Assembly: GCA_963765865.1 (NCBI GenBank)
Contig: CAVXYE010000007.1
Location: 277,923 to 341,922 of the forward strand
Source of the DNA: an uncultured Actinomycetes bacterium
Lineage (GTDB): Bacteria > Actinomycetota > UBA4738 > HRBIN12
Reading direction: 5' to 3'
DNA: 64,000 bases
A program made the position numbers and the translations under genes. The notes under the pieces are model-generated. The model saw nothing but the letters and a program-made list of their open reading frames with translations, was not told where the DNA came from and did no database searches. Positions within the stretch are counted from its first letter, which is position 1; every line of letters begins with the position of its first letter. Positions 1 to 64,000 of this stretch are shown here, one piece after another.

Positions 1-795
1 CTTGATCGCGAGGGCGATCCGAGCGACCGATTGCGCGACCAGCAGCCCGAGGATCAAGCCGACCGTCGGCCCGACCTCGCCCTCCGGCGAACCCGATCCC
101 AACGGGAGGATGACGAGGATCACGATCAACGTGACCAGCGCAGCGCTCACGATGTCGGCCCACCACGCGACCCGCCGTCGCTCGAACCGGTCGATGAACA
201 CCCCGACGAACGGCGACAGGAACGTATAGGGGATGTAGAGCGCGAGGACGACCTTGAGGAGGTAGTCCGCCGACGGCGCCACCGAGATGTCGAAGCCCTT
301 CTCGCCGCCGAACACCAACGCTTTGAAGATGGCTCCCTGGACGACACCCTGGCCGGCCTGCGCCAGGAACTGGTAGCCCATCAGGACGGAGTAGTCGCGG
401 TTCGAGAAGACCGCGAACAGGTTGTTGAAGAATCCGCCGAACGCTTCGAGCAGACGGCGCAGCCAGGCATCGCCCAGCCGGAGCGCCGCGCCGAGGCCGA
501 TCGCGACCGCGACCACGGCCCACCCCTTCCCCGTCGAGAGGGGTCCGCGCCAGATCGCGAGGGTTCCGATCCCGGCGAGCATGATGAGCACGACGGAGAG
601 CCCGGGGATCAGCGCGAACCGATCGATCGTCGACTCGAGCCCGAACCAGCGCCCGGCGAGCCAGCCGGGCACGACCAGGAGCAGCGCGAGGATCGCGATG
701 ACGAGCAGCGTGTGCGGCAGGTTGGCGAGCGGGCCCGGGTGGTTCACGAGGGACTCGACGGTGGCGTTCGCGACGGTGTTCGCCTGCGCGACCAC
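1..795 (-). CDS. MFS-type transporter, N-terminal ~265 aa (gene continues past window start)
   Basis: Not in the supplied ORF track, because its stop lies off-window. Manual reverse-strand translation of the frame with codons at 1-3, 4-6... gives a hydrophobic multi-helix protein. It carries an MFS motif-A-like loop GVFIDRFERRRV and has strongly GC-biased third positions. The start is uncertain: in-frame GTG candidates at 747, 795 and 840. Confidence 0.45.
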   Translation of the reverse strand, partial: MVAQANTVANATVESLVNHPGPLANLPHTLLVIAILALLLVVPGWLAGRWFGLESTIDRFALIPGLSVVLIMLAGIGTLAIWRGPLSTGKGWAVVAVAIGLGAALRLGDAWLRRLLEAFGGFFNNLFAVFSNRDYSVLMGYQFLAQAGQGVVQGAIFKALVFGGEKGFDISVAPSADYLLKVVLALYIPYTFLSPFVGVFIDRFERRRVAWWADIVSAALVTLIVILVILPLGSGSPEGEVGPTVGLILGLLVAQSVARIALAIK

Positions 796-874
796 GTCGG
801 GCGGCGGCGACCACAGCCCCGGCTCCTTGACGACGACCACGTCGGGACCGATCGCGACCCCGTGCGCGAGCGCG

Positions 875-2746
875 TCATCGATGCGGCTGCTGCCGCGATG
901 CCTCGGTGCAGGTCTCGACGCCGTTGCACAGCCCGCCGTAGTACTCGCGGACGATGAACACCGCCGGCGGGTATGGATAGGTCTGCTCACGCAGCTGGAG
1001 CTCTTCGAAATGGCTCTCGGCCGCTCGGTCATAGCCGATGCTCCCGTGCGTGCTGGTGGTCACCCGGTCGGCGAGGAAGTTCTCCAATGAACCGAGGTAG
1101 GTCGCCTGGTACTTCGCCGAGGAACCGGGGAGCCCCGTTCGGAAGACGTTCGTGTAGGTCTTGGCCCACCCGTACGCCGTGTTGGTATGGGTCGCGGGAT
1201 CGTCCTCGTCGTCGTCGTTCACGATCAGGACGAGCGGTCGCACGCCCGCGGCTTCGGCCACGACGTCGACGGCGGCGAGGGAGCCGCGGACGGACTCGTC
1301 GGGATACTGGTTCGCCGCGCTGACCCAGCGGTGCTGGACGCCGTCGATCAGCAGGAAGCCCAAGGAGCCGAGGACCAGCGCGGACGCAGCGGCGACGGCG
1401 ACGATCCGGCGGGTCTGGTCGCTCCGGACGAGCGCGACCCCCGCGAGGCCCGCGATCGCGGCGACGGCGGCCACACCGAACGCCCACGGAGCGATCTGCG
1501 GTTCCGTCAGCTTCGCCGCGTCCACGAGCCACGCGACCACGACGATCCCGGCGACCACCGCGAAACCCCGGAGGAGCGACCGGCGGTCCCGCTGGGTTCG
1601 CGCCCACCAGATCAGCGCGAAGGCCCCGAGACCCACGAGCGCCATCGGCGCGGCGGTGGCGTTCATGAACCGGTAGTAGGGGACGACCGGGGAGTTCGGA
1701 TCTCCGGAGACCTGGGTGCCGGCGCCGAGCACGACCGACGCGATCCCGAGCAGCGGGAACAGCCACCAGCTCGCGGTGACGTCGAAGGTATCCGCGGGGA
1801 GCCGGCGGCGTCGCGCGAGCAGGATCGTCGACCCGATCGCCAGCGCGATGAACGGCACCACGATCACGGGCTGCATCGAGCCGATCCATTCGAGCAGTCG
1901 GTCGACGAAGAACGCCTTCGTGTACGGAGGTGGGAGGGCCGCTTCCTTGAGGCTGGCCGTGGTTCCCCAGATGCCGACGACCCAGCTGGCAAGTCCCACG
2001 AACATGCCGAGCCCGACCGAGAACAGCATCGGCCCGTCGGATCGGAGGGCTTCCCCGAGACGGAACCGGCTCGTCACGAAGTGGAACCCGAACACCGCCA
2101 GGAGCGTCGCGCCGAAGAGCACGCAGGTCGTTGGGTGGGTGAACGCGGCCGCGATCCCGATCAGGAAGAGCGCGGTTCGTGCGCCCCATGACGTCCGCGC
2201 TGCGCCGAGGAACGCCAGCATCAGGCTCAACAGGAAGAGCACGGTGATGTTGTCGAGGTAGCCGACGTAGGGCGTGGTGAGGAACAGCGCCACCGTTGCG
2301 AGCAGCATCGTGAGGAAGGCGACCGGATCCTTCCGGCTCCGCGCCGCGCCGGCCCCCAACGCGAGCCCCGTCAGGATGGGCACGCCGAGCATCAGGAGCT
2401 TGGCCATCGAGTAGGTGTCGATGCCGGCGACGCGCTGCAAGAGGGCACCCTCGAGCGGAACGGTCACCCGGTAGCCGCCCGAGAACAATCCGTCCGGTCC
2501 CCAGTCCCCGACGACGGAACCCGGATCGTCCTCCATCACGACGTTCGCCCGCCACGTGTACCAAGCGGGGTCACGGGTCGGTGCCGCCAGCGACGGGTCG
2601 GCGACGAACCGCCAGCCCAACACGCTCAGCATGAGGAGGGTGGCGGCGGCGAGGACCCACCAGGATCCGAGGCGGGCCGCGGCGACCGGCGGGCGGAGCC
2701 CGCCGGTCGCCGAGGCCGGGCTCACCTGTCGGTCGGTCGAGGTCAT
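875..2746 (-). CDS. Large polytopic membrane protein, putative GT-C-fold glycosyltransferase (ArnT/PMT/DUF2029-like) with a C-terminal extracytoplasmic domain
   Basis: ORF 875..3085, trimmed to the internal ATG at 2746 (MTSTDRQ...). This removes a 113-aa R/S-rich junk extension. About 12 predicted TM helices. The first loop carries acidic EDD/DPAWY motifs typical of GT-C enzymes. A ~200-aa soluble C-terminal domain follows. Confidence 0.55.
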   Translation of the reverse strand: MTSTDRQVSPASATGGLRPPVAAARLGSWWVLAAATLLMLSVLGWRFVADPSLAAPTRDPAWYTWRANVVMEDDPGSVVGDWGPDGLFSGGYRVTVPLEGALLQRVAGIDTYSMAKLLMLGVPILTGLALGAGAARSRKDPVAFLTMLLATVALFLTTPYVGYLDNITVLFLLSLMLAFLGAARTSWGARTALFLIGIAAAFTHPTTCVLFGATLLAVFGFHFVTSRFRLGEALRSDGPMLFSVGLGMFVGLASWVVGIWGTTASLKEAALPPPYTKAFFVDRLLEWIGSMQPVIVVPFIALAIGSTILLARRRRLPADTFDVTASWWLFPLLGIASVVLGAGTQVSGDPNSPVVPYYRFMNATAAPMALVGLGAFALIWWARTQRDRRSLLRGFAVVAGIVVVAWLVDAAKLTEPQIAPWAFGVAAVAAIAGLAGVALVRSDQTRRIVAVAAASALVLGSLGFLLIDGVQHRWVSAANQYPDESVRGSLAAVDVVAEAAGVRPLVLIVNDDDEDDPATHTNTAYGWAKTYTNVFRTGLPGSSAKYQATYLGSLENFLADRVTTSTHGSIGYDRAAESHFEELQLREQTYPYPPAVFIVREYYGGLCNGVETCTEASRQQPHR

Positions 2747-2840
2747 GGGTTCTCCGGTCGGGACTCTGCGCACGCCCACGGGCGGCGGGACGCCGACCGC
2801 GGGCGAGTGTACAGCCCGACCTCTCGCGTCACGCCTTCGC

Positions 2841-3647
2841 TCAGTCCTTCCAGGGATCGACGGCGGGCCGGGGCCGGCGAGACGGAGGCGGAGGCGGCGG
2901 TCGTCGTCGGAGGAACCAGACCGCCCCGAGCAGGACCAGCGCCGCGAGGATCGCGACGACGATCGAGCCGTTGCGCGTGCCGGTCGAACGAGACGGAGGC
3001 GCGGTCGCGCCGACCGGCGACTGACCGACCGCGAAGAACCCGAGGCGGCCGACCGCCGCGTGCACGGACTGTTGGGCGATCGCATCGTCGCTCTGGATCG
3101 CGGACCACGACCGCTCGTCCGTGGACCGGAGGATCGTGTCCGTGAACCCCACGCCCTGGAAGAGCAGCGGGTACACGAGCCCGAGCTCCCCCCGGGTGCG
3201 GAGATCGCCCACGGACGCGCCGCTCGGCTCGTACGTCGCCGTCACCCCGATCACGTTGCCGGCGATCTGCACGCCGGCGGGAAGGGTCGCGTCGGGCTTC
3301 GGGGCGAGGGGGGTCATGACGAGCTGCACCTGGGTGTCCTGCCCGTGGGGGGCGATGGCACCCTGCCCCAGCGCGAGGCTCGCCTGGAAATCCCGGGTCG
3401 AGAACACGGTGGCTGCCGACCCCTTGGTGGGGTCCAGCGCGATCATCGAACGGCCGGCACTGGGGGGTTTGTTCGTCGAGGCGAGCGCGGGGGGAGGGGC
3501 CACCCACCGGTACAGCGGCGGCGGCGCCAGCCCGTCGAGGATGGGACGACGCGACGCGGGCCCCAGCGAACCACTCACCACCGCGCCGACGAGGTAGGCG
3601 AGACACAGCGCCGCGCCGGCGACGGCGGCACGCCGGCGCGCGCTCAC
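2841..3647 (-). CDS. Hypothetical bitopic membrane protein (N-terminal signal-anchor, central soluble domain, C-terminal TM helix, Pro-rich tail)
   Basis: Protein-like part of ORF 2841..3911. The GTG start at 3647 forms a GTGA overlap with the stop of the upstream SBP gene (3644-3646). Shows N-terminal AAVAGAALCLAYLVGAVVSG, C-terminal IVVAILAALVLLGAVWFL, then RRRPPPPPPSRRPRP. Confidence 0.5.
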   Translation of the reverse strand: MSARRRAAVAGAALCLAYLVGAVVSGSLGPASRRPILDGLAPPPLYRWVAPPPALASTNKPPSAGRSMIALDPTKGSAATVFSTRDFQASLALGQGAIAPHGQDTQVQLVMTPLAPKPDATLPAGVQIAGNVIGVTATYEPSGASVGDLRTRGELGLVYPLLFQGVGFTDTILRSTDERSWSAIQSDDAIAQQSVHAAVGRLGFFAVGQSPVGATAPPSRSTGTRNGSIVVAILAALVLLGAVWFLRRRPPPPPPSRRPRPAVDPWKD

Positions 3648-4891
3648 GGCTCGATCCGGATCGCGGCGATCGGTGCGGTCGCGAACCGCTGCGGCCACAC
3701 CACCGCCCGCACCCCGGGGCGAACCCATTCCCAGATCACGCTCATCGCTCGGAGGTTGGCGCCGGGGTCCGGGGACCCCGGCGGCGCGAACGCGAGACCG
3801 CTGCCGTTCGGGAGCTCGCCGATCGGCACCCGCATCCGGAGCGCCGCGGCGGCGGCGGCCTCGGGTGTCATCTGATCCGCGGCGGGAAGCACCATGTGGA
3901 ACAGCGCCCACGCCGCGGAGAACCCGGCGAGTGCCGCCGCGCTCATCTCCTGGTGGTAGCGGCCCTCGTACGCGGTTGACGCGCGGTCGAGCAGCACCCG
4001 ACCCGAAGGGGTCAGACCCGCCGGATCGACGTATTCGCTGTCGAGCTTGTCGGAGGAGAACAGCCCGACCGCCTCGCGGCCGAGCGCCGCACCGAACGCC
4101 GGCATGCAGTAGCTCGACGACGTCCCGATGTTGGTGATGAGCCGCAGCCCCTGCCGCACCATCTCCCGGCGGAGCGCGATCCCGTCGCGGACGTACGCCG
4201 AGACGAACAGGACGTCGGGGTGCACCCTCGCGATCCGCCGGATGACCGCGCGGGCATCCAAGTGGGCCGCGTCATAGACGAAGCGGCCGACGAAGGGCAG
4301 CCCCAGCGATCTGATGCGGGCGATCGCGCCGTCGGCGACGGCGCTCCCGTACACGTCGTCCACGTTCGCCACGGCGAACCGCAACGAACGGGGGGATCGG
4401 CGGAGCATCGGGAGCAGCTGCCGATCCACGAACGAGATCGCATCGCTCCCGAGCAGTTCCCCGCTCGGCGCAACCCGGAAGAACAGCTTGCCGCCGCTGG
4501 AGGGGGACGAGGACCCGACCGCGCCCGTCTCCCAGAACAGGACGTCTCGCCGGGCGGCCTCCGCGGCGGCCGGTTGCGAGATCGTGCTCCCGTAGCTCCC
4601 GAGGATGAAGCGGATCCCTTGATCGGCGAGGTTGTCCACGGCGCCCGGGGCGGCATCGCCACCGGCGACATCCAACGGAGCGAGCTCGATCGGTCGCCCG
4701 CCGATCCCCCCGTCGGCGTTCACCAGATCGGTCGCGAGCGAGACACCGCGGAACTCGTCCCGTCCCCCGGGGCCTTGGGAACCACTGAGGGGGTAGATCG
4801 CACCGACCCGGATCGGCTCCGGGCCCCTCGAGCACGAGACGCCGCCGGCGAGCAGCGAGGAGACCGCCAGTACCGCGAGCGCCCTTCTCAT
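3644..4891 (-). CDS. Leu/Ile/Val-binding-protein family (type I periplasmic binding fold) solute-binding lipoprotein; orphan, with no cognate permease or ATPase nearby
   Basis: ORF 3644..5203, trimmed to the ATG at 4891 (MRRALAVLAVSSLLAGGVSCS...). Signal peptide ends at a Cys (lipobox-like). GAIYPLSG... matches Peripla_BP_6 / LivJ-like proteins. ATGA overlap with the upstream CPBP gene. Confidence 0.75.
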   Translation of the reverse strand: MRRALAVLAVSSLLAGGVSCSRGPEPIRVGAIYPLSGSQGPGGRDEFRGVSLATDLVNADGGIGGRPIELAPLDVAGGDAAPGAVDNLADQGIRFILGSYGSTISQPAAAEAARRDVLFWETGAVGSSSPSSGGKLFFRVAPSGELLGSDAISFVDRQLLPMLRRSPRSLRFAVANVDDVYGSAVADGAIARIRSLGLPFVGRFVYDAAHLDARAVIRRIARVHPDVLFVSAYVRDGIALRREMVRQGLRLITNIGTSSSYCMPAFGAALGREAVGLFSSDKLDSEYVDPAGLTPSGRVLLDRASTAYEGRYHQEMSAAALAGFSAAWALFHMVLPAADQMTPEAAAAAALRMRVPIGELPNGSGLAFAPPGSPDPGANLRAMSVIWEWVRPGVRAVVWPQRFATAPIAAIRIEP

Positions 4892-5466
4892 CGGAGGACG
4901 GCGACGAGGTTCGCAACGACGTGCGTCGTCGCGGGCGCGCCCCACCCCCCCGATGCCCATCGCTGCCACGACAACAGGAGCCCGGCTCCGAGGTCGACCC
5001 AGAAGACCGCCGGACCGTAGATCGGAACGTGGAGCGCCGCGAACAGGAGCGCGGACCCGCCGATCGCGATCGCCGCCCCGAACCGCACGAGCCCGCCGTA
5101 GACGAGCCGCCGGAAGAACAGCTCCTCCGACACGGCGGCGAGCGAGTTGAGCAGCAGGACCTCCGGGCCGTGCGGGACGGGGAAGCCGGGGCCGACGAGC
5201 CACGCCGCGAAGGCGATCGCGGCCACCCCCGTTGCCGTGACGATGAAGGGCGAGAGCGATGATGCATCACCCCGCGTGACCGTGGCCGCCAGCGAGGCCG
5301 AGCCCAGCACCACGTACAGCGCGGCGAACACGCCCACGGTCACGGGGAGACCGATGAACGAGGTGCGGACGAGCAGCAACGCCGAGCCGGCGATCACCGC
5401 GAGGACCATCGCCAGGTCGGCGTCGGTCGCTCGCGACCGACGCGCGTGGACCGACACCGCGATCAA
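4888..5466 (-). CDS. CPBP family intramembrane metalloprotease (CAAX protease / Abi domain)
   Basis: Shows the EELFFRRLVYGG and FAALH motifs in a polytopic membrane protein. TTG start at 5466 overlaps the stop of the lipoprotein gene (TTGA). An alternative ATG lies at 5409. Confidence 0.7.
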   Translation of the reverse strand: MIAVSVHARRSRATDADLAMVLAVIAGSALLLVRTSFIGLPVTVGVFAALYVVLGSASLAATVTRGDASSLSPFIVTATGVAAIAFAAWLVGPGFPVPHGPEVLLLNSLAAVSEELFFRRLVYGGLVRFGAAIAIGGSALLFAALHVPIYGPAVFWVDLGAGLLLSWQRWASGGWGAPATTHVVANLVAVLR

Positions 5467-5879
5467 TGCTTCACCTCGAACGCGACCTGGGCGATGACGC
5501 GCGGGTCGAACGGAAGGTGGTCGGAGGCGACGAACTCCACGCGCAACACGTGCAGGCCGGGTTGGACGGCCGTGAGCTTGGCGCTGGTGGAGAAGTTCAT
5601 CGATTCGATCTGATCGTCGAGGTACAGATGGAGATGCCCTTGATCGGGCGTGATGTTGGTGGTCGTCACCGGGACGATCGTGGCGTTCTCCAGCCGGACC
5701 TTCACGTCGACGACCGATCCGTGGACCACCTCACCGTCGGTCGGCGTCACGATCTGGACCTTGGCAGGACTGCTCGGCCTGGCGCCCGGGAGGGAGTCCG
5801 AGGCGCTGGTCGCCGACGAGCACGCGGCGCAGAGCACGAAGAGCACCAGCCACCCGACGACCGGTCGACGATCAGCCAC
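5463..5879 (-). CDS. Secreted (lipo)protein with a beta-sandwich-like domain; His-rich HLHLYLDD motif, possible metal binding
   Basis: Protein-like C-terminal 138 aa of ORF 5463..6032. Signal peptide RRPVVGWLVLFVLCAACSS. Putative GTG start at 5879, overlapping the Fur stop by 8 nt. The start is uncertain. Confidence 0.5.
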   Translation of the reverse strand: MADRRPVVGWLVLFVLCAACSSATSASDSLPGARPSSPAKVQIVTPTDGEVVHGSVVDVKVRLENATIVPVTTTNITPDQGHLHLYLDDQIESMNFSTSAKLTAVQPGLHVLRVEFVASDHLPFDPRVIAQVAFEVKH

Positions 5880-6336
5880 GGAGCGTATCGGCCCCCACCT
5901 CCGCGGCGCAATCGGCGCAGAGCCCGAGCAGGTCCAACCGGTGGGAGACTCGAGCGAACCCCGCACGCTTCGCGATCCGGTCGAGCGTTCGTTCGAGCGT
6001 TCGCTCGAGCTCCTCGGGAACGTCCACATCACGCATCTTGCCGCATCGCGAACAGACGAGGTGGTGGTGGTGGCCGATCAGGTCCTCGGCCAGCTCGTAC
6101 CGCCCGAACTCCTCATCCGTCACCAGCCGGCGCACCACCCCGGCCTGCTCGAGCGCGGCGAGGTTCCGGTAGACCGAGCTCTGTTTGAGACCGGAGCCGC
6201 CCGCGAGGATGTCCGGGATCGACACGGGGCTCCCCGCGTCGGCGAGCAGCTCGATCAATCGCCGACGTTGCGTCGTGTACCGCTGGCCGGCTGACCGGAG
6301 CCTCGCCGTCGCGGTCGCGTCGAGGTCGAAGCTCAT
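5872..6336 (-). CDS. Fur family transcriptional regulator (Fur/Zur/PerR-like)
   Basis: 154 aa. HTH-like N-terminus, HHHHLVCSRCGK...CADC with two CxxC pairs. ATG at 6336 with a strong SD (GGAGAGGAAcacggATG). ATGA overlap with the upstream GT4 stop. Confidence 0.85.
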   Translation of the reverse strand: MSFDLDATATARLRSAGQRYTTQRRRLIELLADAGSPVSIPDILAGGSGLKQSSVYRNLAALEQAGVVRRLVTDEEFGRYELAEDLIGHHHHLVCSRCGKMRDVDVPEELERTLERTLDRIAKRAGFARVSHRLDLLGLCADCAAEVGADTLRG

Positions 6337-7595
6337 CCGTGTTCCTCTCCGCGGAGCTCGAACAACGCCTCCGGGTACCGGACGCCGAGGCCGCGAGCTG
6401 CGTGCCGCGGGCCGAGGCCCGCGGGACGCAGCCCGCGCGCCCACCGCGCGATCGCGTTCCGGACGGGATCGGCGCGGAGCGCGACCAGGTCGTCGATCGC
6501 CTCCAGGTACACCGCAGCGGTCGTCGCGGGCGCCAGCGCATCGCGCGCGTACGCCCCCGCACGGTCGCCGATCGCCGCTCGACCCTGCGGGTCGCCGGCG
6601 AGTCGATCGATGACGTCCGCGAGCTCTTCCGGATCGGGCCGTCCCGGCCCGATCCGGACCACGACGTCGTCGGGGACCTCGAGGTACGTGCCGACGCCGC
6701 TCACGATCGTGGGCGTTCCCACCTGGAGGGCTCGCACGAGCGAGCCGCTGGACTCGCCCCGGTGCGGATACCGGAGGTTGACCAGGATGTCGAAGGCGCT
6801 CAGCCACGCGAGGAACTCGTCGTCGGCGACATCCGCGAAGACACGTACCCGCCCCCCGACGCCGGCGTCGCGGATCGCGGCGTCGACGTCCCACCCACCT
6901 CGTCGTCCGACGAGGACGAGCCGGACGGTCGAACGGACGTGTGCGAGCGCTTCGAGGAGCTGCGGGATCCCCTTCGTGGCGTTGAGGTCGCCCGCGACCC
7001 CGACCACGACCTCATCGGGACCTGCCACGCCGGCACGAAGCTCGTGCCCGCGGACCCGAGCACGCTCGATGTCCGCTTCCCGCTCAACGGTGGGGTGCGG
7101 CGCCACGAGGACGGGCGTCAGGCATCCGACCCGGTCGAGGTAGCTCTTCGCGAAGCCCGAATGGACGATGACGGCACGTGCGCGTCGAACGAGTTGCGCG
7201 CACCAAGGGACCCCGAGCGGATCGTCGTGATCCGCTCCCCTCGGCGTCGCGGCGATCGCTTCCTGGCGCGCGGGCGCGGCGAGCGGGCTCCTCACCTCGC
7301 CGAGGCCCCAGATCAGACCGTCGACCGCGAGGTCGTGGAGCACCACCACCCCCGGATGCCAGACCGACAGTGCGTAGATGTCGCCGTGGAACTCCACGTT
7401 GTTGCCGATCTGGTAGATGCCGACGTCGGCTGCGCGGACGCGCGCGCCGGCGTCGGGTTCGAACGGCGACACCGGATCGATCATGTGTCCGGACGCCGCG
7501 TCGATGTGGTCGAGCCCCTCGAGGACGGACGCCGCGTACGTCGCGATCCCGGTCTTCGCCGGAGGGAGCGGCGAGACGAACGCGACCGTCGCCAT
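6333..7595 (-). CDS. Glycosyltransferase family 4 (GT-B, Glycos_transf_1)
   Basis: 420 aa. C-terminal Glycos_transf_1 signature (RGESSGSLVRALQVGTPTIVSGVGTYLEV). 1-bp TGATG overlap with the upstream GT4. Confidence 0.8.
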   Translation of the reverse strand: MATVAFVSPLPPAKTGIATYAASVLEGLDHIDAASGHMIDPVSPFEPDAGARVRAADVGIYQIGNNVEFHGDIYALSVWHPGVVVLHDLAVDGLIWGLGEVRSPLAAPARQEAIAATPRGADHDDPLGVPWCAQLVRRARAVIVHSGFAKSYLDRVGCLTPVLVAPHPTVEREADIERARVRGHELRAGVAGPDEVVVGVAGDLNATKGIPQLLEALAHVRSTVRLVLVGRRGGWDVDAAIRDAGVGGRVRVFADVADDEFLAWLSAFDILVNLRYPHRGESSGSLVRALQVGTPTIVSGVGTYLEVPDDVVVRIGPGRPDPEELADVIDRLAGDPQGRAAIGDRAGAYARDALAPATTAAVYLEAIDDLVALRADPVRNAIARWARGLRPAGLGPRHAARGLGVRYPEALFELRGEEHG

Positions 7596-8647
7596 CAGCC
7601 GAGGAGACGGCGGACGACGCCGGGCCAGTCGGGCATCTTCTCGGCGACGAACGTTCGGCCGGCCGCGCCCAGACGTTCCCCTCGCGCGCGATCGTGGAAG
7701 AGCTCGTCGAACGCCGCCGCGATCTGCTCGGGCTCCGGCTCCACGATGACCCCGGTCTCCTCGTTCCGAGCGAACTCGAGCGGGCCACCGGAGTCCGTGG
7801 TCACGATGACGGGCCGGCCCGCGGCCATCGCCTCGATCGTCACGTAGCCGTAGTCCTCCTCATAGGGACCGAAGTAGACGCCCAGCGCGTCGCGATAGAG
7901 CTCGATCAACTCGTCGTCCGATACGCCGACGCGGATCTCGACGCGATCGGCCAGCCGCGCGTCCGCGATGCGCGTCCGGATCTTCTCGAGCTCGGTTCCC
8001 GACCCGACGAGCAACAACCGGACGTCCGACCGCACGTGCTGCATCGCATCGACGGCAAGCGCCTGCCGTTTCAGGGGGTCGAATCGGCTGGGGAACAGGA
8101 GGTAATCGCCTCCACCGTCACCGGGATCACGAGCCAACAGACGCTCGGTGAGATCGGAGCGATGGTAGAGGACCTCGCCGCGCACCCCGAGGGATCGCTC
8201 GAGCCGGCCCTTCACGTTCTCGGAATTCGTGAAGATCCGTTCGGCCTCCCCGAACGCGAGACGGTCGGAGGCGACCACCAGATCCCGGATCGCCGATCCG
8301 TCGGGAGCTTTGGAGAGATCGCCGAAGCCCGGATGACCCCACAGCTCATAGGCCGTGCGTTGCTGGTGGATGAGCCAGATGATCTTGCGCGGATGGTTGA
8401 CCAGGTATGCGGGAAACTTCATCGCGACGACGAGGTCGATGGACATCCCGTTGGCTTCGCGCAGATCGAGGCTCCGCCAGAGCCCCATCTGGTGCACCAG
8501 CTCCGAGGGTGGTGCCCACTGGAACGGGATCGTGGCGATCTCGGCCTCGTGACCGGCCTCGCGCAAGGCGCGGATCAATCCGTTGGCGTGCGTTTCGGCG
8601 CCGCCGGACATGAACGGGGGCTGGGGATGGCACACGAGGATCCGCAT
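7595..8647 (-). CDS. Glycosyltransferase family 4 (GT-B)
   Basis: 350 aa. EDYGYVTIEAMAAGRPVIVT...GG..E signature. 1-bp overlap with the upstream methyltransferase stop. Confidence 0.8.
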   Translation of the reverse strand: MRILVCHPQPPFMSGGAETHANGLIRALREAGHEAEIATIPFQWAPPSELVHQMGLWRSLDLREANGMSIDLVVAMKFPAYLVNHPRKIIWLIHQQRTAYELWGHPGFGDLSKAPDGSAIRDLVVASDRLAFGEAERIFTNSENVKGRLERSLGVRGEVLYHRSDLTERLLARDPGDGGGDYLLFPSRFDPLKRQALAVDAMQHVRSDVRLLLVGSGTELEKIRTRIADARLADRVEIRVGVSDDELIELYRDALGVYFGPYEEDYGYVTIEAMAAGRPVIVTTDSGGPLEFARNEETGVIVEPEPEQIAAAFDELFHDRARGERLGAAGRTFVAEKMPDWPGVVRRLLG

Positions 8648-9876
8648 CAGGGCTTCCTCGCGATCAGGGCGTAGTCCTGGGGTCGTTCGTCCTCGTCGGC
8701 GTTCATCAAACGAACCTCGGCCGAATCGAAGCCGGCGAAGCCGGCCATCACGCGGAGCGTCTCGGGGTTCGCGGGCCAGGTGTGGGTGATGTCACCGAAG
8801 AACCATCTGGCGAGCGCATCCACGTTCAGAGGGTAGATGGTCTCCACGACCAGGGCCCCGCCCGGGGCGAGCGCTCGTTGCGCATATTGCAGGAGCGGGA
8901 GCCAGGACGCCGGCGGAAGGTGTTCGACGACCTGGATCGCGCTCATCGCCGCCGGAGCCTCTCCCTCGTACGTGAGCAGGAAGTCGGGCAACGTCCCTTC
9001 GACGGCATCGATGCCACGCTCCTCGCACGTCGCGACGGCCTGCGCCGAGATATCCATGCCGAGCACCCGCCAGCCCCATCCCTGGAGCAGCGCGAGGAAC
9101 TGGCCCTCCCCGCATCCCAGATCGAGCCACAGCGGCGTACCTCCGTGTTGCGTCCGCAGCTGATCGGCGAGATCCCGATACTGGAGCAGCTTCTGCTCGA
9201 TCGACTCCTGCGAGCCGCGGAGCGCGGCTTCGAACCTCCAGTAGAACGCGTCCGGCAGGGCGGCCTCGGGATGGGGGGCCGGTGCCGCCGCGGCTGCCGG
9301 CGTGGATGCGGGCGCCGAACCGGTCACGCCGCCCGCCGACGCGAGCCGTCGGGACAACGCTTCGAGCTCTGAAGCCGCCGATCCGATCCGAACATCGTGT
9401 TCGTGGGCGACGGTCTGCGATGCCCGTAACGCCGTTCGGACCTCGTCCCACGCCGCCTCGGCCCGGCGAAGATCGGACCGGAGTTCCTGGAGCTCCGACG
9501 TGAGGCCGGCGATCTCCTGGCGGGCCGCCTCGAGCTCCCGGGACGTCTCGAGTCCGAGCAGCGCCAGGTCGGCGCCGATCCGGTCGTACCGGCGCATCAA
9601 CGGACGGAGCAACCGGAAGGTGAGCCGCTTGATCCTCCGCTTCAGCGGGCGACCCATCTGGAGGATCTGATCGTCCGGGAGCGGTCGGGAAGCGTGATCG
9701 CGACGAAGCGTCGCCTCCAGCTCCCCCCAGCGGATCGCGAGGTCCGACGTTCCGTCGGCCGATCGGGATCCCGGCGACGAACCGGACACGGGTGGCGCCG
9801 CCCAGTACAGCTCGCGGGCGAGTGAATCGGCGGCGGTCTCCTCCGTCGTCGACGTCCGTGCCTCGTCGCCCGTCAC
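8647..9876 (-). CDS. Class I SAM-dependent methyltransferase with an N-terminal coiled-coil region (WbdD-like architecture)
   Basis: Motif I LDLGCGEGQF and C-terminal Rossmann fold. About 150 aa of heptad-like LE/AR-rich sequence before the MT domain. GTG start at 9876, 4 nt after the mutY stop. Confidence 0.65.
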   Translation of the reverse strand: MTGDEARTSTTEETAADSLARELYWAAPPVSGSSPGSRSADGTSDLAIRWGELEATLRRDHASRPLPDDQILQMGRPLKRRIKRLTFRLLRPLMRRYDRIGADLALLGLETSRELEAARQEIAGLTSELQELRSDLRRAEAAWDEVRTALRASQTVAHEHDVRIGSAASELEALSRRLASAGGVTGSAPASTPAAAAAPAPHPEAALPDAFYWRFEAALRGSQESIEQKLLQYRDLADQLRTQHGGTPLWLDLGCGEGQFLALLQGWGWRVLGMDISAQAVATCEERGIDAVEGTLPDFLLTYEGEAPAAMSAIQVVEHLPPASWLPLLQYAQRALAPGGALVVETIYPLNVDALARWFFGDITHTWPANPETLRVMAGFAGFDSAEVRLMNADEDERPQDYALIARKP

Positions 9877-9880
9877 GAGC

Positions 9881-10834
9881 TCATCCCTCCGGTCGGGTGG
9901 CGGCCGAAAGGCTAAACGAATCGGAAGACCGACCGGGTTCGCGGTTCGAACGCTCCGACGGGTGGTTCACGGGAAGGCGGAACGAGCGGCCACGCCGCTC
10001 GACGATCCCGTCGCGGACGAGTCCGGTGACCGCCGACCCGACGCGATCGGCTCCGAACCCCGTCGCCGCGGCCAAGCCCAAGAGACCTGCCGACGGCCGC
10101 TCACGCAACACCGCCACGATCCGCCCGCGGACCTGACGGTTCGATCCCTCGAAGGGCGACTGCTTGGGGGCGACGGCCGACCTCCCGGGCCTGCCGGCGC
10201 TGCGGAACCGGCACCACGGCTCGAGCGGACACACATCGCATCGAGGCGTCGGGCGGCACACCTCGCGCCCGAGGTCCATCATCGCCTGGTTCCAGGTCGC
10301 GGGGTCACGCCGATCGAGCAGGACCCGAGCGGCCGCCGCGATCCGAGGACCGTCACGTTCCTCCGGCTCGCGACCGAGCACGACACGCGACGCTACCCGA
10401 CGAACGTTGACGTCCATCGCGACGACCGGCCGGCCGAACGCGATCGCTGCGACGGCCGACGCGGTATAGGGACCGACCCCCGGGAGCTGCTGGAGCGCTC
10501 CCGGATCGTCCGGCACCTCTCCACCGTGGACCCGGACGATGGTTCGAGCGGCCTCCTGCAGGGCGACGGCACGCCGGTGATACCCGAGCCCGGACCATGC
10601 GCGGAGCACGTCGGCCGGCGCCGCGGCCGCGAGGCTCGATACGTTCGGGAACCGCCGGAGGAACCGATCGAAGGCCGCAGCGACGCGGGCGGCCTGCGTC
10701 TGCTGCAGCATCACCTCGCTGACGAGGACCGCGTAGGGACCGATCCCGTCCCGGCGCCAGGGGTACCCCTCGCGCCGCGGGCGATACCAGGCGCGCAGCG
10801 CTCGTCGAAGGGGGCTAGGCTCAAGAGCGGTCAT
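9881..10834 (-). CDS. mutY: A/G-specific adenine DNA glycosylase (MutY; HhH-GPD superfamily with 4Fe-4S loop)
   Basis: ORF 9881..11065, trimmed to the ATG at 10834 by alignment to the MutY N-terminus (LRAWY..PWR..PY.VLVSEVMLQQTQ). Shows HhH motif LPGVGPYTA and CRPTPRCDVCPLEPWC. Confidence 0.8.
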   Translation of the reverse strand: MTALEPSPLRRALRAWYRPRREGYPWRRDGIGPYAVLVSEVMLQQTQAARVAAAFDRFLRRFPNVSSLAAAAPADVLRAWSGLGYHRRAVALQEAARTIVRVHGGEVPDDPGALQQLPGVGPYTASAVAAIAFGRPVVAMDVNVRRVASRVVLGREPEERDGPRIAAAARVLLDRRDPATWNQAMMDLGREVCRPTPRCDVCPLEPWCRFRSAGRPGRSAVAPKQSPFEGSNRQVRGRIVAVLRERPSAGLLGLAAATGFGADRVGSAVTGLVRDGIVERRGRSFRLPVNHPSERSNREPGRSSDSFSLSAATRPEG

Positions 10835-11195
10835 GCCGGCCATCCGCGAGCTCATGAGCATCGATCTCATCTCGGTCCCGCCCACGGCGACCGTCGCCGA
10901 GGCCGCCCAGGTGATGAGCCTCCAGCACGTCGGCGCTGCCCTCGTGATCGACGGTGAGGACCTGGTCGGCATCTTCACGGAGCGGGACATCGTGCGGGCG
11001 CTTGCCGCGGAGCACGACGCGGCAACCCATGAGGTCGGGGAGTGGATGACCAAGGACCCGGTCACCTTGGACGCCGACGCGTCCGCTCAGGAAACGCTCG
11101 CGCTGATGCTGGCCAAGGGGTTCCGTCATGTCCCCGTGACGGAGACCGGGCTGCTCGTCGGCATCGTGTCGATGCGTGATCTCTCCATCCGATGA
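10833..11195 (+). CDS. CBS domain pair protein
   Basis: 120 aa. Two CBS repeats (ELMSIDLISV...GIFTERDIVRAL; EWMTKDPVTL...GIVSMRDL). ATG at 10833 overlaps the divergent mutY ATG. Confidence 0.7.
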   Translation: MPAIRELMSIDLISVPPTATVAEAAQVMSLQHVGAALVIDGEDLVGIFTERDIVRALAAEHDAATHEVGEWMTKDPVTLDADASAQETLALMLAKGFRHVPVTETGLLVGIVSMRDLSIR

Positions 11196-11229
11196 CGGGC
11201 GGCTCCGTTGCCGGCCCGTGACGCCGTTG

Positions 11230-11412
11230 CTAGAAGCCGGCCCGAGACTCGGAGTTGATCATGGCTGTGACGACCTCTTGGAGCGCCGCGTGGACGGCGC
11301 GGAAGATGTCCGCCACCTGGTCCGGCGTCGCCGTCGCGGCCGAGCCTCTGGCCGCCATCGCCGTGATGTCGCATGCCTTGTCGAACACGTGCCAGTCGCT
11401 CTCGCGGGACAT
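11230..11412 (-). CDS. Small hypothetical protein (60 aa)
   Basis: Strong RBS (GAGGAGGAAcatccgATG). About 90% GC at third positions. The antisense ORF 11255..11470(+) is compositionally poor. Confidence 0.5.
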   Translation of the reverse strand: MSRESDWHVFDKACDITAMAARGSAATATPDQVADIFRAVHAALQEVVTAMINSESRAGF

Positions 11413-11513
11413 CGGATGTTCCTCCTCGTGGTTCCGCTCGTGGATGGGAGATCCTCGCCACCCAGGCTAGCCGAAGAGCATGGACATCGAAGTCGAGGAC
11501 CTCGAACGATGTC

Positions 11514-11536
11514 GGAACCGCCTTCGGCCGTTCGTC
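11514..11536 (+). promoter_or_regulatory. Candidate ECF-type promoter (GGAAC-N14-CGTC) upstream of the yciI-like/sigma operon
   Basis: GGAACcgccttcggccgttCGTCaa lies about 50 nt upstream of the ATG at 11588. The spacing is slightly short of the canonical 16-17 nt. Confidence 0.25.
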
Positions 11537-11587
11537 AACTAGGGTGAACGGGCGGCATCAGGCCGGCCTCGGCCCAGGAGGGTGTGC

Positions 11588-11935
11588 ATGAAGTATGCGT
11601 TGTTGATCTACGCGGACGAGAAGGCGTGGGCGTCGGTCCCACACGATGAGCAGCACGCGATCTACGAGGAGTACGACAAGTTCGCGAACGAGCTCGTCGA
11701 GCGCGGCGTGATGCGCGGCGGCGACCAGCTCGCGGACAGCCCGGCCGCCACCACCGTCCGCGTGCGGGACGGCCAGCAGCTCGTCACCGATGGTCCGTTC
11801 GCGGAGACGAAGGAGCAGCTCGGCGGCTACTTCCTGGTTGAGGTCGACGACCTCGACACCGCGATCGAGCTCGCGGGCAAGCTCCCGGGGGCGCGGCACG
11901 GCTCCGTGGAGGTGCGCCCCATCATCGAGGGATGA
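11588..11935 (+). CDS. YciI-like (YCII-related/DGPF domain) protein
   Basis: MKYALLIY...DGPFAETKEQLGGYFLVEVDDLDTAIELAGKLP. ATG at 11588 with SD AGGAGGG. ATGA overlap with the sigma gene. Confidence 0.8.
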   Translation: MKYALLIYADEKAWASVPHDEQHAIYEEYDKFANELVERGVMRGGDQLADSPAATTVRVRDGQQLVTDGPFAETKEQLGGYFLVEVDDLDTAIELAGKLPGARHGSVEVRPIIEG

Positions 11936-13152
11936 CCGACGCGCTCGGAGCCCTCGAGCGATCCTTCCGGCAGGGCTCCGGGCGGGCGGTGGCGGCCCTG
12001 ATCCGGGTCACGGGGGACTTCGACCTCGCCGAGGAGGCGGTCCAGGACGCGTTCGAGGTCGCGCTGCGCACCTGGCCGAGCCGCGGCGTGCCGGACAACC
12101 CTGAGGCATGGATCGTGACGACCGCGCGCAACCGCGCGATCGACAAGCTCCGGCGTGAGCGCGTCGGCCGGGCGAAGACCGAGGCCGCCGCGCAGATCGC
12201 CGAGCTGGAGACCATCGGAGCCGACGTGCAGGAGATCCCGGACGACCGCCTCCGGCTCCTCTTCACGTGTTGCCATCCGGCCCTCGCGATGGACGCCCGG
12301 GTCGCGCTGACGCTCCGAACGGTCGCGGGGCTGTCGACCCGCGAGATCGCGCGGGCATTCCTCGTTCCGGAGCCGACCCTCGGGCAACGTCTCACCCGCG
12401 CGAAGCGCAAGATCCGCGACGCCGCGATCCCGTACCGCGTGCCGCCGAGGGAGCTCCTGCCGGAACGTCTCGACGGCGTGCTCGCCGTTCTGTACCTGGT
12501 CTTCAACGAGGGATACGCCGCGACCCAGGGCGAGCTGCTTCGAGCCGAGATGGGCGACGAGGCGATCCGGCTGGCCCGGCTCGTCGATCGGCTCCTCCCG
12601 GGGGACGAGGACGTTCGCGCCCTGCTCGCGCTGATGCTGCTCCAGCACGCCCGTCGCGCCGCTCGAACCGACGGGGCGGGCGACCTCGTCCTGCTCGAGG
12701 ACCAGGACCGCTCCCGATGGGATCACGTCATGATCGACGAGGGGCTGTCGTTGCTGTCCGAGGCCGCGCGGCGCCCGGGCGCCTATCGCGTGCAGGCCGA
12801 GATCGCCGCGTGTCACGCCCGGGCGCCGCGCCCCGAAGACACTGACTGGCCCGAGATCGCGACCCTGTACGGCCGTTTGGCGACGCTCCAGCCGTCGCCG
12901 GTCGTCGAGCTCAATCGGGCGGCCGCCGTCGCGATGGCCGACGGGCCCGAGACCGGGCTGCGGATGCTCGTGCCGCTCCAAGCCGACCTGGATCGCTATC
13001 ACCTGTTCCATTCCGCCAAGGCCGATCTGCTCCGTCGCGCCGGGCGGACCGACGACGCGGTCGAGGCGTACCGGCGGGCGCTCGACCTGACGACGAATGA
13101 CGCCGAACGTCGCTTCTTGGAGCGACGGCTGACTGCGCTGCAGCGAGCCTGA
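11932..13152 (+). CDS. ECF-type RNA polymerase sigma factor with a long C-terminal extension (sigma-24-like / DUF6596-type)
   Basis: Sigma-70 region 2 (PEAWIVTTARNRAIDKLRRER) and region 4 (LSTREIARAFLVPEPTLGQRLTRAKRKIR), plus a ~230-aa helical C-terminal domain. This is the classic pairing with YciI-like genes. Confidence 0.8.
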   Translation: MTDALGALERSFRQGSGRAVAALIRVTGDFDLAEEAVQDAFEVALRTWPSRGVPDNPEAWIVTTARNRAIDKLRRERVGRAKTEAAAQIAELETIGADVQEIPDDRLRLLFTCCHPALAMDARVALTLRTVAGLSTREIARAFLVPEPTLGQRLTRAKRKIRDAAIPYRVPPRELLPERLDGVLAVLYLVFNEGYAATQGELLRAEMGDEAIRLARLVDRLLPGDEDVRALLALMLLQHARRAARTDGAGDLVLLEDQDRSRWDHVMIDEGLSLLSEAARRPGAYRVQAEIAACHARAPRPEDTDWPEIATLYGRLATLQPSPVVELNRAAAVAMADGPETGLRMLVPLQADLDRYHLFHSAKADLLRRAGRTDDAVEAYRRALDLTTNDAERRFLERRLTALQRA

Positions 13153-13207
13153 ACTCCGCCTCACGCTCCGGACCACGTCCGATGCGTGGCGTAGCATCGT
13201 CGGCGCG

Positions 13208-14635
13208 ATGCTCTTCCCCACGACGGACTTCGCGATCTTCTTCTGCCTGGTCTTCCTGGGCCACTGGTGGCTGAACCACAACCCGCGGTTGTGGAAGCCC
13301 TTCATGATCGCCGCGAGCTACGTCTTCTACGGCTGGTGGAACTGGCGATACGTGTTCCTCCTCGCCGCTGTCTCCCTCATCACCCAGATCGCGGCGATCG
13401 CCATCGACCGCCAACGAGAGCCGAGGCGCCGGTCGGTCGCCTTGGCGCTCGGCGTCGCCGCGACGATCGCACCCCTCCTGTACTTCAAGTACTACGGCTT
13501 CTTCACCGTCAACGTCGCGAACGCCGCCACGACGTTCGGGCTGCACGTCGCCCCGCCGCTGATCCAGGTCGTGCTGCCGGTGGGGGTCTCCTTCTACACC
13601 TTCATGGCGATCGCCTACATCGTGGACATCTACCGCGGCGACTTCGAGGTCGCGAGCTGGGTCGACCTGTACCTCTACCTGTCCTTCTTCCCGCACCTGG
13701 TCGCCGGGCCGATCGTTCGTCCCAACGAGCTCATCCCGCAGCTCGACGTGCGGCGCGACCCCAGACACATCGACGTCGCAGGGGCGATGTGGCTGATCCT
13801 CGGCGGGTTGTTCAAGAAGGTGGTGATCGCCAACTATCTGGCGGGAGCGATCGTCGATCCCGTGTTCGGCGACCCTGCTCGGCACAGCTCGCCGGAAGCG
13901 ATCGTCGCGATCGTGGCCTACGCGGTCCAGATCTACTGCGACTTCAGTGGGTACACGGACATCGCGATCGGGATCGCGAAGTTGCTCGGGTTCCGATTCC
14001 CCCAGAACTTCGACCGCCCGTACAGCGCGCGCTCCGTCCAGGAGTTCTGGCGCCGCTGGCACATGACGCTCTCCCGGTGGCTGCGCGATTACCTCTACAT
14101 CCCGCTCGGGGGGAACCGGAAGGGAACGACGCGCACCTACGTCAACCTGATGATCACGATGCTCCTCGGCGGTCTGTGGCACGGCGCGGCCTGGCACTTC
14201 GTCGTGTGGGGGGGCTTGCACGGCGTGTACCTCGCGGTGGGCCACTGGAAGGACGGCAAGCGCGAGGCGGGGCAGCTCGCGGAACCCCCGGAGACGGCGC
14301 TCGTCCGCGGGATGCAGCAGCTCGCGACGTTCACGCTCGTGTGCATCGCGTGGACGCTCTTCCGAGCGGATTCCGTCGCGACCGCCCTCTCGTTGCTCGC
14401 GCGCACCGTGACCGCCTGGGGGCTGCCCTCACCGCTCGTCACCGCCCCTGTCCTGCTGGCCATCTCCGCCGGGCTCGTGACGCAGTTCCTTCCCCATCGG
14501 CCCGCGGAACGACTCAAGGTGGCTCTCTCGCGGCTGCGCCCGGTCCCGCTGGGGGTGACCGTCGCGGTCGTACTCTTCCTGATCACGACGCTCGGACCCC
14601 GCGGCGTCGCGCCGTTCATCTACTTCCAGTTCTGA
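13208..14635 (+). CDS. MBOAT family membrane-bound O-acyltransferase (AlgI/DltB-like)
   Basis: 475 aa, polytopic. Conserved MBOAT core (FWRRWHMTLSRWLRDYLYIPLGGNR...GLWHGAAW) with the catalytic His. Confidence 0.85.
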   Translation: MLFPTTDFAIFFCLVFLGHWWLNHNPRLWKPFMIAASYVFYGWWNWRYVFLLAAVSLITQIAAIAIDRQREPRRRSVALALGVAATIAPLLYFKYYGFFTVNVANAATTFGLHVAPPLIQVVLPVGVSFYTFMAIAYIVDIYRGDFEVASWVDLYLYLSFFPHLVAGPIVRPNELIPQLDVRRDPRHIDVAGAMWLILGGLFKKVVIANYLAGAIVDPVFGDPARHSSPEAIVAIVAYAVQIYCDFSGYTDIAIGIAKLLGFRFPQNFDRPYSARSVQEFWRRWHMTLSRWLRDYLYIPLGGNRKGTTRTYVNLMITMLLGGLWHGAAWHFVVWGGLHGVYLAVGHWKDGKREAGQLAEPPETALVRGMQQLATFTLVCIAWTLFRADSVATALSLLARTVTAWGLPSPLVTAPVLLAISAGLVTQFLPHRPAERLKVALSRLRPVPLGVTVAVVLFLITTLGPRGVAPFIYFQF

Positions 14636-14636
14636 G

Positions 14637-15698
14637 ATGACCACCGACACCCAGGAACGCACGACGACGCGTGAGCGGCCCGAGAACCCCGGCGACGGTT
14701 TGCCTCCGGGCCGCCGGGGCATGCCCGCCGGGCGGGTCCTCGTGGTGCTCCTCCTCGGGCTCCTCCTGTGGAGCCTGCTGTACGCGCCCGAGCTGAAGCG
14801 ATCGTCGGAGGCGCAGCCGGACGGTCTCCGGCGGACGGTCTCGCTCGCCGTCTTGGACCCGGTCGTGTGGGTGGAGGACCGCGTCGGCCTCGCGAGGCTG
14901 ATCGACAACGCCACCCAGGCGCTCGGTCGCCACCCGAACGAGGCGGTCGGGGGCGGCATCGACGTCGACCCGCTGCCGAGCGTTCCCGCGCCGGCACACC
15001 CCGTCGGACATCCGCAACGAGACACGAAGATCCGTGTGCCCACCGTCGCCAAGCCGTTGCGCGTGGTCGTCGTCGGGGACTCGCTGGCGCAGGGCATCGG
15101 GTCCTTCGCCGAGCGCGTATTCAAGCCGTCGCTCGTCGACGTCATCAAGCAAGGGCGCATCTCCACCGGGCTCGCTCGCCCCGACTACTTCAACTGGCCG
15201 GCACAGATGCGGACCATCGTCGATCGCTCTCGTCCCGACCTGACGATCGTGATGCTCGGCGAGAACGACGCCCAATCCCTGGTGACGCCGGCCGGCCAGG
15301 TGGTAGCCCAGATCGGCACCGGGGATTTCCCTCCCGCCTACGAACAGCGGGTCCGTGCATTCGCGAGCCTCGCGACGTCGGAGGGCGGCCACGTGATCTG
15401 GGTCGGGCTCCCCAACCCACGCGACTCGCGGCGCTGGGATTTCATCGAGCGACAGAACGGCGCCTTCCAGGCGGTCGCCGACGAGCTCCCGAACGTGTCG
15501 TTCTTCGACACGTGGAGCACGTTCGCCGCGCCGGGCGGCGGCTACACCGCGTATTACCACGACGGCAAACACCTCACGCTCGTGCGTGCTGATGATGGTG
15601 TGCACTTCAACGCCGACGGATACACGATCTTGATGCGGTTGGTCGCCCAGTTCGCGACGGATCAGTTCCGGTTGGATCCCAAGACCTACGAGGGATGA
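14637..15698 (+). CDS. SGNH/GDSL hydrolase-fold protein with an N-terminal membrane anchor (AlgJ/DltD/PatB-like O-acyl transfer partner)
   Basis: TM helix RVLVVLLLGLLLWSLL. Block I VVVVGDSLAQG and block V DGVHFNADGY. Starts 1 nt after the MBOAT stop. Confidence 0.75.
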   Translation: MTTDTQERTTTRERPENPGDGLPPGRRGMPAGRVLVVLLLGLLLWSLLYAPELKRSSEAQPDGLRRTVSLAVLDPVVWVEDRVGLARLIDNATQALGRHPNEAVGGGIDVDPLPSVPAPAHPVGHPQRDTKIRVPTVAKPLRVVVVGDSLAQGIGSFAERVFKPSLVDVIKQGRISTGLARPDYFNWPAQMRTIVDRSRPDLTIVMLGENDAQSLVTPAGQVVAQIGTGDFPPAYEQRVRAFASLATSEGGHVIWVGLPNPRDSRRWDFIERQNGAFQAVADELPNVSFFDTWSTFAAPGGGYTAYYHDGKHLTLVRADDGVHFNADGYTILMRLVAQFATDQFRLDPKTYEG

Positions 15699-16222
15699 CG
15701 GGCGGATCCGTCGGTGAGCTCCTTCACGACGTACGTGCACACCCCTGCCACGGGAAGGGCCATCCCTTCGTCCGTCTCGAGCCGAGCAGCCTGTACGAAC
15801 GGTCCGTGCGCGAACACGTACCCGAGCCGCCGGTAGAGCGAGCGCGCCGGCGCGGAGTCGTCCTCGACGCCAACGCCCAGCCCCAGCCGGGCGAAGCCCG
15901 CCGAGCGCGTCTCGCGCTCGGCTGCGGCGACGAGCGCCGTCGCGATCCCGCGACGGCGCCGGGCGGCCGCGACCCCGAGGTCCCGGATCTCCGGGCATCC
16001 CTCGCGATAGGCGGACGGCGACCACTCCGGGTGACCGGGGAACACCACCATCGCCTTGCCCGCAGGCTCGTCTCCCACCCAGGCGACCAGCTGCACGGCG
16101 AGGCCGCGCTGCTGGAACGCGAGCCGCTTGGCGTACTCGGTGGTGTTCCAGGCCGGCATGCCGGCCTGGAACGGCGCGAGGTCCGCCGGCGCGAGCCGGC
16201 GGACCTCCACCGACGCGGTCAC
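15686..16222 (-). CDS. GNAT family N-acetyltransferase
   Basis: C-terminal 178 aa of ORF 15686..16807. The GTG at 16222 forms a GTGA overlap with the TrpB2 stop. Acetyl-CoA motif [15 protein letters not shown]. Convergent 13-bp overlap with the SGNH gene. Confidence 0.65.
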
Positions 16223-17607
16223 CCGCCGAGCGAGGGTGCGTCCGGGAGGTCGGCCAGCGCGGCATCCTCCGCGGCTGGATCGAACTCGAAGTCCGGCAGC
16301 CGGCCGTTGAGGTAGTCGTCGTAGGCCTGCATGTCGAAGTAGCCGTGCCCCGACAGGTTGACCAGGATCACGCGCTCCTCGTCGGCCTCGCGCGCTGCGT
16401 CGGCCTCTTCGATCACGGCCTTCAGCCCGTGCGCGGACTCCGGCGCGGGGATGATCCCCTCGGCGTGCGCGAATCGGATCGCGGCGTCGAACACCTCGTT
16501 CTGGGTGTACGCGCGCGCCTCCATGTGGCCGTGCCGCACCAACAGCGAAAGCGACGGCGAGTCGCCGTGATAGCGGAGACCCCCGGCGTGCACGGGCGCC
16601 GGAACGAACGTGTGCCCGAGCGTGTACATCGGCAGCAGCGGCGTCATCCCGGCCGCGTCGGCGAGGTCGTACGCGAACACGCCTTTCGTCAAGGTCGGGC
16701 ATGCCGCCGGCTCGGTCGCGATGAACCTGGTCTGGGTGCGCCCGGCCAACCGATCCGCGATGAACGGGTAGGCGAGCCCGGCGTAGCTGGAGCCGCCGCC
16801 CACGCACCCGATCACGACGTGCGGGTCGCTCTCACCGGCGAGCTTCATCTGCTCCTTCGCCTCGAGCCCGATCACCGTCTGGTGCAGCAGGACGTGATTC
16901 AACACCGAGCCGAGCGAGTACTTCACCGCGCCGTTCGACGTGGCCGCCACCTCGACCGCCTCGCTGATCGCGATGCCGAGCGACCCGGTCGAGTCGGGAT
17001 GGGCCTCGAGGATCGCCTTGCCGGCCTGGGTGGTCGGCGACGGGGACGGGATCACCTCGGCGCCGAAGGTCTCCATGAAGATCCGGCGGTACGGCTTCTG
17101 CTCGTACGAGGCCTTCACCATGAAGACCTGGCATCCGATCCCGAAGAACGAGCACGCCATCGAGAGGGCAGAGCCCCACTGCCCGGCGCCCGTCTCGGTC
17201 GCGATCCGCTTCGTGCCGGCTTCCTTGTTGTAGAACGCCTGAGCGACCGCGGTGTTCGGCTTGTGCGAACCGGCCGGCGAGACCCCCTCGTACTTGTAGT
17301 AGATCCGGGCCGGCGTCTGCAGCGCCTGCTCCAGGCGAACGGCGCGATGCAGTGGCGAAGGCCGCCAGAGCCGGTACACGTCGAGGATGCCGCCGGGGAT
17401 GTCGATCCACTCCTCGGTCGCGACCTCCTGCATGATCAGCGCCTCGGGGAACAGCGGCGCCAGCAGGTCGGGCGTGACGGGTTCCTTCGTTCCGGGGTGC
17501 AGCGGCGGCAGCGGTTGGATCCCCGCCTGCACGAGCGAAGGCATGATGTTGAACCACGCGGTCGGCATGCGTTCCTGCGACAGGTCGAACCGGGTGGGCT
17601 CCATCAT
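16219..17607 (-). CDS. TrpB2-type tryptophan synthase beta-like PLP-dependent enzyme
   Basis: ORF 16219..17901, trimmed to ATG-ATG at 17607 (SD AGGAGGtcgccacATG). [17 protein letters not shown] (PLP lysine) is characteristic of TrpB2. Confidence 0.8.
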
Positions 17608-17671
17608 GTGGCGACCTCCTGTGGGACGAGCGCCGAGCCTACCGCCCCGCCGGTCGGCGAGGGAAGCCGAC

Positions 17672-17998
17672 CTAGCCGACCGGTTCGGCCGAGATCTCGA
17701 CCCAACCGTCGACCTCGCGGGCGGTGAACACGGCCAGTGGATCGCGCGCCGGGCCCTCGAGCGGCTCGCCGGTCTCGGCGTCGAACACGCTCTCGCACGC
17801 CGCGCAGAGGAGCCGATCGGATCGATCGTCGAACGAGCCGTCGGCGAGCGCGCACCCCTGGCCCGTGCAGGTCTCGCTGACGGCGAACAGCCGTCGCTCA
17901 TCGTGCGTCACGACGACGCGGCCCGCCGGGACGTCGTAGGCGCGAAGCTCACCCTCCGGGATCTCCGCGAGCGCGCCGACCCGGACGAACTCCGTCAT
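17672..17998 (-). CDS. Rieske-like/NirD-like small ferredoxin-fold protein with Cys in place of the His ligands (CTGQGC...CAAC)
   Basis: 108 aa ([23 protein letters not shown]...). Spacing matches the Rieske CxH...CxxH boxes, but both His are replaced. ATG at 17998 overlaps the upstream stop. Confidence 0.55.
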
Positions 17999-18660
17999 CA
18001 GGCGCCTCGGAGCGCCGAGTACACACGCTGCACGACCGTCACGGTCCCGAGGACGGAAAGGAGCACGAGCACCGGCAGCATCGCGCCGGGGATCACCAAC
18101 CCGATGATCAGCGCGAGCACGCGCTCGAGCCGCTGGAACAACCCGTCGCTCAAGAGGACCCCGGCCGCCTCCGCCTCGGCGCGGATATGGCTGACCACGA
18201 GGCTCACGACGAGCGTGATCAACGCGAGCGCCGCCTCCAGGCTCTTGCCATCGGCCGCCAGACGCCAGAACAAGCAGGAGAACAGGATCATGTCGGAGAC
18301 GCGGTCGAGCACGGAGTCCATGAACGCACCGGCCCGCTTGGCCTCGCCCCGGTGTCGGGCGACCGACCCGTCGAAGACGTCGGACGCGCCGGCGAGGATG
18401 AGGACGCCTCCGGCGGCCAACCACGCCCCGGTCACGATCAGCACGCCCGTGACGACGTTCAACGCGAGGGACAGCAGGGTCAGTTGCCACGGCCGGACAC
18501 CCGTCCAGATGAGGAACGCGAGGATCCCTCGGTACGGCCACGCGAAGACGCGCTGCATCGCGCCACCGGCCGCGCTCTCGTTCTTCCTCGGTGCGGGCAG
18601 GTCGCGCACGCGCGGCGCTTCCCGGACCGGTTGCCCGCGATCTCGCCCGTGGACCGTCAT
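17998..18660 (-). CDS. CDP-alcohol phosphatidyltransferase family protein (PgsA/PssA-like)
   Basis: DGSVARHRGEAKRAGAFMDSVLDRVSD matches D-G-x2-A-R-x8-G-x3-D-x3-D. Start is uncertain: ATG at 18660, 7 nt after the greA stop, or ATG at 18558. Confidence 0.65.
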   Translation of the reverse strand: MTVHGRDRGQPVREAPRVRDLPAPRKNESAAGGAMQRVFAWPYRGILAFLIWTGVRPWQLTLLSLALNVVTGVLIVTGAWLAAGGVLILAGASDVFDGSVARHRGEAKRAGAFMDSVLDRVSDMILFSCLFWRLAADGKSLEAALALITLVVSLVVSHIRAEAEAAGVLLSDGLFQRLERVLALIIGLVIPGAMLPVLVLLSVLGTVTVVQRVYSALRGA

Positions 18661-18667
18661 GACCGGC

Positions 18668-19204
18668 TCAGCCGGAGATCGGCTCGAACGAGACAACCCG
18701 GTAGCGGAAGGTTCCTCCCGGAGCCTCGTAGGAGACCTCGTCTCCTTCGGATGCGCCCATGAGCGCCGAACCGAAGGGCGACGAGGTCGTGACGGTCCGT
18801 GCTCCGGGCGCCTTCTCCTCGGCGTGTTCCGCCAACAGGTAGGTCTCGTCCTCGTCTTCGAGATCGAGCGGCTTCACGGTGACGATCATGCCGGGACCGA
18901 CCTCGTCCGCGGAAGCGGGCGCCTCAACGATCTCGGGGTCCCGCAGCATCGCCTGGATGTTGCGGATGCGCGCCTCCATGAGTCCCTGCTCGTTCTTCGC
19001 GGCGTCGTACTCGGCGTTCTCGCGGATGTCGCCGTGCTCGCGCGCGGCCTTGATGCGTTCGGCGATCGTGTCACGGCCGGAGATCGTGAGCTCCTCCAGC
19101 TCCGAACGGAGCCGGGTGTAGGCGTCTAACGTCAGCGTCGCCGTCGGCTCCTGGCCGGCGGGGCGCGGTGGACGATTGCGCAGCTCCTCGGGGAGTTCGG
19201 CCAT
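18668..19204 (-). CDS. greA: Transcription elongation factor GreA
   Basis: N-terminal coiled coil (TLDAYTRLRSELEEL...) and C-terminal FKBP-like domain (GMIVTVKPLDLEDEDETY...SPFGSALMGASEGDEV). Confidence 0.9.
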   Translation of the reverse strand: MAELPEELRNRPPRPAGQEPTATLTLDAYTRLRSELEELTISGRDTIAERIKAAREHGDIRENAEYDAAKNEQGLMEARIRNIQAMLRDPEIVEAPASADEVGPGMIVTVKPLDLEDEDETYLLAEHAEEKAPGARTVTTSSPFGSALMGASEGDEVSYEAPGGTFRYRVVSFEPISG

Positions 19205-19228
19205 CCGCCAGAGTCTAGCCAGCAGCGT

Positions 19229-21319
19229 CTAGCCAGGTGCGAAGGGTGCGTCCTGCGGGGCCGGCGCGTCGCCCGAGGGGAGCCAGACCAGGAACGATGC
19301 CCCGCCGCCATCCCGCTCCTCGGCCCAGGCCTTGCCCCCGTGCAGCTCCGCGAACCGCGCCACGAGCGTGAGTCCGATCCCGGAGCCGGGAGCATGCGTT
19401 GCGGCGTTCACCCCTCGTTCGAAGGCGCCGAAGACACGTTCGCGGTCCTCGGGCAGGAGCCCCGGACCATCGTCCTCGATCGCCAGGATCGCGCCGCCGT
19501 CGCCGGGCTGGACCCGGACCCAGATGTGAGCGTCGGGGGGCGTGTGCCGGGCCGCGTTCACCAGCAGGTTCTCGACGATCCGCTCGACCTTGGGGACATC
19601 GATCGCGACCGTTGTCGTGATCGCGTCGACGGTCACCACTCGGTCGGCGACCGCATCCGATTCGGCGACCACGTTCCGTACCACGTCGGCGAGGTCGACG
19701 GTCGCCCGCTGGGGTTCCAAGAGGCCCTGCGAAAGCCGGTCGAGGTCCAACAGATCCGTCACGAGTCGCAGCAGCTTGCGCGCGTTGCCGGCGATCCGGC
19801 GGACGAGGTCCCGCTGGACCTCCGGGTCGAGCTCGACGTCCTCACGCTCCAGCGTCAGCGCGCTCCCGAGCAAGGTGGTGAGCGGTGTTCGCAGGTCGTG
19901 CGAGACGGCCTGCAGGAACGTGTTCTTCAGCTCATCGAGCGAACGGAGGCGGGCGGAGGCCTCGCGCTCGATGTCCAATGCGCGAGCGAGGTCCTCCTCC
20001 GCTTGCTTCAAGGTCGTGATGTCGAACATCACGCCCGACCAGAAACGGGGTTCGCCGTTCTCGTCGCGCACGACCTGGGCTTGGTCGAGGACCCAGACGA
20101 CCCGGGTGTCGGGGCGGTACATCCGGTATTCGATCGAGAACGGCTCGAGCGTGCGTTCGGTGCGCTCGTCCTCCGCGTTCACGCGTTCCCGGTCGTCGGG
20201 ATGCACGAGCTCGAACCACATGCGCCGGGTCATGAACTCGTCGGGAGTGACCCCGAGCATCTGTTCGATGCCCGGGCTCGTGTACAGCGGGACGTAGTCC
20301 TCCCCGATCACGTTCACGTAGACCACGGCGGGGATCTGCTCGACCAGCGTCCGATAGAGCTCTTCGGTCTCGCGCAGGCTCCGCTCCGTCTGCTGCCGAT
20401 GGATGGCGGCCCCGAGCGTTCCGGCGGCCGCGCGGAGGGCGTCGATCTCGGCGCTCGTCCATCCGCGCTCGTGTTCGCAATCGTCGAACCCGATCGAGCC
20501 CCACCACTCCTTCCCGGCGAACACGGGCATGTCGAGGAGCGAGACGATCCCCTGCGACGCGAAGTCGTCCTTCGTTGCCGGGGGAAGGTCGGCGACGTTC
20601 ACCATCCAGGGCTCGCCGCGGCCGAGCGCTGCGCGCCATTCGTCCTGGGAGGGATCGAAGGCTTGGTCGATCGTCGCGGGGTTCCCGATCTGAGGCTCCA
20701 CGCCCGGTGCGCACCACTCGAAGCGATTGGTCGACCCGCGCTCACCGCTCGACAGCACCACGTTCTCGAACACGTGCGCACGCGACACCGCCGCTCCCTG
20801 CCCGAGCCGTCGCAGGACCTCATCGATCGCGTCCTCCCAACGGTCGGCCTGCAGGAACAACTGTGCCGCCGCGCCGATCGTTTCGAGGATCGCATCGCGC
20901 CGACCGAGCGCCAGCTCCTGCCGGACGGCCGCCGAGGCGTCCGTGAACGACGCGATCAGGTGCGGCTCACCGTTCAGCTCCGTGAGTCCGACCGCCATCC
21001 GGGCGACCGCGTCGCGCCCGTCGGGCAGCCGATAGTGGATCCGGGTGACGAGATCCCTCGCGTCACGCTCGTCGAGCGCGGCGACCTCGCGGAGCACGGT
21101 CGCCGCGTCCGTCGCGTCGATCAGGCCGATCTCATCGGGCCGTCGCCCGAGGAGATCGGCCAACGACCGGCCGCTCGCACGTTCGAAGGCCGGATTCGCA
21201 GCAACGAAGGTCAGATCGTGCATCCGAAGGACGCACATCGACGACGGGTGATCGCGGAACGTGGCCTCGTAGACCTGGCCGAGTGACTCTCTCGTGCGGG
21301 CATCCTTCATCACGGCCAC
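19229..21319 (-). CDS. Sensor histidine kinase with PAS-GAF-PAS input domains (HisKA + HATPase_c); no adjacent response regulator
   Basis: 696 aa. H-box LQAVSHDLRTPLT and G-boxes IEDDGPGL, GSGIGL. Confidence 0.85.
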   Translation of the reverse strand: MAVMKDARTRESLGQVYEATFRDHPSSMCVLRMHDLTFVAANPAFERASGRSLADLLGRRPDEIGLIDATDAATVLREVAALDERDARDLVTRIHYRLPDGRDAVARMAVGLTELNGEPHLIASFTDASAAVRQELALGRRDAILETIGAAAQLFLQADRWEDAIDEVLRRLGQGAAVSRAHVFENVVLSSGERGSTNRFEWCAPGVEPQIGNPATIDQAFDPSQDEWRAALGRGEPWMVNVADLPPATKDDFASQGIVSLLDMPVFAGKEWWGSIGFDDCEHERGWTSAEIDALRAAAGTLGAAIHRQQTERSLRETEELYRTLVEQIPAVVYVNVIGEDYVPLYTSPGIEQMLGVTPDEFMTRRMWFELVHPDDRERVNAEDERTERTLEPFSIEYRMYRPDTRVVWVLDQAQVVRDENGEPRFWSGVMFDITTLKQAEEDLARALDIEREASARLRSLDELKNTFLQAVSHDLRTPLTTLLGSALTLEREDVELDPEVQRDLVRRIAGNARKLLRLVTDLLDLDRLSQGLLEPQRATVDLADVVRNVVAESDAVADRVVTVDAITTTVAIDVPKVERIVENLLVNAARHTPPDAHIWVRVQPGDGGAILAIEDDGPGLLPEDRERVFGAFERGVNAATHAPGSGIGLTLVARFAELHGGKAWAEERDGGGASFLVWLPSGDAPAPQDAPFAPG

Positions 21320-21371
21320 GCCCCCGGGAGCTCCATCGGATGCATCGTAGACCCGACGCCGCCGCGCAGGA

Positions 21372-22340
21372 TCAGCCGAGCGTCGCCTTGAGCACGCGGC
21401 ATGCGCGAAGGGTCACCCACTTGCTGGGACCTCGGCCGGGATCAACGTCCGTCCACAGCCTCCCGCGGTACGGATGCTCGTTCCGCCATCGACCCTCCGG
21501 ATCCTGCTTCGACAACACGAGCTCGATCGCGTGACCCAGCCGGGGATCCTTCGCACGACCGAGCTCCGCCAGCACCTCGAGGTTCTGCAGCGCGTCGGCC
21601 ACGTAGCCGGACGGGAAGCCGAACCGGAACCAGTTTCCGCTGACCGCGGTGTCGGTCGGGTAGTCGGCGATCGCCGGGTCACGGGAGAGCAAGAGCTCGA
21701 CCCCGGCGCCGATCGCGGCGCGGACGACGCGCGTCCGCCGCCTCGGCGGGATCGCCGCCAACCCCCGAAGCGCCTTGATCGCGCCCCAGGCGCACGGCTC
21801 GGCACCGTTGATCCCGCACCGGAATCCTGGTCCCGCCGTGGCCCAGCGGTAGTAGCCGTCGAACCGCTCACCCGTGATCGAGCGCGCCTGCCAGTCGACG
21901 GACGCACGCACCGAAGGATCGTCCAGGAGGCCGAAGTCGATCAGGGCGCGCAGGATGTTGCCGTTGAGGCAATGCACCACGCCGCCGTCGCTGTTGCTCC
22001 AGCCGAACCCTCCGTTCGGAGCCTGCGTGTGCTCAAGGACGTATCGGCACGCACGGCGGACGCGGCGGTCACGAGGATCGGCGCCCATCTGGTCGAGGAA
22101 CATCAGGGACCAGACCGTGCCCGTGTACTTCGGCCCGTACCCCGGCCCCGGCTTCACCCAGTACCCCGGCGCCTCCTGACCGTCGAGGATCGACGAGATG
22201 GGCGGCACGCGCATCGCCGCGGCGCGCGCACGCCGGACCGATGGAGCATCGGCAGGTTCGTCGAGGAGCTCGCGCAGCGCCAGATGACGGATCGCGGGGT
22301 CCCCTCGCTCGAGCAGCCACGGGAGCGGGTCGCCGCGCAA
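21372..22340 (-). CDS. Small alpha/alpha-toroid protein with terpene-cyclase/prenyltransferase-type QW-like repeats
   Basis: 322 aa. QEAPGYW, APNGGFGWSN and QDPEGRW repeats. Confidence 0.5.
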   Translation of the reverse strand: MRGDPLPWLLERGDPAIRHLALRELLDEPADAPSVRRARAAAMRVPPISSILDGQEAPGYWVKPGPGYGPKYTGTVWSLMFLDQMGADPRDRRVRRACRYVLEHTQAPNGGFGWSNSDGGVVHCLNGNILRALIDFGLLDDPSVRASVDWQARSITGERFDGYYRWATAGPGFRCGINGAEPCAWGAIKALRGLAAIPPRRRTRVVRAAIGAGVELLLSRDPAIADYPTDTAVSGNWFRFGFPSGYVADALQNLEVLAELGRAKDPRLGHAIELVLSKQDPEGRWRNEHPYRGRLWTDVDPGRGPSKWVTLRACRVLKATLG

Positions 22341-22367
22341 CGGGCGCTGCCACGCATCCAGCGCGAG

Positions 22368-23798
22368 TCACTCCTCGTTGAAGTAGATGTTCTTCACTTC
22401 GGTGTACAGGGCGGCCGCGTGCATGCCCATCTCCCGGCCGAACCCGCTCTGCTTGTAGCCCCCGAACGGCGCCTCGGTGAGGACGCTGCTCGAGGAGTTC
22501 ACGCTCAGCACGCCGGTCCGGACCCCTTTCGCCACGCGGATCGCGCGACCGATGTCACGGGTCCAGATCGAGCCCGACAACCCGTAGGGAGAGTCGTTCG
22601 CGATCCGGATGGCCTCGTCCTCGGTATCGAACGGGATCATGGCCACCACGGGACCGAAGATCTCCTCGCGGGCGACGCGCCACGCGTTGTCGACGTCGGC
22701 GAGCACGCACGGGCGGAGGAAGTACCCGGCGCCGTCCGGGACCTCGCCCCCGGTGACGAGCTTCGCGCCCTCCTGCACACCGACCTCGATGTAGTCCAGG
22801 GACGTCTGCCGCTGGCCCTGGCTGATGAGCGGACCCATCTCGGTCGCCTCCTCCAGCGGGGGACCGACGCGGATCGCCTCGGTCCGCTCCGCGAACCGGG
22901 AGATGAACTCGTCGTACAGCGGTCGCTGGATCAGCTGACGCGATCTGGCGCAGCAGTCCTGCCCCGCGTTGTCGAAGACCGACCAGAGGGAGCTCTCGAC
23001 GCACGCATCGAGGTCGGCGTCGGCGAACACGACGTTCGCCGACTTGCCACCGAGCTCGAGCGACACGCGGGTGATGTTGTCCGCCGCCGCCTGCATCACC
23101 CTCGTGCCGACCTCGGTCGAGCCCGTGAACGAGATCTTCGCCACACGCGGGTCGGCGATCAGCGCGCTCCCCGTCGTCGAGCCGGGACCCGGCAGGACGC
23201 TGAGCGTCCCCTCGGGAAGGCCGGCCTCGGTGAGGATGTCGGCAACGGCAAGGATGGTGAGCGGCGTCTGCGAGGCCGGCTTCACGATCGCGGTGTTCCC
23301 ACACGCGAGCGCCGGCGCGATCTTCCAGCTGGCGATGACGGTCGGGAAGTTCCAGGGCGCGATCAGCACACAGACGCCGACCGGCTCGCGAAGCGTCACG
23401 TCCAGACCGGGTGGCACGACCGGGATCGTTTCGCCGAAGATCTTGTTCGCGGCACCGCCCCAGTACTCGTACACGTTCGCGACGAGGTCGATCTCGGCAC
23501 GGGCGGCGCTGATGGGCTTCCCCACGTTCCGCGCCTCGAGGCGGGCGAGCTCTTCCTGACGCTCGCGGATCAGGAAGGATGCCCGCGTCAGGACGCGGCC
23601 GCGCGCGCGTGCCGCCATGCGCGGCCACGCGCCCTCGTCGAACGCGCGCGCGGCGACACCGACGGCCCGTCGCGCGTCCTCGGGGCCCGCTTCGGCGACC
23701 TCCCAAGCGGGCTCGCCGGTCGCCGGCTCGACGACCTTCGTGGTCGCTCCTTCCGCGGCGCCGACGCGCTCGCCCCCCAGCATCAGCAGCTCCGTCAT
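22368..23798 (-). CDS. NAD(P)-dependent aldehyde dehydrogenase
   Basis: 476 aa. [12 protein letters not shown] (catalytic Glu region), GQDCCARSR (catalytic Cys), FTGSTEVG. Confidence 0.9.
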
Positions 23799-23957
23799 CG
23801 TTCGTTCCCTTCGTTCGCCGGCATCTCAGACCGTGTTCGCCCGTGACCACGTCGCTCGCGACGCTCTCGGCCTCCCCGACCGTACCGTAGGCTGGCGCGG
23901 GTCTGCTGCCCAGGGCTGCCCACGCCGCGGCCCGATGCCATCGCCGAGGGAGGGTGC

Positions 23958-24725
23958 ATGCGTCTCGAAGGCAAGGTCGCACTGATCACGGGCGGCGGCA
24001 GCGGGATGGGCAAGGTCGCCTCGGAGCTCTTCGCCCGGGAGGGCGCCAGCGTGGTCCTGACCGATGTGAACGACGAGGCGGGGCGGGCGACCGCGTCGGC
24101 GATCGGGAACGATGCGCACTACGTCCACGCGGACGTCTCGCGCGAGGCCGACGCGCAGGCGATGGTGGCGGACGCGGTGGAGCGCTTCGGACGGCTCGAC
24201 GTGCTCTACAACAACGCCGGGGTGATGCTGCCCGACGATGGATCGGTCGACACCACCGACGAGACCATCTGGGACACCACCCTTGCGGTCAACGTCAAGG
24301 GCGTCGCCTTCGGGTGCAAGTACGGGATCCCGGCGATGCTCGGCAACGGCGGAGGCTCGATCATCAACGTCGCGTCCTTCGTCGCGTGGATGGGCGCGGC
24401 GACGTCGCAGACCGCGTACACCGCCTCGAAGGGCGCGGTGCTGGCGATGACGCGCGAGATCGCCGTGGAGTACGCCCGCCGGGGTATCCGCTGCAACGCC
24501 TTGTGTCCCGGACCGATCGAGACGCCGCTCCTGATGCAACTCCTGTCGGACGAGCAGAAGCGGCAACGCCGGTTCGTCCACATCCCGATGGGACGGCTGG
24601 GTCGGGCCGAAGAGCTGGCGAAGGCCGCGCTGTTCCTCGCGAGCGACGACTCCAGCTTCATGACCGGCGCCTCGCTGATCGTCGACGGCGGCATCACCGC
24701 CGCGTACGTAACCCCGGAGGACTGA
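23958..24725 (+). CDS. SDR family oxidoreductase
   Basis: TGGGSGMG Rossmann motif, NNAG, catalytic YTASK. Confidence 0.9.
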   Translation: MRLEGKVALITGGGSGMGKVASELFAREGASVVLTDVNDEAGRATASAIGNDAHYVHADVSREADAQAMVADAVERFGRLDVLYNNAGVMLPDDGSVDTTDETIWDTTLAVNVKGVAFGCKYGIPAMLGNGGGSIINVASFVAWMGAATSQTAYTASKGAVLAMTREIAVEYARRGIRCNALCPGPIETPLLMQLLSDEQKRQRRFVHIPMGRLGRAEELAKAALFLASDDSSFMTGASLIVDGGITAAYVTPED

Positions 24726-25805
24726 ATGACGGTGGACGAAGTCGTATCGGATCGTGACGGGTTCGCGGAGCGGGTCTTCGCCTCGTCGCTCGGCTACTTC
24801 GACATCCTGTCGATCCATCTCGGCCTGCGCCTCGGTCTGTATCGCGCGCTCGCGGACGGCGGCGCGATGACGTCGGACGAGCTGGCGAGCGCGGCCGGCA
24901 TCGACGAGCGCTACGCGCGGGAATGGCTCGAACAACAGGCGACGCGAGCGATCCTCCTCGCCGATCGCGGTGCCGAACCGACCCGGTTCACGCTTCCGCC
25001 CGGGCACGCCGAGGTCCTCCTCGACGGCGACTCGCTGTCGTTCCTGGGCGCGAGCGTCGGCCAACTGATGAGCCTCCCGACCGCGTTCCACGCGGTCGAG
25101 GAAGCGTTCCGCACGGGGGGCGGCGTCCCGTACGACGCGTACGGGAAGGAGAGCGTGGAGGGCCAGGGCGCGAGCAACCGTCCGACCTTCCTCACGACGC
25201 TCCCGAACGAGTGGCTGCCGGCGATCGACGCGATCCACGACCGCCTCTCGGCTGGACCCGCGCGGGTCGTCGACGTCGGCTGCGGCACCGGGTGGTCGTC
25301 GATCGCGATCGCGCGCGCGTACCCGTCGGTCGAGGTCGACGGGTTCGATGCGGATGACACCTCGATCCGGATGGCTCGCGATCATGCGCTCGAGGCGGGG
25401 ATCGCCGACCGCGTCCGCTTCCATCGTGCGGATGCCGCGGAGCTGACCAGCCAGGGACCGTTCGACGTCGCAACGGCGTTCGAATGCATCCACGACATGG
25501 CGCGACCCGTCGAGGTGCTCGGCGCCGTTCGGGAGGCCCTCGTGGATGACGGGGCGATGCTGGTCGTCGACGAGCGCACGAAGGATGCGTTCTCGGGCGA
25601 GCCCGACGACCGCGAGGCGTACTTCTACGGCTGGAGCGTGTTCGACTGCCTCCCGACCGGCATGTACGAACAACCGTCGGCGGGAACGGGCACGGTGATG
25701 CGGGCGTCGACGCTCCAGCGCTATGCGAACGAGGCCGGCTTCACGAGGTTCGACGTACTCCCGATCGAGCACGACGCCTTCCGGTTGTACCTGCTGCGCC
25801 CATAG
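24726..25805 (+). CDS. Class I SAM-dependent methyltransferase with an N-terminal dimerisation/winged-helix domain (O-MT family-2-like)
   Basis: VVDVGCGTGWSSIAIA motif I. Starts directly after the SDR stop. Confidence 0.75.
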   Translation: MTVDEVVSDRDGFAERVFASSLGYFDILSIHLGLRLGLYRALADGGAMTSDELASAAGIDERYAREWLEQQATRAILLADRGAEPTRFTLPPGHAEVLLDGDSLSFLGASVGQLMSLPTAFHAVEEAFRTGGGVPYDAYGKESVEGQGASNRPTFLTTLPNEWLPAIDAIHDRLSAGPARVVDVGCGTGWSSIAIARAYPSVEVDGFDADDTSIRMARDHALEAGIADRVRFHRADAAELTSQGPFDVATAFECIHDMARPVEVLGAVREALVDDGAMLVVDERTKDAFSGEPDDREAYFYGWSVFDCLPTGMYEQPSAGTGTVMRASTLQRYANEAGFTRFDVLPIEHDAFRLYLLRP

Positions 25806-25837
25806 AGGGCAGCCGTCGATCCGTTCGCCGCGGGCCG

Positions 25838-27343
25838 TCAGGCGTTGAAGACCGGGCGGAGCGCTTCGTACACACTGCGATAGCGACCGTACGCGTCCTC
25901 GTACAGCTCGCTCGTCTCGGGGTTCGGCTCATGCACATCCGGCCGGTAGGAGACGAAGGCCTCGACCGCATCCACGATCGAGGCCCGTACGCCGGACGCG
26001 ACCGCCGCGAGGATCGCCGCGCCGGTCGCCGTCGTTTCGATGGAGGTGGGAACCCGGACGGGGAGGCCGGTGACGTCCGCTTTGATCTGCCGCCACAGCG
26101 GGCCCTTGGCCCCGCCCCCCACGATCGTCAGCCGTGCCACGTCGAGTCCGGCGTTCTTCATCGCGTCGAGGATGTCCCGGAGGGCGAACGCGCTTCCCTC
26201 CAGGATCGCACGCGTCATGTGGTCGCGGGTGTGCGCGAGCGTCAGCCCGTAGAAGACCCCCCGGGCGGCGCCGTTCCATTCCGGTGCCATCGCGCCCTGC
26301 ATGCACGGGAGGAAGACCAATCCTTCCGAGCCCGCCTCGACGTGCCCGGCCTCCCGCGACAGGAAGTCGTACGCGTCCCCCAGTCCGACCGACTCCGCGT
26401 CCCGTTCGATCGGGGCGAACTGGTCCCGCCACCATCGCAGGTTGCCGCCGGAGACGAACCCCGGGTTCTCGAGCAGCCAGACGTCGGGGTCGGCGTGGGG
26501 GTGGCATTCGACGAGCATCGTCGGATCCTCGCGCGGCTCCGCGCTCGCGGCGCATACCGGCTCGGCCGTTCCGACGACGTCACAGACCTCACCCGGAGCG
26601 AACACGCCCGCCCCGAGGGTCGCGGCCATCTCATCGCCGCATCCGACCGCGACCACGGTGGAAGGCTCGAGTCCGGTTGCCTCGGCGAACGCGGGCGTGA
26701 TCCCGGCGATCGCCGCCGTCCCCTCGACGACCGGGGGCAACAGGTCCGGGTCGATGTCGACGGCGTCGAGGACCTCCTTGGACCACTCACGCGTCCGAGG
26801 ATCCAGCAAGGCGAGGGACGAGGCGTTCGAGTAGTCGACGCGAAGCTCGCCGGTGGCGTGTCGGAGCACGTAGGAGCCGGGCGGCATCAGATGCGTCGTC
26901 GCCTTCCATGAAGCGGGCTCCTCGTCGCGGATCCAGAGGGCCTTGAACACGGCGTGGGACGAATCGAGGTTCGCACCGACGGCTCGGTAGAAGGCCGACG
27001 GGGCGATGCGTTCGGCGACCGCCGCCGCCTGGGCTTCCGCCCGCCGATCCATCCAGATCATCGCGGGGCGCACCGGGCGACCCGCCGCGTCGCAGGCGAC
27101 CATGCCGTCGAGCTGTGATCCGAAGGAGAGGCCGGCGATCGCCGCCGCGCCGCCGGGACAGAGCTCGATCAGCCTGCGGCACGCCTGTTCGACCCCGGTC
27201 GACCACGCGTCGGGGTCCTGCTCGGCCCACCCCGGCTGCGGGAAGGACAGGTCGTACGGCTCGTACGCCGATCCGACGAGCGTGCCGTCGGCGTCGTAGA
27301 GGGCGCCGTTCGTCCCCTGGCTCCCCACATCGCAACCGATCAC
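25838..27343 (-). CDS. FGGY family carbohydrate kinase
   Basis: MIGCDVGSQGTNGALYD N-terminal motif, C-terminal FGGY_C (GGGAKGPLWRQIKADVTGLPV). Confidence 0.85.
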   Translation of the reverse strand: MIGCDVGSQGTNGALYDADGTLVGSAYEPYDLSFPQPGWAEQDPDAWSTGVEQACRRLIELCPGGAAAIAGLSFGSQLDGMVACDAAGRPVRPAMIWMDRRAEAQAAAVAERIAPSAFYRAVGANLDSSHAVFKALWIRDEEPASWKATTHLMPPGSYVLRHATGELRVDYSNASSLALLDPRTREWSKEVLDAVDIDPDLLPPVVEGTAAIAGITPAFAEATGLEPSTVVAVGCGDEMAATLGAGVFAPGEVCDVVGTAEPVCAASAEPREDPTMLVECHPHADPDVWLLENPGFVSGGNLRWWRDQFAPIERDAESVGLGDAYDFLSREAGHVEAGSEGLVFLPCMQGAMAPEWNGAARGVFYGLTLAHTRDHMTRAILEGSAFALRDILDAMKNAGLDVARLTIVGGGAKGPLWRQIKADVTGLPVRVPTSIETTATGAAILAAVASGVRASIVDAVEAFVSYRPDVHEPNPETSELYEDAYGRYRSVYEALRPVFNA

Positions 27344-27354
27344 GAACGGTCCGC

Positions 27355-28410
27355 TCAGGGGAGGATCACCATCTTCAATCCTGTCCCCGACCGGATCGTC
27401 TCGAACGCTTCCGCGATCTTGTCCAACGGGAATCGATGCGTGACCACGCGCGCGAGGTCATCCTGACGGCGATCGAGATAGTCCATCGTGATGCGGTACT
27501 GGCGGTGCGTGGCGCCGTAGGCGCCGAGGATCGAGAGCTCCTTGTAATGCAGCTCGTTCATGTCGAGCGGACTGACCGGGTCGTGCTTCGGGAGTCCGGC
27601 GAAGTAGACGACCTTCGCCCGCTTCGATGCCATCTCCAACGCGGCCTGCTGTCCCGCCTTCGCCGGCGCCGCGACGCTGATCCGCTCCGCACCGGCGCCG
27701 TCCGTCCGGGCCAGCAAGTCGCCGACGCCGTTGTCGTCTCCGGCGACCCACGCGTCGTCGATCAGATGACCGACCGCATCGGTCGCGACCTTCAATCGTT
27801 CCGCGGAGACGTCGGTCATGTAGACGCGGGACGCGCCGCGATCGCGCGCCATGACGGCCTGCCAACAGCCGATCGGCCCGGTGCCGATGATCATGACGGC
27901 GTCCCCGAGTCGCACGTCGAGCTGCTCGATCCCGTTCAGGGCGCACGCGAACGGATCGGCGACGGTCGCGAGGTCGGAGGGAAGTTCCGGTGGAAGGCCG
28001 ATCAGGTTCTTCGTCGCGATCGGTGGCACCGCCGCGTACTCGGCGTACGCGCCCGGATACGGGTCGTAGCCGTACAAGAGATGGTGTTCGCACAGGTTCT
28101 GGAAACCTTCGACGCACCAGCGGCACGTTCCGCAGGTGAGGATCGATCCGAGGAAGACGCGATCACCGAGCGAAACGTCGGACGGGAGTTGCGCCTGGGG
28201 GCCGACGCTCTCGAGGACGCCGACCGGTTCGTGACCGAGCTGCCACGGGGGCGGAGCCTTCGGATCCCCGTTGAAGAAGGTGCGGGCGTCCGTGCCGCAG
28301 ATGCCGCAGGCCTCGACGCGAAGGACCGCGCCGGCAGGATCGAGCTCCGGAGGCGCCACATCCTCGCGGACCTCCACGGCGTCGACCGCCGTCATGAAGG
28401 CTGCGCGCAT
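27355..28410 (-). CDS. Zn-dependent alcohol/polyol dehydrogenase (MDR family)
   Basis: GHEPVG (Zn ligand), structural-Zn Cys cluster CGTCRWC, GTGPIG NAD motif. ATG at 28410 with a 1-bp overlap on the aldolase stop. Confidence 0.85.
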   Translation of the reverse strand: MRAAFMTAVDAVEVREDVAPPELDPAGAVLRVEACGICGTDARTFFNGDPKAPPPWQLGHEPVGVLESVGPQAQLPSDVSLGDRVFLGSILTCGTCRWCVEGFQNLCEHHLLYGYDPYPGAYAEYAAVPPIATKNLIGLPPELPSDLATVADPFACALNGIEQLDVRLGDAVMIIGTGPIGCWQAVMARDRGASRVYMTDVSAERLKVATDAVGHLIDDAWVAGDDNGVGDLLARTDGAGAERISVAAPAKAGQQAALEMASKRAKVVYFAGLPKHDPVSPLDMNELHYKELSILGAYGATHRQYRITMDYLDRRQDDLARVVTHRFPLDKIAEAFETIRSGTGLKMVILP

Positions 28411-29237
28411 CACCCGTCCTCGTCGCTCATGGCCTGCAGGGCCTTCGCCGCGGTCCACCGCTCACGGATGACCCGCGCGAGGGCCCGGGTGATCGCCTCG
28501 GGCCGCGTGTGCATGAAGATGTTCCTCCCGACGGAGCACCCGATCGCCCCCGCTTCCATGGCCTGTTCCATCCGGTGGAGCAGCTCCGCATCTTCCAGCC
28601 GCGATCCCCCGGCAAGGACGACCGGAACGCCGCTCGCAGCCTCGACGCACCTCGCGAACGACTCTTGATCCCCCGGCCAGTTCGTCTTGACGATGTCGGC
28701 CCCCAGCTCCGCACACAGGCGGACGTTCCGGCGCAGGTACTCGAAGCCGTACTGCTGCTTGAGCGCCTCGACCGTCGCGTACGTGGTCGGGAACTCGGCC
28801 TCGGCGATGAACGGCATGCCGAGGGCGGCGCATTCGCGCCCGACCGTGGAAAGGATGTCGACCATGCCGGCCTCGGTGTCTCCTCCGAGGGCGGTGAACA
28901 GCACGACCGCATCGGCGCCCAGGATCAGCGCTTCCTCGACGTCGGCGATCTGCACGATCTCCGGACGGTCACCGCCGGGTCCCGCACTCGCCGACAGCAG
29001 CAGCGCCAGCGACGTCGTCGGAGCGAACGCCTCCTGAGCGACGCGGATCATGCCCTTGCTCATCATGATGACGTTCGCGCCGCCGGCGACCGCCTCTCGG
29101 GTCCGCGCTTCGATGTCGGCGAGTGGCTCGAGGAACGTCGGCGACGTCATCCCGTGGTCCAGCGCGCAGATCACCGACACACCGTCGGGATCGATCACCC
29201 GCTTGAGCCGCATCGCCTTCCCGACGTTCGCCGTCAT
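28410..29237 (-). CDS. Class I (DhnA/FbaB-type) aldolase family protein
   Basis: 275 aa TIM-barrel aldolase of the DeoC/FbaB superfamily. ATGA overlap with the GntR stop. Confidence 0.75.
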   Translation of the reverse strand: MTANVGKAMRLKRVIDPDGVSVICALDHGMTSPTFLEPLADIEARTREAVAGGANVIMMSKGMIRVAQEAFAPTTSLALLLSASAGPGGDRPEIVQIADVEEALILGADAVVLFTALGGDTEAGMVDILSTVGRECAALGMPFIAEAEFPTTYATVEALKQQYGFEYLRRNVRLCAELGADIVKTNWPGDQESFARCVEAASGVPVVLAGGSRLEDAELLHRMEQAMEAGAIGCSVGRNIFMHTRPEAITRALARVIRERWTAAKALQAMSDEDG

Positions 29238-29965
29238 GGGATCCTCCTTCCCGGTCCGCGACGGACCACCGTGAACTCGAACGCCTCGGCGAGGTGGTGC
29301 TCCTCGGAGAGGAGCACGGGGTCGCCGAGCTGATCGAAATCGATCTGACGGAGGAAGAGCGTCGGTACCCCCGGCTTCCCCTTCAGGAGCTTCGCGAGCG
29401 CTCGATCGCTGACCGTGGGCTCGATCGTCACGATACCGTTCGCGACGGCGTGACCGACCCGTTCGAGCACGTCGTACAGCGACCCGTCGACCGGCATGCT
29501 CGCGACGTCGCTCGCGGCGACGCGGGACGTCGAGACGAGATCGCGGGAGAACACGACGGGTCGGCCGTCCGCGGTTCGGACCCGCTCCAGGACGACGATC
29601 GGATCCCCGACCACCAGATCGAGGTCCCCGGCCACCTGTTCGGACGCGGCCTCGGTATGCACGGCGATCTGCATCGTGCCGGCGCGCATCCCCGCCGCTC
29701 GGATCGCCTCGGTGACGCCGAAGTTCACGTCCAGGTTGTTCCTGAGCCGAGGTCGTCGCGTGGCGTAGGTCCCCGCACCGCGGGTCCTGGTGACGAACCC
29801 GTCCTCCTCGAGGGAACGCAGCGCTTCTCGGAGGGTCGCTCTGGATACCCCGAGCTCTTCGGCGAGGTCGGGCTCGGCCGGGAGCTTCGCGCCTGGGGCG
29901 ACCCGACCGGAGGCGATCCGGGCCGCGAGCTCCTCACGGACCCTGAACGAGAGTCTCTTCTTCAC
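29234..29965 (-). CDS. GntR family transcriptional regulator (HutC subfamily, UTRA effector domain)
   Basis: C-terminal 243 aa of ORF 29234..31606. GTG at 29965 with SD AAGGAGGG. wHTH LPAEPDLAEELGVSRATLREALRSLEEDGFV. Confidence 0.8.
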   Translation of the reverse strand: MKKRLSFRVREELAARIASGRVAPGAKLPAEPDLAEELGVSRATLREALRSLEEDGFVTRTRGAGTYATRRPRLRNNLDVNFGVTEAIRAAGMRAGTMQIAVHTEAASEQVAGDLDLVVGDPIVVLERVRTADGRPVVFSRDLVSTSRVAASDVASMPVDGSLYDVLERVGHAVANGIVTIEPTVSDRALAKLLKGKPGVPTLFLRQIDFDQLGDPVLLSEEHHLAEAFEFTVVRRGPGRRIP

Positions 29966-29994
29966 CCGCCCTCCTTGCGCCGACCGAGGGTAGC

Positions 29995-30007
29995 TTTGTC
30001 TGACAAA
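29995..30007. promoter_or_regulatory. Perfect palindrome TTTGTC-T-GACAAA (GntR-type GT-N-AC operator candidate)
   Basis: Lies 30 nt upstream of the gntR GTG, in the divergent region. Confidence 0.45.
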
Positions 30008-30029
30008 TAACGTCAAACCGGGCGCCGGC

Positions 30030-30347
30030 GTGGGCCACCGTCGGCGTAGGCTGTGGGGGGTGGACACGCTGCTCGCTGTCGGTGGTCCCCGGCTCGATGC
30101 GCTCGGCGGTGGATGGGACGCCTGGCCGATCGTCGGGATCGTGATCGCCCTCTGGATCGGACGGCGCATCCTGCGGATCTCATGGGGTGCGCCGCTCCTC
30201 ATCGCCGCGCTCGTAGCCAGCCTTGCCTTGCCGCCCGCGATCCACGCGTGGGGGGTCGTGACGACCGCTGGGGTCATCTTGGTGCTGACGATCGCTCTCC
30301 TCGTCGGGCGTGCGAGCGGTTCTGCCAAACGGAACCGCGCCGTTTGA
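30030..30347 (+). CDS. Small hypothetical membrane protein (about 105 aa, 3 TM helices)
   Basis: GC-biased third positions. Bracketed by the two operator-like palindromes; the stop codon lies inside the second one. Start uncertain (GTG at 30030). Confidence 0.35.
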   Translation: MGHRRRRLWGVDTLLAVGGPRLDALGGGWDAWPIVGIVIALWIGRRILRISWGAPLLIAALVASLALPPAIHAWGVVTTAGVILVLTIALLVGRASGSAKRNRAV

Positions 30348-30355
30348 CAGACAAA
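30343..30355. promoter_or_regulatory. Second, imperfect copy of the operator-like site (TTTGAC-A-GACAAA)
   Basis: Shares the 15-nt core GCTTTGTCTG(A/T)CAAA with the first site, in opposite orientation. Lies 58 nt upstream of the permease ATG. Confidence 0.4.
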
Positions 30356-30412
30356 GCACGATGTGGCTCCATACCCGCCGAGAGCCCGGCTGCGGTGAGA
30401 GAGGAGGGGCCG

Positions 30413-32074
30413 ATGTCGGAACGCAAGGTCGGGTCCGTCACCTACCAGGAGGTCGGTGAGGACTACTTCAAGCAGCGCGGCCTCCGGCGTCACGCCGGCG
30501 TGGTGTCGCTGTGGGCGCTCGGGGTCGGCGCCGTCATCTCCGGCGAGTACTACGGCTGGAACTTCGGCCTCAGCACCGGTGGTTTCGGGGGCCTGCTCCT
30601 CGCCGGCGTCGTGATGGCCGTCATGTATTACGGCCTCGTCTACTCGATCGCCGAGATGTCGCCCGCCCTGCCCCACACCGGCGGCGCCTACTCGTTCGCG
30701 CGTTCGGCGATGGGACCGTGGGGCGGATTCCTCACCGGCTTGGCCGAGAACATGGAGTACGTGATCACACCCGCGGTCGTCGCAGGGGCGATGGCCCTGT
30801 TGATGCAGACGATCGTCACGGGCCTGTTCGACGTCGGTGGGACCTTCGTTGACGGGAAGCTCACGGACATCGCGTGGTGGAACAGCCTGCCGGTGTGGAT
30901 GGCCGTGTTCTACGTCATCTTCGTGTGGATCAACATCGTCGGGATCGAAGCCACGATGCGATTCACCGTCACGATCACCGTGCTCTCGATCGCGGTGCTC
31001 GTCTTCTTCTTCCTCGCGACGATCTTCTCCGGCAAGTTCGACTCGAGCTTCTGGACGAACATCCCGAAGGATTGGGACGGAGAGTCCGCGTTGCTCGCCG
31101 GGGGCGGTGGACCATTCCTGCCGTTCGGCATCGCCGGGATCTTCAAGGCGCTTCCGTTCGCGATCTGGTTCTTCCTCGCCATCGAGGAGGTACCGCTCGC
31201 GGCCGAGGAGTCGATGGATCCCCGGCGCGACGTCCCGAAGGGGTCGGTGCTGGCGATGCACACCTTGTTGATCGCCGCCATCCTGACCCTGTTCCTCAAC
31301 ACCGGTCTGCCGGAGGGGGCCGGCTTCTACGGCTCGTCCGCGTTCCCGCTCCTGGACGGGTTCACGGCGATCTTCGGAACGGGAAAGGTGACCTACCTCC
31401 TCGGGTTGCTGTTCATGATCGGGTTGATCGCGAGCTTCTTCACGATCATCTTCGCCTATGGTCGGAACACGTTCTCCCTGTCGCGGGCCGGCTACTTCCC
31501 GAAGTTCTTGTCGGTGACGCACGGGGAGCGGAAGACCCCGCACGTCGCCCTGATCGCAGGCGCCATCGTCGGGTACGCGGTCGCGGTACTCGTCTACATC
31601 CTCCAAGAGAAGGCGCTGGGCGCGAAGATCGTCGCGGCCTTGCTGAACATGGCCGTCTTCGCCGCGGTGATCTCGTACATCTTCCAGATGACGTCGTTCG
31701 TGGTCCTCCGGAGGAAGCTGCCGAACATCGAGCGACCGTATCGGAGTCGTTGGGGGATCCCCGGGGCGGTCATCGCGGGGGCCTTGGCCGCGACCGCCCT
31801 GGTCGCGATCTTCTTGAACGACGCGTATCGACCCGGCGTCTATGGGGTCGCGATCTACTACGTCCTCGGGGTCTTGTACTTCGCGATCGCGGGACGGAAC
31901 CGCCTCGTGCTTTCACCGGAGGAGGAGTTCGCGCTCACGCAGGGTTCACGCGGCATCCCGGGCCAGGAGGGCTACGTGACCACGGCCGCCGAACAGGAGG
32001 CGATCCTCGGTGGTGGTACGGCGAGCGCACCCCCGCCCACGTCACCTCCACCGATGTCACCGCCGTCCGAGTAG
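30413..32074 (+). CDS. APC superfamily amino acid/amine permease
   Basis: ORF 30053..32074, trimmed to the ATG at 30413 (SD GAGAGGAGGGG). 12 TM helices. C-terminal Pro-rich tail. Confidence 0.85.
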   Translation: MSERKVGSVTYQEVGEDYFKQRGLRRHAGVVSLWALGVGAVISGEYYGWNFGLSTGGFGGLLLAGVVMAVMYYGLVYSIAEMSPALPHTGGAYSFARSAMGPWGGFLTGLAENMEYVITPAVVAGAMALLMQTIVTGLFDVGGTFVDGKLTDIAWWNSLPVWMAVFYVIFVWINIVGIEATMRFTVTITVLSIAVLVFFFLATIFSGKFDSSFWTNIPKDWDGESALLAGGGGPFLPFGIAGIFKALPFAIWFFLAIEEVPLAAEESMDPRRDVPKGSVLAMHTLLIAAILTLFLNTGLPEGAGFYGSSAFPLLDGFTAIFGTGKVTYLLGLLFMIGLIASFFTIIFAYGRNTFSLSRAGYFPKFLSVTHGERKTPHVALIAGAIVGYAVAVLVYILQEKALGAKIVAALLNMAVFAAVISYIFQMTSFVVLRRKLPNIERPYRSRWGIPGAVIAGALAATALVAIFLNDAYRPGVYGVAIYYVLGVLYFAIAGRNRLVLSPEEEFALTQGSRGIPGQEGYVTTAAEQEAILGGGTASAPPPTSPPPMSPPSE

Positions 32075-32142
32075 TCCCGACCCATCGCGGGGCGGCGGGC
32101 GATCCGCCCGCCGCCCCGCGACCGTGACGGCGAGGAGGCGAG

Positions 32143-33525
32143 ATGCAGCGGCAGGGGATGCTCACCATCGAGGAGCTCCAGGAGCTCGCCCGGAACAACC
32201 GGATCGACACCGTCCTCTGCATGTTCACCGACCTCCAGGGCCGGTACATGGGCAAGCGGGTGCTCCCGGACTTCTTCATCGAGGAGATCTTGGGCGCGGA
32301 AGGCCTGCACGCCTGTCTGTACCTGCTGGCGATCGACATGGAGATGGAGCCGCTCCCCGGGTACCGGTACGCCAGCTGGGAGACCGGCTACGGCGACTTC
32401 CGGATGATCCCGGATCTCACGACCCTCCGCTGGTGCCCGTGGATCGACAAGACCGCGATGGTGCTCTGCGACATCGCCGACGAGGACACGAGCGAGCCGG
32501 TCGCCGTCGCTCCTCGCCAGATCCTGAAGGACCAGATCGCGAAGGCCGCCGCCCAGGGGTATCAGGTCAAGACCGGGTCGGAGCTCGAGTTCTACCTCTT
32601 CAAGGACTCGTTCGACGATCTGGCGGAGCGCGCCTACCGAGATCCACGGCCGAGCTCCCCGTACATCATGGACTACCACATGCTGCAGACCACGAAAGAC
32701 GAGTGGTTCATCCGCCAGGTCCGCAACCACATGCGCGGTGCCGGTGTCCCGATCGAATTCTCCAAGGGGGAGTTCGGCAAGGGCCAGCACGAGATCAACA
32801 TCACCTACTCGGACGCGCTGTCGAACGCCGACCATCACGCGATCTACAAGCACGGTGCGAAGGAGATCGCCGCGCTCAGCGGCGTGGCGCTCACGTTCAT
32901 GGCGAAGTGGACGATGGCCGAGGCCGGTTCCTCGTGCCACCTCCATTCCAGCGTGTGGGACGTGGACGGTTCGGAGTCGCTCATGTGGGGCGGCGACACG
33001 CCGCCCCACATGAGCGACACCTTCCGGTGGTACCTGGGCGGCCTGATGACCACCGCGCGCGAGATGGCCTGGATGTACGCGCCCTTCGTCAACTCCTACA
33101 AGCGCTACCAGCTGGGATCGTGGGCACCGACCGCGATCGTGTGGAGCCGCGACAACCGCACGTGCGGGTTCCGCACGGTCGGCGAGCACACGGGGTTCCG
33201 CGTGGAATGCCGGTTGCCGGGCGCCGACGCGAACCCGTACCTCGCCTTCGCCGCCACGATCGCGAGCGGGATGTGGGGGATCCGCAACAAGGTGGAACCA
33301 CCGGAGATGTTCCACGGCAACGCCTACGAGGCCAAGGACGTCCCCCGTGTCCCGACCTCGTTGCACGAGGCGGTCGAGACGTTCCGCGGATCGACGGTCG
33401 CACGCGAGGCGTTCGGGGACTTCGTGTTCGAGCACCTGTTGAACACGGCCGAACAGGAACAGATCATCTTCGACAACACGTGCGTGACCGACTGGGAGCT
33501 GGCCCGGTACTTCGAGCGCGGGTGA
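32143..33525 (+). CDS. Glutamine synthetase family protein (GlnA3/PuuA-like gamma-glutamyl-amine ligase)
   Basis: 460 aa. GS catalytic-domain motifs (KGEFGKGQHEIN, SGMWGIRNK). Confidence 0.85.
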   Translation: MQRQGMLTIEELQELARNNRIDTVLCMFTDLQGRYMGKRVLPDFFIEEILGAEGLHACLYLLAIDMEMEPLPGYRYASWETGYGDFRMIPDLTTLRWCPWIDKTAMVLCDIADEDTSEPVAVAPRQILKDQIAKAAAQGYQVKTGSELEFYLFKDSFDDLAERAYRDPRPSSPYIMDYHMLQTTKDEWFIRQVRNHMRGAGVPIEFSKGEFGKGQHEINITYSDALSNADHHAIYKHGAKEIAALSGVALTFMAKWTMAEAGSSCHLHSSVWDVDGSESLMWGGDTPPHMSDTFRWYLGGLMTTAREMAWMYAPFVNSYKRYQLGSWAPTAIVWSRDNRTCGFRTVGEHTGFRVECRLPGADANPYLAFAATIASGMWGIRNKVEPPEMFHGNAYEAKDVPRVPTSLHEAVETFRGSTVAREAFGDFVFEHLLNTAEQEQIIFDNTCVTDWELARYFERG

Positions 33526-33530
33526 GCGCG

Positions 33531-34575
33531 ATGGCAGACCTGAACGTCATCCCGTACCGACCTGAGCGGAGCGACTACGCGTGGACGTTCGGTGGCGCCG
33601 ATCCGGTGATGACGGTGAAGCCCGGGGACGTGCTCGAGCTCTGGACGGATGACTGCTTCACGGGACTCGTCAGCACCGTCGACGACCTGGCGTCGGAGAA
33701 GATCACGTTCCCGTTCCTGAACCCGCAGACGGGACCGTTCTTCGTCGAGGGGGCGGAGCCCGGCGACACGCTGGCGTTGCATCTCGTCTCCCTCGAACCC
33801 GCGAGGGACTGGGGCGTCTCGACGACCTTCCCGCTGTTCGGCGCGCTCACCTCGACCCTCGCGACGGTGACGCTGCAGGATCCGCTCGAGGAGCTCGTCT
33901 GGATCTACGAGGTGGACGCGACGCGGCGCACCGTCCGCTACGAAGCCCGGCGCAGCGACCACACCGTCGAGCTCCCGCTCGAGCCGATGCACGGCACGGT
34001 GGGCGTGGCGCCGGCCAACCTCGAGGCGCGCTCGGCACTGGTTCCCGGCCCGCACGGCGGCAACATGGACACGCCGGAGATGCGCGCGGGCACCACGTGT
34101 TACCTCGGCGTCAACGTTCCGGGCGCGCTGTTCTCGATCGGAGACGGCCATTACCGCCAGGGTGAGGGCGAGACGTGTGGCGTGGCCGTCGAAGGAGCGA
34201 TGGAGACCACGTTGATCGTCGATCTGATCAAGGGCCGCCAGACGCCCTGGCCGCGCTTGGAGGACGAGACCTACATCATGTCGACGGGTTCCGCGCGCCC
34301 GCTCGAGGATGCGTTCCGGATCGCCCACGGCGACCTGGTCCTGTGGCTCGTCGAGGAGTCCGGCCTGGACAAGCTCGACGCCTACCAGTTGGTGACGCAG
34401 ATCTCGGAGAGCCCCGTCGCGAACGTCTGCGACCCGAACTACACGTTCGTCGCGAAGGCCAGGAAGGAGTACCTCCCGGGTCGCGAGGTATACGGGCAGA
34501 CGCACGGCGGCTCGTGGAGATGGCAGTCGGCGTACCGGCGAGGCCCGAGGGAGCGAACCCGCTCCCTCATCCTGA
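33531..34575 (+). CDS. Acetamidase/formamidase (FmdA_AmdA) family amidase; no in-frame stop, 3' end uncertain
   Basis: MADLNVIPYRPE... is confidently family-like for about 316 aa. After about 34480 the frame becomes R-rich with rare codons and runs without a stop into the permease ATG at 34710. The only stop in the region (TGA at 34573) is in another frame. Confidence 0.55.
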
Positions 34576-34709
34576 CGGAGTACGTCCGAGGATTTCGCCT
34601 CGAGCGACGGCTGGACAGGCCCGCCCTCCGGTGCAACGATTCGCGCGACGTCAGCTGGTGGGGAACGCCCGCTCGACGGGCGCCTCCACCATTCGGGAGG
34701 GGGTGCCGC

Positions 34710-36259
34710 ATGGCAAGCCGAACCGACGAACAGGCGATGATCTCGGAGAAGGTCGCGCCGGTCCTCGTGGCGAGGACGCTCGGGCCGTTCGACCTCGTCG
34801 TGATCTTCGTCGCGATCGTCCTGTTCATCAACAACGCGGCGGGGGTGCAGGCCGCGGGACCGTCGATCTTCGTCTTCTGGATCCTCGCGTTCGCGACGTT
34901 CCTGATCACCGGCGGGTTCATCACCGCGCAGCTCGGCCGGATGTTCCCCGAGGAGGGATCCCTCTACGTGTGGACCCACAAGGTCCTGGGCCCGTTCTGG
35001 GGGTTCTTCGCCGGGTTCGTCGCCTGGTGGCCCGGCCCGATCTCGCTCGTGTTCATCGGGATCCTCGTGGCCAACTTCCTCCAATCGTTCGCGTCGTTCT
35101 TCACGTGCAACGGCGCGCCGTGCGAGATCCTCACGAAGAACTGGCAACTCGGGCTCGTGGTGCTCGCCGTCCTCTGGTTCAGCGCTTCGATGTCGTACCT
35201 GAAGATGCGCGTGACGCAGAACTACGTGAACGTACAGTTCTGGGCGTACGTCTCAGTGATCTTCTTGATCGGCCTCTCCGGCGTGATCTGGCTCCTGAAG
35301 GGGAACCCGTCCTCGACCTCGTTCGCCACGGGGTGGAACCCGTTCCAGGGCGAGCACGCTCGCGCTCGGACTTCCCGCGAACCTGACGTTCTTCTCCTTC
35401 GCGATCCTCGCCCTCCTCGGGATCGAGACGCCCCTGAACATGGGGGTCGAGGTCACGGGCGGCGAGAAGGCGATCAGGACGTTCCTGTTCTGGGGCAGCA
35501 TCATCGTGATGGCCGCCTACCTCTGGGCTACCTGGGGCAACATGGTCGTGATCGAGGCCGGAGGGGCGAACGGCACGACGGGCGGCGCGGAGACCGTCGG
35601 GCTCGCGATCGGCAAGTGGGCGGGAGCGCATCGTCTCGATCGTCATGGCGTGGGTGTTCCTGACCGTGGCGGTCGTCTACAACTACTCCTTCGGCCGACT
35701 GCTGTTCGTGTCCGGGCTGGAGAAGCGCCTCCCCCACCAGTTCGGCAAGGTCAACCGGAACAAGGTACCGGCGAACGCGATCACCTTGCAGACGGCGATC
35801 TCCACGATCCTCGCGATCTTCGTGTTCTTCATCGTGGGACGCGGAGAGGCAGACCCGTATAAGGCCTTCTACGTCCTCTACGCGGGCGTGACGATCGTGT
35901 GGTGCATCTCGACCGCGTTGTTGTTCCTCGACATCTTCTTCGCGAAGCGAGCCGAGCCGGAGCGGTTCGAGCAGGAGCGCCGGATCCCCGTCGGATGGCT
36001 CTTCGTCTGCGGCGCGGTCGGGTTCGTGGTCAACGTCCTGGCGGTGATGTTCATCTTCGTTGGGTCGTGGTACCCGACGGGATTCCCGGTCCTCAAGGTG
36101 TGGAACGAGTGGATGCTCGCGTTCACGGCCGTCTCCGTGATCTCGGGGATCGCGATCTACCTGATCTCGCAGCGCACGCGTCGCGGGAAGACCGACGTGG
36201 AGCTCCTCGGCGAGGGTGCGGCGACCCAGGAGATCGCGGAGGACACGTCCATGGCGTGA
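34710..36259 (+). pseudogene. APC superfamily permease, disrupted by two +1 frameshifts (or sequencing indels) at GGG runs near 35349 and 35623
   Basis: The protein continues across three frames: ...GWNPFQG | ASTLALGLPANLTFFSFAILALLGIETP...AIGKWA | ERIVSIVMAWVFLTV... Confidence 0.7.
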
Positions 36260-36287
36260 CCCGCTTCGACGCACGGAGGGCAGTGAT

Positions 36288-36314
36288 GGGGCCCCGCCCG
36301 AAGGGCGGGGCCCC
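36288..36314. terminator. GC-rich hairpin (12-bp perfect stem, GAA loop) between convergent genes; probable bidirectional terminator without a U-tract
   Basis: GGGGCCCCGCCC-GAA-GGGCGGGGCCCC. Confidence 0.5.
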
Positions 36315-36334
36315 ATCGCATCCGGGAACGTCCC

Positions 36335-37507
36335 TCAGCCGCTCAGGCCGTGCAGGCCTCGACAGCTGTCGCCGAGGATGAGCTCTCCGAGGCGGTGGGC
36401 CTCGTCGACCGCGACGTAGTCGCGGTCGACGAGGCGCCCGAGGACCCGTTGGAGCGCGGCCCGAGCCATCAGGGCCGCGACCCAGAAGCCCTCGGGCTCG
36501 CCCGCCTCATCCGATCCGTACATGATCTTCGCGGCGGGGACGGAGCCCACGATGAGGTCGAGCGCGGGCTCGACCTGTCCCCACCCCCACGGGATGAGCT
36601 CGGAGAGCTCGAGGTAGACGTTCGGCAGGACCGAGGCGATGAACGCCCCCTCCTCGACCCAGGGGAACCCGCTGTGCACCAGCACGACCGGTTGGTGCTG
36701 GACGTCGACCAGCAACGGGAACAACCCCTTGGGCGACGCGTGCTCCAGGTCGATGTCGGGGTCCCCGCCGCCGCAGTGGAAATGGAACGCTCGGTCGTGC
36801 GCCTTGGCGACCGCGAGCGTTCGCCGGATCAGGAAGTCCCTGACCGGTTTCGCGTGCGCCCGCGTCTCGCCCCAGCCGTCGGCGCGCCAGCGCGTGAAGG
36901 CCTCCGCCGCCTCCGACGGCGAGGGATCGCCGACGTCCAGGCCGGTCCGGTACGCGACGATCGACTTGTACGCGACGCAGTTCGGGTCGGAGGCGGCCTC
37001 GGTCGCATCGGCCTCCACGCCGGCGACCAGGTCATCGAACGTCCCTTCGCGTCTCGCGAGGATCCACGGCTCCAGGCGCGCGACGCGGTGCACCGGCACG
37101 CCGATCGTCCCGGCGAACTCCGGCGCGGGGATCGGCGGCTGCGGGTAGCCCTCATCGGCGAGGACCGCCACCACACCGGCCGCATCGAGGAGGCTCTTCG
37201 TGTACGCCACGGGGTCGGCGCGCAACGCGACCTCGCGCGCGGCCGCGACCGCCTCGCGCGTGGGCTCGCACTCGAGGTGACGCGCGAGCCAACGCACGAT
37301 CGTGATCCCCATCACCGTCGAGTCCGTCAGCCGGTCCGCGGTCGGCCACAGCTCCGGATCCAGCCGCGACGACGAGGAGAACGACTCGCCGAGGAAGGTC
37401 GCTCGGGTGTCGAAGCCTTCGGACCCCTTCTCGAGCAAGTCCTCCATGCGATAGGGATGCGTATGCGCGTCGACGATCTGGAGACCCGACAGGTCGACGT
37501 CAGCCAT
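36335..37507 (-). CDS. Amidohydrolase-2 (PF04909-like) metal-dependent TIM-barrel hydrolase
   Basis: 390 aa. N-terminal IVDAHTH metal-binding motif. Confidence 0.75.
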   Translation of the reverse strand: MADVDLSGLQIVDAHTHPYRMEDLLEKGSEGFDTRATFLGESFSSSSRLDPELWPTADRLTDSTVMGITIVRWLARHLECEPTREAVAAAREVALRADPVAYTKSLLDAAGVVAVLADEGYPQPPIPAPEFAGTIGVPVHRVARLEPWILARREGTFDDLVAGVEADATEAASDPNCVAYKSIVAYRTGLDVGDPSPSEAAEAFTRWRADGWGETRAHAKPVRDFLIRRTLAVAKAHDRAFHFHCGGGDPDIDLEHASPKGLFPLLVDVQHQPVVLVHSGFPWVEEGAFIASVLPNVYLELSELIPWGWGQVEPALDLIVGSVPAAKIMYGSDEAGEPEGFWVAALMARAALQRVLGRLVDRDYVAVDEAHRLGELILGDSCRGLHGLSG

Positions 37508-37519
37508 CGAGCCCTCCGC

Positions 37520-38920
37520 TCAATACCGCCATCGATGCGCCCGAACCATGTCGGCCGGATCCATCGCAGCGAACAGGGCGTTCTCGCCGCGTCGGGTCGC
37601 GAGGAACGCGTCGAACAAGACGTCTCCCATCGCGCTTCGGATGACGGTCGATCGTTCGAGCTCGCGGATCGCGGCGCCGAGCGAGGACGGGAGCTGCCGG
37701 ATCCCCAGCGAGCGTCGTCGCGCCGCGGGGATCGCCGCCGGATCGTCGAGGATCGACTCGGGGAGCGCCAGCTCGCGTTCCACGCCGTCGATGCCGGCGG
37801 CGACGATCGCGCCGAGGGCGAGGTACGGGTTGGCCGCGGGATCCATCGACTTCAGCTCGAGGTTCGCCGCGTCCGGGCGGCTCCCGACCATCCCGGTCAC
37901 GAACCGCAGCGCGGCCTCCCGGTTCTCCCGTCCCCAGACGGCCCACGGACCGCTCCATCGGTGTGGCTGGAGCCGCTGGTAGCTCGCGACCGACGGAGCG
38001 GTGATCGCCGTGAGCGCGGGCAGCGATCCCAAGACGCCGGCCGTGAAGGCCTCGGCCTCGCGGGTCATGCCGTCCGGTCCACGGCCGCCGTTGAAGATGT
38101 TGCGACCGCGCCGGTTCCACAGGCTGAGGTGCAGGTGCGCTCCGTTGCCGACGAGCCCCGGGAACACGACCGGGGCGAACGAGGCGACGAACCCGTGGCT
38201 CCGGGCGACGGCGCGGATCGTCTGCCGCAGGACCAGGTTCGTATCGGCGACCGCGATCCCGGTGCCGTGCGGGATCGACACCTCGAGCTGTCCGGTCGAG
38301 TACTCCGGGTGGAACTGCATCACGCCCGTCCCTTGCTCCTCGAGGGCGCGGATCAACGCCGTCGCGAACGGCTCGACCTCGGCGAGGGCGATCGCGCTGT
38401 AGGCCGGCCCCGGGTGTGCGGGCTGCGGATCCTCCTGCGATCCATCCGTGGTCCGATGGCCGAGGAAGAACTCCATCTCGTAGGCGCCGCGCAGCTCGAG
38501 CCCGAAGCCCGCCAGCCGCTCGAGCATCCTCCTCGCGAACGTCCGGGTGCAGGCCGCGTACGGCTCTCCTTCTTGATCGAGCTGGTCGACCGGCGCGATC
38601 GCCCAGCCGGGGCTCGCCGCGAGCGGCGTCGTTGCCGCGGGGTCGGGCATCAGGCGCGTGTCGCCAGCCGGCCCGCCGAGGTCGGGCGACGACGTGATCG
38701 AATCATCGACGAGGAAGACGGAGAACACGGGCGACAGTCCGATCCCGAACCGGACGGCCTCCTCGAAGCGGTGCAGCGGGACGCACTTCACGAGCGTCAC
38801 CCCGGCGTTGTCGACCATCGCGAGCGCCACCATCTCGACGCCGGCGGCGGCGAGTCGCCGCGCCGCCTTCGCGGCAGCGGCGCCCGCGCCGCCACCCGCC
38901 GCTCTCGAACCGCCAGCCAT
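37520..38920 (-). CDS. Glutamine synthetase family protein (gamma-glutamyl ligase paralogue)
   Basis: ORF 37520..39943, trimmed to the ATG at 38920, 5 nt after the TAA of the upstream GS gene. Confidence 0.8.
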   Translation of the reverse strand: MAGGSRAAGGGAGAAAAKAARRLAAAGVEMVALAMVDNAGVTLVKCVPLHRFEEAVRFGIGLSPVFSVFLVDDSITSSPDLGGPAGDTRLMPDPAATTPLAASPGWAIAPVDQLDQEGEPYAACTRTFARRMLERLAGFGLELRGAYEMEFFLGHRTTDGSQEDPQPAHPGPAYSAIALAEVEPFATALIRALEEQGTGVMQFHPEYSTGQLEVSIPHGTGIAVADTNLVLRQTIRAVARSHGFVASFAPVVFPGLVGNGAHLHLSLWNRRGRNIFNGGRGPDGMTREAEAFTAGVLGSLPALTAITAPSVASYQRLQPHRWSGPWAVWGRENREAALRFVTGMVGSRPDAANLELKSMDPAANPYLALGAIVAAGIDGVERELALPESILDDPAAIPAARRRSLGIRQLPSSLGAAIRELERSTVIRSAMGDVLFDAFLATRRGENALFAAMDPADMVRAHRWRY

Positions 38921-38925
38921 CGGGC

Positions 38926-40254
38926 TTAGAACAGCTCCAGGTACTCGGCGCGCTCCCAGTCCGTGACCGAGTCCGTGAACCGGGAAAGCTCGTAGCGCCG
39001 CATGGCCGAGTACACGGTCACGAACTCTTCGCCGAAGAACTCCTTCGTCGCCGGCTCCTGTTCGAGCGCTTCCAGCGACTCCTCGAGCGCGATCGGGAGC
39101 TTCTCGAACGATGGATCCTCCTCGGCCGGGACGCCCGGCGTGGCCGGCTCGGGTGCGGGCAACCCCTCCTCGATGCCGCGCAGCCCCGCCTGGATCAACG
39201 CCGCCCCGACGAGGTAGGGGTTCGACAGCGCCGACGGCGCGCGGTACTCGATGTGCTTGTGCTCCGGGCCGCCGCCTTTCACCCGGACGAGCGCGGAGCG
39301 ATCCTCGAGGCCCCACGAGATGTTCGACGGACTGAACGTATGCGGCCGGCGCCGCCGGAGACAGTTCACGGTCGGAGCGATCACCGCGTCGAACGCGCGC
39401 GCGTACTTCAGGATCCCGGCGATGAACGAGCGACACGTGTCGGTCATCCCGTACGGGTCGTCGGCGTCGCCGAACGCGTTCTTCCCCGAGTCCGCGGAGA
39501 GCAGCGACAGGTGGGTGTGACACCCGCTCCCCGAATGATCCGCCCACGGTTTCGTCATGAACGTCGCGAGGTAGCCGTCCTGCTTCGCGATCTCCTTGAC
39601 CCCGTTCTTGAACGTGAAGGCGTCGTCCGGACCCGCGAGGCCGCGGCCGGGCGCGAAGTTGATCTCCCACTGCGACCCGGCGTACTCGCAGTTCGCGGTG
39701 ATGATGTCCACCCCGACCTTCGGCATCTCCTCGATGATCCGGCGGATCGTCGGGACGTAGTCGTTCCGGACGGTGTTGAAGATGTGATAGCCGTCGAAGA
39801 GCGGCTCGTGGGTGTCCCCCGTCAGGAGATAGAACTCGAACTCCGAGCCCATCAGCGTGTCGAACCCCATCGCACGAGCCTTCTCGAGCGCACGACGGAA
39901 GACGGAGCGAGGGGTCGCCGCCAGCGGCGTCCCGTCGTACCACTGCGCGTCACAGATGAACCTCGCCGTTCGGTCCATCCACGGGATCACCGCGGCCGAG
40001 TCCGGGTCGGGGAACAGCAACTGGTCGCCGTACCCCTTCTTGTCGTGGTACAGGGTGCCCGGGACGACGTCCGATCTCGTGTCGAGGACGCTCGCTCCCC
40101 CGTACATGTTGAGCCCGCGCTCGGCGTAGTCGAACGCGTGGGCGATCGGGATCGTCTTCGATCGCGAGATGCCGTGCATGTCGGGGAGCTCGAAGCGGAC
40201 GAATCCGATCCCGTCCGACTGCCAGCCCCCGAGGATCTCCCTGACGTCGCTCAT
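38926..40254 (-). CDS. Glutamine synthetase family protein (gamma-glutamyl ligase paralogue)
   Basis: ATG at 40254 with SD GGAAGGAGccggcATG. GS beta-grasp and catalytic domains. Confidence 0.85.
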   Translation of the reverse strand: MSDVREILGGWQSDGIGFVRFELPDMHGISRSKTIPIAHAFDYAERGLNMYGGASVLDTRSDVVPGTLYHDKKGYGDQLLFPDPDSAAVIPWMDRTARFICDAQWYDGTPLAATPRSVFRRALEKARAMGFDTLMGSEFEFYLLTGDTHEPLFDGYHIFNTVRNDYVPTIRRIIEEMPKVGVDIITANCEYAGSQWEINFAPGRGLAGPDDAFTFKNGVKEIAKQDGYLATFMTKPWADHSGSGCHTHLSLLSADSGKNAFGDADDPYGMTDTCRSFIAGILKYARAFDAVIAPTVNCLRRRRPHTFSPSNISWGLEDRSALVRVKGGGPEHKHIEYRAPSALSNPYLVGAALIQAGLRGIEEGLPAPEPATPGVPAEEDPSFEKLPIALEESLEALEQEPATKEFFGEEFVTVYSAMRRYELSRFTDSVTDWERAEYLELF

Positions 40255-40321
40255 GCCGGCTCCTTCCGTCCCGCGCAACGGCTCCCGGTGTGGTGGGTAT
40301 ACCTTGACGGCCCATTGGTCC

Positions 40322-40336
40322 GCAACGGGGCGTTGC
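40322..40336. promoter_or_regulatory. Perfect inverted repeat GCAACG-GGG-CGTTGC in the divergent GS/aminotransferase promoter region
   Basis: Lies next to an 8-bp palindrome GGTATACC (40295-40302) and a TTGACG -35-like hexamer. Confidence 0.3.
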
Positions 40337-40397
40337 CCTACGCTAGGCGGAAGGCGGGACCGTGCGGGCAGGCACGGCCCGCGTGAAGGGGAGCCGG

Positions 40398-41774
40398 ATG
40401 GCCGACGCGTCGATCCAGAGCGAGCGAACGCACGTCTTCCCGCTCGAGCTCGGACGGGCCATGCCGGTCATCGCCCGCGGCGACGGCGTCTGGATCGAGG
40501 ACACCGCCGGTCGTCGGTACCTGGACGCGATGAGCGGCGGTTCGATGGCGGCGACGCTCGGCCACGGCCGCCGCGACATCATCGAGGCCGCCCGCGTCCA
40601 GGCCGGGAAGCTCGCCTACGCGCACAACGAACGGCTCACGAACCCGCTCCAGGAACGGCTGGCGAACGAGCTGATCGCGGTCGCTCCGGAAGGGTTCGGT
40701 CGCGTGAAGTTCACGGTCGCCGGAGCGGACGCCATCGAGATGGCGATCCAGCTCGCCCGGAGCTATCACGTCGAGCGAGGCGAGGGCGATCGCTGGCAGG
40801 TGATCTCGCCGGCGCAGGCGTATCACGGCCCCACGATGGAGACCCTCGCCCTCACGGGACGACCCGGGCTGCACGGCCCGTTCGGCCCCTACCTGCCCCA
40901 ACACCTCCATATCCCGCCGAGCACGTGGCGGTTCGACCCGAGCGGCGAAGCGGCGCTCGAGGCTCTCGATCGCGCCCTCGAGCAAGCAGGTCCGGGGAAC
41001 GTCTCCGCGTTCTTCTGCGAGGCGATCAGCGCCGCCGCCCTGCCCGCCTACACCCCGCCACGCCGCTTCTGGGAGGGCCTCGCCGAGCGCCGCGAGCGCT
41101 TCGGCTTCCTCGTGTGCTTCGACGAGGTCGTGACCGGCGTCGGCCGCACGGGGAACTGGTTCGCCGGCGCGGCGACCGCGTGCGTCCCCGACATCATCGC
41201 GACCGCGAAGGGGCTCGGAGCCGGCTACGCGGCGATCGGGGCGGTGCTCGTCCGCGAGCACGTCTACGACGCCGTCGCCGGGGGATCGCGACGCTTCACC
41301 CCCGGGCACACCTGGGACGGGGCCCCGCTCGCAGCGGCGGTCGGTCTCGCGGTGTTGGAGGCGCTGCGGTCGGAGCGGCTCGTGGAACGGGTCCGGGACC
41401 GGGGACCGAGCCTGCGGGATGAGCTCGAACGCGCGCTGGCCGGCATCCCCTTGGTTCGCGAGGTGCGTGGCCACGGCTACCTGCTCGGGGTGGAGTACGT
41501 CGATCCGCGCGACAACACCTCGTTCCTGCCGCGCGAGCTACGGGTCGCCGGACGGATCGACGACGTCGCGTTCGAGCGGGGCCTGATCACCCTGTCCACG
41601 CAACCGACGCGCGACGGCTTCGCGGGGGATCAGTCGTTGTTCGCCCCGGCGTTCACGGCGACGGACGAGGAGCTCGCGGAGATGGTTTCCCGGTTCGCCG
41701 AGGTGGTCGGTCACGTCGCGGAGGACGTCGAGCGAGAGCTCTCGATCCTGTCCACCAGCGGAGGTCCCCGATGA
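40398..41774 (+). CDS. Class III (omega) aminotransferase, PLP-dependent
   Basis: ORF 40362..41774, trimmed to the ATG at 40398. Confidence 0.85.
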   Translation: MADASIQSERTHVFPLELGRAMPVIARGDGVWIEDTAGRRYLDAMSGGSMAATLGHGRRDIIEAARVQAGKLAYAHNERLTNPLQERLANELIAVAPEGFGRVKFTVAGADAIEMAIQLARSYHVERGEGDRWQVISPAQAYHGPTMETLALTGRPGLHGPFGPYLPQHLHIPPSTWRFDPSGEAALEALDRALEQAGPGNVSAFFCEAISAAALPAYTPPRRFWEGLAERRERFGFLVCFDEVVTGVGRTGNWFAGAATACVPDIIATAKGLGAGYAAIGAVLVREHVYDAVAGGSRRFTPGHTWDGAPLAAAVGLAVLEALRSERLVERVRDRGPSLRDELERALAGIPLVREVRGHGYLLGVEYVDPRDNTSFLPRELRVAGRIDDVAFERGLITLSTQPTRDGFAGDQSLFAPAFTATDEELAEMVSRFAEVVGHVAEDVERELSILSTSGGPR

Positions 41775-42499
41775 CCCCTCCCGATGCGACTGCCACCCCG
41801 ATGCGGGCCCTGATCCTCCAGCACGAGGAGCCCACGCCGCCGGGCCTCGTCACCGAGTGGCTCGGTGGCCACGGCGCGAGCGTCGAGACGTTCCGGATCG
41901 ACGTCCACGACCGCGAGGTGGATCCGACCCGCTACGACCTCATCGTGTCGCTGGGGTCGGAGTTCGCCGCGTTCGACGACACGAAGCCGTTCGTCCCCCG
42001 CGAGGCGAGCCTGCTGCGACGAGCGGTGGACGCGGAGGTGCCGGTGCTCGGTCTCTGCTTCGGCGGTCAGATGCTCGCGCGCGTCCTCGGCGGCGAGGTG
42101 TATCGCTCGTCCGACTCGGAGATCGGCTGGCTCCCGGTGAAGAGCACCGACCCCGAGATGGTGCCGGAAGGACCGTGGTTCCAGTGGCACTTCGACACGT
42201 TCGCGCTTCCGCCCGGAGCGACCCTGATGGCCGAGACGGACGTTGGCCCACAGGCCTTCGTGATGGGTCGGAGCCTCGGGCTGCAGTTCCATCCCGAGGT
42301 CACGACCGACATCATGACCGACTGGGTGCGCGAGTACCGCCACGAGCTCGACGCGGACGGCGTGGATCCGGACGCCCTGCTCGAGGAGACGAAGCGACGT
42401 GCCGTGGACAGCAAGCGGATGTCGTTGCGGCTCATGGACTGGTTCCTCCGCGATGTCGCGCGACTCCACCCGGGCCGTTCGCGGGCGACCCTCGGCTGA
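41771..42499 (+). CDS. Class I glutamine amidotransferase-like protein
   Basis: 242 aa. GLCFGGQ catalytic Cys and HPE motif. ATGA overlap with the upstream aminotransferase. Confidence 0.8.
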   Translation: MTPPDATATPMRALILQHEEPTPPGLVTEWLGGHGASVETFRIDVHDREVDPTRYDLIVSLGSEFAAFDDTKPFVPREASLLRRAVDAEVPVLGLCFGGQMLARVLGGEVYRSSDSEIGWLPVKSTDPEMVPEGPWFQWHFDTFALPPGATLMAETDVGPQAFVMGRSLGLQFHPEVTTDIMTDWVREYRHELDADGVDPDALLEETKRRAVDSKRMSLRLMDWFLRDVARLHPGRSRATLG

Positions 42500-42509
42500 G
42501 GAGACGACG

Positions 42510-43866
42510 ATGGAGGGGGCGGTCCGGTCGGAGGACACGAAGGTGTTCCCCCGCTTCCTCGACCTGCCGTACCCGAGCATCGAACGAGGCGACGGGGTCT
42601 GGCTCACCACGACCGACGGCCGGCGCATCCTCGACGCCTGCTCCGGCGGCGCCATGGTCGCGTGTCTGGGACACGGTGTCCCCGCGGTCGTCGCGGCGGC
42701 GGCCGGACAGGCCGAGGCCATCTCGTACTTCTACAACCACCATTTCACGAACGAGCCGCAGGAGCGGCTCGCCGACCGTCTGCTGGAGATCGCGGCCCCG
42801 GAGATGGCGCGGATCCGGTTCGTCTCGGGTGGCTCCGAAGCCAACGAGACGGCGCTACAGCTCGCGCGGCTCTACCACGTGGAGCGAGGCGATGCGGACC
42901 GCTGGCGGGTGATCTCCCCCGCGCAGGCCTACCACGGTTCCACGATGGGAACGCTCGCCCTGAGCGGCCGTCGCACGCTGCAGGAGCCGTACACCCCGTA
43001 CCTCGCGCACCACCTGCACCTCGAGCCATCGACGTGGCGGTTCGACCCGACCGGCGAGGCCGCGCTGCGACGACTCGACGAACTCCTCGACGAGGCCGGG
43101 CCGGAGACGATCGCGGCGTTCTTCTGCGAGCCCGTGAGCGCAGCGGCGTTGCCCGCCTACTCGCCGCCGGAAGCGTTCTGGCGCGGGCTGGACGAGCGGC
43201 GCGCGGAGCACGGCTTCTTGATCTGCTTCGACGAAGTGGTCACCGGGATGGGACGCACCGGGACGTGGCTCGCCGCTCATCAGCTGCCGATCGAGCCCGA
43301 CATCGTGACCGTCGGCAAGGGCCTCGGGGCCGGATACGCGCCACTCGGCGGGGTGTTCTGCAGGCAGGACGTGTACGACGCGATCGATCGCGGGTCGCGC
43401 GAGTTCGACCTGGGGCATACGTGGGACGGCGCCCCGGTGTCGTCCGCCGTCGGCTTGGCGGTCCTCGATCTCCTCGTCGAACGGGCACCTGGTGGAACGG
43501 GTCCACGACCGGGGACCCCGCCTGCGCGACGAGCTCGAAGCGGCGCTCGAAGGCTCCGAGATCGTCAAAGAGGTGCGGGGGCGCGGGTTCCTGCTGGGTG
43601 TGGAGCTCGTCGACCCGCGCGACGGCGAGTCGTTCCTCCCGGTCGAGCTGGACGCGGCGTCGCTCGTGGACGACGCCGCGTTCGAACGTGAGCTCCTCGT
43701 CACGTCGACCCATCCACAGGCCGACGGCTTCGCCGGCGACCAGACGCTCCTCGCTCCCGCGTACACGAGCTCGGACCACGAGCTGGGAGCGATGGTCGAC
43801 CGTTTCGCCGCCACGATCGAGGACGTGGAGGGCGCGATCAAGGACGCCTTGACGAGGACCGCATGA
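42510..43866 (+). CDS. Class III aminotransferase paralogue with an apparent +1 frameshift at a GGG run near 43483-43485
   Basis: Frame 0 reads ...AVLDLLVER then turns to R/G/P junk. Frame +1 continues as HLVERVHDRGPRLRDELEAAL..., colinear with the paralogue at 40398. Confidence 0.7.
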
Positions 43867-45152
43867 GCGCCGGCTCGGGTGAGGAGTTCGTCCTCCTCGG
43901 GATCCCCGACGTCAACGGCTCGATCCGAGGGAAGGCGCTCCGGCCGGATGCGTTCGACTCGGCCGTCAAGCACGGAACGGTGATGACGGACCTGATCCTC
44001 GGGCTCGATCCCGTGGACACGCCCATCACCGACTACGAACGCTTCGGGATCCGGACGGGGGCAGCGGACCTGATCGTTCGCCCGGACGTCGAGACACTCC
44101 GGGATCTGGCGTGGCGGCCGGGCTGGCGTGTCTGCCTGGCCACCCCCAGCTGGCCCGACGGTTCACCGTGCGACTTCGCGACGCGCGAGGTCCTCCGGCG
44201 GGTCCTCGCCGACGCGGAAGATCTGGGGTACGAGGTGATGTCCGCGATCGAGTACGAGATCCGGATCTGGGATGCCCAGGGAAGCCCGACGTCGAGCGGT
44301 ATCAGCTACAGCCTGAACGAGATCGGAGGCTACGACCGATTCCTCGACGAGCTCGTCCGCGCCGTGGAAGGGCTCGGGATCGAGCTCTCCGCGGTCCATA
44401 CCGAGGCGGGCCCGGGCCTGTTGGAGCTCAACCTCGGCGCGCGGCGAGGGCTCGCGGCTGCCGATGACGCCGCCCTCCTGAAGTTCGGGGTCAAGCGGCT
44501 GGCCGCATCGTTGGGCTTGCGCGCCAGTTTCCTGGCGAAGACCGCACCCGGAGAGGAGGGGTCGAGCGGACACGTCCACATGTCGTGGTGGCAGGGCGGA
44601 ACCAGCGCGTTCGCATCCGGCGGCCGCGATGCTGCGATCCCCGCTGTGTTCGGGTCGGCGATCGCCGGCGTCCTGGAACACCTCCCGGCAGCCTCCCTGC
44701 TGTTGAACCCGACGATCAATTCGTACAAGCGCCTCGTTCCCGGATGGTTCGCGCCGATCAACGCGACCTGGGGCTACGACAACCGTTCGTGTGCGGTGCG
44801 CGCGATCCGCTCGGACCGACCGGAGCTCTGGCGGTTCGAGTGCCGTCGGCCCGGCGCCGACGCCAACCCCTACCTGGCGCTCGCCGCGATCGGCGCGTCG
44901 GCGGCGGACGGGATCCGCAAGGGGATCGATCCGCCGGACCCCGTCGTCGGAGACGCGTACGCCAGCGAGCTCCCCGAGCTGCCGTCCTCGCTCGAGTCGG
45001 CCCTCCGGGCCTTCGAGACCGACGACGTGTTGCGGGGGTCGCTGGGGAAGGACTTCGGCGACTACTACGCGACGTCTCGGGGATGGGAGCTCAAGGCCTG
45101 GCGCGAGACGGTCACGGACTGGGAGCGCGCGCGGTACGACCGATCCGTCTAG
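43863..45152 (+). CDS. Glutamine synthetase family protein (fourth paralogue)
   Basis: 429 aa GS catalytic domain. ATGA overlap with the aminotransferase. Confidence 0.85.
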   Translation: MSAGSGEEFVLLGIPDVNGSIRGKALRPDAFDSAVKHGTVMTDLILGLDPVDTPITDYERFGIRTGAADLIVRPDVETLRDLAWRPGWRVCLATPSWPDGSPCDFATREVLRRVLADAEDLGYEVMSAIEYEIRIWDAQGSPTSSGISYSLNEIGGYDRFLDELVRAVEGLGIELSAVHTEAGPGLLELNLGARRGLAAADDAALLKFGVKRLAASLGLRASFLAKTAPGEEGSSGHVHMSWWQGGTSAFASGGRDAAIPAVFGSAIAGVLEHLPAASLLLNPTINSYKRLVPGWFAPINATWGYDNRSCAVRAIRSDRPELWRFECRRPGADANPYLALAAIGASAADGIRKGIDPPDPVVGDAYASELPELPSSLESALRAFETDDVLRGSLGKDFGDYYATSRGWELKAWRETVTDWERARYDRSV

Positions 45153-45164
45153 CGGCCGCGCTCG

Positions 45165-47552
45165 CTACGTGAACGCGCGGATCCCGGTGAGGAGCTGGCC
45201 GATCACGAGGGTGTGGATCTCCTCGGTCCCCTCGTAGGTGAGGACGGACTCGAGGTTCGTCATGTGGCGCATGATCGGGTACTCGAGCGTGATGCCGTTC
45301 GCTCCGAGGACCCCGCGGGACATCCGCGCGATCGCGATGGCCTCACGGGTGTTGTTGAGCTTCCCGAGCGACACCTGTTCGGCGCGGAGCCGGCCCTCCT
45401 CCTTCATCCTGCCGAGCTGGTAGGCGAGGAGCGTGCCCTTCGTCAGCTCGACCGCCATGTCCGTCAGCTTCTTCTGCGTCAGCTGGAACGAGGCGATCGG
45501 CCGGTCGAACTGCACGCGCTCCTTCGCGTAGGTGAGGGCGGTCTCGAAGCACGACCGCGCCGCGCCCATCACTCCCCACACGATCCCGTACCGCGCCTCG
45601 TTGAGGCAGCTCAGCGGGCCGCGCAACCCTTCGACGCCGGGGAGGATCGCGTCCGCGGGGAGCCGCACGTCATCCATCACCAGCTCCGAGGTCACCGAGG
45701 CGCGCAGCGACATCTTCCGGTGGATGTCGGGCGCGCTGAACCCGGGCAGGTCGCACGGCACCAGGAAGCCGCGGATCCCGTCGTCGGTGTTCGCCCAGAC
45801 GACGGCCACGTCGGACACCCCGCCGTTCGTGATCCACATCTTCGTTCCGCTCACGATCCAATCGTCGCCGTCGCGGCGCGCGGTCGTTCGCATGGATCCC
45901 GGATCGCTCCCGCTGTCGGGCTCCGAGAGACCGAAGCAGCCGATCGCGTCCCCGCTCGCCATCCGCGGCAACCAGTGCGCCTTCTGCTCGTCGGAGCCGA
46001 ACGCATGGATCGCGTACATCGCCAGCGCGCTCTGCACGGAGACGAACGATCGCAGCCCGGAGTCGCCGGCCTCGAGCTCCAGCTCGACCAACCCGTAGGC
46101 GACCGCGCCGAGGTCCCCGATCCCCGGCAGCTGCATCCCGAAGAACCCGAGCTCGCCGAGCTCCTTGGCCAGCTCCCGCGCGGGGAACTCGCCGCGTTCG
46201 TACCAGTCGTCGACCTCCGGCAGGATGCGGTCGTGCACCCATTCGCGGGCGAGGTCCCGGATCTGGCGCTCCTCGTCCGAGAGCAGCGCATCCAGGTCCA
46301 GCAGATCCGACGGCTTGAGGTCGCTCATGGCTTCTCCTTGGCGTTCCCGGAGTTCTCCCCTGCCGGGTTCTCCCCTGATGGTCCCACGAGAGACGTCCTT
46401 CTCGCGCGCCCGGCCGAGGACCTCGCCGGTGTGCTCGCCCAGGGACGGCGGCGGCAGGTCGTAGCGGATCGGCGTCAACGACATGCGGAGCGGGTTGGCC
46501 ACCGTGTCGACCTCGATCCCGTCGCGACGCTGAAGCGTCGCGACGGGATCGAGGCCGACCGTCCGGGCGTAGGCGAAGGCCTCGGCCACATCGTGGACGA
46601 CGCCGCACGGGATCCCGTCCCGCCGCAAGAGGTCGACCCAGGAGGCCGCGGACGCGGATCGCAGGCGCGCCTCCAACGCGCCGACGAGCGCGTCCCGGTT
46701 CGTCACCCGATCGCCGTTGGTCGCGAAGCTCGGGTCGTCGGCGAGCGACTCGACGCCCAACGACCGGCAGAGCGTCCGGAACTGCCCGTCGTTGCCCACC
46801 GCGATCACGATGGGCCCGTCGGACGTGGCGAACGTCTCGTAGGGGGCGATGCTCGGGTGCCGATTCCCCATCCGATGGGGGACGACGCCCGCCGTCAGGT
46901 ACCCGCTCGCCTGGTTGACGAGCGAGAACAACGTGGTCGACAGCAGATCGACCTCGACGAGCTGACCCTCGCCGGTCCGTTCACGGTGGCGGAGCGCTGC
47001 CACGATCCCGATCGCCGCGTGCAGACCCGCCATCACGTCCACGAGCGCCACGCCGACCTTCCGAGGCTCGCCCTCGGGATCACCCGTGACGCTCATCAGG
47101 CCGCCGACCGCCTGCGCCAGGAAGTCGTAGCCGGCGACGTCCCCGCGACCGATCCCCAGGATGCTGCAGTACACGACGGCTGGGTTCGAAGCCCGGACCG
47201 CCGGCTCGTCCAGACCGAGGCGGTGCATCACGCCGGGTCGGAAGTTCTCGATCACGACGTCGGCCCGCCGGGCGAGATCCTTGGCGGCGTCCAGGTCCGT
47301 CGGGTCCTTGAGATCGAGGGTCACGCTCCGCTTGTTCCGGTTCAGCCCCAGGTAGTAGCTGGCATCGCCCTCCGGGGACCACGGCGGGCCCCACGCGCGC
47401 GTGTCGTCGCCGCCGTCCGGGTGCTCCACCTTGACGACCTCGGCCCCGAGGTCACCGAGGATCATCGTCGCGAGCGGTCCGGCCAGGACGCGGGAGAAGT
47501 CGGCGACGAGGACGCCGTCGAGAGCGCTCGGTGGTCGAACCTCGTCAGGCAC
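45165..47552 (-). CDS. Single 795-aa reading frame: family III CoA-transferase (CaiB/BaiF, N-terminal ~395 aa) fused in frame to acyl-CoA dehydrogenase (glutaryl-CoA-DH-like, C-terminal 387 aa from the ATG at 46328)
   Basis: No stop in any minus-strand frame between 46329 and 46440. The junction carries a tandem repeat GTTCTCCCCTG x2 and a perfect internal RBS (AAGGAGaagccATG) in front of the ACAD domain. Confidence 0.7.
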   Translation of the reverse strand: MPDEVRPPSALDGVLVADFSRVLAGPLATMILGDLGAEVVKVEHPDGGDDTRAWGPPWSPEGDASYYLGLNRNKRSVTLDLKDPTDLDAAKDLARRADVVIENFRPGVMHRLGLDEPAVRASNPAVVYCSILGIGRGDVAGYDFLAQAVGGLMSVTGDPEGEPRKVGVALVDVMAGLHAAIGIVAALRHRERTGEGQLVEVDLLSTTLFSLVNQASGYLTAGVVPHRMGNRHPSIAPYETFATSDGPIVIAVGNDGQFRTLCRSLGVESLADDPSFATNGDRVTNRDALVGALEARLRSASAASWVDLLRRDGIPCGVVHDVAEAFAYARTVGLDPVATLQRRDGIEVDTVANPLRMSLTPIRYDLPPPSLGEHTGEVLGRAREKDVSRGTIRGEPGRGELRERQGEAMSDLKPSDLLDLDALLSDEERQIRDLAREWVHDRILPEVDDWYERGEFPARELAKELGELGFFGMQLPGIGDLGAVAYGLVELELEAGDSGLRSFVSVQSALAMYAIHAFGSDEQKAHWLPRMASGDAIGCFGLSEPDSGSDPGSMRTTARRDGDDWIVSGTKMWITNGGVSDVAVVWANTDDGIRGFLVPCDLPGFSAPDIHRKMSLRASVTSELVMDDVRLPADAILPGVEGLRGPLSCLNEARYGIVWGVMGAARSCFETALTYAKERVQFDRPIASFQLTQKKLTDMAVELTKGTLLAYQLGRMKEEGRLRAEQVSLGKLNNTREAIAIARMSRGVLGANGITLEYPIMRHMTNLESVLTYEGTEEIHTLVIGQLLTGIRAFT

Positions 47553-47607
47553 GGGTCAGACTGTATCCGTGCGCCCCTCGATGGGGCGTGCCCGGTAGGC
47601 TGCGACG

Positions 47608-48360
47608 GTGAACGTCGTCGTGTGCGCGAAGCTCGTCCCGACCGGCACGCCGACCCTCGGTCCGGATCACCTCGTGGTGCGAAGCGGCGTCGAGGGGATG
47701 CTGGACCCCGGCGACGAGTACGGCTTGGAGCTCGCGCTGCAGCTCACCGAACAGCACGGCGGGGACGTGACCGTCGTCTCGATGGGGCCCGAGGAAGCGG
47801 GACAGGCCCTCCAACGCGCGCTCGCGATGGGCGCTGGCCGCGGGATGCTCGTGAGCGATCCGGCGCTCCGCGGAGCGGACGCGCTCGTGACCGCCCGTGT
47901 CCTCGCCGCGGCGATCGCGACGTATCCCTTCGACCTCGTCGTTGCCGGCGTCGAGTCGACCGACGGGTACACCGGGACGGTGCCGGTGACCGTTGCGGAG
48001 ATCCTCGGGATCGCGAGCGTGACCGCCGTCCGGCGTCTCGAGCCCTCCGACGCAGGGGCCCGCATCGAGCGGATGACCGAGCGCGGATACGACGTCTATG
48101 AGTGCCCGCTCCCCGCCGTCGTGACGGTCACCGCCGGCTCGGTCGAACCGCGGTATCCGAGCCTCAAAGGCATCATGCAGGCGAAGCAGAAGCCGGTCGA
48201 CCGGCCGAGCCTGCAGGACCTCGGACTGTCGGACCTGGCCGCGACACAGACCGTCACCGCGGTGACGGACGCGCCGACCAAGGCCGGCGGCGAGGTCGTG
48301 CACGGTGACGAGGCCGTCGGAAGGATCGCCGACCTCCTCGCCGAGGCGAAGGTGATCTGA
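47608..48360 (+). CDS. etfB: Electron transfer flavoprotein beta subunit
   Basis: 250 aa, MNVVVCAKLVP... GTG start. Confidence 0.9.
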   Translation: MNVVVCAKLVPTGTPTLGPDHLVVRSGVEGMLDPGDEYGLELALQLTEQHGGDVTVVSMGPEEAGQALQRALAMGAGRGMLVSDPALRGADALVTARVLAAAIATYPFDLVVAGVESTDGYTGTVPVTVAEILGIASVTAVRRLEPSDAGARIERMTERGYDVYECPLPAVVTVTAGSVEPRYPSLKGIMQAKQKPVDRPSLQDLGLSDLAATQTVTAVTDAPTKAGGEVVHGDEAVGRIADLLAEAKVI

Positions 48361-48363
48361 ACC

Positions 48364-49326
48364 GTGGCCCGGGCCTGGGTGTACGCGGAGGTCACGCCGG
48401 ATGGCCCGCACCCGGCCGCGCTCGAGCTGCTGACCCACGCCCGGTCGTTCGACGAAGAGCCGGCGGCGATCGCGCTGGGTCCCGGCGCGACCGAGGCGGC
48501 AGCCGAGCTCGGGGCGCACGGCGCCGCCACCGTGTACGCCTCCGACGATCCGGTCTTCACCGAGCATCCCGGGCGGCCGGCCGCCCACGTGCTGGCGGGC
48601 CTGATCGAGGCCGAGACTCCCGACGTCGTCCTGTTCGCGCAGACGTACGACTCGCGTGACGTCGCCGGCCGGCTCCAGGGGAGGATCGGATCGTCCCTCA
48701 TGGGCAACGCCACGAGCATCGCGGATCCGCGACACGCGCGCGCGGAGATCTTCGGCGGCACGAAGATCGTCGACGTCGAGCTCGCCGGGCCGGCGCCGAC
48801 GCTCATCCTCCTGCGGCCGAAGAGCATCGCCGCCGAACCGACGGGTGGCACGGCACGGGTCCTGCCGGTCGACGCCGAGGTGCCCGAGGACGTCCGGGGC
48901 GCGCGGGTCGTGGAGCGCCACGAAGAGACGGCGAGCGGGCCCCGGCTCGAGGACGCGAAGGTGGTCCTGGCCGGGGGGCGCGGATTGGGTGGGCCCGACG
49001 CGTTCGCGATGCTCGACGAGCTGGCGAGCGCGATCGGCGGCGCGGCCGTCGGTGCCTCTCGCGCCGCCGTCGACGCCGGGTGGGTGCCGTACAGCTACCA
49101 GATCGGGCAGACGGGCAAGACCGTCAAGCCCGAGGTCTATCTCGCCGCCGGGATCAGCGGCGCCTTGCAGCACATCGTGGGGATGAAGGGCGCGAAGCGG
49201 ATCGTCGCGATCAACAAGGACGCGGACGCTCCGCTCCTCGCGATGGCCGACCTCGGCGTGGTCGGCGACCTGTTCCAGGTGCTCCCCGCCCTCACGGAGG
49301 AGATCCGCCGACGCAAAGGCTCCTGA
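48364..49326 (+). CDS. etfA: Electron transfer flavoprotein alpha subunit
   Basis: 320 aa. FAD-binding C-terminal domain (AAGISGALQHIVGMKGAKRIVAINKD). Confidence 0.9.
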   Translation: MARAWVYAEVTPDGPHPAALELLTHARSFDEEPAAIALGPGATEAAAELGAHGAATVYASDDPVFTEHPGRPAAHVLAGLIEAETPDVVLFAQTYDSRDVAGRLQGRIGSSLMGNATSIADPRHARAEIFGGTKIVDVELAGPAPTLILLRPKSIAAEPTGGTARVLPVDAEVPEDVRGARVVERHEETASGPRLEDAKVVLAGGRGLGGPDAFAMLDELASAIGGAAVGASRAAVDAGWVPYSYQIGQTGKTVKPEVYLAAGISGALQHIVGMKGAKRIVAINKDADAPLLAMADLGVVGDLFQVLPALTEEIRRRKGS

Positions 49327-49355
49327 GCGCCCTCGCCCTCGCGGCCGTCCTGACC

Positions 49356-51308
49356 GTGGCGGTCACCCTGTTCTGGAAGCGCGCCCGCGCGCGGCTCGAC
49401 GTCCTGCGCGCGGCGCGGCCCGCCGCGCGCACGGACCACCCCGGCGCGCGGGCGCGCCGGGAGCTCTCCCACGTGCTCGGGCAGCGCAAGCTCTTCCAGA
49501 AGGCCGCCCCCGGCGTGATGCACGCGTTCATCTTCTGGGGCTTCCTCGTCCTGTTGCCCACGATCGTCGAGGCGATGCTCGCGGCGATCGACCCCCACTG
49601 GACGCTCCCCTACCTCGGCCACGTGGCGTGGTTCGCGTTCCTCCAGGATCTCTTCGCGATCCTCGTGGTCCTCGGCGTCGCGATCGCGTTCACGATCCGC
49701 AAGGTCCAGCGGCCGGACCGGTTCCGTGGCTCGCACATGGAGGAGGCGGACCGGATCCTGCTCGCGATCCTCGGGATCGTCACGACGTTGTTGCTGTGGA
49801 ACGCGAGCCGGATCGCGCTCGGGTTCGCGGATCATCCCGCCGCCGCGCCGGTCGCCGACGCGCTCTCCGGCCTGTTCGGTGGCGGCCGAGGCACGGAGGT
49901 GGCCGAGCGCGTCCTGGTGTGGTCACACCTGCTGATCGTCTTGGGGTTCCTCACCTACCTGCCGCGGTCGAAGCACCTGCACATCATCACGGCGGCCCCG
50001 AACGTCTATCTCGCGAAGAACCAACCTCGCGGCTACCTCGAGCCGCTCCGGATCGACCTCGAGGGAGCGGATGCGGACGTGCGGCTCGGCGCGTCGGTCG
50101 CGACCGACCTCTCGCGCAAGCAGGTGCTGGATCTCTTCTCGTGCACGGAGTGCGGTCGCTGCCAGGAGGTCTGCCCGGCCTGGGACACGGGGAAGGCGCT
50201 CTCGCCGAAGCTGCTGATCATGGATCTCCGCGACCAGGTGGCGAACGAAGCCCCGCTGATCACCGCGGGCGGCGCGGGGATCGTCGAGCTGCAGCCCCTC
50301 GTCCCGAACGCGGTCGCCGATCAGGTGGTCTGGGACTGCGTGACGTGCGGCGCGTGCGTCCGCGAATGTCCGGTCGACATCGAGCACGTCGACACGATCG
50401 TCGATCTTCGTCGGAACCTCGTGATGGCCGAGTCGCGGTTCCCGCGTGAGGCCGAGGCGATGCTCCGCGGGGTCGAGACGGCCGAGAACCCGTGGGGCCA
50501 GCCGGCGAGCGCGCGCACCGACTGGACGGCTCCCGTCGAGGACATCCGCGTGCTGCAACCGGGCGACCCGGCGCCCGAGGTCCTGTTCTGGGTGGGGTGC
50601 GCGGGTGCTTTCGACGAACGCGCCCAACGGACCACCCAGAGCATCGCTCGGCTGCTGACGGCAGCCGGTGTCGACTTCGCGATCTTGGGACCGCGCGAGC
50701 GGTGCACCGGCGATCCGGCTCGCCGGATGGGCCACGAGTACCTGTTCCAGATGCTGGCGGAGGCCAACGTCGAGACCCTGAACGGCGCGGGCGTGACGAA
50801 GATCGTCGCCAGCTGCGCCCATTGCTTCAATACGCTCGCGAACGAGTATCCCGACTACGGCGGAACGTACGAGGTCGTGCATCACACCGAGCTGCTGTCG
50901 GCGCTGGTGGCCGAGGGGCGGCTCGCCCCGAAGCCTGCCGGTGATGGGGGCTCCGTCACCTACCACGACGCGTGTTACCTCGGCCGCCACAACGGGCGCT
51001 TCGACGCTCCCCGCGACGTGGTCCGCGCCGCCGGCGCCGCAGCGATCGAGATGCCTCGGAACCGCGAGCGCGCCTTCTGCTGCGGCGCCGGCGGCGCCCG
51101 GATGTGGATGGAGGAGACCGAGGGAACGCGCATCAACGACACGCGCTTCGCGGAGGCGAAGGCGACGGGTGCCGACACGGTCGCGACGGCGTGTCCGTAC
51201 TGCTTCGTGATGCTCGACGACGCAGCCAAGGCGGCAGGGTCGGAGGTCCGTGTCGCCGACGTCGCAACGCTCTTGGCCGAAGCCACGCTCTCGGGAGCCA
51301 CCGACTGA
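49356..51308 (+). CDS. Membrane-anchored (Fe-S)-binding oxidoreductase with 4Fe-4S dicluster and CCG domains (EtfD/GlpC/HdrD-like ETF-linked dehydrogenase)
   Basis: N-terminal TM helices. CTECGRCQEVCP and CVTCGACVRECP ferredoxin motifs. Two CCG-type Cys-rich domains. The start is uncertain (GTG at 49356, or CTG at 49323 overlapping the etfA stop). Confidence 0.7.
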   Translation: MAVTLFWKRARARLDVLRAARPAARTDHPGARARRELSHVLGQRKLFQKAAPGVMHAFIFWGFLVLLPTIVEAMLAAIDPHWTLPYLGHVAWFAFLQDLFAILVVLGVAIAFTIRKVQRPDRFRGSHMEEADRILLAILGIVTTLLLWNASRIALGFADHPAAAPVADALSGLFGGGRGTEVAERVLVWSHLLIVLGFLTYLPRSKHLHIITAAPNVYLAKNQPRGYLEPLRIDLEGADADVRLGASVATDLSRKQVLDLFSCTECGRCQEVCPAWDTGKALSPKLLIMDLRDQVANEAPLITAGGAGIVELQPLVPNAVADQVVWDCVTCGACVRECPVDIEHVDTIVDLRRNLVMAESRFPREAEAMLRGVETAENPWGQPASARTDWTAPVEDIRVLQPGDPAPEVLFWVGCAGAFDERAQRTTQSIARLLTAAGVDFAILGPRERCTGDPARRMGHEYLFQMLAEANVETLNGAGVTKIVASCAHCFNTLANEYPDYGGTYEVVHHTELLSALVAEGRLAPKPAGDGGSVTYHDACYLGRHNGRFDAPRDVVRAAGAAAIEMPRNRERAFCCGAGGARMWMEETEGTRINDTRFAEAKATGADTVATACPYCFVMLDDAAKAAGSEVRVADVATLLAEATLSGATD

Positions 51309-51328
51309 GCGGCATTACACTCGCCGGG

Positions 51329-52047
51329 ATGAAGCCGATCCTGCTCGTTCGTTGCGACGCGTTCGAGACCTACGGCGTCGCCCCCTCCGCCCTCGGAGCG
51401 GCGGGAGCGACGACGCGGATCTGGGACGCCACGGACCCCGCCGAGGAACGACCGAACCTCGGAGACGTGTCCGGCGTCGTGCTGTTCGGCAGCACCTCGA
51501 ACGTCGAACAGGCGGACGAGCGACCGTTCATCAAAGAGGTCGCCGATCTGACGCACGAGGCCGTCGAACGCGGCGTGCCGTTCCTCGGCCTGTGCTTCGG
51601 GGCGCAGGTGCTGGCGTGGGCGCTCGGCGCGGACGTGATCAAGGCGCCGGTCCGCGAGCTCGGCTTCGAGCCGATCCGAACGCTCGCTGCGGCGGCCGAT
51701 GACCCGGTGCTCAGCCACTACGCGGACGGCGACCCGGTGTTCCACTGGCACGAGGACACGTTCGAGCTCCCCCGGACGCGACGCTCCTGGCCACCGGTGA
51801 GGCGGTCCCGAATCAGGCCTACCGGGTCGGCGAGACGGCGTGGGCGACCCAGTTCCACGCAGAGGTCGACGCCGTGGAAGCCGAGATGTGGGTCACCGAA
51901 GCGAGCGCCCAGCAGGATCTGGAGGAGGCGTGGGGCAAGTCCCCCGCGCGGGTGCGTGAAGAGATCCGGCTCCACATGGCCGGTCACGAGCGCCGCGGCC
52001 GCGAGACGTTCCGGCGGTTCGTCGAGGTCGCGCGGGAGCGGTCATGA
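51329..52047 (+). CDS. Class I glutamine amidotransferase-like paralogue with an apparent -1 frameshift in a C5 run (51769-51773)
   Basis: Frame 1 reads MKPILLVRCD...HWHEDTFELP. The continuation ...DATLLATGEAVPNQAYRVGETAWATQFHAEVD... is in the -1 frame, colinear with the paralogue at 41771. Confidence 0.6.
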
Positions 52048-53346
52048 CCTACCGCCCGCTCGTCGCGGTCGTCGCGTACCACCTCGGGGACGATCGTGTC
52101 GCCCGCTGGCCCCACGGCGGATACGGCGTCCCCGGCCCGTACATCGAGTGCCTGCGCCGCGCCGGAGCCAGGACGGCGATCGTCTCCCCCGGCGAGGACG
52201 GCGCCCCCGAGGAGCTCCTCGAACCCTTCGATGGGCTCCTCCTCGTGGGCGGCGGCGACATCGATCCGGCCCGATACGGGGGCGATCCCCGCGACGGCCA
52301 CCTGTACGGGGTCGAGCCCGATCGCGATGAGCTGGAGATCCAGCTGCTCCAGGCGGCGGACCGTTTGCGCGTGCCGACGCTCTGCATCTGTCGCGGGATG
52401 CAGGTCATGAACGTGGCGTTCGGGGGCACGTTGCATCCCCACCTGCCCGACCTGCCCGGGATGGTCCAGCACGGCGTCCCGGTCCTCGACACGCAGACCC
52501 TCCACGACATCGGGGTCGAGCACGCGAGCCGGCTGTTCGCGACCACGAAGGTTTCCACGCTGGCGGCGTCCTCGCACCACCATCAGGGGGTCGACCGTGT
52601 CGGGGGCGGACTGCTCGTGTCCGGTCGGACGTCCGACGGCCTCGTGGAGGCGATCGAACGCGACCACGACCTGGACGCCGACTGGGAGCGGTGGATGGTC
52701 GGGGTGCAGTGGCACCCCGAGGACACGGCCAACGACGACCCCGCCCAACAGGCACTCTTCGACGGTCTCGCGCTCCTCGCGAGGGTGCGCGGCTCGAAGG
52801 CCGAGCATCACGGCGTCGGCCGGACGCGCGCGTATTCGATCGTGCAGCCGGACCCGGCCTGGCCGGAGCGTTTCGAGCAGGAAGCCGCTCGCGTCCGGGT
52901 CGCCCTCGGAGCTCAGGTCGTCCGGATCGAGCACATCGGCTCGACCTCGGTCCGGGGGCTTCCGGCCAAGCCCATCATCGACATCTCCGTCGGGCTCGCC
53001 TCGATGGAGCCCCGAGGTGCGTACGTGCCGGCGTTGCGACGGTCTGGGGTACCGAACGGTCTTGGATCCCTGCGACCCCGACCACGAGTTCGCCAGCCTC
53101 GATCTGGACGGCGAGCGGCGCTTCCACGTGCATCTCTGCCTGGCCGGGAGCCGGTTCGAACGCAGGCACCTCGCCTTCCGGGACTGGCTCCGAACGCATC
53201 CGGAGGACGCCGCCGCCTACGGGGAGCTCAAGCGAGAGCTCGCGGCAACGCATCCGAACGACGTCCATACCTACACCGAGGCGAAGACCGGGTTCATCCG
53301 ATCGATCGAAGCGCAGGCGCTCGCCGCCGCCTCCGGAGCGGTCTGA
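52044..53346 (+). CDS. PuuD-like gamma-glutamyl hydrolase (peptidase C26 / class I GATase) fused in frame to a GrpB-family domain; +1 frameshift at a GGGG run (53046-53049) inside the GrpB part
   Basis: The PuuD part (CICRGMQVMN, HHHQGVDRVGGG, WHPE) ends near residue 250. The GrpB N-terminus (YSIVQPDPAWPERF...IEHIGSTSVRGLPAKPIIDI) follows with no start codon of its own. The GrpB C-terminus (LGYRTVLDP...HVHL...) is in the +1 frame (ORF 52597..53346). Confidence 0.55.
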
Positions 53347-53601
53347 GCGGTCGGAGAGAGGACTAGTCAGTTCGGCCCGATACCTGGATAATCCCCGCCA
53401 TCGCACGGGGCGGTGGTCCGGACGGATCACGGCTCCTCGGCACGGGAGGGCACGTATCCACGGTCGAGCGCGCTCGTTGGCGGATGATCTCCGGCGTAGA
53501 CCGGGTCACCAGTCGTGGCACCGATGCGCGGCCGACACCGAACCGATGACCGGGCCGAAGGATAGGCTCACCCTCGGCGTGCGCGACGAGGCTCGGGAAC
53601 G

Positions 53602-54705
53602 GTGAGCGAGATCCGGGTCGTCCACGCCCGCGGAGACGGTTTCTCCCGCGGGATGCAGGTGGGCGCGGAGCTCCAGGACCTGATCCAGGACTCGATCTCC
53701 TTCTACCACCGGTACCTCGACCGACGTGGCGTGTCGTCGGAGCAGCTCCAGGACCTCCTCACGCCCTACCTGCTGGCGGCGGAAACCGCCTACCCGGACA
53801 TGATGAACGTCCTCAAAGGGATGTCGGTCGCGGCGCTCGTTCCCGTCCTCGAGCTGTTCGCGATCAACGCCTTCGAAGAGCTCGAGCCCCTCCTGGAGTC
53901 TCCGGAAGGCGAGCTCCTCTTCCTCCAGAAGAAGGAGGGGTACACCCAGCGTCCCGCGGCTCCCGATCGATGCTCGAGCATCTCGGTCCGGACGCCGGAC
54001 GGGGGAACCCTGCTGGCGCACAACGAGCACTGGCTCGCCGGCGATGCCGGAAACGTCGCCGTGGTCGTGGACCACCCCGCAGACGGACGTGTCTCGGTCG
54101 CGAGCCCCACGGTCGTCTGCTGCCTGCCGGCGGTCGGCGTCAACGGGCACGGGGCCGCGCAGGGGATCGGCTCCCTCACCGCCTCCGACGACGGGGTCGG
54201 CGTGCCTCGGGTCCTGGTCTCGCGGAGCTCCCTCGAGGCGAGGGACCGTCGGGACGCGGTGGCTCGCGGCGCGATGCCCGGGCGGGCCGGCGGCTACGGT
54301 CATGTCTTCGCGTTCGCGGACGGCGACTGCTTCACCCTCGAGACCTCCGGGCGCGAGCACCGGCTGGTCGATGGAGCCGCGCCGCACACGAACCACTACC
54401 GGAGCGACCTGGCCGAGTTGGCCCCCGAGCCGTCGGAGGGCTCGGTCGCACGGTTGCGGCGGCTCCTGGAGCTCGTTGAGGAGGAAGCGCCGACCTCCGC
54501 CGAGGACCTGATGACGATCATGCGCGACCACAGCTCGGCGCCGCAGTCGATCTGCCTGCATCCGGACCCGAACGAGGGCGACGAGGCCTCGGCGGTCATG
54601 TTCTCGATGGTGGCCGACCTGGGAGCGAGACGGATGTGGGTCGCCCTGGGAAACCCCTGCGAGCACGAGTACGAGAGCATCGACATCGCGGAGCTGTCGG
54701 CGTGA
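53602..54705 (+). CDS. Peptidase C45 family (acyl-CoA:6-APA acyltransferase-like, autoproteolytic Ntn) protein
   Basis: 367 aa. Candidate processing site DRCSSISV. GTG start. Confidence 0.7.
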   Translation: MSEIRVVHARGDGFSRGMQVGAELQDLIQDSISFYHRYLDRRGVSSEQLQDLLTPYLLAAETAYPDMMNVLKGMSVAALVPVLELFAINAFEELEPLLESPEGELLFLQKKEGYTQRPAAPDRCSSISVRTPDGGTLLAHNEHWLAGDAGNVAVVVDHPADGRVSVASPTVVCCLPAVGVNGHGAAQGIGSLTASDDGVGVPRVLVSRSSLEARDRRDAVARGAMPGRAGGYGHVFAFADGDCFTLETSGREHRLVDGAAPHTNHYRSDLAELAPEPSEGSVARLRRLLELVEEEAPTSAEDLMTIMRDHSSAPQSICLHPDPNEGDEASAVMFSMVADLGARRMWVALGNPCEHEYESIDIAELSA

Positions 54706-54767
54706 GGGCGCCGGTCGGGTGCCGTGCTGTCGACAGGTCGACCGGCGATAGCTCAGCCGGATGTCTG

Positions 54768-54777
54768 CGTTGCAACG
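54768..54777. promoter_or_regulatory. Perfect 10-bp palindrome CGTTGCAACG upstream of the peptide ABC operon
   Basis: Lies 53 nt upstream of the ATG at 54830. A second imperfect repeat GTCGACAGGTCGAC sits at 54730-54743. Confidence 0.3.
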
Positions 54778-54829
54778 TAAGAACCGTAGAAGCCATGATC
54801 CAGGAGCCCGGGGAGAGAGAGGAGTCGGC

Positions 54830-56746
54830 ATGTTGGACCGCAAGAGGGCAGTGAGAACGCCGCGTCTCGGTTCGACCATCGTGGCCACGTGCATCGTGAT
54901 GGCCACCTTGGTGGGACCCGCGTTCGCACAGTCCACGACACCCTCGGGCAGCGCGACGTCCTCCAGCGGCGCACCGGTCACCTTCACCTTCGCCGACACG
55001 AGCACACCGGACTCACTCAATCCCCTCGTCGGTTACCTGGGGACCGACTACACCCTGTGGGCCATCAACTACGACCTCCCGATCAACTGGAGTACCCAGG
55101 ACTTCAGCCCGGACTTCGACCACTCGTTGGTGACGAGCGTGGACGCGAGCCCCGACGGCCTGACCTCCACGTATCACCTCCGTCCGGGAGTGCTCTGGTC
55201 CGACGGCCAGCCATTCTCCTCAGAGGATGTCGCGTGGACGCTCAACTACTACCTCGATAACAACGTTCCCAACTACTCGTCGGACCTTGCCCTGGTCGAC
55301 AAGGTGACGGCGACCGACCCGAACACGTTCGTCATCACCTCCACCCAGCCGACATCCTTCTATTCCGGCGCGTCGGTCTTCCTGTACGAGTACATCCTCC
55401 CGAAGCACATCTGGAGCAAGTACCAGAACGACTACAACGGTGCTCGTCACGTCACCGATATGGAGACGCTGGGCGTCGGTACGGGCCCGTTCAACTTCAC
55501 GAAGTACGTGAAGGGCCAGTACGTCGAGCTTGACCGCAACCCGAACTATTGGGGCAACGCCGTTGGGCTCACGCCTCAGGTGGACAGGATCATCTACCGC
55601 ATCTACAACAACGAAGACGCCGAAGCCGCGGGGCTGACCAACGGTGAGATCGACTTCGGCTACTTCGACTCGGCGAACATCCTGAACACCCTCAAGACGA
55701 AGCCGGGGATCTCCGCTCGAGGCGCCGTCATCCCGAGCTTCGACGAGATCGGATTCAACACGGGCTCGGCGTATCAGACGGACAAGACGGGCGGGTTCAG
55801 CCCACACGGGGATGGAGCACTCGCGCTGACCGACTACCGCGTGCGGGAAGCGATGCGGATGGCGATCGATAGCCAAACCCTCGTGGACAAGGTGCTTCTC
55901 GGATACGGTTCACCCGGGATATCGCCGGTCCAACCCACCGCAACGACCGGTAACTGGCAACCCGGTCCGAACGACCCGGATCTTTCGTTCAGCATCGCCA
56001 ACGCCAACGCTCTCTTGGATCAGGCCGGGTACACGATGGGGCCGGACAACGTCCGGATCGACCCGAAGTCCGGCAAGCCGCTCGAGTTCCGCTACTACAC
56101 ACGCGAGTCGGACGAGACGACGATCAAGACGGCACCGTACGTCAAGGACTGGCTGTCGCAGATCGGCATCAAGGTCGACGTGCAGACCATCACGAGCGAC
56201 AAGCTGTCGACCTACCAGGTGGCCGGGACCTACGACCTCTACGACTGGGGTTGGTATCCGAACCCCGACCCGAACTACATCCTCGGCATCTTCACCTGTG
56301 CCGAGCGTCCGCCGGATGCCGACACCTACCGGAACAGCGACAGCTACTACTGCAACCCCGCGTACGACAAGCTGTACAAGCAGCAACAGACCGAGATCGA
56401 CCCCGCGAAGCGCGCTGACATCGTTCATCAGATGCAAGCGATCCTCTGGAAGGATTCGCCGTACGTGGTCAAGTGGAACGGCGCGCTGCTGGAGGCGTAC
56501 CGCAGCGACCGGTGGACCGGGTTCCAGCCGCAGCCGACAGGAGATACCGGCGATCTGCTCGCCACGTATGGGCCGCTGTCCTTCGTCAGCGTCCGTCCGA
56601 TCGCAGGAGCCGAAACCGCGGGGAGCTCGGGTTCGAAAGGTCTCTCTGCCGCGGTGTGGATCGGGATCGGGGTCGTGATCGTGCTCATCGTGGGCGCGTT
56701 CGTCGTGGGGCGGCGACGCGGCGTCAGCGACGAGGATCAAGCGTAG
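54830..56746 (+). CDS. ABC transporter substrate-binding protein, family 5 (Opp/Dpp/Nik-type), with N-terminal signal peptide and an unusual C-terminal TM anchor
   Basis: ORF 54761..56746, trimmed to the ATG at 54830 (SD GAGAGGAG). Signal peptide ends at AFAQ. C-terminal ...SSGSKGLSAAVWIGIGVVIVLIVGAFVVGRRRGVSDEDQA. Confidence 0.8.
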   Translation: MLDRKRAVRTPRLGSTIVATCIVMATLVGPAFAQSTTPSGSATSSSGAPVTFTFADTSTPDSLNPLVGYLGTDYTLWAINYDLPINWSTQDFSPDFDHSLVTSVDASPDGLTSTYHLRPGVLWSDGQPFSSEDVAWTLNYYLDNNVPNYSSDLALVDKVTATDPNTFVITSTQPTSFYSGASVFLYEYILPKHIWSKYQNDYNGARHVTDMETLGVGTGPFNFTKYVKGQYVELDRNPNYWGNAVGLTPQVDRIIYRIYNNEDAEAAGLTNGEIDFGYFDSANILNTLKTKPGISARGAVIPSFDEIGFNTGSAYQTDKTGGFSPHGDGALALTDYRVREAMRMAIDSQTLVDKVLLGYGSPGISPVQPTATTGNWQPGPNDPDLSFSIANANALLDQAGYTMGPDNVRIDPKSGKPLEFRYYTRESDETTIKTAPYVKDWLSQIGIKVDVQTITSDKLSTYQVAGTYDLYDWGWYPNPDPNYILGIFTCAERPPDADTYRNSDSYYCNPAYDKLYKQQQTEIDPAKRADIVHQMQAILWKDSPYVVKWNGALLEAYRSDRWTGFQPQPTGDTGDLLATYGPLSFVSVRPIAGAETAGSSGSKGLSAAVWIGIGVVIVLIVGAFVVGRRRGVSDEDQA

Positions 56747-56780
56747 GACTGGACGTCACGAGAAGGCGGGGCAGGCGAGG

Positions 56781-57750
56781 GTGAGCACGCGGAGGTACCT
56801 CTTCTCCAAGATCGCGCAAGCGTTCCTCACCCTCGCCTTCGTCCTGGCGTTCAACTTCTTCCTCTTCCGCGGGCTCGGCGATCCCGTGTCGTTGCTGCTC
56901 CACGGACACGCATCGCTCACCCCGAGCGCGATCGCAGACCTCAAGCAGCAGCTCGGGCTGGACCTTCCCCTCCCGCAACAGTTCCTCCACTACATCAACG
57001 AGACCCTCCACGGGAACCTCGGGTACGCCTACGACGGCACCCCGGTCTCGACCGTCATCGCGTCGAAGGCATGGCCGACGCTGCTGCTCATCGGCCTCTC
57101 GACGATCGCATCGATCGTGATCGGCATCTGGGTCGGGATCAAGCAGGGATGGAAGCGCGGCACCGGGTTCGATCAAAGCATGCTCGGGGTCACGCTGGTC
57201 CTCTACTCGATGCCCGAGTTCTGGTTCGGGCTGCTGATGATCATGCTCTTCGCGGTGACGTTCCAGATCTTCCCCACGGGGGGGATGACGACGCCCGGCG
57301 CCGACTACACGGGCGCTGAAGCACGTCGCCGATGTCATGAATCACATGGCCCTGCCCTTCTTCGTGTTGACGGTTGCGTATCTCGCCGAATACTCCATCA
57401 TCATGCGTTCCTCATTGCTGGAGACGCTCGGGGAGGACTTCATCACGACGGCTCGCTCCAAAGGCATGATGGAGAAGCGGGTCCTCTACCGGCACGCGGT
57501 GCCGAACGCGCTGCTGCCGACGATGACCGTCACGATCCTCTCGCTGGGATTCGTGATCTCGGGGGCGATCACGATCGAGATCATCTTCAGCTGGCCGGGT
57601 CTCGGCCTCGAGACGTACAACGCGATCCTGAACAAGGACTACTCGATGCTCCAGGGGCTGTTCCTGCTGTTCAGTGCCGCCGTGATCTTCGCGAACCTCG
57701 TCGCCGACCTCCTCTACTCGTACCTCGATCCACGAGTGAGAGCGGCGTGA
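56781..57750 (+). CDS. ABC transporter permease (DppB/OppB-like) with an apparent frameshift near 57312-57318
   Basis: Frame 1 reads ...FPTGGMTTPGADYTG. The continuation ALKHVADVMNHMALPFFVLTV...EAA motif region is in ORF 57337..57750. Confidence 0.7.
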
Positions 57751-57751
57751 C

Positions 57752-58717
57752 GTGAAGCCCACCATCGAACGACCGGCGCCGGCGCCCGAGCCCGAGCCGC
57801 TCGGGGACCAGGTCAAGCTGCCGAAGAGCGTGAAGGCGATCGCTCGGACGCGACGGAAGGAAGCGGCCCTTCGCACGTGGCGGCAATATCGGAAGAGCAA
57901 GATGGGCATGGCCGGGCTCGGGATCTTGATCTTCTTCGTCCTGGTGGCCATCTTCGCCCCCGTGCTGGCGAGCAGGTGCGAACTGTCTCCGACGTGCGCG
58001 TCGGGGCCGATCCTTTCACCGCCGTCCTGGCAATACCCGTTGGGGACCGACGACCTGGGTCGTTCCGTCCTCGCCCTCGTGATCTGGGGGTCACGCATCT
58101 CGATCGTCGTCGGACTGGCGGCGACCCTCATCACCGTCGTCATCGGTACGTCGTTCGGTTTGGCCGCCGGCTACTACGGGGGTTGGCGCGAGTCAGGCCT
58201 GATGAGGGTCACCGACTGGTTCCTGGTGATCCCGTTCCTGCCGCTGGCGATCGTGCTCTCCGTGATCCTGACCCCGTCCCTGACGACGGTGATCCTGGTG
58301 ATCGGGATCACGTCGTGGGCGAGCACCGCCCGAGTGGTCCGCGCGCAGGTCCTCTCACTCAAGACGCGCACGTACGTGGAGCGCTCGCGGGCACTCGGCG
58401 CGAGCCACTGGCACCTGATGTCCCGGCACATCTTGCCCAACGTCGGACCCCTCATCTTCGCGAACACGGTCCTGATCGTTGCGGTGGCCATCCTGTCGGA
58501 AACGACGCTCTCCTTCCTCAACCTGGGTCCCGACCCCGCCACGAACATCTCCTGGGGCACGATCCTCGAATTCGCCTTCGGGGGCGGAGCCGCGTTCTCG
58601 AACGACTGGTGGTGGATCGTTCCCCCCGGTGTCGCGGTCGTCCTCGTGGTGCTGGCGTTCACGATGATCGGATACGCGCTCGACGAGATCCTGAACCCCA
58701 AGCTGAGGGCTCGATGA
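57752..58717 (+). CDS. ABC transporter permease (DppC/OppC-like)
   Basis: 321 aa, 6 TM helices. GTG start. Confidence 0.85.
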   Translation: MKPTIERPAPAPEPEPLGDQVKLPKSVKAIARTRRKEAALRTWRQYRKSKMGMAGLGILIFFVLVAIFAPVLASRCELSPTCASGPILSPPSWQYPLGTDDLGRSVLALVIWGSRISIVVGLAATLITVVIGTSFGLAAGYYGGWRESGLMRVTDWFLVIPFLPLAIVLSVILTPSLTTVILVIGITSWASTARVVRAQVLSLKTRTYVERSRALGASHWHLMSRHILPNVGPLIFANTVLIVAVAILSETTLSFLNLGPDPATNISWGTILEFAFGGGAAFSNDWWWIVPPGVAVVLVVLAFTMIGYALDEILNPKLRAR

Positions 58718-59745
58718 GCCTGCTCTCGGTCGATGAACTGCACGTCACGTACCGGACGCAGGGGGGACCCGTACCCGCGGTCCGCGGGGTCGCCTTCGAA
58801 TTGGCGCGCGGGGAGGTGTTGGGGCTCGCCGGTGAATCCGGCTGCGGCAAGTCAACGATCGCCGGCGCGATCCTGCGGCTCTTGCCCAAAGGTACGGACG
58901 TCTCCGGTCGGGTGCTGCTGGACGACCAGAACGTCCTCGAGCTGAAGCCGGGGAAGCTCCGCGCCGTCCGGTGGACGGAAGCTTCGATCGTGTTCCAGGG
59001 GGCGATGCACGCGTTGAATCCCGTGCAGAGGATCGGGGACCAGATCGCAGAACCGATCATCCTGCACGGTCAGGCGGGCGAGCGGGAGGCACTGGTTCGA
59101 GCGGGTTCGCTCCTCGAGCAGGTGGGCCTGCCAGCGAGGCGGTTGCGGGACTATCCGCATGAGCTTTCGGGCGGCCAGCGCCAGCGCGTGATGATCGCGA
59201 TGGCGTTGGCGTGCAGTCCTCGTCTGATCATCGCCGACGAACCCACGACGGCGCTCGACGTCATGGTCCAGGCGCAGGTCTTGCGCCTGCTCAAGGAGCT
59301 TCAGCGCGAGCTCGGGCTGGCCATGATCTTCATCACGCACGACCTCTCGGTCCTGGTTGAGACCTGTGATCGCCTGGCCGTGATGTATGCCGGGAGGATC
59401 ATCGAGGAAGGCGCCGCCGATACCGTCTTCCGGCAACCCGCCCACCCGTACACGCGAGCGCTGTCCGCGGCGTTCCCCGAGATCGGGGACGCTCGCTTCC
59501 GGATGCACCCGGCCGGTCTCCCGGGCGATCCGCCCTATCCCGCCGATCTCCCCACCGGCTGCACGTTCCATCCACGATGCCCCGACGTGTTCGATCCGTG
59601 CTCGACGGTCGATCCGCCACTCTTCGACGTGTCTCCCGGACGTCGAGCCGCCTGCCTCCTCCTCGACGCCGGGCGGGCGTCTCTCCGGACGGCCGCACGG
59701 GCCGACGACAACGACGACGATCTGCCTGCCGAGGGGCAAGGTTGA
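58714..59745 (+). CDS. ABC transporter ATP-binding protein (DppD/OppD-like)
   Basis: Walker [10 protein letters not shown], signature LSGGQRQR, C-terminal oligopeptide_C Cys motif. ATGA overlap. Confidence 0.9.
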
Positions 59746-60782
59746 ACGATCCCGTCGAGGATCCGACCCCTTCGTCGGAGGCGGGGCCCCTCTTGGAGGT
59801 GCGGGACCTCCACGTGTCCTTCACGGGAAGGCTCGGCCTCGGTGCCGGCCTCGTCGGGAAGAAGGCGGCCGTCGCGCGCGCCGTCGATGGCGTGAGCCTG
59901 AGTCTCCAGAAGGGTGAGGTTCTCGCGCTCGCCGGCGAGTCCGGTTGCGGCAAGACGACGGCTGCGCGAGCCATCATGGGCCTGGAGCGACCCCACCAGG
60001 GGGAGATCCTCTACGAGGATGAACCCATCTGGAAGGATCTCCGTGCCTACCGCCGCAAGGTGCAGATGGTGTTCCAGGATCCAACCGGTGCCCTCAACCC
60101 GCGGGAGACGGTCTTCGAATCCGTCGCGGAAGGACTGCGGATCCACCGGGTTCCCGGTGATGAGCGAACGCAGGTCGCGAGGGCACTGTCGAGCGCCGGC
60201 CTGCGGCCCCCCGAACGCTTCTTCCTGAATTACCCGCACGAACTCTCGGGCGGACAACGTCAGCGCGTCGTGATCGCCGGCGCGCTCGTTCTCGAACCGC
60301 ACATGATCGTCGCCGACGAACCGGTCTCGAACCTGGACGCCTCCGTCCGCGGCGAGATCCTGGCGCTCTTGATGGATCTCCGTCGCCGGCTCGGGTTGAC
60401 GATCTTGATCGTGACCCATGATCTGGGGCTCGCGTGGATGGTCGCCGACCGGGTCGCCGTGATGTATCTCGGCAGGGTCGTCGAGATCGGGCCGGCCGAG
60501 GACGTCCTGGTGCATCCCAAGCACCCCTACACGAAGGCGTTGCTCGACGTGGTGCCGGAGGTCGGCGGTGGTGGACGGCCGATCCTGAAGGGAGAGCCGC
60601 CGGACCCAACCAGGATCCCCGCGGGGTGTCGGTTCCACCCGCGGTGCCCGGTCGTCGCGAGCGGCAGGGCGGAGCGGCTCGGCATCCTCGGCCGCTGTAC
60701 GGGCGAAGATCTGGGACTGGAGGAGAAAGCGCCCGGTCACCAGGTCGCCTGCTACCTGACGGAGCTCGGCGAAGAGCCGTAG
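59742..60782 (+). CDS. ABC transporter ATP-binding protein (DppF/OppF-like)
   Basis: Walker [21 protein letters not shown] start at 59742 (TTGA overlap), or GTG at 59754. Confidence 0.85.
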
Positions 60783-60790
60783 CCTCGCGT

Positions 60791-61531
60791 TCAGCCGGTC
60801 GCGGGCGTTCCGCTCGGCTCGGGCAGCTCGTCCTCGGTCTCGGTCCTCTCGTCCTGGTGATCTCCGGACGCCCCGCTGGGTGAGACACCGCCCGCCTCGG
60901 CCTCTTCGGCCTCCTCGCCCTTGAGGACACCGAGGATCGCGGCCATCTCGGCGTCGCCGACGGGAGCGTCGGACCTGACGTTGCTGCCGCGCGCGGATGC
61001 GAGGAGCGAGCGAAGGTTGGACTCGGCCATCTCGGCCCGGCCTTCGAGCTCGCGGGCGCGCTCCGACGCCGAACGCGCGCGGCGCTCGGCCTCGTCCATC
61101 CGCGCCCGAGCGTCCCGGGTCTCCTCGCGGAGCTGCCGCGCCTCGGCGCGGAGCTGCGCGTTCTCCCGGCCGAGCTCGACGACCTTGTCGGCAACCGCCC
61201 GGCCCAGATCGGAGTACGCGGGTGAGCCGCCCGCGGCGCGCTCGCCGCGCGGCTTCGCCGCGCCGCGAGCGCGCCGCGGCCGCCGGCCGATCGATTCCTT
61301 CTCCCCGGCGTCGACGGGACGGGCGTCCAGCAGACGGTAGGAGCCGTTGGCCGGCTCCAGCCGGCGGCGGGCGATCAGCGCACGCACGGCCCTGGCCGTG
61401 GAGAGGGCGTCGGGCAGCCCGAGCGCTCGCCCGATCTCGGCCGGCGTGTCGGTCATCACTTCGCCCACTGCCACACGCTCAACGACTGCAGCAAGGAACG
61501 CATTGGCCCGCTGGAGGCTCTCCTGATTCAT
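60791..61531 (-). CDS. Hypothetical protein with an N-terminal wHTH-like region and a central coiled coil
   Basis: About 246 aa. ENAQLRAEARQLREETRDARARMDEAERRARSASERARELEGRAEMAE heptad-like. Acidic C-terminus. Confidence 0.45.
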   Translation of the reverse strand: MNQESLQRANAFLAAVVERVAVGEVMTDTPAEIGRALGLPDALSTARAVRALIARRRLEPANGSYRLLDARPVDAGEKESIGRRPRRARGAAKPRGERAAGGSPAYSDLGRAVADKVVELGRENAQLRAEARQLREETRDARARMDEAERRARSASERARELEGRAEMAESNLRSLLASARGSNVRSDAPVGDAEMAAILGVLKGEEAEEAEAGGVSPSGASGDHQDERTETEDELPEPSGTPATG

Positions 61532-61589
61532 AGGCGCCAATCATCCACGATTGGACAGCCCAAATACCAGTTGTGCGGCGACGAACCGG

Positions 61590-62189
61590 CTAGCAATCAG
61601 TTGCGCAATCCAGGTAGATCGGCCCGACGCTCGTGAATCGGCCGAGGTCGCCGTCGGGTCGAGCGGCTTTCGTGGGGGCCCCGCCATGGCCGCTCGCGAG
61701 CTGGACCCTGGCGATCAGCAGCGGGATCGTCGCCCTGAACCCCCCCAGGTCCTGCGACCCGGTGGGAACCGCTCCGATCTCCGAGAAGCGAAGGACGAGG
61801 CGACCTCCCGACACCGCGCCGGTGACGGCCAGCGTCACGGTTCGGGTTTGCACCTGCGCCACGGGGAAGTCGCAGCCCCACCCCCGGAGGGCGGCGCGAG
61901 CCTGTCCCTCGGCGGAGCCGTCCGGACGGATCGTGACGCGTCCGGAGGTATGCCAGCGGCTCCGGCAGGAACCCCCGACGTGCAGATCGTGACGCGTCGC
62001 GCTGTTCATCGCCAACGACCATCGCTGGCTCGTCGACGCACCACTCGTCGGCGTCGGGGTCGTCGGTCGCGACCCGGGATCTTCCACGCCCGGCGGGAAG
62101 GGGTTCGTGTGCGCCGCGACGAATGCACCCACTCCGGCGCAGACGCCGAACACGCCCAGCCAGAGCGTCAGCTTCACCCAGCGAGGCAC
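61590..62189 (-). CDS. Hypothetical secreted / membrane-anchored protein
   Basis: 199 aa. Signal-anchor WVKLTLWLGVFGVCAGVGAFVAA. GTG start 9 nt after the vWA stop. Confidence 0.45.
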   Translation of the reverse strand: MPRWVKLTLWLGVFGVCAGVGAFVAAHTNPFPPGVEDPGSRPTTPTPTSGASTSQRWSLAMNSATRHDLHVGGSCRSRWHTSGRVTIRPDGSAEGQARAALRGWGCDFPVAQVQTRTVTLAVTGAVSGGRLVLRFSEIGAVPTGSQDLGGFRATIPLLIARVQLASGHGGAPTKAARPDGDLGRFTSVGPIYLDCATDC

Positions 62190-62198
62190 GACCGGAGC

Positions 62199-63989
62199 CT
62201 AGCGGCTGCGATGACGCACGTAGTCGCGCAGGACGAACTCGCCGACGTTGCGGTCATCCATCAGGAAGACACGCCCGCCGGTTCGCTCGGCGAGCCGCTC
62301 CATGAACCGAGCGAGCCCATCGGAGTCCTCGAGCATGAAGATGTTGAGCGTGACCCCGCTCCGGGACAGGCGCACCGCCTCGGCGAGCGTCAACCGGATC
62401 GTCTCGGGCTCCGGTGGCCAGGCGAAGAAGGCCTGCTCGCCCTCGAGGTGGGCCGTCGGTTCCCCGTCCGTCACCATGATCACCTGACGGGCGGCTCGAG
62501 GATGCTGCGCCAGCAGCCTCCCGGCCATCAGGAACGCGTGTTGCATGTTGGTGCCGTACGTGCGCTCGAAGCCCGGGGTCGCGAGCTCCTCCGGCTGGAG
62601 CCGACGCGCGAAATCGCTGAACCCGATCAGGTAGAGCGTGTCGTGGGGGTAGCGGCCTTCGATCAACGCGTGCAGCGCGAGCGCCATCTTCTTCGCGTGC
62701 ACGAGATGCCCGCGCAAGGGCATCGAGAACGAAAGGTCCAGCAGCAACGCGGTCGCCGTCTCGGTCCGCTCCTCGGCTTCCACCAGCTCGAAGTCGTCGG
62801 GATGGAGCCGGACGACACCCTCGGATGCCGCGCCCCGCGTCACGGCGTTGAACACCGTCCGCTGCACGTCGATCTGCCCGTGGTCGCCGAAGCGCCACGG
62901 TCTCGTCTGCCCGGTGGGCTCGGCGAGCCCGCCCGGGTCCCGCGCCTCGTGCGTCCCCTCGCGGTCGCGCGTCAGACGTTCGAACACGCGCGTGAGCGCG
63001 CGCTCGCCCATCTTCCGCGCTCCACGCGGGGTCAGCTCCAAGCGGCCGTGCCGCCGCTGCACGAGCCCCGCGTCCTCCAGCATCTTCTCGATCTGCTCCA
63101 GCCGGCGGAGATCGCGGACGGCAGGTTCCCCCATCGTGCGCCGGAGCGCCTCCTCGTCGACGTCCTCGAGCGAGGCTCCCGGATACGACCCCTCCAGCGT
63201 CCGATCGAGCTCCTCGTAGTCATGCATCCGCTCGAGCGCGTCCACGGTGGCCGACATCGGCATCGCGTCCTCGCCGACCCCCCAGCCCGGCTCGTCCCAC
63301 CCGGCATCCGGGAAGGCGCCCGAGAGGTTCGACCCGAGCCGGTCGAGCTCGAACGCCAGGTCCATGTCCTGCATCACCTGGTCGACGAGCTGCTGCAACT
63401 CCGCGCGCTGCTCGTCGGAGAGGGACGCCAGGAGCCGCGACATCGCCGCCATCCGTCGGGCCATCTGCTCGAGCAATTCGTCCAGCGTGCGTGGCCGCTC
63501 GGGGAACAGGTCGCCGTACCGTTGCATGAAGTCCTCGAACGCCGGCTGGACGTCCTCACCGCGCTCGCGTCGCTCGAGCATCTCGTTCAGCTCGGCGATC
63601 ATGTCCTTGAACCGAGCGAGTTGCTCGGGATCGATGTTCTGCATGCCTTGCGCGAGCTGCCGGAAGTACGAGCCGAGCACCTGCTCCTTCAGATGCTCCA
63701 TGAGCTCGTCGAACATGCGCTTCGCGTCGGGATCCACGAACCGGTAGTCCTGGAGCTCGCGGATCTGACCGGGGACGTCGGGCGGGAGGGCGTCCAGCGA
63801 AGCCTCACGCATCCGCGCATCGTCTCCCGGCTCGAACGACAGGCGTGAACGCTCGCGATCCAGGATCTCGTCGAGGCGCCGACGGAGCTCCTCCAAAGGA
63901 CCTGCGAGGTTCAACCTCGTCTGCTCCTCGTCGCGCAGCTGCTGGAGCCGGCTGCGGAGCGAGTCGAGACCGCTGAAACGGCCCTGCAT
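62199..63989 (-). CDS. VWA domain-containing protein (CoxE-like, acidic helical N-terminal region); C-terminal part, start probably beyond the window
   Basis: The vWA fold with a MIDAS-like LLLDLSFSM...TDG motif sits in the C-terminal 200 aa. At least 596 aa lie in the window. Confidence 0.65.
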   Translation of the reverse strand: MQGRFSGLDSLRSRLQQLRDEEQTRLNLAGPLEELRRRLDEILDRERSRLSFEPGDDARMREASLDALPPDVPGQIRELQDYRFVDPDAKRMFDELMEHLKEQVLGSYFRQLAQGMQNIDPEQLARFKDMIAELNEMLERRERGEDVQPAFEDFMQRYGDLFPERPRTLDELLEQMARRMAAMSRLLASLSDEQRAELQQLVDQVMQDMDLAFELDRLGSNLSGAFPDAGWDEPGWGVGEDAMPMSATVDALERMHDYEELDRTLEGSYPGASLEDVDEEALRRTMGEPAVRDLRRLEQIEKMLEDAGLVQRRHGRLELTPRGARKMGERALTRVFERLTRDREGTHEARDPGGLAEPTGQTRPWRFGDHGQIDVQRTVFNAVTRGAASEGVVRLHPDDFELVEAEERTETATALLLDLSFSMPLRGHLVHAKKMALALHALIEGRYPHDTLYLIGFSDFARRLQPEELATPGFERTYGTNMQHAFLMAGRLLAQHPRAARQVIMVTDGEPTAHLEGEQAFFAWPPEPETIRLTLAEAVRLSRSGVTLNIFMLEDSDGLARFMERLAERTGGRVFLMDDRNVGEFVLRDYVRHRSR

Positions 63990-64000
63990 GCCGCGCCGCA

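Follow-up and report, generated by a model that had tools for sequence, protein, structure and literature searches.

Three neighbouring genes on the minus strand of an uncultured Actinomycetes genome raise two questions: do they form a pathway, and what became of the metal site in the smallest of their products? Profile matches confirmed the presence of all three, a CDP-alcohol phosphotransferase (CDPOH), a 108-aa Rieske-fold protein and a TrpB2 enzyme, in the window, by which we mean the whole 64,000-nt stretch of DNA that was analysed. An earlier sequence-only reading had linked them tentatively to the modification of a serine-derived lipid head group and had pointed to the loss of histidine ligands in the small protein. 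On balance, taking our best explanation as a whole, we think it probable that these genes do not form a three-gene pathway but belong to a longer run of co-directional genes shared across the lineage.

A gene string shared across one lineage

One uncultured Actinomycetota lineage carries the string greA-CDPOH-Rieske-trpB2, with an insert of 0-4 kb ahead of trpB2, in approximately 40 species-level genomes. The transferase, Rieske and trpB2 genes shared a strand and were syntenic in 37 of the loci that could be assessed (40 in all), even where the Rieske-fold protein had fallen to 47% identity, and they were still linked, at a distance, in a deeper relative (L045). The expected association of the transferase gene with trpB2 in relatives was thereby borne out, but such an association falls short of demonstrating a shared pathway. 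The gene greA, encoding a transcript cleavage factor (18668..19204, minus strand; Pfam GreA_GreB_N and GreA_GreB), lies 5' of the transferase gene in every assessable locus, and its product has best NCBIfam scores slightly below the cut-offs (TIGR01462, 131.9 bits vs 139; NF001263, 127 vs 145). Because greA and a divergent MBOAT/DUF459 pair showed synteny equal to that of the three genes, gene order mirrors lineage history as much as function. Moreover, since every locus comes from one lineage, synteny is weak evidence of functional coupling. No trp, inositol or PIM genes were found in the approximately 45 kb of the window searched, where only two GT4 glycosyltransferases were present, about 10 kb away. 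An Rfam scan of the whole window returned no RNA family.

The transferase and TrpB2

The transferase gene (17998..18660, minus strand) encodes a PIP-synthase-like CDP-alcohol phosphotransferase of 220 aa (Pfam PF01066, E=2e-14). It starts 7 nt past the greA stop, and its own stop shares one base with the ATG of the Rieske gene (TGATG). The start at 18660 is supported by three-periodic conservation over the 22 codons upstream of an inner ATG, and the protein carries a conserved, Arg/Pro-rich N-terminal extension of 34 aa. In 22 of the 37 genome-collection loci that could be measured cleanly, and throughout the crown clade, the transferase and Rieske genes overlapped or lay at most 5 nt apart. 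The Dx2DGx2ARx8Gx3Dx3D motif, which on a polytopic membrane protein marks the CDP-alcohol phosphotransferases, is complete and reads DVFDGSVARHRGEAKRAGAFMDSVLD in the translation. The best NCBIfam matches were AIP and PIP synthases, both below cut-off (104.6 bits vs 170 for the PIP synthase model NF045883; 111.1 vs 180). The best solved relative was PgsA1 of M. tuberculosis (6H53), and the alignment retained the equivalent of Arg94, a residue critical for inositol phosphate (ino-P) binding and activity in PgsA1 (PMC6506517), and placed His, Glu and Leu at the positions of Tyr133, Arg137 and Pro153, respectively. The previous assignment to the PgsA/PssA family did not hold, as TIGR00473 (PssA) gave 23.7 bits vs 107 and TIGR00560 gave 24.8 vs 109.1, both far below cut-off. 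Judged by profiles and alignment, the enzyme appears to resemble the inositol-phosphate-using PIP synthases most closely, not PssA.

The trpB2 gene (16219..17607, minus strand) encodes 462 aa and scored above cut-off with both NF009057 (692.7 bits vs 366) and TIGR01415 (626.5 vs 518.85). Its best solved relatives were the Sulfolobus TrpB2 chains 6HUL_B and 4QYS, and the GSHK motif with the PLP lysine aligned with that of 6HUL_B. No TrpB paralogue was found within the window. TrpB2 enzymes of Thermotoga and Sulfolobus use O-phosphoserine (Busch 2014, as cited in PMC11917138), and we assume, by homology only, that the window enzyme might do so too. A GNAT acetyltransferase gene (15686..16222, minus strand; Pfam Acetyltransf_1) follows, its probable GTG start overlapping the trpB2 stop (GTGA). 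A GNAT gene lies 3' of trpB2 in 8 of the 37 trpB2-bearing genome-collection loci and in L002. In L041, GNAT is present without trpB2. TrpB2 remains an orphan enzyme here, and this GNAT gene, with its probable start on the trpB2 stop, is the sole new lead.

Promoter-like elements and the pathway idea

Upstream alignment revealed two conserved promoter-like elements. The -10-like hexamer TAGACT (19212..19217, minus strand) lies 13 nt 5' of the greA ATG, which has no Shine-Dalgarno site, and each of the 39 loci examined has a TANNNT element (TAGACT, TACACT and others) at -12 to -16 relative to greA. It is probably the promoter of a leaderless greA transcript that carries the transferase and Rieske genes too; in the window, greA, CDPOH and Rieske are packed, with a 7-nt gap and a 1-nt overlap, behind this -10-like element of the leaderless-transcript kind. 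The second hexamer, TAGGCT (17636..17641, minus strand), lies 34 nt 5' of the trpB2 ATG, followed by the Shine-Dalgarno site AGGAGG (17615-17620, minus strand). The combination of TA[GC]GCT and AGGAGG was present in 38 of 40 loci, whichever gene precedes, with the hexamer at -32 to -43 relative to trpB2 in 36 loci, at -56 in L029 and at -75 in L043. This hexamer is the likely trpB2 promoter, and trpB2, its stop overlapped by the GNAT gene, follows behind its own -10-like element and Shine-Dalgarno site. A conserved internal promoter of this kind leaves room for read-through from the Rieske gene into trpB2. Several loci with a canonical-type Rieske protein have a separate -10-like motif for the Rieske gene, which there leads a Rieske-gnd-zwf unit, so the Rieske-transferase link is not universal. 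A scan of positions 15500-19500 for E. coli-type promoters and terminators found nothing, the E. coli model being uninformative for an actinobacterium of 70% GC. A hairpin over the Rieske stop, considered as a terminator or attenuator, was rejected (z = -0.76 vs shuffled sequences; not conserved across loci).

The proposed pathway, in which the transferase, the Rieske-like protein and TrpB2 jointly make or alter a lipid head group derived from serine, draws on their co-stranded synteny, on the linkage persisting in L045 and on the phosphoserine use of known TrpB2 enzymes. In it, TrpB2 would carry out a beta-replacement on serine or phosphoserine, with the small protein as a redox or zinc partner. 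Against it, trpB2 has its own conserved promoter-like element, and 15 of the 37 loci have 1-4 kb of unrelated genes inserted between Rieske and trpB2, including those for 6PGDH (gnd), G6PD (zwf), an aldo-keto reductase, PD40 propellers, PAP2 and a lysyl-oxidase-like protein. Additionally, greA and the MBOAT/DUF459 pair are equally syntenic, the transferase is PIP-synthase-like, with the Arg94 equivalent kept and the PssA score low, and a PLP-dependent beta-replacement can proceed without a redox partner. Moreover, trpB2 is not known to have a conserved neighbourhood except in trp operons (PMC1854888). We regard the joint pathway as very improbable; the analysis thus removed the tempting link between TrpB2 and lipid synthesis as unsupported.

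A Rieske-fold protein without histidine ligands

The small gene (17672..17998, minus strand) encodes a soluble, acidic Rieske-fold protein of 108 aa (Pfam Rieske, AF2 and Foldseek), in which a four-cysteine site replaces Cys2His2. With a GC3 of 0.90, 212 homologues and a dN/dS of 0.13-0.32, indicating purifying selection, the open reading frame is not a chance one. The product matched Pfam Rieske (PF00355, E=5e-9) and, at the borderline, the NirD-type Rieske_2 model (27.6 bits vs a cut-off of 27). The structure prediction proposed with the sequence-only reading was run with AF2 and returned the Rieske fold, with three antiparallel sheets and two metal-binding loops (pLDDT 95.3); in Foldseek, the model reached TM 0.88-0.91 to CarAc-type Rieske ferredoxins. 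The N-terminus is directly the first beta strand, and 22 D/E residues stand against 9 K/R. A 36-sequence alignment contained 33 invariant columns. The cluster-covering Pro loop GPARDP is kept in the family, and the strongest conservation is found in non-ligand surface residues. No reductase or oxygenase gene was found near the Rieske-fold gene in the window regions scanned. Among the 150 nearest cluster representatives, ten longer Rieske-matching proteins were scanned, and in none of them is the Rieske domain joined to TrpB, G6PD or a CDP-alcohol transferase; one is an odd B12-cap fusion, and the others contain DUF2231 or Rieske domains in tandem.

Column counts against orthologues allowed each ligand position to be assigned. 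Box I, C44-T-G46-Q-G-C49 (17852..17869, minus strand), aligned with CTHxGC orthologues, retains the ligand Cys44 and the former disulfide Cys49 and has Gly in place of His46. Box II, C65-A-A67-C68 (17795..17806, minus strand), retains the ligand Cys65, has lost the disulfide Cys67 and has Cys in place of His68. The alignment with canonical orthologues is ungapped across both boxes; these deeper orthologues carry CTHxGC...CPCHGS, the respiratory-type disulfide motif. Both His ligands are thus replaced, as had been noticed, and the analysis confirms a genuine and unusual Rieske-like protein that lacks them. The accompanying statement that both Cys of each Rieske box are kept is correct for box I; in box II only the first Cys is an original one, position 67 is Ala, and Cys68 is new, at the His position.

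The cysteines are conserved in homologues. Among 121 relatives, C44 and C65 were present in all 121, C49 in 120, C68 in 105 and G46 in 100, and the combination of Gly46 and Cys68 was shared by the window protein and 98 relatives, in place of the canonical C-x-H...C-x-x-H ligand set. In a neighbour-joining (NJ) tree of 165 sequences, the CGCCxC state, with the spacing C-x4-C...C-x2-C on the two Rieske loops, was fixed in a crown of approximately 110 distinct sequences in which position 67 varies freely. The canonical CHCCCH state was basal and paraphyletic, and the transition zone held CHCCxC, CHCCxD and C[YFNQ]CCx[DC] states, so that Cys3His and Cys3Asp intermediates are both present. The family has lost His ligands on at least three independent occasions, some of them on deep branches; the relatives in L039 and L041 retain C44 and C65 alone, and others combine Asp68 with Tyr, Phe, Val or Ala at position 46 while the rest of the protein is kept. 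Ligand loss did not track the loss of gnd-zwf, since the His-less locus L047 has gnd-zwf and the canonical locus L019 is without it.

The polarity of the tree shows descent from a soluble canonical Rieske [2Fe-2S] protein. In the window clade, His46 changed to Gly, Cys67 disappeared and His68 changed to Cys, leaving four invariant cysteines (44, 49, 65 and 68) on the metal-binding loops of an otherwise unchanged, strongly acidic fold. No description of a natural His-less four-Cys Rieske protein was found in the literature searched, which is not proof of absence.

Nature of the putative metal site

Because the cysteines are conserved and their pattern is fixed throughout the window clade, a four-thiolate metal site is a reasonable reading, in line with the non-canonical Cys-ligand site put forward earlier. 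We infer that the four thiolates bind a metal, and a single Zn or Fe appears more likely than an all-Cys [2Fe-2S] cluster. Interchange of C, D and H at one position with three Cys kept is typical of mononuclear Zn or Fe sites, and exactly this is seen at position 68 of the family. Our tentative preference is for one tetrahedral Zn or Fe ion in a zinc-ribbon or rubredoxin-like site. The protein would serve as a docking partner of another protein, the first candidate in the window clade being the co-translated transferase and, in deeper relatives, the 6PGDH/G6PD pair. In rubredoxin and zinc-ribbon sites, two loops contribute two Cys each, usually as CxxC...CxxC, to one Fe or Zn. The C-x4-C of the first loop differs from the C-x2-C of a rubredoxin knuckle, which counts against a mononuclear site.

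An all-Cys, low-potential [2Fe-2S] cluster would make the protein an electron-carrying ferredoxin with a partner encoded elsewhere in the genome. Its ancestors are canonical Rieske proteins, its surface is acidic and ferredoxin-like, and the Pro loop GPARDP is conserved. [quoted passage not shown] However, cluster assembly largely fails in ARF H44C/H64C, whereas the re-spaced cysteines of H44I/K45C/H64C give a rubredoxin-like Fe(Cys)4 site (PMC2946596). The fourth Cys of the window protein comes from three residues further along the loop and Gly occupies the His position, which suggests a contracted site. In the relatives with Asp68 and Tyr, Phe, Val or Ala at 46, ligation of a second iron is implausible, although the rest of the protein is kept, and the neighbourhood contains no reductase or oxygenase. 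We consider the all-Cys cluster rather unlikely. Slightly more doubtful still is a defunct site. The protein would then be a thiol/disulfide switch or, like NirD, a subunit or adaptor that has the Rieske fold but no cluster, its cysteines being conserved for disulfides or packing rather than metal. The at least three independent losses of His ligands, the relatives with C44 and C65 alone, the Rieske_2 match with TM 0.85 to M. tuberculosis NirD (4AIV) and the peak of conservation in non-ligand surface residues agree with this reading. The crown clade speaks against it: there the four Cys and Gly46 are fixed beside a freely varying position 67, the pattern expected of ligands, and the His68-to-Cys exchange, which takes two nucleotide changes, was frozen thereafter. 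Moreover, stable disulfides are unusual in cytoplasmic proteins such as this one. Repeated ligand loss in relatives could also point to a dispensable site that binds no metal.

A more far-reaching proposal concerns the orthologous, syntenic family as a whole. A natural Cys2His2 Rieske [2Fe-2S] site would have passed stepwise through Cys3His and Cys3Asp to a four-Cys site of another metal type, coinciding with translational coupling to a PIP-synthase-like membrane enzyme; the small protein would be dedicated to lipid head-group synthesis, as a subunit or regulator that depends on metal or redox state, and would play the same role for 6PGDH/G6PD in deeper relatives. We consider this full scheme improbable.

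What makes a protein scaffold take up an Fe-S cluster rather than a mononuclear metal, or the reverse, has so far been studied largely with engineered Rieske and rubredoxin variants. The present family is the same experiment carried out by evolution, with canonical, 3Cys+1His, 3Cys+Asp and four-Cys forms at one genomic position. Its members are small and soluble, and thus suited to expression and comparison. The wider importance of the small protein is moderate.

Comparison with known systems

The 108-aa protein is similar to the Rieske-type ferredoxins of ring-hydroxylating oxygenases (CarAc, 1VCK/3GCE; BphF, 1FQT; TodB, 3DQY), which are likewise soluble, acidic and about 105 aa long, share its three-sheet fold (TM 0.86-0.91) and conserved Pro loop, and are its best sequence matches in PDB and NCBIfam. 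Unlike these ferredoxins, it has both His replaced and an extra loop Cys (C49), at 21-28% identity; no oxygenase or reductase genes are nearby, and the NCBIfam scores are far below cut-off (44 bits vs 113). Its deeper orthologues share exactly the double-Cys motif of respiratory and sulredoxin-type Rieske proteins (CTHLGC...CPCHGS), and its top PDB sequence match is the soluble domain of Chlorobaculum PetC (8HN2). In contrast to the respiratory (bc1/b6f-type) proteins, it has no membrane anchor, Tat signal, Cys67 or His ligands, and no cytochrome b gene was found in the window parts scanned, so it does not qualify as a respiratory Rieske protein. Like NirD/Rieske_2 subunits such as 4AIV, it is a small Rieske-fold protein in which the Cys2His2 ligand set is gone. 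However, NirD-type subunits are retained as protein partners without a cluster and have none of the cysteines, whereas the window protein keeps four conserved ones at the old site. No nirB was found in the window regions scanned or in 40 syntenic loci, and the protein does not qualify as a NirD subunit.

The transferase has the full CDP-alcohol motif and the Arg94 equivalent, as in actinobacterial PgsA1 (6H53) and archaeal AIP synthase, but it differs from both in its sub-cut-off scores, its pocket residues and its 34-aa N-terminal extension; its gene sits after greA and not in a pimA/patA operon. TrpB2 shows an equivalog-level NCBIfam match and the PLP lysine motif of the Thermotoga and Sulfolobus enzymes and, as in the trpB2_o class (PMC1854888), its gene lies outside any trp operon. 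Unlike known TrpB2 genes, it is followed by GNAT in part of the lineage, in the window with a start that probably overlaps its stop.

The engineered ARF variants are altered in the same two loops, and ARF H64C corresponds to the natural CTHxGC...CxxC intermediates. In contrast to these laboratory variants, the family is a natural series, with C-x4-C spacing in a first loop where Gly has taken the place of His, and the window protein draws its fourth Cys from the former disulfide. Among these designs, the re-spaced four-Cys ARF variant, with its rubredoxin-like Fe(Cys)4 site, comes closest to the window protein.

Gene organization and the small Rieske-fold protein

In the window (GC content ~70%), five genes follow one another on the minus strand in the order greA (18668-19204), a CDP-alcohol phosphotransferase gene (CDPOH, 17998-18660), a gene for a Rieske-like protein of 108 amino acids (17672-17998), trpB2 (16219-17607) and a GNAT gene (15686-16222). 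The transferase, the Rieske-like protein and TrpB2, which a sequence-only reading had placed on the same strand, were all confirmed. Beyond GNAT lies a divergent plus-strand pair (13208-15698), an MBOAT O-acyltransferase and an adjoining DUF459/SGNH protein, which converges on trpB2 or GNAT in most loci and is a pairing reminiscent of polysaccharide or peptidoglycan O-acetylation systems. Additionally, three glutamine-synthetase-like paralogues (32143-33525, 38926-40278 and 43863-45152), accompanied by amino-acid permeases, an amidohydrolase, a class-III aminotransferase and a GATase/peptidase C26 protein, form a group (30053-45152) resembling an amine catabolic cluster of the gamma-glutamylation type.

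The small Rieske-fold protein is genuine and under constraint, because it matches Pfam Rieske and the Rieske ferredoxins in the PDB, its predicted structure (pLDDT 95.3) superposes on CarAc, BphF and TodB with TM 0.86-0.91, and its 212 homologues, every one from uncultured Actinomycetota, accompany a dN/dS of 0.13-0.32. An alignment of 36 diverse family members contained 33 invariant columns. The protein is very acidic (22 D/E and 9 K/R), with neither a membrane anchor nor a signal peptide found. The representative of its 50% cluster, P0121 (192 aa), joins a B12-binding_2 cap-domain fragment to a four-Cys Rieske domain; it probably derives from a chimeric or mis-assembled contig, but could be a genuine fusion.

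Replacement of the Rieske ligands

Among 121 sequences, C44, C49 and C65 (window protein numbering) were invariant or almost so, whereas the first Rieske His, position 46, was Gly in 100 and His in 14, and the second, position 68, was Cys in 105, Asp in 10 and His in five. Orthologues from 41 species-level genomes carried the canonical respiratory-type CTHxGC...CPCHGS in the deeper branches. In trees rooted with a Sphingomonas Rieske ferredoxin, the canonical state was basal and paraphyletic, and CTGxGC...CxxC[ED]S defined a derived crown, in which C44, G46, C49, C65 and C68 were fixed in ~110 distinct sequences and position 67 was free to vary. The transition zone between them held CTHxGC...CxxC (3Cys+1His), CTHxGC...CxxD and CT[YFN]xGC...CxxD, and independent His losses occurred in deep branches (CPADGC...CPCDTS, CTVxGC...CxDDGS, CPEDGS...CAQDAS and CPGDGA...CPGDAA). 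When the 149 nearest 50%-identity cluster representatives across all Rieske-like proteins were compared, ligand sets other than the canonical one were almost confined to this family's closest relatives, and most of the remaining representatives were CxH...CxxH.

The His-less, four-Cys protein is real and unusual, as first proposed, with a Rieske fold and cysteines fixed in the crown. The proposal that both Cys of each Rieske box are kept holds for box I (C44 and C49) and fails for box II, which the canonical orthologues show to have lost the disulfide Cys67 and to have exchanged His68 for Cys.

Synteny and transcription units

In each of the 39 assessable genome loci, CDPOH preceded the Rieske gene on the same strand, separated from it by at most 93 nt or overlapping in 35 of them, and by at most 5 nt or overlapping in 22 of the 37 loci where the gap could be measured cleanly. 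trpB2 was downstream of the Rieske gene in 37/40 loci. The loci all belong to one lineage, and greA and MBOAT/DUF459 were equally conserved; the synteny of CDPOH, Rieske gene and trpB2 is strong but by itself uninformative. The same string also occurred in bins labelled Planctomycetaceae (L012) and Gemmatimonadota (L024), with 61-71% identity to the window for the Rieske protein and 69-79% for CDPOH; both contigs were probably binned wrongly.

Between the Rieske gene and trpB2, 15 loci carry a 1-4 kb insert of heterogeneous genes, including 6PGDH-like, G6PD, lysyl-oxidase-like secreted protein, aldo-keto reductase, PD40 and DUF5122 propeller, and PAP2 genes. Deeper relatives have the order greA-CDPOH-Rieske-6PGDH-G6PD-membrane protein-trpB2, with CDPOH, Rieske and 6PGDH joined by 4-nt overlaps, so the direct Rieske-trpB2 adjacency in the window is secondary. 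In L025, L028, L029, L034, L038, L039, L045 and L047-L049, the Rieske gene is succeeded, often with a 4-nt overlap, by a short 6PGDH-like gene and, after it, G6PD; L045 continues with a polytopic membrane protein of 394 aa that has no Pfam match. This places a Rieske gene beside oxidative pentose-phosphate genes.

A TA[GC]GCT hexamer of the actinobacterial -10 type (TANNNT) and an AGGAGG site preceded the trpB2 ATG in 38/40 loci, regardless of the upstream gene, with the hexamer at -32 to -43 in 36. Every locus examined (L001-L048) also had a TANNNT hexamer between -16 and -12 relative to the greA ATG (window 19212-19217, minus strand), TAGACT and TACACT being the usual forms, and no Shine-Dalgarno site was found before greA in any of them. 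Because of this proximity and the missing site, the hexamer is a putative promoter of a leaderless greA mRNA. A CTAGAC core is present twice upstream of greA in the window, 14 nt apart. No TANNNT-type motif was found before CDPOH or the Rieske gene in the window's clade. Together, these motifs point to two units: greA-CDPOH-Rieske would form one transcript, and trpB2, with or without GNAT, another. In several canonical-type loci (CDPOH-Rieske gap 40-90 nt), a separate TANNNT motif and a Shine-Dalgarno site precede the Rieske gene itself, so the tie to the transferase is clade-specific rather than universal.

TrpB2 and the transferase

TrpB2 matched NF009057 at equivalog level (692.7 bits; cut-off 366), and its nearest solved structures were Sulfolobus TrpB2 chains, with the PLP lysine motif aligned. 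No conserved trpB2 neighbourhood is known outside trp operons (PMC1854888). TrpB2 substrates are given as O-phosphoserine and indole (Busch 2014, as cited in PMC11917138). Such chemistry requires no redox partner. The inserts, the secondary adjacency and the conserved TA[GC]GCT/AGGAGG motifs set trpB2 apart from CDPOH and the Rieske gene and speak against the suggested joint pathway for serine-derived lipid head groups. The probable GTG start of GNAT overlaps the trpB2 stop as GTGA (16219-16222), and GNAT followed trpB2 in 8 of the 37 genome-collection loci with trpB2; this arrangement may be a hint that the TrpB2 product is N-acetylated.

CDPOH has the complete Dx2DGx2ARx8Gx3Dx3D motif. Its assignment to the PgsA/PssA family was not borne out, as both models scored ~24 bits against cut-offs >100. 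The closest matches were inositol-phosphate-using enzymes, namely M. tuberculosis PgsA1 (6H53) and the AIP and PIP synthase models, all models being below cut-off. The equivalent of Arg94, critical in PgsA1, is kept, but those of Tyr133, Arg137 and Pro153 are altered; judged from sequence, the enzyme appears PIP-synthase-like, its acceptor being putative. Translation probably starts at ATG 18660, 7 nt past the greA stop, because the 22 codons before an inner ATG show codon-periodic conservation (0.90, 0.92 and 0.68 at positions 1, 2 and 3), in agreement with the end coordinate of the sequence-only reading. The conserved, translated, Arg/Pro-rich N-terminal extension (18559-18660, minus strand; ...REAPRVRD(M/L)PAPRKNESAAGGA...) falls outside the aligned part of PgsA1 and is a possible site at which the acidic small protein docks. 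A PAP2-family phosphatase gene directly follows the Rieske gene in two loci, at L022 7330-7926 and L026 4631-5227 (opposite strand); the mycobacterial phosphatase converting PIP to PI is unidentified (PMC6506517).

Probable nature of the metal site

In the natural crown form, Gly occupies the place of the first His and the former disulfide Cys49 has been recruited, and position 68 interchanges C, D and H while three Cys stay. Such an interchange is typical of mononuclear Zn/Fe sites. In engineered Sulfolobus ARF, the H64C variant assembles a low-potential 3Cys+1His [2Fe-2S] cluster, assembly largely fails in H44C/H64C, and an Fe(Cys)4 site like that of rubredoxin forms when the cysteines are re-spaced (H44I/K45C/H64C) (PMC2946596). 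On the strength of this precedent, of Gly46 with Cys49 and of the interchange at position 68, we tentatively favour a single tetrahedral metal over both other readings. An all-Cys [2Fe-2S] cluster, on which the H64C and H44C/H64C variants bear in opposite directions, seems rather unlikely, and a site empty of metal, to be set beside cysteines fixed throughout the crown, somewhat less likely still. The family is of moderate interest, since it supplies an existing evolutionary series in which metal-site selection can be studied. The fold of the small protein is a known one, this natural form of it is new, and the nearest precedent for its site is found in the engineered Sulfolobus ARF variants.

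What the first reader, a model, noticed from the sequence alone, without database searches (positions are those of the whole stretch)
30413..45152. Catabolic island with four glutamine-synthetase-family ligases, two omega-aminotransferases, class I amidotransferase-like hydrolases, a formamidase, an amidohydrolase and two APC permeases
GS-like enzymes of the GlnA2/3/4 and PuuA type gamma-glutamylate amines (polyamines, ethanolamine, isopropylamine, cadaverine). PuuD-like class I GATase proteins hydrolyse the gamma-glutamyl products, and class III aminotransferases act on the resulting omega-amino acids. Four ligase paralogues at one locus, with duplicated aminotransferase and GATase genes, is unusually dense. 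It suggests parallel gamma-glutamylation routes for several amines, or an iterative pathway. Downstream, a CoA-transferase/ACAD/ETF block points to a dicarboxylate (e.g. glutarate from cadaverine or 5-aminovalerate) as an end product.
Basis: partly seen in the sequence, partly recalled or inferred. Interest (0 to 1): 0.65.

Follow-up and report, generated by a model that had tools for sequence, protein, structure and literature searches.

The report
Amine-degrading gene cluster with four ligases
A soil actinobacterium known only from metagenomes carries four very different glutamine-synthetase-like enzymes next to transaminases, hydrolases and transporters; the set most likely breaks down amines by first tagging them with glutamate, which is a known strategy in an unusually dense and well-conserved layout.

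Summary
Window 30413-45152 encodes four GS-like ligases, two class III aminotransferases, one class I GATase, an FmdA/AmdA amidase, an Amidohydro_2 protein and two APC permeases.

None of the four ligases is a true glutamine synthetase. All keep the metal, ATP and glutamate residues. All lack the FDGSS ammonium motif and the Glu327 flap, and all score far below the curated GS cut-offs.

Comparison with more than 40 related loci, all from uncultured soil Actinomycetota MAGs, shows a mosaic:
- **Ethanolamine-type module:** a GlnA4-type permease plus GS1.
- **Conserved core:** Perm2 | Amh2-GS2-GS3 | AT1-GAT-AT2-GS4. GS2-Amh2 is the known GlnA3/SCO6961 (split FluG) pair.
- **Variable accessories:** aldehyde dehydrogenase, a PuuD-like C26-GrpB fusion, the amidase, and a real glutarate block (CoA-transferase, glutaryl-CoA dehydrogenase, ETF).

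The best reading is parallel gamma-glutamylation routes for mono- and diamines. Transaminases take the place of the Puu/Pau oxidase.

The second permease and second aminotransferase are broken by single-base frameshifts, and the CoA-transferase/ACAD "fusion" comes from one extra base. These are probably long-read assembly errors.

This is a new variant of a known kind, of moderate interest.

The parts
22368..23798 (-). Aldehyde dehydrogenase of the amino-aldehyde type. It is an accessory of the pathway and in this window lies about 8.5 kb to the left of GS1.
   Evidence: The best NCBIfam matches are betaine-aldehyde dehydrogenase (516 bits) and aminobutyraldehyde dehydrogenase (460 bits), both below cut-off. 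It is 38% identical to E. coli PuuC. Its orthologue (about 80% identity) lies directly beside GS4 in 15 related loci, and beside SDR-Perm1-GS1 in L022.
23958..24725 (+). Short-chain dehydrogenase, divergent from the aldehyde dehydrogenase. It is probably part of the ethanolamine-type module.
   Evidence: Pfam calls on L001 give adh_short, and an NCBIfam SDR model matches. L022 and L025 have GS1-Perm1-SDR(-Aldh) contiguous. This is the same gene set as the Streptomyces glnA4 cluster (PMC6529630).
29234..29965 (-). GntR/UTRA regulator. It is the first gene of a GntR-DeoC-ZnADH-FGGY operon and is divergent from permease 1/GS1.
   Evidence: Pfam GntR and UTRA. GTG start with an upstream GGAGG. The same position relative to Perm1/GS1 is seen in L008, L010, L011, L019, L039 and L052.
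30413..32074 (+). APC permease 1, ethanolamine-permease-like.
   Evidence: Pfam AA_permease. TIGR00908 ethanolamine permease scores 340.5 bits, just under the cut-off of 381.75.
32143..33525 (+). GS-like ligase 1, of the GlnA4/Csal_0679 type. Inferred to be a gamma-glutamyl-ethanolamide-type synthetase.
   Evidence: Gln-synt_C at 2e-90. PDB 11zs at 3e-138 and 5dm3 (Chromohalobacter salexigens) at 9e-124, with 47% and 46% identity, and it groups with them in the tree. Flap Glu327 is Trp.
33531..34560 (+). Acetamidase/formamidase-family amidase of unknown specificity. The 3' end is uncertain because there is no in-frame stop in this assembly.
   Evidence: Pfam FmdA_AmdA. PDB 5ubu, a putative acetamidase/formamidase, at 2e-72. 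It is 80% identical to the intact 339-aa gene in L052. It is present next to permease 2 in 11 related loci, and also in L059 and L060.
34710..36259 (+). APC permease 2, part of the conserved core. In this assembly it is split over three frames by +1 frameshifts at 35358 and ~35617.
   Evidence: Pfam AA_permease_2 matches the N- and C-terminal pieces. It is collinear with the intact 524-aa protein of L052 in frames 3, 1 and 2. L002 reads through uninterrupted. It is adjacent to Amh2 in nearly all loci.
36335..37507 (-). Amidohydro_2 metal hydrolase (Amh2), last gene of the GS3-GS2-Amh2 operon. It is a counterpart of SCO6961 and of the FluG N-terminal region.
   Evidence: Pfam PF04909. The best PDB match is 2qpx (1e-21), the same bacterial protein used as a stand-in for the FluG N-terminal region (PMC6478659). 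An HxH motif sits at the N-terminus. Homologues lie directly after the GS2 homologue in Streptomyces and Deinococcus replicons.
37520..38920 (-). GS-like ligase 2, of the GlnA3/PA5508 type. Inferred to be a gamma-glutamyl-polyamine or monoamine synthetase.
   Evidence: Gln-synt_C plus Gln-synt_N_2. The best PDB match is 4hpp (PA5508) at 7e-68. It gives the highest GGputSyn score of the four (340 of the 650 needed). It is 44-47% identical to Streptomyces GS-like genes, two of which (S. rimosus and Streptomyces sp. BHT-5-2) are followed by an amidohydrolase. Lys replaces Arg359 in all 28 orthologues.
38926..40254 (-). GS-like ligase 3, first gene of the minus-strand operon. It has no characterised close relative.
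   Evidence: Gln-synt_C at 1e-89. The best PDB matches are true GSI-alpha enzymes at only 220 bits, but FDGSS reads YGGAS and Glu327 is Phe in 29 of 29 orthologues. It is 45% identical to a Rhizobium plasmid GS-like gene that sits beside a GATase and an ABC transporter. A 5-nt gap separates it from the GS2 start.
40255..40397 (.). Divergent control region between the two core operons, with conserved sequence blocks.
   Evidence: An alignment of about 30 loci shows two conserved blocks: TGGGTATACC...CGCAACGG and GCCnTACGCT. GGGTATACC occurs exactly only here in the window. There is no Rfam match and no strict sigma-70 consensus match.
40398..41774 (+). Class III omega-aminotransferase 1.
   Evidence: Aminotran_3 at 1.5e-71. 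The PDB neighbours include 6gwi, a putrescine aminotransferase, and 9j4z, a polyamine:pyruvate transaminase. Its stop overlaps the GATase start (ATGA).
41771..42499 (+). Stand-alone class I GATase-type hydrolase. Inferred to be a gamma-glutamyl-amide hydrolase.
   Evidence: Pfam GATase and Peptidase_C26. PDB 7d54 at 1e-44, which is the M. smegmatis stand-alone GATase. The GLCFGGQ nucleophile motif and HPE are present (sequence).
42510..43866 (+). Class III omega-aminotransferase 2, 58% identical to no. 1. It is split by an extra C at 43482 in this assembly.
   Evidence: Aminotran_3 matches both pieces. The extra base is absent from L001, L002, L054 and L055. The gene is an intact 446 aa in L052.
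43863..45152 (+). GS-like ligase 4, last conserved gene of the plus-strand operon.
   Evidence: Gln-synt_C at 1.5e-85. The nearest annotated relative is the ipuC-annotated gene (gamma-glutamylisopropylamide synthetase) of Paenarthrobacter aurescens pTC1, at 37-38% identity. Glu327 is Phe in 23 of 23 orthologues. Its start overlaps the AT2 stop.
45165..46328 (-). Glutaryl-CoA dehydrogenase. It is a separate gene with its own ribosome-binding site and ATG.
   Evidence: PDB 3sf6 at 566 bits, and nine of the ten best matches are named (putative) glutaryl-CoA dehydrogenase. AAGGAG lies before the ATG at 46328. It is in a separate frame from the CoA-transferase in L054, L008 and L011.
46325..47552 (-). 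Family III CoA-transferase (glutarate/succinate type). It appears fused to the dehydrogenase only because of one extra base at 46351.
   Evidence: CoA_transf_3 at 6e-121. The best NCBIfam match is succinate-glutarate CoA-transferase, 375 bits against a cut-off of 750.
47608..49326 (+). Electron-transfer flavoprotein beta (47608-48360) and alpha (48364-49326).
   Evidence: Pfam ETF and ETF_alpha. The genes are also adjacent to the cluster in L054 and L060.
49330..51308 (+). Membrane Fe-S/CCG oxidoreductase, the likely ETF-oxidising partner. The start is approximate.
   Evidence: Two CCG domains and 4Fe-4S dicluster domains. A hydrophobic N-terminus is visible in the translation. The resemblance to mycobacterial EtfD rests on my own knowledge and was not tested.
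51329..52035 (+). Second class I GATase. It is an orthologue of the GATase that lies beside GS1 in relatives. There is a frameshift near 51770.
   Evidence: It is 51-53% identical to the L052 GATase-2 in two frames. Pfam GATase matches the first piece.
52044..53310 (+). PuuD-like Peptidase_C26 fused to a GrpB domain. There is a frameshift near 53038.
   Evidence: Peptidase_C26 at 1e-46, and the GrpB profile is split 65|68 between two frames. It is 32% identical to E. coli PuuD. An intact 439-aa orthologue directly follows GS4 in L052 and L053, and orthologues follow GS4 in L010, L019, L031 and L032.

Best explanation
The region is a composite amine-catabolic locus of an uncultured soil Actinomycetota species. 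It is built from modules that all use the gamma-glutamylation strategy. In that strategy an ATP-dependent GS-like ligase attaches the amine to the gamma-carboxyl of glutamate, the carbon chain is oxidised while the nitrogen is masked, and a GATase/C26-type hydrolase then releases glutamate.

**Module A: Perm1-GS1.** In relatives this module also carries a GATase, an SDR and an aldehyde dehydrogenase. It is the GlnA4-type route for ethanolamine or a similar small amino alcohol.

**Module B: the conserved core.** It consists of permease 2 and two divergent, translationally coupled operons, GS3-GS2-Amh2 and AT1-GAT-AT2-GS4(-C26/GrpB). It handles di- or polyamines in these inferred steps:
1. Permease 2 takes up the amine.
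2. One of three ligases with different specificity glutamylates one amino group.
3. An omega-transaminase, not a PuuB/PauB oxidase, removes the other amino group.
4. The aldehyde dehydrogenase makes the gamma-glutamyl-omega-amino acid.
5. GAT, C26 or Amh2 hydrolyses it.
6. The second transaminase and the dehydrogenase give succinate or glutarate.

**Module C: glutarate use in this species group.** The adjacent CoA-transferase, glutaryl-CoA dehydrogenase, ETF and Fe-S oxidoreductase take glutarate further. That is the product expected from cadaverine or 5-aminovalerate.

**Shown:** gene content, family assignments, retention of catalytic residues, loss of the ammonium site, operon structure and synteny.

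**Inferred:** the substrates, the order of steps, the idea that a transaminase acts on the glutamylated amine, and which hydrolase does what.
For: **Ligase chemistry.** The ExE motif, E212, E220, H269, H271, R321, R339, R344, E357 and R/K359 are invariant in 10-28 orthologues of each ligase. The FDGSS motif is absent, and Glu327 is replaced by Trp, Trp, Phe and Phe, as in E. coli PuuA where it is Tyr. All four score well below the curated GS I, GS III and GlnII cut-offs.

**Module identities.**
- GS1 matches 11zs and 5dm3 and sits beside a near-cut-off ethanolamine permease. The gene set matches the Streptomyces glnA4 cluster.
- GS2 matches 4hpp and Amh2 matches 2qpx. This is the same pair used to replace FluG and corresponds to the polyamine-induced glnA3-SCO6961 operon. 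The GS-then-amidohydrolase order recurs in Streptomyces and Deinococcus.

**Partner enzymes.**
- AT1 and AT2 resemble putrescine and polyamine:pyruvate transaminases.
- GAT resembles the mycobacterial stand-alone GATase.
- The C26 domain is 32% identical to PuuD, and the aldehyde dehydrogenase is 38% identical to PuuC.

**Linkage.** The core is syntenic in at least 24 species-level MAG loci with variable flanks. Stops and starts overlap or nearly abut. The divergent promoter region is conserved. The gene calls of L001, L002, L052, L053, L059 and L060 show no FAD amine oxidase. The flanks of the other loci were screened only with this window's own proteins, so an oxidase gene there would not have been detected.

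**Glutarate block.** One search identifies the glutaryl-CoA dehydrogenase, and one search gives the CoA-transferase match. In the window, the ETF and Fe-S genes run on the same strand and 8-20 bp apart into GAT2' and C26-GrpB.
Against: - No substrate is established for any protein here, and none reaches a curated equivalog cut-off.
- I know of no precedent for an omega-transaminase acting on a gamma-glutamyl-diamine. The transaminases could instead act on free amines, as in the SpuC/PatA route, in parallel with the ligases.
- GS3 and GS4 have no characterised relative above about 45% and 38% identity.
- The roles of Amh2 and the FmdA-family amidase are open. Either could act upstream and release amines from amides.
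- The glutarate block is linked to the cluster in only a few relatives.
- In this assembly permease 2, AT2, GAT2' and C26-GrpB are frameshifted. If those shifts are real, the pathway is defective in this strain.
- An oxidase gene could lie elsewhere in the genome.
Confidence: 0.6

Rival explanations
1. Iterative pathway for a single polyamine. GS2, GS3 and GS4 act one after another on the several amino groups of one polyamine (spermidine or spermine) or on successive breakdown products, so all three are obligate steps of one route.
For: The three ligases are co-localised and co-oriented with two transaminases in at least 24 genomes. GS3 and GS2 are translationally coupled. Polyamines carry 3-4 amino groups, and GlnA3-type enzymes accept spermidine and spermine.
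Against: Gene content is modular. L027 keeps AT1-GAT-AT2-GS4, Amh2 and the aldehyde dehydrogenase but lacks GS2 and GS3. L022, L030, L035 and L059 add a fifth GS. In P. aeruginosa the seven PauA paralogues differ in substrate and are not sequential steps. No C-N-cleaving oxidase or dehydrogenase for secondary amines is encoded in the locus.
Confidence: 0.12
2. Decaying island. The frameshifts in permease 2, AT2, GAT2' and C26-GrpB are real mutations, so this strain carries a partly pseudogenised pathway.
For: Four of the cluster's genes (permease 2, AT2, GAT2' and C26-GrpB) are interrupted, and the CoA-transferase reading frame is altered as well, relative to intact relatives. The +T near 35617 is shared with the independent contig L001. 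None of the insertions lies in a long homopolymer.
Against: A frameshift also breaks an unrelated ABC permease at ~57320. The two closest contigs, L001 and L002, come from long-read assemblies and carry about 10-14 private coding indels each over the same 21 kb. L054 has none of the window's coding indels over 37.4-49.4 kb, and L055 also lacks the extra C at 43482. GC3 codon bias stays high through all the shifted segments.
Confidence: 0.2
3. Biosynthetic or detoxifying role instead of catabolism. The ligases make gamma-glutamyl amides as end products (storage, osmolyte, signalling as proposed for FluG, or neutralisation of toxic polyamines), and the transaminases supply the amines.
For: GlnA2 and GlnA3 protect Streptomyces against toxic polyamine levels (abstracts). 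The FluG-type pair has a developmental role in fungi. GS-like ligases also occur in natural-product pathways (my own knowledge).
Against: Uptake permeases, two or three gamma-glutamyl hydrolases, an aldehyde dehydrogenase and, in this lineage, glutarate/ETF genes are linked to the ligases. That combination fits complete breakdown. No exporter or tailoring genes are conserved with the core.
Confidence: 0.06
4. One or more of the four proteins are ordinary glutamine synthetases used for ammonium assimilation.
For: The best structural-database matches for GS3 are true GSI-alpha enzymes. All four keep the full catalytic core.
Against: The scores are 200-252 bits against cut-offs of 429 (GS I) and 470 (GS III). 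The FDGSS motif is absent and flap Glu327 is replaced in every orthologue. The genes lie in amine-catabolic operons.
Confidence: 0.02

Closest known systems
Streptomyces coelicolor glnA3-SCO6961 operon (gamma-glutamylpolyamine synthetase plus Amidohydro_2), Mycobacterium tuberculosis GlnA3 (Rv1878), and the fused fungal protein FluG
   Same: A GS-like ligase is followed on the same strand by an Amidohydro_2 gene. GS2 and Amh2 have as their best solved relatives PA5508 (4hpp) and LSEI_0440 (2qpx), the pair that can replace FluG. GS2 is 44-47% identical to Streptomyces GS-like genes, two of which are followed by an amidohydrolase. The Streptomyces operon is induced by polyamines.
   Different: Here the pair is embedded in a larger conserved block with two further ligases, two transaminases, a GATase and a permease. 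There is no SCO6960-like small gene. I could not compare directly with the SCO6962 or Rv1878 sequences.
GlnA4 ethanolamine-utilisation cluster of Streptomyces (SCO1610-1615) and the Csal_0679 locus of Chromohalobacter salexigens
   Same: GS1 is 46-47% identical to the solved GS-like proteins 11zs and 5dm3, and 5dm3 is from C. salexigens. The neighbours are a divergent regulator, an ethanolamine-type permease and, in relatives, a GATase, an SDR and an aldehyde dehydrogenase. That is the same gene set as.
   Different: In this window the module is scattered. The SDR and aldehyde dehydrogenase lie about 8 kb to the left, the GATase lies 18 kb to the right, and an FmdA-family amidase follows GS1 instead. 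The permease scores just under the ethanolamine-permease cut-off. Ethanolamine as the substrate is inferred.
Escherichia coli Puu pathway (puuP, puuA, puuD, puuC, puuB, puuE)
   Same: The logic is the same: permease, gamma-glutamyl ligase, aldehyde dehydrogenase, C26 hydrolase and class III aminotransferase. Identities are 38% between PuuC and the aldehyde dehydrogenase, 32% between PuuD and the C26 domain, and 27-29% between PuuA and the ligases.
   Different: There is no PuuB-type FAD oxidase in the locus or in the related loci whose gene calls were read. Transaminases of the pyruvate-dependent omega-TA type are present in two copies. There are several ligases instead of one. The permeases are not PuuP orthologues.
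Pseudomonas aeruginosa Pau/Spu system (seven pauA, four pauB, pauC, two pauD; spuABC operon)
   Same: There are many GS-like paralogues with different amine specificities. The AT1-GAT-AT2-GS4 operon has the same family content as spuC-spuA-spuB: a polyamine:pyruvate transaminase, a GATase-type hydrolase and a ligase (the spu gene order is from my own knowledge).
   Different: In Pseudomonas the paralogues are scattered around the chromosome and work with PauB oxidoreductases and ABC uptake. Here three to five ligases are clustered, and uptake is by an APC permease. I made no direct sequence comparison with SpuA, SpuB or SpuC.
Isopropylamine (ipu) cluster, as annotated on Paenarthrobacter aurescens pTC1
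   Same: GS4's nearest annotated relative is ipuC (37-38% identity). That cluster also combines a ligase with two GATases, an SDR and an aldehyde dehydrogenase.
   Different: The ipu cluster oxidises the alkyl chain with a P450, a ferredoxin and a reductase. The cluster here has none of these and has transaminases instead. That difference points to substrates with a second amino group.
Glutarate catabolism through a family III CoA-transferase and glutaryl-CoA dehydrogenase (GcoT/GcdH of Pseudomonas putida) with ETF
   Same: The dehydrogenase scores 566 bits to a solved mycobacterial glutaryl-CoA dehydrogenase. The adjacent CoA-transferase has succinate-glutarate CoA-transferase as its best match. 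ETF genes lie next to them.
   Different: The CoA-transferase is below the curated cut-off. The block is beside the amine cluster only in the closest relatives. The single-ORF fusion seen in the window is an indel artefact.

Membership tests
True glutamine synthetase (GS I / GS III / GlnII) | Reaches the curated equivalog score (TIGR00653 at 429 bits, TIGR03105 at 470 bits, NF041605 at 500 bits) | tested here: not met
   GS1 to GS4 score 233, 200, 251 and 213 bits on TIGR00653, and 236, 200, 252 and 200 bits on TIGR03105.
True glutamine synthetase (GS I / GS III / GlnII) | Ammonium site: the FDGSS motif (Asp50/Ser53) and the flap residue Glu327 | tested here: not met
   The FDGSS motif is found only in E. 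coli GlnA. In GS3 it reads YGGAS, and it is not recognisable in the other three. Glu327 is Trp, Trp, Phe and Phe, and this is invariant in 11, 28, 29 and 23 sequences respectively. Tyr179 could not be assigned reliably because the result depends on the alignment.
GS-like gamma-glutamylamine synthetases (PuuA, PauA, GlnA2/3/4, IpuC) | Intact GS catalytic core: two metal sites, ATP-binding and glutamate-binding residues | tested here: met
   The ExE motif, E212, E220, H269, H271, R321, R339, R344, E357 and R359 (Lys in GS2) are conserved in all orthologues.
GS-like gamma-glutamylamine synthetases (PuuA, PauA, GlnA2/3/4, IpuC) | Genomic linkage to a gamma-glutamyl hydrolase (GATase class I or C26), an aldehyde dehydrogenase and an amine transporter | tested here: met
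GS-like gamma-glutamylamine synthetases (PuuA, PauA, GlnA2/3/4, IpuC) | ATP-dependent gamma-glutamylation of an amine in vitro | not testable with these tools
   This needs enzyme assays.
Gamma-glutamylputrescine synthetase (NCBIfam NF045547) | Score at or above the curated cut-off of 650 bits | tested here: not met
   GS2 scores 340, GS3 234, GS4 210 and GS1 187 bits.
GlnA3/SCO6961 and FluG-type ligase-amidohydrolase pair (applies to GS2 and Amh2) | The ligase is directly followed by an Amidohydro_2 gene on the same strand, and the pairing is conserved across taxa | tested here: met
   A 12-nt gap separates the two genes in the window. The pair is present in nearly all the related loci, including the distant L040, L041 and L046. 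The same order is seen in two Streptomyces and four Deinococcus replicons. The Streptomyces operon is described.
GlnA3/SCO6961 and FluG-type ligase-amidohydrolase pair (applies to GS2 and Amh2) | Homology to the proteins that define the pair (PA5508/4hpp and LSEI_0440/2qpx) | tested here: met
   Each is the best PDB match: 7e-68 for GS2 and 1e-21 for Amh2. Their use as FluG surrogates is described.
GlnA4 ethanolamine module (applies to GS1) | Orthology to a characterised gamma-glutamylethanolamide synthetase | tested here: inconclusive
   GS1 is 46-47% identical to 11zs and 5dm3. The latter comes from the organism with a predicted glutamylation route for ethanolamine.
GlnA4 ethanolamine module (applies to GS1) | Adjacent ethanolamine permease | tested here: inconclusive
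   TIGR00908 scores 340.5 bits against a cut-off of 381.75.
E. coli-type Puu pathway | Gamma-glutamylputrescine oxidase (PuuB) in the gene set | tested here: not met
   No FAD amine oxidase appears in the window's island or in the gene calls of L001, L002, L052, L053, L059 and L060. The rest of the genome was not available.
Glutaryl-CoA dehydrogenase | Closest relatives are solved or characterised glutaryl-CoA dehydrogenases over the full length | tested here: met
   3sf6 scores 566 bits and 3swo 525 bits. Nine of the ten best matches are named (putative) glutaryl-CoA dehydrogenase, and the next ACAD classes score 225 bits or less.
Formamidase (FmdA) | Score at or above the NCBIfam NF045496 cut-off of 500 bits | tested here: not met
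   It scores 61.7 bits. It is a member of the broader FmdA_AmdA family only.

The most novel reading that the evidence does not exclude
The conserved core (permease | GS3-GS2-Amh2 | AT1-GAT-AT2-GS4) encodes an oxidase-independent form of the gamma-glutamyl polyamine pathway. In it, omega-transaminases act on gamma-glutamylated diamines, and three to five non-redundant ligases widen the substrate range. This would be a third route of polyamine catabolism, beside the Puu/Pau oxidase route and the free-amine transaminase route. It would be characteristic of an abundant, uncultured soil Actinomycetota lineage.
Probability: 0.2. Interest if true: 0.55.

Novelty: new variant of a known kind. Interest (0 to 1): 0.36.

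Why it matters
Gamma-glutamylation is an established way for bacteria to use or detoxify amines. Its enzymes are usually scattered around the genome, however, and in actinomycetes the steps after the ligase are still only predicted.

This cluster places three to five deeply diverged ligases, their candidate hydrolases, two transaminases and a permease in one conserved block. The lineage that carries it is very common in soil metagenomes. That gives a compact, testable set for three tasks:
- assigning substrates to orphan GS-like families (GS3 and GS4 have no characterised close relative);
- finding out what the FluG/SCO6961-type amidohydrolase does;
- testing whether a transaminase can replace the oxidase step.

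It also bears on how uncultured soil bacteria recycle the polyamines and cadaverine released from dead biomass.

The finding does not point to a new kind of chemistry.

Tried and rejected
- **Wrong-frame query for the amidase.** My first synteny pass seemed to show that the FmdA-family amidase is unique to this species. That was my own error, a query translated in the wrong frame. The corrected search finds it next to permease 2 in 11 loci.
- **Ammonium-site residues.** Calls for Asp50, Ser53 and Tyr179 from one multiple alignment changed in a second alignment. I kept only the motif-level result (FDGSS absent) and the stable Glu327 replacement, and dropped Tyr179.
- **Homologue search with GS3.** It returned only relatives at 80% identity or more, without informative names. 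It showed how abundant the lineage is but gave no characterised homologues, so I did not repeat it for the other ligases.
- **Exact-protein look-ups.** The window's Amh2 and GS4 found nothing, so the source contig is not in that collection.
- **Reference sequences.** I could not obtain the S. coelicolor or M. tuberculosis GlnA2/3/4 sequences. The papers I read do not print them. The requested phylogeny therefore uses proxies: E. coli GlnA and PuuA, two PDB sequences read off alignments, and plasmid-borne genes. The NJ tree has no support values.
- **Control-region scans.** The strict sigma-70 scan found no sites, and terminator-like sites were no more frequent than in shuffled sequence. Rfam found nothing in 29-54 kb. 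The conserved GGGTATACC block has no second exact copy in the window, so no regulon could be defined.
- **Cultured relatives.** The GS2 homologues in Streptomyces sp. NBC_00184 and Nonomuraea lack an adjacent amidohydrolase. These copies are uninformative.
- **True GS function.** I considered it and rejected it; see the membership tests.

Full report
**What is in the sequence**

The window is about 70% G+C, so I called genes from third-position GC and not from ORF length. Pfam then confirmed the inventory in the finding. The stated ends, 30413 and 45152, are the start of the first permease and the stop of the fourth ligase. In order, the genes are:
- APC permease 1: 30413-32074 (+)
- GS-like 1: 32143-33525 (+)
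- FmdA/AmdA-family amidase: 33531-~34560 (+)
- APC permease 2: 34710-36259 (+)
- Amidohydro_2 (Amh2): 36335-37507 (-)
- GS-like 2: 37520-38920 (-)
- GS-like 3: 38926-40254 (-)
- Class III aminotransferase AT1: 40398-41774 (+)
- Class I GATase: 41771-42499 (+)
- Aminotransferase AT2: 42510-43866 (+)
- GS-like 4: 43863-45152 (+)

All starts follow a GGAGG-type ribosome-binding site. Several stops and starts overlap (ATGA) or are 5-12 nt apart. This gives two divergent operons, GS3-GS2-Amh2 and AT1-GAT-AT2-GS4.

Only one GATase lies inside the stated range. Two further gamma-glutamyl-hydrolase-type genes lie downstream: a second GATase at 51329-52035 and a Peptidase_C26-GrpB fusion at 52044-~53310.

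**Origin and sequence quality**

The GS1 protein occurs exactly on two long ENA metagenome contigs, which are 99.2% and 98.8% identical to the window, and on short JGI and ENA soil contigs. A scan of species-representative genomes with Amh2 returned 41 loci. All are MAGs labelled Actinomycetota, many from long-read assemblies. The organism is therefore an uncultured soil actinobacterium.

Against relatives with intact genes, the window carries single-base frameshifts at these positions:
- Permease 2: +G at 35358 and +T near 35617. The second is shared with contig L001.
- AT2: +C at 43482.
- Second GATase: near 51770.
- C26-GrpB: near 53038, where the GrpB profile is split 65|68 between frames.
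- An unrelated ABC permease: near 57320.

An extra base at 46351 joins the CoA-transferase and acyl-CoA dehydrogenase into one ORF. In L054, L008 and L011 they are two genes, and the dehydrogenase has its own ribosome-binding site and ATG.

A targeted metagenome scan for the AT2 site found only the intact allele. The two sister long-read contigs each carry about 10-14 private coding indels over the same 21 kb, and one frameshift lies outside the island. I therefore consider assembly error the most likely cause, at roughly three in four. Real decay in this strain is the alternative.

**The four ligases are not glutamine synthetases**

They are only 27-31% identical to one another, to E. coli GlnA and to PuuA. 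None reaches the curated scores for GS I, GS III, GlnII or gamma-glutamylputrescine synthetase.

All keep the ExE metal motif, E212, E220, H269, H271, R321, R339, R344, E357 and R359 (Lys in GS2). This holds for every orthologue I could extract, 10-28 per family. The FDGSS ammonium motif is absent; in GS3 it reads YGGAS. The flap Glu327 is Trp, Trp, Phe and Phe, as it is Tyr in PuuA. Assignments of Asp50, Ser53 and Tyr179 from alignments alone were unstable, so I do not rely on them.

The four proteins do not behave as true GS.

**Each ligase has a different nearest relative**

- **GS1** matches two solved GS-like proteins, 11zs (3e-138) and 5dm3 from Chromohalobacter salexigens (9e-124), at 46-47% identity. 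C. salexigens is the organism for which a glutamylation route for ethanolamine was predicted.
- **GS2** carries the Gln-synt_N_2 domain and is closest to PA5508 (4hpp, 7e-68).
- **GS3** is closest to real GSI-alpha enzymes, but only at 220 bits. Its best annotated relative, at 45% identity, is a Rhizobium plasmid GS-like gene beside a GATase and an ABC transporter.
- **GS4** is closest, at 37-38% identity, to the ipuC-annotated gene of Paenarthrobacter aurescens pTC1.

A rough neighbour-joining tree separates four clades, and a fifth for an extra paralogue found in some relatives.

**The locus is a mosaic**

I located the window's proteins in the 41 genome loci and in four further loci.

A core block recurs in at least 24 species-level genomes at 70-95% identity: permease 2 | Amh2-GS2-GS3 | AT1-GAT-AT2-GS4. 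The intergenic region between GS3 and AT1 has conserved blocks, TGGGTATACC...CGCAACGG and GCCnTACGCT.

What follows GS4 varies:
- an amino-aldehyde-type aldehyde dehydrogenase in 15 loci (in the window its orthologue is at 22368-23798);
- the C26-GrpB gene in at least six loci, 6 bp after GS4 in L052;
- ETF and Fe-S genes in L060;
- the CoA-transferase and glutaryl-CoA dehydrogenase in L008, L011 and L054.

GS1 with permease 1 is a separate unit and is present beside the core in about a dozen loci. In L022 it is contiguous with a GATase, an SDR and an aldehyde dehydrogenase. That is the composition of the Streptomyces glnA4 ethanolamine cluster.

The amidase accompanies permease 2 in at least 13 loci. 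L027 lacks GS2 and GS3. L022, L030, L035 and L059 have a fifth, GS2-like ligase. In the most distant loci (L040, L041, L046) only GS2 and Amh2 remain together.

**The GS2-Amh2 pair is a known unit**

In S. coelicolor, glnA3 (a gamma-glutamylpolyamine synthetase) is co-transcribed with the Amidohydro_2 gene SCO6961, and both are induced by polyamines. The fungal protein FluG is a fusion of the same two domains. It can be replaced by the bacterial proteins PA5508 and LSEI_0440. These are the best solved relatives of GS2 (4hpp) and Amh2 (2qpx, 1e-21).

In the plasmid collection, GS2's best matches are Streptomyces genes at 44-47% identity. Amh2's matches lie directly downstream of the GS2 homologue in two Streptomyces and four Deinococcus replicons.

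**The partner enzymes**

- AT1 and AT2 are 58% identical and belong to the pyruvate-type omega-transaminases. Their solved neighbours include a putrescine aminotransferase and a polyamine:pyruvate transaminase.
- The GATase is closest to the stand-alone M. smegmatis enzyme 7d54. It keeps the Cys nucleophile and the His-Pro-Glu motif.
- The C26 domain is 32% identical to PuuD, and the aldehyde dehydrogenase is 38% identical to PuuC.
- Permease 1 is just under the ethanolamine-permease cut-off. Permease 2 has only faint similarity to amino acid/amine antiporters.
- No FAD amine oxidase appears in the window's island or in the gene calls I read for related loci.

**Most likely mechanism**

I read the region as parallel gamma-glutamylation routes.

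*Module A.* Permease 1 and GS1, together with a GATase, an SDR and an aldehyde dehydrogenase, deal with ethanolamine or a similar amino alcohol, as proposed for GlnA4.

*Module B.* The core deals with di- or polyamines in these steps:
1. Permease 2 takes up the amine.
2. One of three ligases masks one amino group.
3. A transaminase removes the other amino group, in place of the PuuB/PauB oxidase.
4. The aldehyde dehydrogenase forms the gamma-glutamyl-omega-amino acid.
5. GAT, C26 or Amh2 hydrolyses it.
6. The second transaminase and the dehydrogenase give succinate or glutarate.

The contrast with the ipu cluster supports a diamine substrate. That cluster oxidises a monoamine with a P450 system. 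Here transaminases take the place of the oxygenase, which makes sense only if the substrate has a second amino group.

*Glutarate use.* In this species group glutarate would be consumed by the neighbouring genes. The dehydrogenase scores 566 bits to a solved glutaryl-CoA dehydrogenase. The CoA-transferase's best match is succinate-glutarate CoA-transferase. ETF and an Fe-S/CCG membrane protein follow, and they run on the same strand straight into the second GATase and C26-GrpB.

*What is shown and what is inferred.* The family assignments, catalytic residues, operon structure and synteny are shown. The substrates, the step order, and a transaminase acting on a glutamylated amine are inferred. 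Amh2 and the amidase might instead act first, freeing amines from amides.

**Comparison with known systems and verdict**

The strategy is that of E. coli Puu, P. aeruginosa Pau/Spu (seven dispersed pauA genes with different specificities) and the Streptomyces GlnA2/3/4 enzymes. The GS2-Amh2 pair and the GS1 module are members of described units.

Three things differ:
- three to five anciently diverged ligases are packed into one conserved block;
- the transaminase is duplicated;
- no oxidase is present.

GS3 and GS4 are orphan families. I rate this a new variant of a known kind, with interest 0.36. It is a good experimental entry point for orphan GS-like enzymes and for the unexplained FluG-type amidohydrolase, but it is not a surprise in principle.

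The most novel reading still open is an oxidase-free, transaminase-driven gamma-glutamyl pathway typical of this abundant soil lineage. I give it a probability of about 0.2.

Noticed in passing
window 35358, ~35617, 43482, 46351, ~51770, ~53038, ~57320: At least seven single-base frameshifts occur in about 23 kb relative to intact relatives. One is in an ABC permease outside the island. The pattern looks like residual long-read assembly error, so gene calls on this contig need homology-aware correction.
   Followed up: partly
window 45165-47552 (-): The 795-aa CoA-transferase/acyl-CoA dehydrogenase fusion ORF is created by one extra base at 46351. In L054, L008 and L011 the CoA-transferase stop overlaps the dehydrogenase ATG, so they are two coupled genes.
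   Followed up: yes
window 52044-~53310 (+); L052 3819-5138: A PuuD-like Peptidase_C26 domain is fused to a GrpB domain. The fusion is conserved as a 439-aa protein directly after GS4 in several relatives. I know of no described role for GrpB in gamma-glutamyl metabolism.
   Followed up: partly
window 40255-40397: The divergent control region carries blocks conserved across about 30 species: TGGGTATACC (containing the palindrome GGTATACC) ... CGCAACGG, and GCCnTACGCT. On the minus strand it reads as TTGCGn-N18-TATA(A/C)C, a plausible GS3 promoter. No regulator gene is conserved with the core.
   Followed up: partly
window 25838-29965 (-): A GntR(UTRA)-DeoC aldolase-Zn alcohol dehydrogenase-FGGY kinase operon with overlapping genes lies between the SDR/aldehyde dehydrogenase pair and permease 1/GS1. 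It travels with the cluster in many relatives. Its substrate is unknown and might be linked to a C2 or C3 product of amino-alcohol breakdown.
   Followed up: no
L022 11177-12481; also L030, L035 and L059 13967-15316: Some relatives carry a fifth GS-like gene between Amh2 and permease 2. It is 37% identical to GS2 and has the Gln-synt_N_2 domain. L027 lacks GS2 and GS3 altogether.
   Followed up: partly
window 53602-54705 (+); L052 2260-3630: A conserved hypothetical protein lies next to C26-GrpB. It has a signal-peptide-like N-terminus and a long Gln/Asn/Thr/Ser-rich region. It has no Pfam or NCBIfam match.
   Followed up: no
window 49330-51308 (+): A membrane-anchored Fe-S protein with two CCG domains follows etfBA. 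From memory it resembles the mycobacterial ETF-oxidising protein EtfD, but I did not test this.
   Followed up: no
window 46952-47054 compared with L054: L054 lacks 103 bp inside the CoA-transferase gene relative to the window. This could be a real deletion or an assembly join in that contig.
   Followed up: no
window 54761-60782 (+): An Opp/Dpp-type ABC transporter (SBP_bac_5, two permeases and ATPases) lies downstream. It is a possible peptide or gamma-glutamyl-compound uptake system, but it is not conserved with the cluster in the loci I examined.
   Followed up: no

What the first reader, a model, noticed from the sequence alone, without database searches (positions are those of the whole stretch)
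33531..36259. Formamidase gene with no stop codon running in frame into an APC permease that carries two +1 frameshifts
The FmdA/AmdA-like ORF is family-like for about 316 aa. It then degrades into rare-codon, R-rich sequence and reaches the permease ATG (34710) in the same frame, with no stop in that frame. The permease then needs two frame changes, at GGG runs near 35349 and 35623, to read a colinear APC transporter through the conserved FSFAILALLGIETP motif. This is either a decaying duplicate uptake/amidase unit or a locally error-prone assembly region.
Basis: seen in the sequence. Interest (0 to 1): 0.5.

Follow-up and report, generated by a model that had tools for sequence, protein, structure and literature searches.

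The report
Assembly errors mimic broken amidase–permease genes
The "stop-less amidase fused to a twice-frameshifted permease" is almost certainly a handful of single-base consensus errors in a metagenome assembly of mixed strains; the two genes are separate and intact in close relatives, so this is ordinary.

Summary
In the window the FmdA/AmdA-family ORF from 33531 has no in-frame stop until 35660, and the APC permease (ATG 34710) lies in three frames.

The cause is five single-base indels, and none is seen in any short-read relative:
- Permease: an extra G at 35358 and an extra G at 35628.
- Amidase tail: -1 at 34505, +1 near 34525 and +1 near 34544.

Removing the two G's restores a 515-aa permease, 97% identical to the intact one in contig L091. 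Three edits restore a 347-aa amidase ending at TGA 34573-34575.

Two near-identical long contigs (L001, L002) carry different singleton insertions in the same gene. Six of the eight insertions abut a strain polymorphism and carry the other allele (P about 2e-5). Substitutions among the three strains are mostly synonymous in the intact frame, so the gene is under purifying selection.

Split permease orthologues occur in 5 of 32 Nanopore MAGs and 0 of 48 other genomes. The window also has other broken genes (Aminotran_3 near 43482, GrpB near 53050).

Verdict: a consensus artefact of a probably long-read, mixed-strain assembly, not a decaying gene pair. Raw reads were not available, so this is inferred.

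The parts
33531..34575 (+). FmdA/AmdA-family amidase gene. True extent is 347 aa plus TGA once three single-base errors in the tail are corrected.
   Evidence: Pfam PF03069, 89.6 bits against a cut-off of 27. L091 orthologue is 347 aa, ending ...GQTHGRLVEIASEYRQARGSEPAPSS*. The repaired window ORF is 338/347 identical to it.
34505..34544 (+). Three indels in the amidase tail: one base missing after 34505, one extra base at 34525-34527, one extra base at 34541-34544. Net +1, so the stop is missed.
   Evidence: Four-way and panel alignments. L001 and L002 carry different indels in the same 70 nt. The short-read contigs L091, L092, L007, L009, L010 and L012 are all in frame.
34573..34575 (+). Orthologous TGA stop of the amidase. 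It is out of frame in the window as assembled.
   Evidence: Frame +1 reads GSEPAPSS*. L091 and L002 have the same C-terminus and stop.
34576..34709 (+). Non-coding spacer. It holds a conserved promoter-like block (TGGACA 34612-17, N17, TGC-AACGAT 34632-40), a leader hairpin (34656-34691) and a Shine-Dalgarno sequence (GGGAGGGGG, 34695-34703).
   Evidence: A spacer of about 148 nt is present in all intact loci. The block is conserved across species-level relatives. Pair counts support the helices. There is no Rfam match, and the E. coli-type promoter scan is negative.
34710..36259 (+). APC-superfamily permease gene, 515 aa once two inserted bases are removed.
   Evidence: The repaired protein matches many 505-520-aa proteins over 100% of its length; the best hit is 94% identical. 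It is 501/515 identical to L091. Pfam PF13520 is found on the fragments.
35358..35358 (+). Extra G, the first +1 frameshift. It is private to the window.
   Evidence: Absent from L001, L002, L091, L092, L007, L009, L010, L012 and L013. It sits on the CAC/AAG multi-base polymorphism and equals the last base of the other allele.
35628..35628 (+). Extra G, the second +1 frameshift. It is private to the window.
   Evidence: Absent from all other haplotypes. It sits on the GCC-ATC / GCG-CTG polymorphism. L001 has a different extra base 9 nt upstream.

Best explanation
Two ordinary, separate, functional genes sit in a conserved amine-catabolism cluster of an uncultured soil Actinomycetota. One is a 347-aa amidase of the acetamidase/formamidase family. 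The other is a 515-aa APC-family permease with its own upstream leader. They look fused and frameshifted only because the assembled consensus carries five wrong single-base indels.

The likely mechanism (inferred) is this. The assembly collapsed reads from co-occurring strains. Where the strains differ by adjacent or multi-base substitutions, consensus or polishing kept bases from both alleles, or from neither. That creates +1 or -1 errors. The amidase tail, spacer and permease are 3-10 times more polymorphic than the flanks, so the errors pile up there.

Shown: the indels are private, the genes are intact in relatives, the indels co-localise with polymorphisms, purifying selection acts on the gene, and split genes associate with Nanopore MAGs.

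Inferred: that the window itself is a long-read mixed-strain consensus, and that no real molecule carries these indels.
For: 1. Intact orthologues. Short-read loci L007-L010 have amidase 342 aa with a stop, a 148-nt spacer and a permease of 515 aa in identical synteny. L091, 96.9% nt identical to the window, has 347 aa and 515 aa.
2. Minimal repair. Deleting G35358 and G35628 gives a 515-aa ORF, 501/515 identical to L091. Three edits give a 347-aa amidase, 338/347 identical.
3. Private, non-shared lesions. All 8 frameshifting insertions in the permease are singletons absent from every short-read haplotype: window 2, L001 4, L002 2.
4. Allele signature. 6 of 8 insertions abut a polymorphic column and carry its other allele. 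The chance expectation is 0.0985 per event, giving P = 2e-5.
5. Indel density tracks polymorphism. The flanks have 0.5-1.5 polymorphic columns per 100 nt and 0-2.3 indels per kb. The stretch 34471-34709 has 13.4 and 37.7. The permease has 4.2 and 5.8. Indels lie within 3 columns of a substitution in 17/33 cases against an 8.8% background (P = 4e-10). Outside the region the figure is 6/14 against 7%.
6. Purifying selection in the intact frame. Differences by codon position are 6/1/19, 10/1/42 and 6/1/34, and synonymous:non-synonymous counts are 21:5, 41:10 and 31:8. The window's private substitutions are 4/1/13 by position, with 15 synonymous and 3 not.
7. Platform association. The permease is split across frames in 5/32 MFD Nanopore MAG loci, against 0/48 other genome representatives (p = 0.008) and 1/128 of all non-MFD loci (p = 0.0013).
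8. Other broken genes in the same assemblies. In the window, Aminotran_3 is split at about 43482 by a private +C, and GrpB at about 53050. L001 and L002 break other genes that are intact in the window.
9. Literature. MFD assemblies are Nanopore-only, assembled with metaFlye and polished with one round of Medaka (PMC12313526). Nanopore bins below 40-fold coverage need short-read polishing (PMC9262707). Flye collapses strains that are 97.6-98.65% identical, and indels cause frameshifts (PMC8302730).
Against: - No reads were available, so the errors are not directly demonstrated.
- The window's provenance and sequencing platform are unknown. Its contig is not in the collections searched. A long-read origin is inferred from its 99.2% and 98.8% identical relatives, which are named contig_N in ENA assemblies.
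- Two of the 8 insertions (L002 at 35804 and 36138) do not directly abut a polymorphism in the close panel.
- One tail insertion (T at 34527) is shared by the window and L002. A purely random error would not be expected to be shared.
- The alignment could bias the placement of insertions towards variable columns.
Confidence: 0.9

Rival explanations
1. Real, very recent, strain-specific pseudogenes. This strain, and independently the L001 and L002 strains, inactivated the permease (and the amidase tail) by single-base insertions. This could reflect selection for loss of uptake.
For: All three near-identical long contigs have a disrupted permease, each with its own lesions. Indels are 10-fold enriched in this 1.8 kb.
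Against: - The lesions are private and multiple per strain (2, 4, 2), yet substitutions on the same branches remain strongly synonymous.
- The inserted bases match the alternative allele at the site (P = 2e-5).
- Indels outside the region show the same link to polymorphisms and break unrelated conserved genes.
- No short-read relative is disrupted among the 10 aligned in this lineage and its neighbours. Only 1 of 128 non-MFD loci is split.
Confidence: 0.07
2. An old, decaying duplicate amidase/uptake unit. The unit is a redundant copy under relaxed selection that is accumulating lesions.
For: A second APC permease (ethanolamine-permease-like, 30413-32074) lies 2.6 kb upstream, so there is some redundancy in uptake. 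Local polymorphism is elevated.
Against: - The two permeases are different families, not duplicates.
- The amidase-permease pair is conserved in synteny across many species and is intact there.
- No lesion is shared by the three strains.
- Third-position bias shows constraint.
Confidence: 0.01
3. Programmed recoding or a genuine fusion. The amidase is read through into the permease and two programmed +1 frameshifts give one long protein.
For: The frame is open from 33531 to 35660.
Against: - Orthologues have a stop, a 148-nt spacer with a conserved leader and Shine-Dalgarno sequence, and an in-frame permease.
- The shift sites are not conserved, differ between strains and have no slippery motif.
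- The intervening 'protein' is the non-coding spacer.
Confidence: 0.005

Closest known systems
Indel-induced frameshifted gene calls in Nanopore or metaFlye metagenome assemblies (PMC9262707; PMC8302730; MFD MAG catalogue PMC12313526)
   Same: Single-base indels split or fuse ORFs that are intact in short-read assemblies. The effect is platform-associated: 5/32 MFD loci against 0/48 others. Several genes are affected per contig.
   Different: The classic description is homopolymer miscounting. Here most errors are not in homopolymers. They sit on strain polymorphisms, and the inserted base equals the other allele. This points to a mixed-haplotype consensus rather than basecalling of G runs.
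Genuine bacterial pseudogenes (frameshifted genes under relaxed selection)
   Same: Loss of the stop codon and +1 frameshifts in a colinear gene.
   Different: No inherited lesion is shared among close strains. Substitutions stay synonymous in the intact frame. The lesions are absent from all short-read relatives.
Gamma-glutamylation amine-catabolism clusters (E. coli Puu pathway; Streptomyces GlnA2/GlnA3/GlnA4-type gamma-glutamyl-amine synthetases). This comparison rests on my own knowledge.
   Same: The neighbourhood holds four glutamine-synthetase-like genes, two class-III aminotransferases, a Peptidase_C26/GATase hydrolase, an aldehyde dehydrogenase, an ethanolamine-permease-like transporter and a GntR regulator.
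   Different: All NCBIfam equivalog scores are far below their cut-offs. For example, GGputSyn scores 187 against 650 and FmdA 62.6 against 500. The substrates of the amidase and permease are therefore unknown, and the name 'formamidase' is not justified.

Membership tests
Acetamidase/formamidase family (Pfam PF03069 FmdA_AmdA) | Match to the family HMM above the gathering score | tested here: met
   89.6 bits against a cut-off of 27, E = 2.5e-25.
Formamidase FmdA proper (NCBIfam NF045496 equivalog) | Score at or above the curated equivalog cut-off | tested here: not met
   62.6 bits against a cut-off of 500. It is a family member, not a demonstrated formamidase.
APC-superfamily permease (Pfam PF13520 AA_permease_2) | HMM match above the gathering score and a colinear full-length alignment to intact members | tested here: met
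   The fragments score 65.1 and 33.3 bits against a cut-off of 27. The repaired 515-aa protein aligns over 100% of its length to many 505-520-aa members. No specific transporter equivalog is reached.
Pseudogene (decaying gene) | Frame-disrupting lesions present in the sequence | tested here: met
   This holds only at the level of the assembled consensus.
Pseudogene (decaying gene) | Relaxed selection: substitutions spread evenly over codon positions, with dN/dS near 1 | tested here: not met
   Counts by codon position are 10/1/42 and similar. Synonymous:non-synonymous is 41:10. The window's private changes are 15:3.
Pseudogene (decaying gene) | Lesions are inherited, that is shared by closest relatives, and independent of sequencing platform | tested here: not met
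   All permease lesions are singletons. Split orthologues are seen only in Nanopore MAGs among the genome representatives.
Programmed +1 frameshift or translational fusion | The shift site and the fused architecture are conserved in orthologues | tested here: not met
   Orthologues are in frame and have a stop plus a spacer.
Mixed-strain long-read consensus artefact | Indels are private to one assembly, co-localise with strain polymorphisms and carry the alternative allele | tested here: met
   (6/8 events, P = 2e-5; 17/33 within 3 columns of a substitution against an 8.8% background).
Mixed-strain long-read consensus artefact | Raw reads of any single haplotype lack the indel | not testable with these tools
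   No read data are available, and the window's own record was not found.

The most novel reading that the evidence does not exclude
The frameshifts are real. Three co-occurring strains of one soil actinobacterial species have each independently and very recently knocked out the same APC permease, and scrambled the amidase tail. That would be parallel loss of an uptake function under selection. The allele-matching insertions would then reflect a templated or recombination-associated mutational process at polymorphic sites, not a consensus error.
Probability: 0.04. Interest if true: 0.45.

Novelty: not a real feature. Interest (0 to 1): 0.06.

Why it matters
The biological finding does not stand. 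There is no fusion, no recoding and no decaying gene pair.

It matters in practice as a warning. Contigs of this kind carry roughly one frame-breaking error per 10 kb, and the errors concentrate in strain-variable genes. Such genes will be called as pseudogenes, fusions or truncated proteins by any scan that works from sequence alone.

The signature seen here could be used to flag such artefacts without reads. An indel is suspect if it is private to one assembly, sits on a polymorphism and carries the other allele.

Tried and rejected
- A k-mer (10-mer) test for 'union of alleles' across whole loci was too unspecific in this GC-rich DNA. I replaced it with column-based tests.
- Looking for the window's own record failed. 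It is not among the GTDB species representatives returned. Its private Amidohydro_2 protein is not on record.
- I could not confirm that ERZ25039464 and ERZ25039532 belong to the MFD project, because no supplementary tables are held.
- The 807-aa ORF at 37520-39943 first looked like a fusion of two glutamine-synthetase genes. It is only an open frame upstream of a normal 467-aa gene, with a single Gln-synt_C domain and the same gene structure as L009 and L010.
- The GC3 frame plot was too noisy to count frameshifts window-wide. I used ORF and Pfam checks on candidate pairs instead. Most candidates were separate genes (GreA, a CDP-alcohol phosphatidyltransferase, a histidine kinase, ETF alpha, an Fe-S/CCG protein).
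- Rfam found nothing, in the whole window at gathering thresholds or in the spacer at E up to 5. The E. coli-type promoter and terminator scan of the spacer found nothing. RNAalifold predicted no consensus fold for the leader on MAFFT alignments.

Full report

Yes. Translating 33531 onwards gives an FmdA/AmdA-like protein. It reads like its relatives to about residue 325 (...KEYLPGREVYGQTH). It then continues as Arg-rich sequence through the permease ATG at 34710, with no stop in frame until 35661.

The permease is colinear in three frames:
- frame 0 from 34710 to about 35357;
- frame +1 to about 35627 (this part holds FSFAILALLGIETP);
- frame +2 to the stop at 36257-36259.

Pfam places FmdA_AmdA on the first ORF. 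It places AA_permease_2 profile positions 2-188 and 277-424 on the outer permease pieces.

**2. What do relatives look like?**

The neighbouring glutamine-synthetase-like protein (32143-33525) is encoded identically on two long ENA contigs. L001 is 795 kb and L002 is 430 kb, and both are named contig_N. They are 99.2% and 98.8% identical to the window over 21 kb. The same protein also occurs on several short contigs.

In L001 and L002 the permease is also broken, but differently: 266 + 180 aa in L001 and 383 aa in L002. Each contig also breaks other genes that are intact in the window.

The conceptually repaired permease (515 aa) matches many 505-520-aa proteins over its full length. Four short-read loci carry the best hits: two NCBI soil MAGs, a MEGAHIT contig and a JGI contig (L007-L010). 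They show identical synteny:
- amidase of 342 aa with a stop;
- a 148-nt spacer;
- permease of 515 aa;
- Amidohydro_2 of 390 aa;
- two GS-like genes.

A JGI contig of the same lineage, L091, is 96.9% nt identical to window 31701-38486. It has an amidase of 347 aa (...GQTHGRLVEIASEYRQARGSEPAPSS*) and an intact 515-aa permease.

**3. Exactly what is wrong in the window?**

These points come from the alignments.
- Permease: one extra G at 35358 (GAGCAC[G]CTCGCG) and one extra G at 35628 (GGAGC[G]CATCG). Both are absent from all nine other haplotypes.
- Amidase tail: one base is missing after 34505, one is extra at 34525-27 and one is extra at 34541-44. The net shift is +1, so the orthologous TGA at 34573-34575 is out of frame.
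- Deleting the two G's gives a 1548-nt ORF whose product is 501/515 identical to L091's.
- The three tail edits give a 347-aa amidase that is 338/347 identical.

**4. Real lesions or artefact?**

Five lines of evidence point to an artefact.

(a) The lesions are private. The eight frameshifting insertions in the permease are all singletons: two in the window, four in L001 and two in L002. No short-read haplotype has any of them.

(b) The lesions sit on polymorphisms.
- Six of the eight directly abut a polymorphic column, and the inserted base is the other allele at that column. Examples are CAC|G against AAG, TGG|A against GGA, GGA|C against GGC, and GGGC|A against GGCA.
- A random insertion would do this with probability 0.0985, giving P = 2e-5 for 6 or more of 8.
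- Across the 21-kb three-way alignment, indels lie within 3 columns of a substitution in 17/33 cases, against an 8.8% background (P = 4e-10). Outside the flagged region the figure is 6/14 against 7% (P = 2e-4).
- Indel density follows polymorphism density, as tabulated below.

| Region | Polymorphic columns per 100 nt | Indel events per kb |
|---|---|---|
| Flanking genes | 0.5-1.5 | 0-2.3 |
| 34471-34709 (amidase tail and spacer) | 13.4 | 37.7 |
| Permease | 4.2 | 5.8 |

(c) The gene is under purifying selection in the intact frame.
- Differences among the window, L001 and L002 fall on codon positions 1/2/3 as 6/1/19, 10/1/42 and 6/1/34.
- Synonymous:non-synonymous codon counts are 21:5, 41:10 and 31:8.
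- The window's own private substitutions are 4/1/13 by position, with 15 synonymous and 3 not.
- A pseudogene of any age would show no such bias.

(d) The effect is associated with the sequencing platform.
- Among 80 species-representative loci, the permease is split across frames in 5. All 5 are MFD (Microflora Danica) MAGs. That is 5/32 MFD loci against 0/48 others (p = 0.008).
- Adding the 80 metagenome loci gives 1/128 for non-MFD loci (p = 0.0013).
- MFD assemblies are Nanopore-only, assembled with metaFlye and polished with one round of Medaka (PMC12313526).
- Nanopore bins below about 40-fold coverage need short-read polishing to reach HiFi quality (PMC9262707).
- Flye collapses strains of 97.6-98.65% identity into one consensus, and indels cause frameshifts in such assemblies (PMC8302730).

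(e) The window has other broken genes.
- Aminotran_3 is split at about 43482 by a private extra C. Pfam profile positions 12-308 and 308-402 lie in two frames.
- GrpB is split at about 53050. It follows a Peptidase_C26 ORF that also lacks a stop.

**5. Mechanism**

Reads from co-occurring strains were collapsed into one consensus. Where alleles differ by adjacent or multi-base substitutions, the read-to-draft alignment can represent the difference as an insertion plus a deletion. The consensus then keeps both bases, or neither, which gives a +1 or -1 error.

The amidase tail, spacer and permease are the most strain-variable part of the locus, so errors accumulate there in all three long contigs.

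This mechanism is inferred from the pattern. It was not observed in reads, and the platform of the window itself is not known.

**6. What the locus really is**

It is part of a conserved cluster containing:
- a GntR regulator;
- an ethanolamine-permease-like transporter (TIGR00908, 340 bits against a cut-off of 382);
- four GS-like ligases;
- an FmdA/AmdA-family amidase;
- an APC permease;
- an Amidohydro_2 protein;
- two class-III aminotransferases;
- a Peptidase_C26/GATase hydrolase;
- an aldehyde dehydrogenase.

From my own knowledge this resembles gamma-glutamylation routes for amine catabolism (Puu-like, GlnA2-4-like). All equivalog scores are far below their cut-offs. The substrates are therefore unknown, and the name 'formamidase' is not justified (62.6 bits against a cut-off of 500).

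**7. Rivals**

- Recent real inactivation in each strain (0.07). It is contradicted by the allele-matching insertions, the selection signal and the platform association. Only reads can exclude it.
- An old decaying duplicate (0.01). It is contradicted by the lack of shared lesions and by constraint.
- Programmed frameshifting or fusion (0.005). It is contradicted by the orthologues.

**8. Verdict**

The 'error-prone assembly' reading is supported, with a different error mechanism from the one proposed. The 'decaying duplicate' reading is rejected. This is not a real biological feature, and its interest is low.

**9. Side observation**

The spacer that was read as 'R-rich protein' holds a block conserved across many species. 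In order, it contains:
- TGGACA, N17, TGC-AACGAT;
- a 5' ACGTC element;
- a long G-rich/C-rich hairpin (34656-34691);
- a strong Shine-Dalgarno sequence.

With a hand-specified structure, 81% of cells pair, against 34-56% in slid registers. Some changes are compensatory: pair 16-51 is AU in 14 sequences and UA in 8, pair 27-67 is GC in 22 and AU in 5, and pair 31-63 is CG in 18 and AU in 4.

The counter-evidence is as follows:
- RNAalifold predicted nothing.
- Fold z-scores are unremarkable.
- There is no Rfam family.
- The independent evolutionary events behind the compensatory changes are few.

It is a candidate regulatory leader and no more than that.

Noticed in passing
window 34612-34709 (and upstream of the permease ATG in L009-L139): A conserved non-coding block lies upstream of the permease in many species-level relatives. 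It has a promoter-like TGGACA-N17-TGC-AACGAT, then a leader with a 5' ACGTC/ACGAC element. That element can pair inside a long G-rich/C-rich hairpin (34656-34691), either as a pseudoknot or as an alternative pairing. The hairpin's C-rich 3' arm (CCTCCACC) resembles an anti-Shine-Dalgarno sequence and lies just before GGGAGGGGG (34695-34703). A hand-specified structure gives 81% of cells paired against 34-56% in slid registers, with some compensatory pairs. There is no Rfam hit, and RNAalifold predicts nothing. It could be a translational regulatory leader or riboswitch candidate.
   Followed up: partly
window 42318-43866 (+), shift near 43482: The class-III aminotransferase is split over two frames. 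Pfam Aminotran_3 profile positions 12-308 lie in ORF 42318-43688 and positions 308-402 in ORF 43309-43863. The cause is an extra C at 43482 that L001 and L002 lack. This is another likely consensus error in the same window.
   Followed up: partly
window 51960-53390 (+), shift near 53045-53060: A complete Peptidase_C26 domain runs with no stop into a GrpB domain (profile positions 3-70 of 159) in one frame. The rest of GrpB (...LGYRTVLDPCDPDHEF...HVHLCLAGS...) continues in the +1 frame. This looks like the same 'missing stop plus frameshift' pattern as the flagged locus. It was not compared with relatives.
   Followed up: partly
L050, L063, L070, L073, L084 (permease match 5001 to about 6540): Five species-representative MFD Nanopore MAGs have the orthologous permease split across two or three frames. 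L070 and L084 each have two shifts. None of the 48 non-MFD genome representatives does. One JGI contig, L152, is also split.
   Followed up: partly
window 34471-36259 compared with the flanks (three-way alignment with L001 and L002): Synonymous strain-level diversity in the permease is 3-4 times that of the neighbouring genes (4.2 against about 1 polymorphic column per 100 nt). Many alleles are shared with a more distant lineage (the L009 type). This suggests recombination or introgression at this gene. It was not analysed further.
   Followed up: no
window 30413-45152 and L001 1-21383: One cluster holds four glutamine-synthetase-like genes (32143-33525, about 37520-38921, about 38926-40255, 43692-45152). 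It also has two class-III aminotransferases, a Peptidase_C26/GATase, an Amidohydro_2 protein, an aldehyde dehydrogenase, two APC permeases and a GntR/UTRA regulator. This is an unusually GS-rich, presumably gamma-glutamylation-based amine-catabolism island. All NCBIfam equivalog scores are below their cut-offs.
   Followed up: partly
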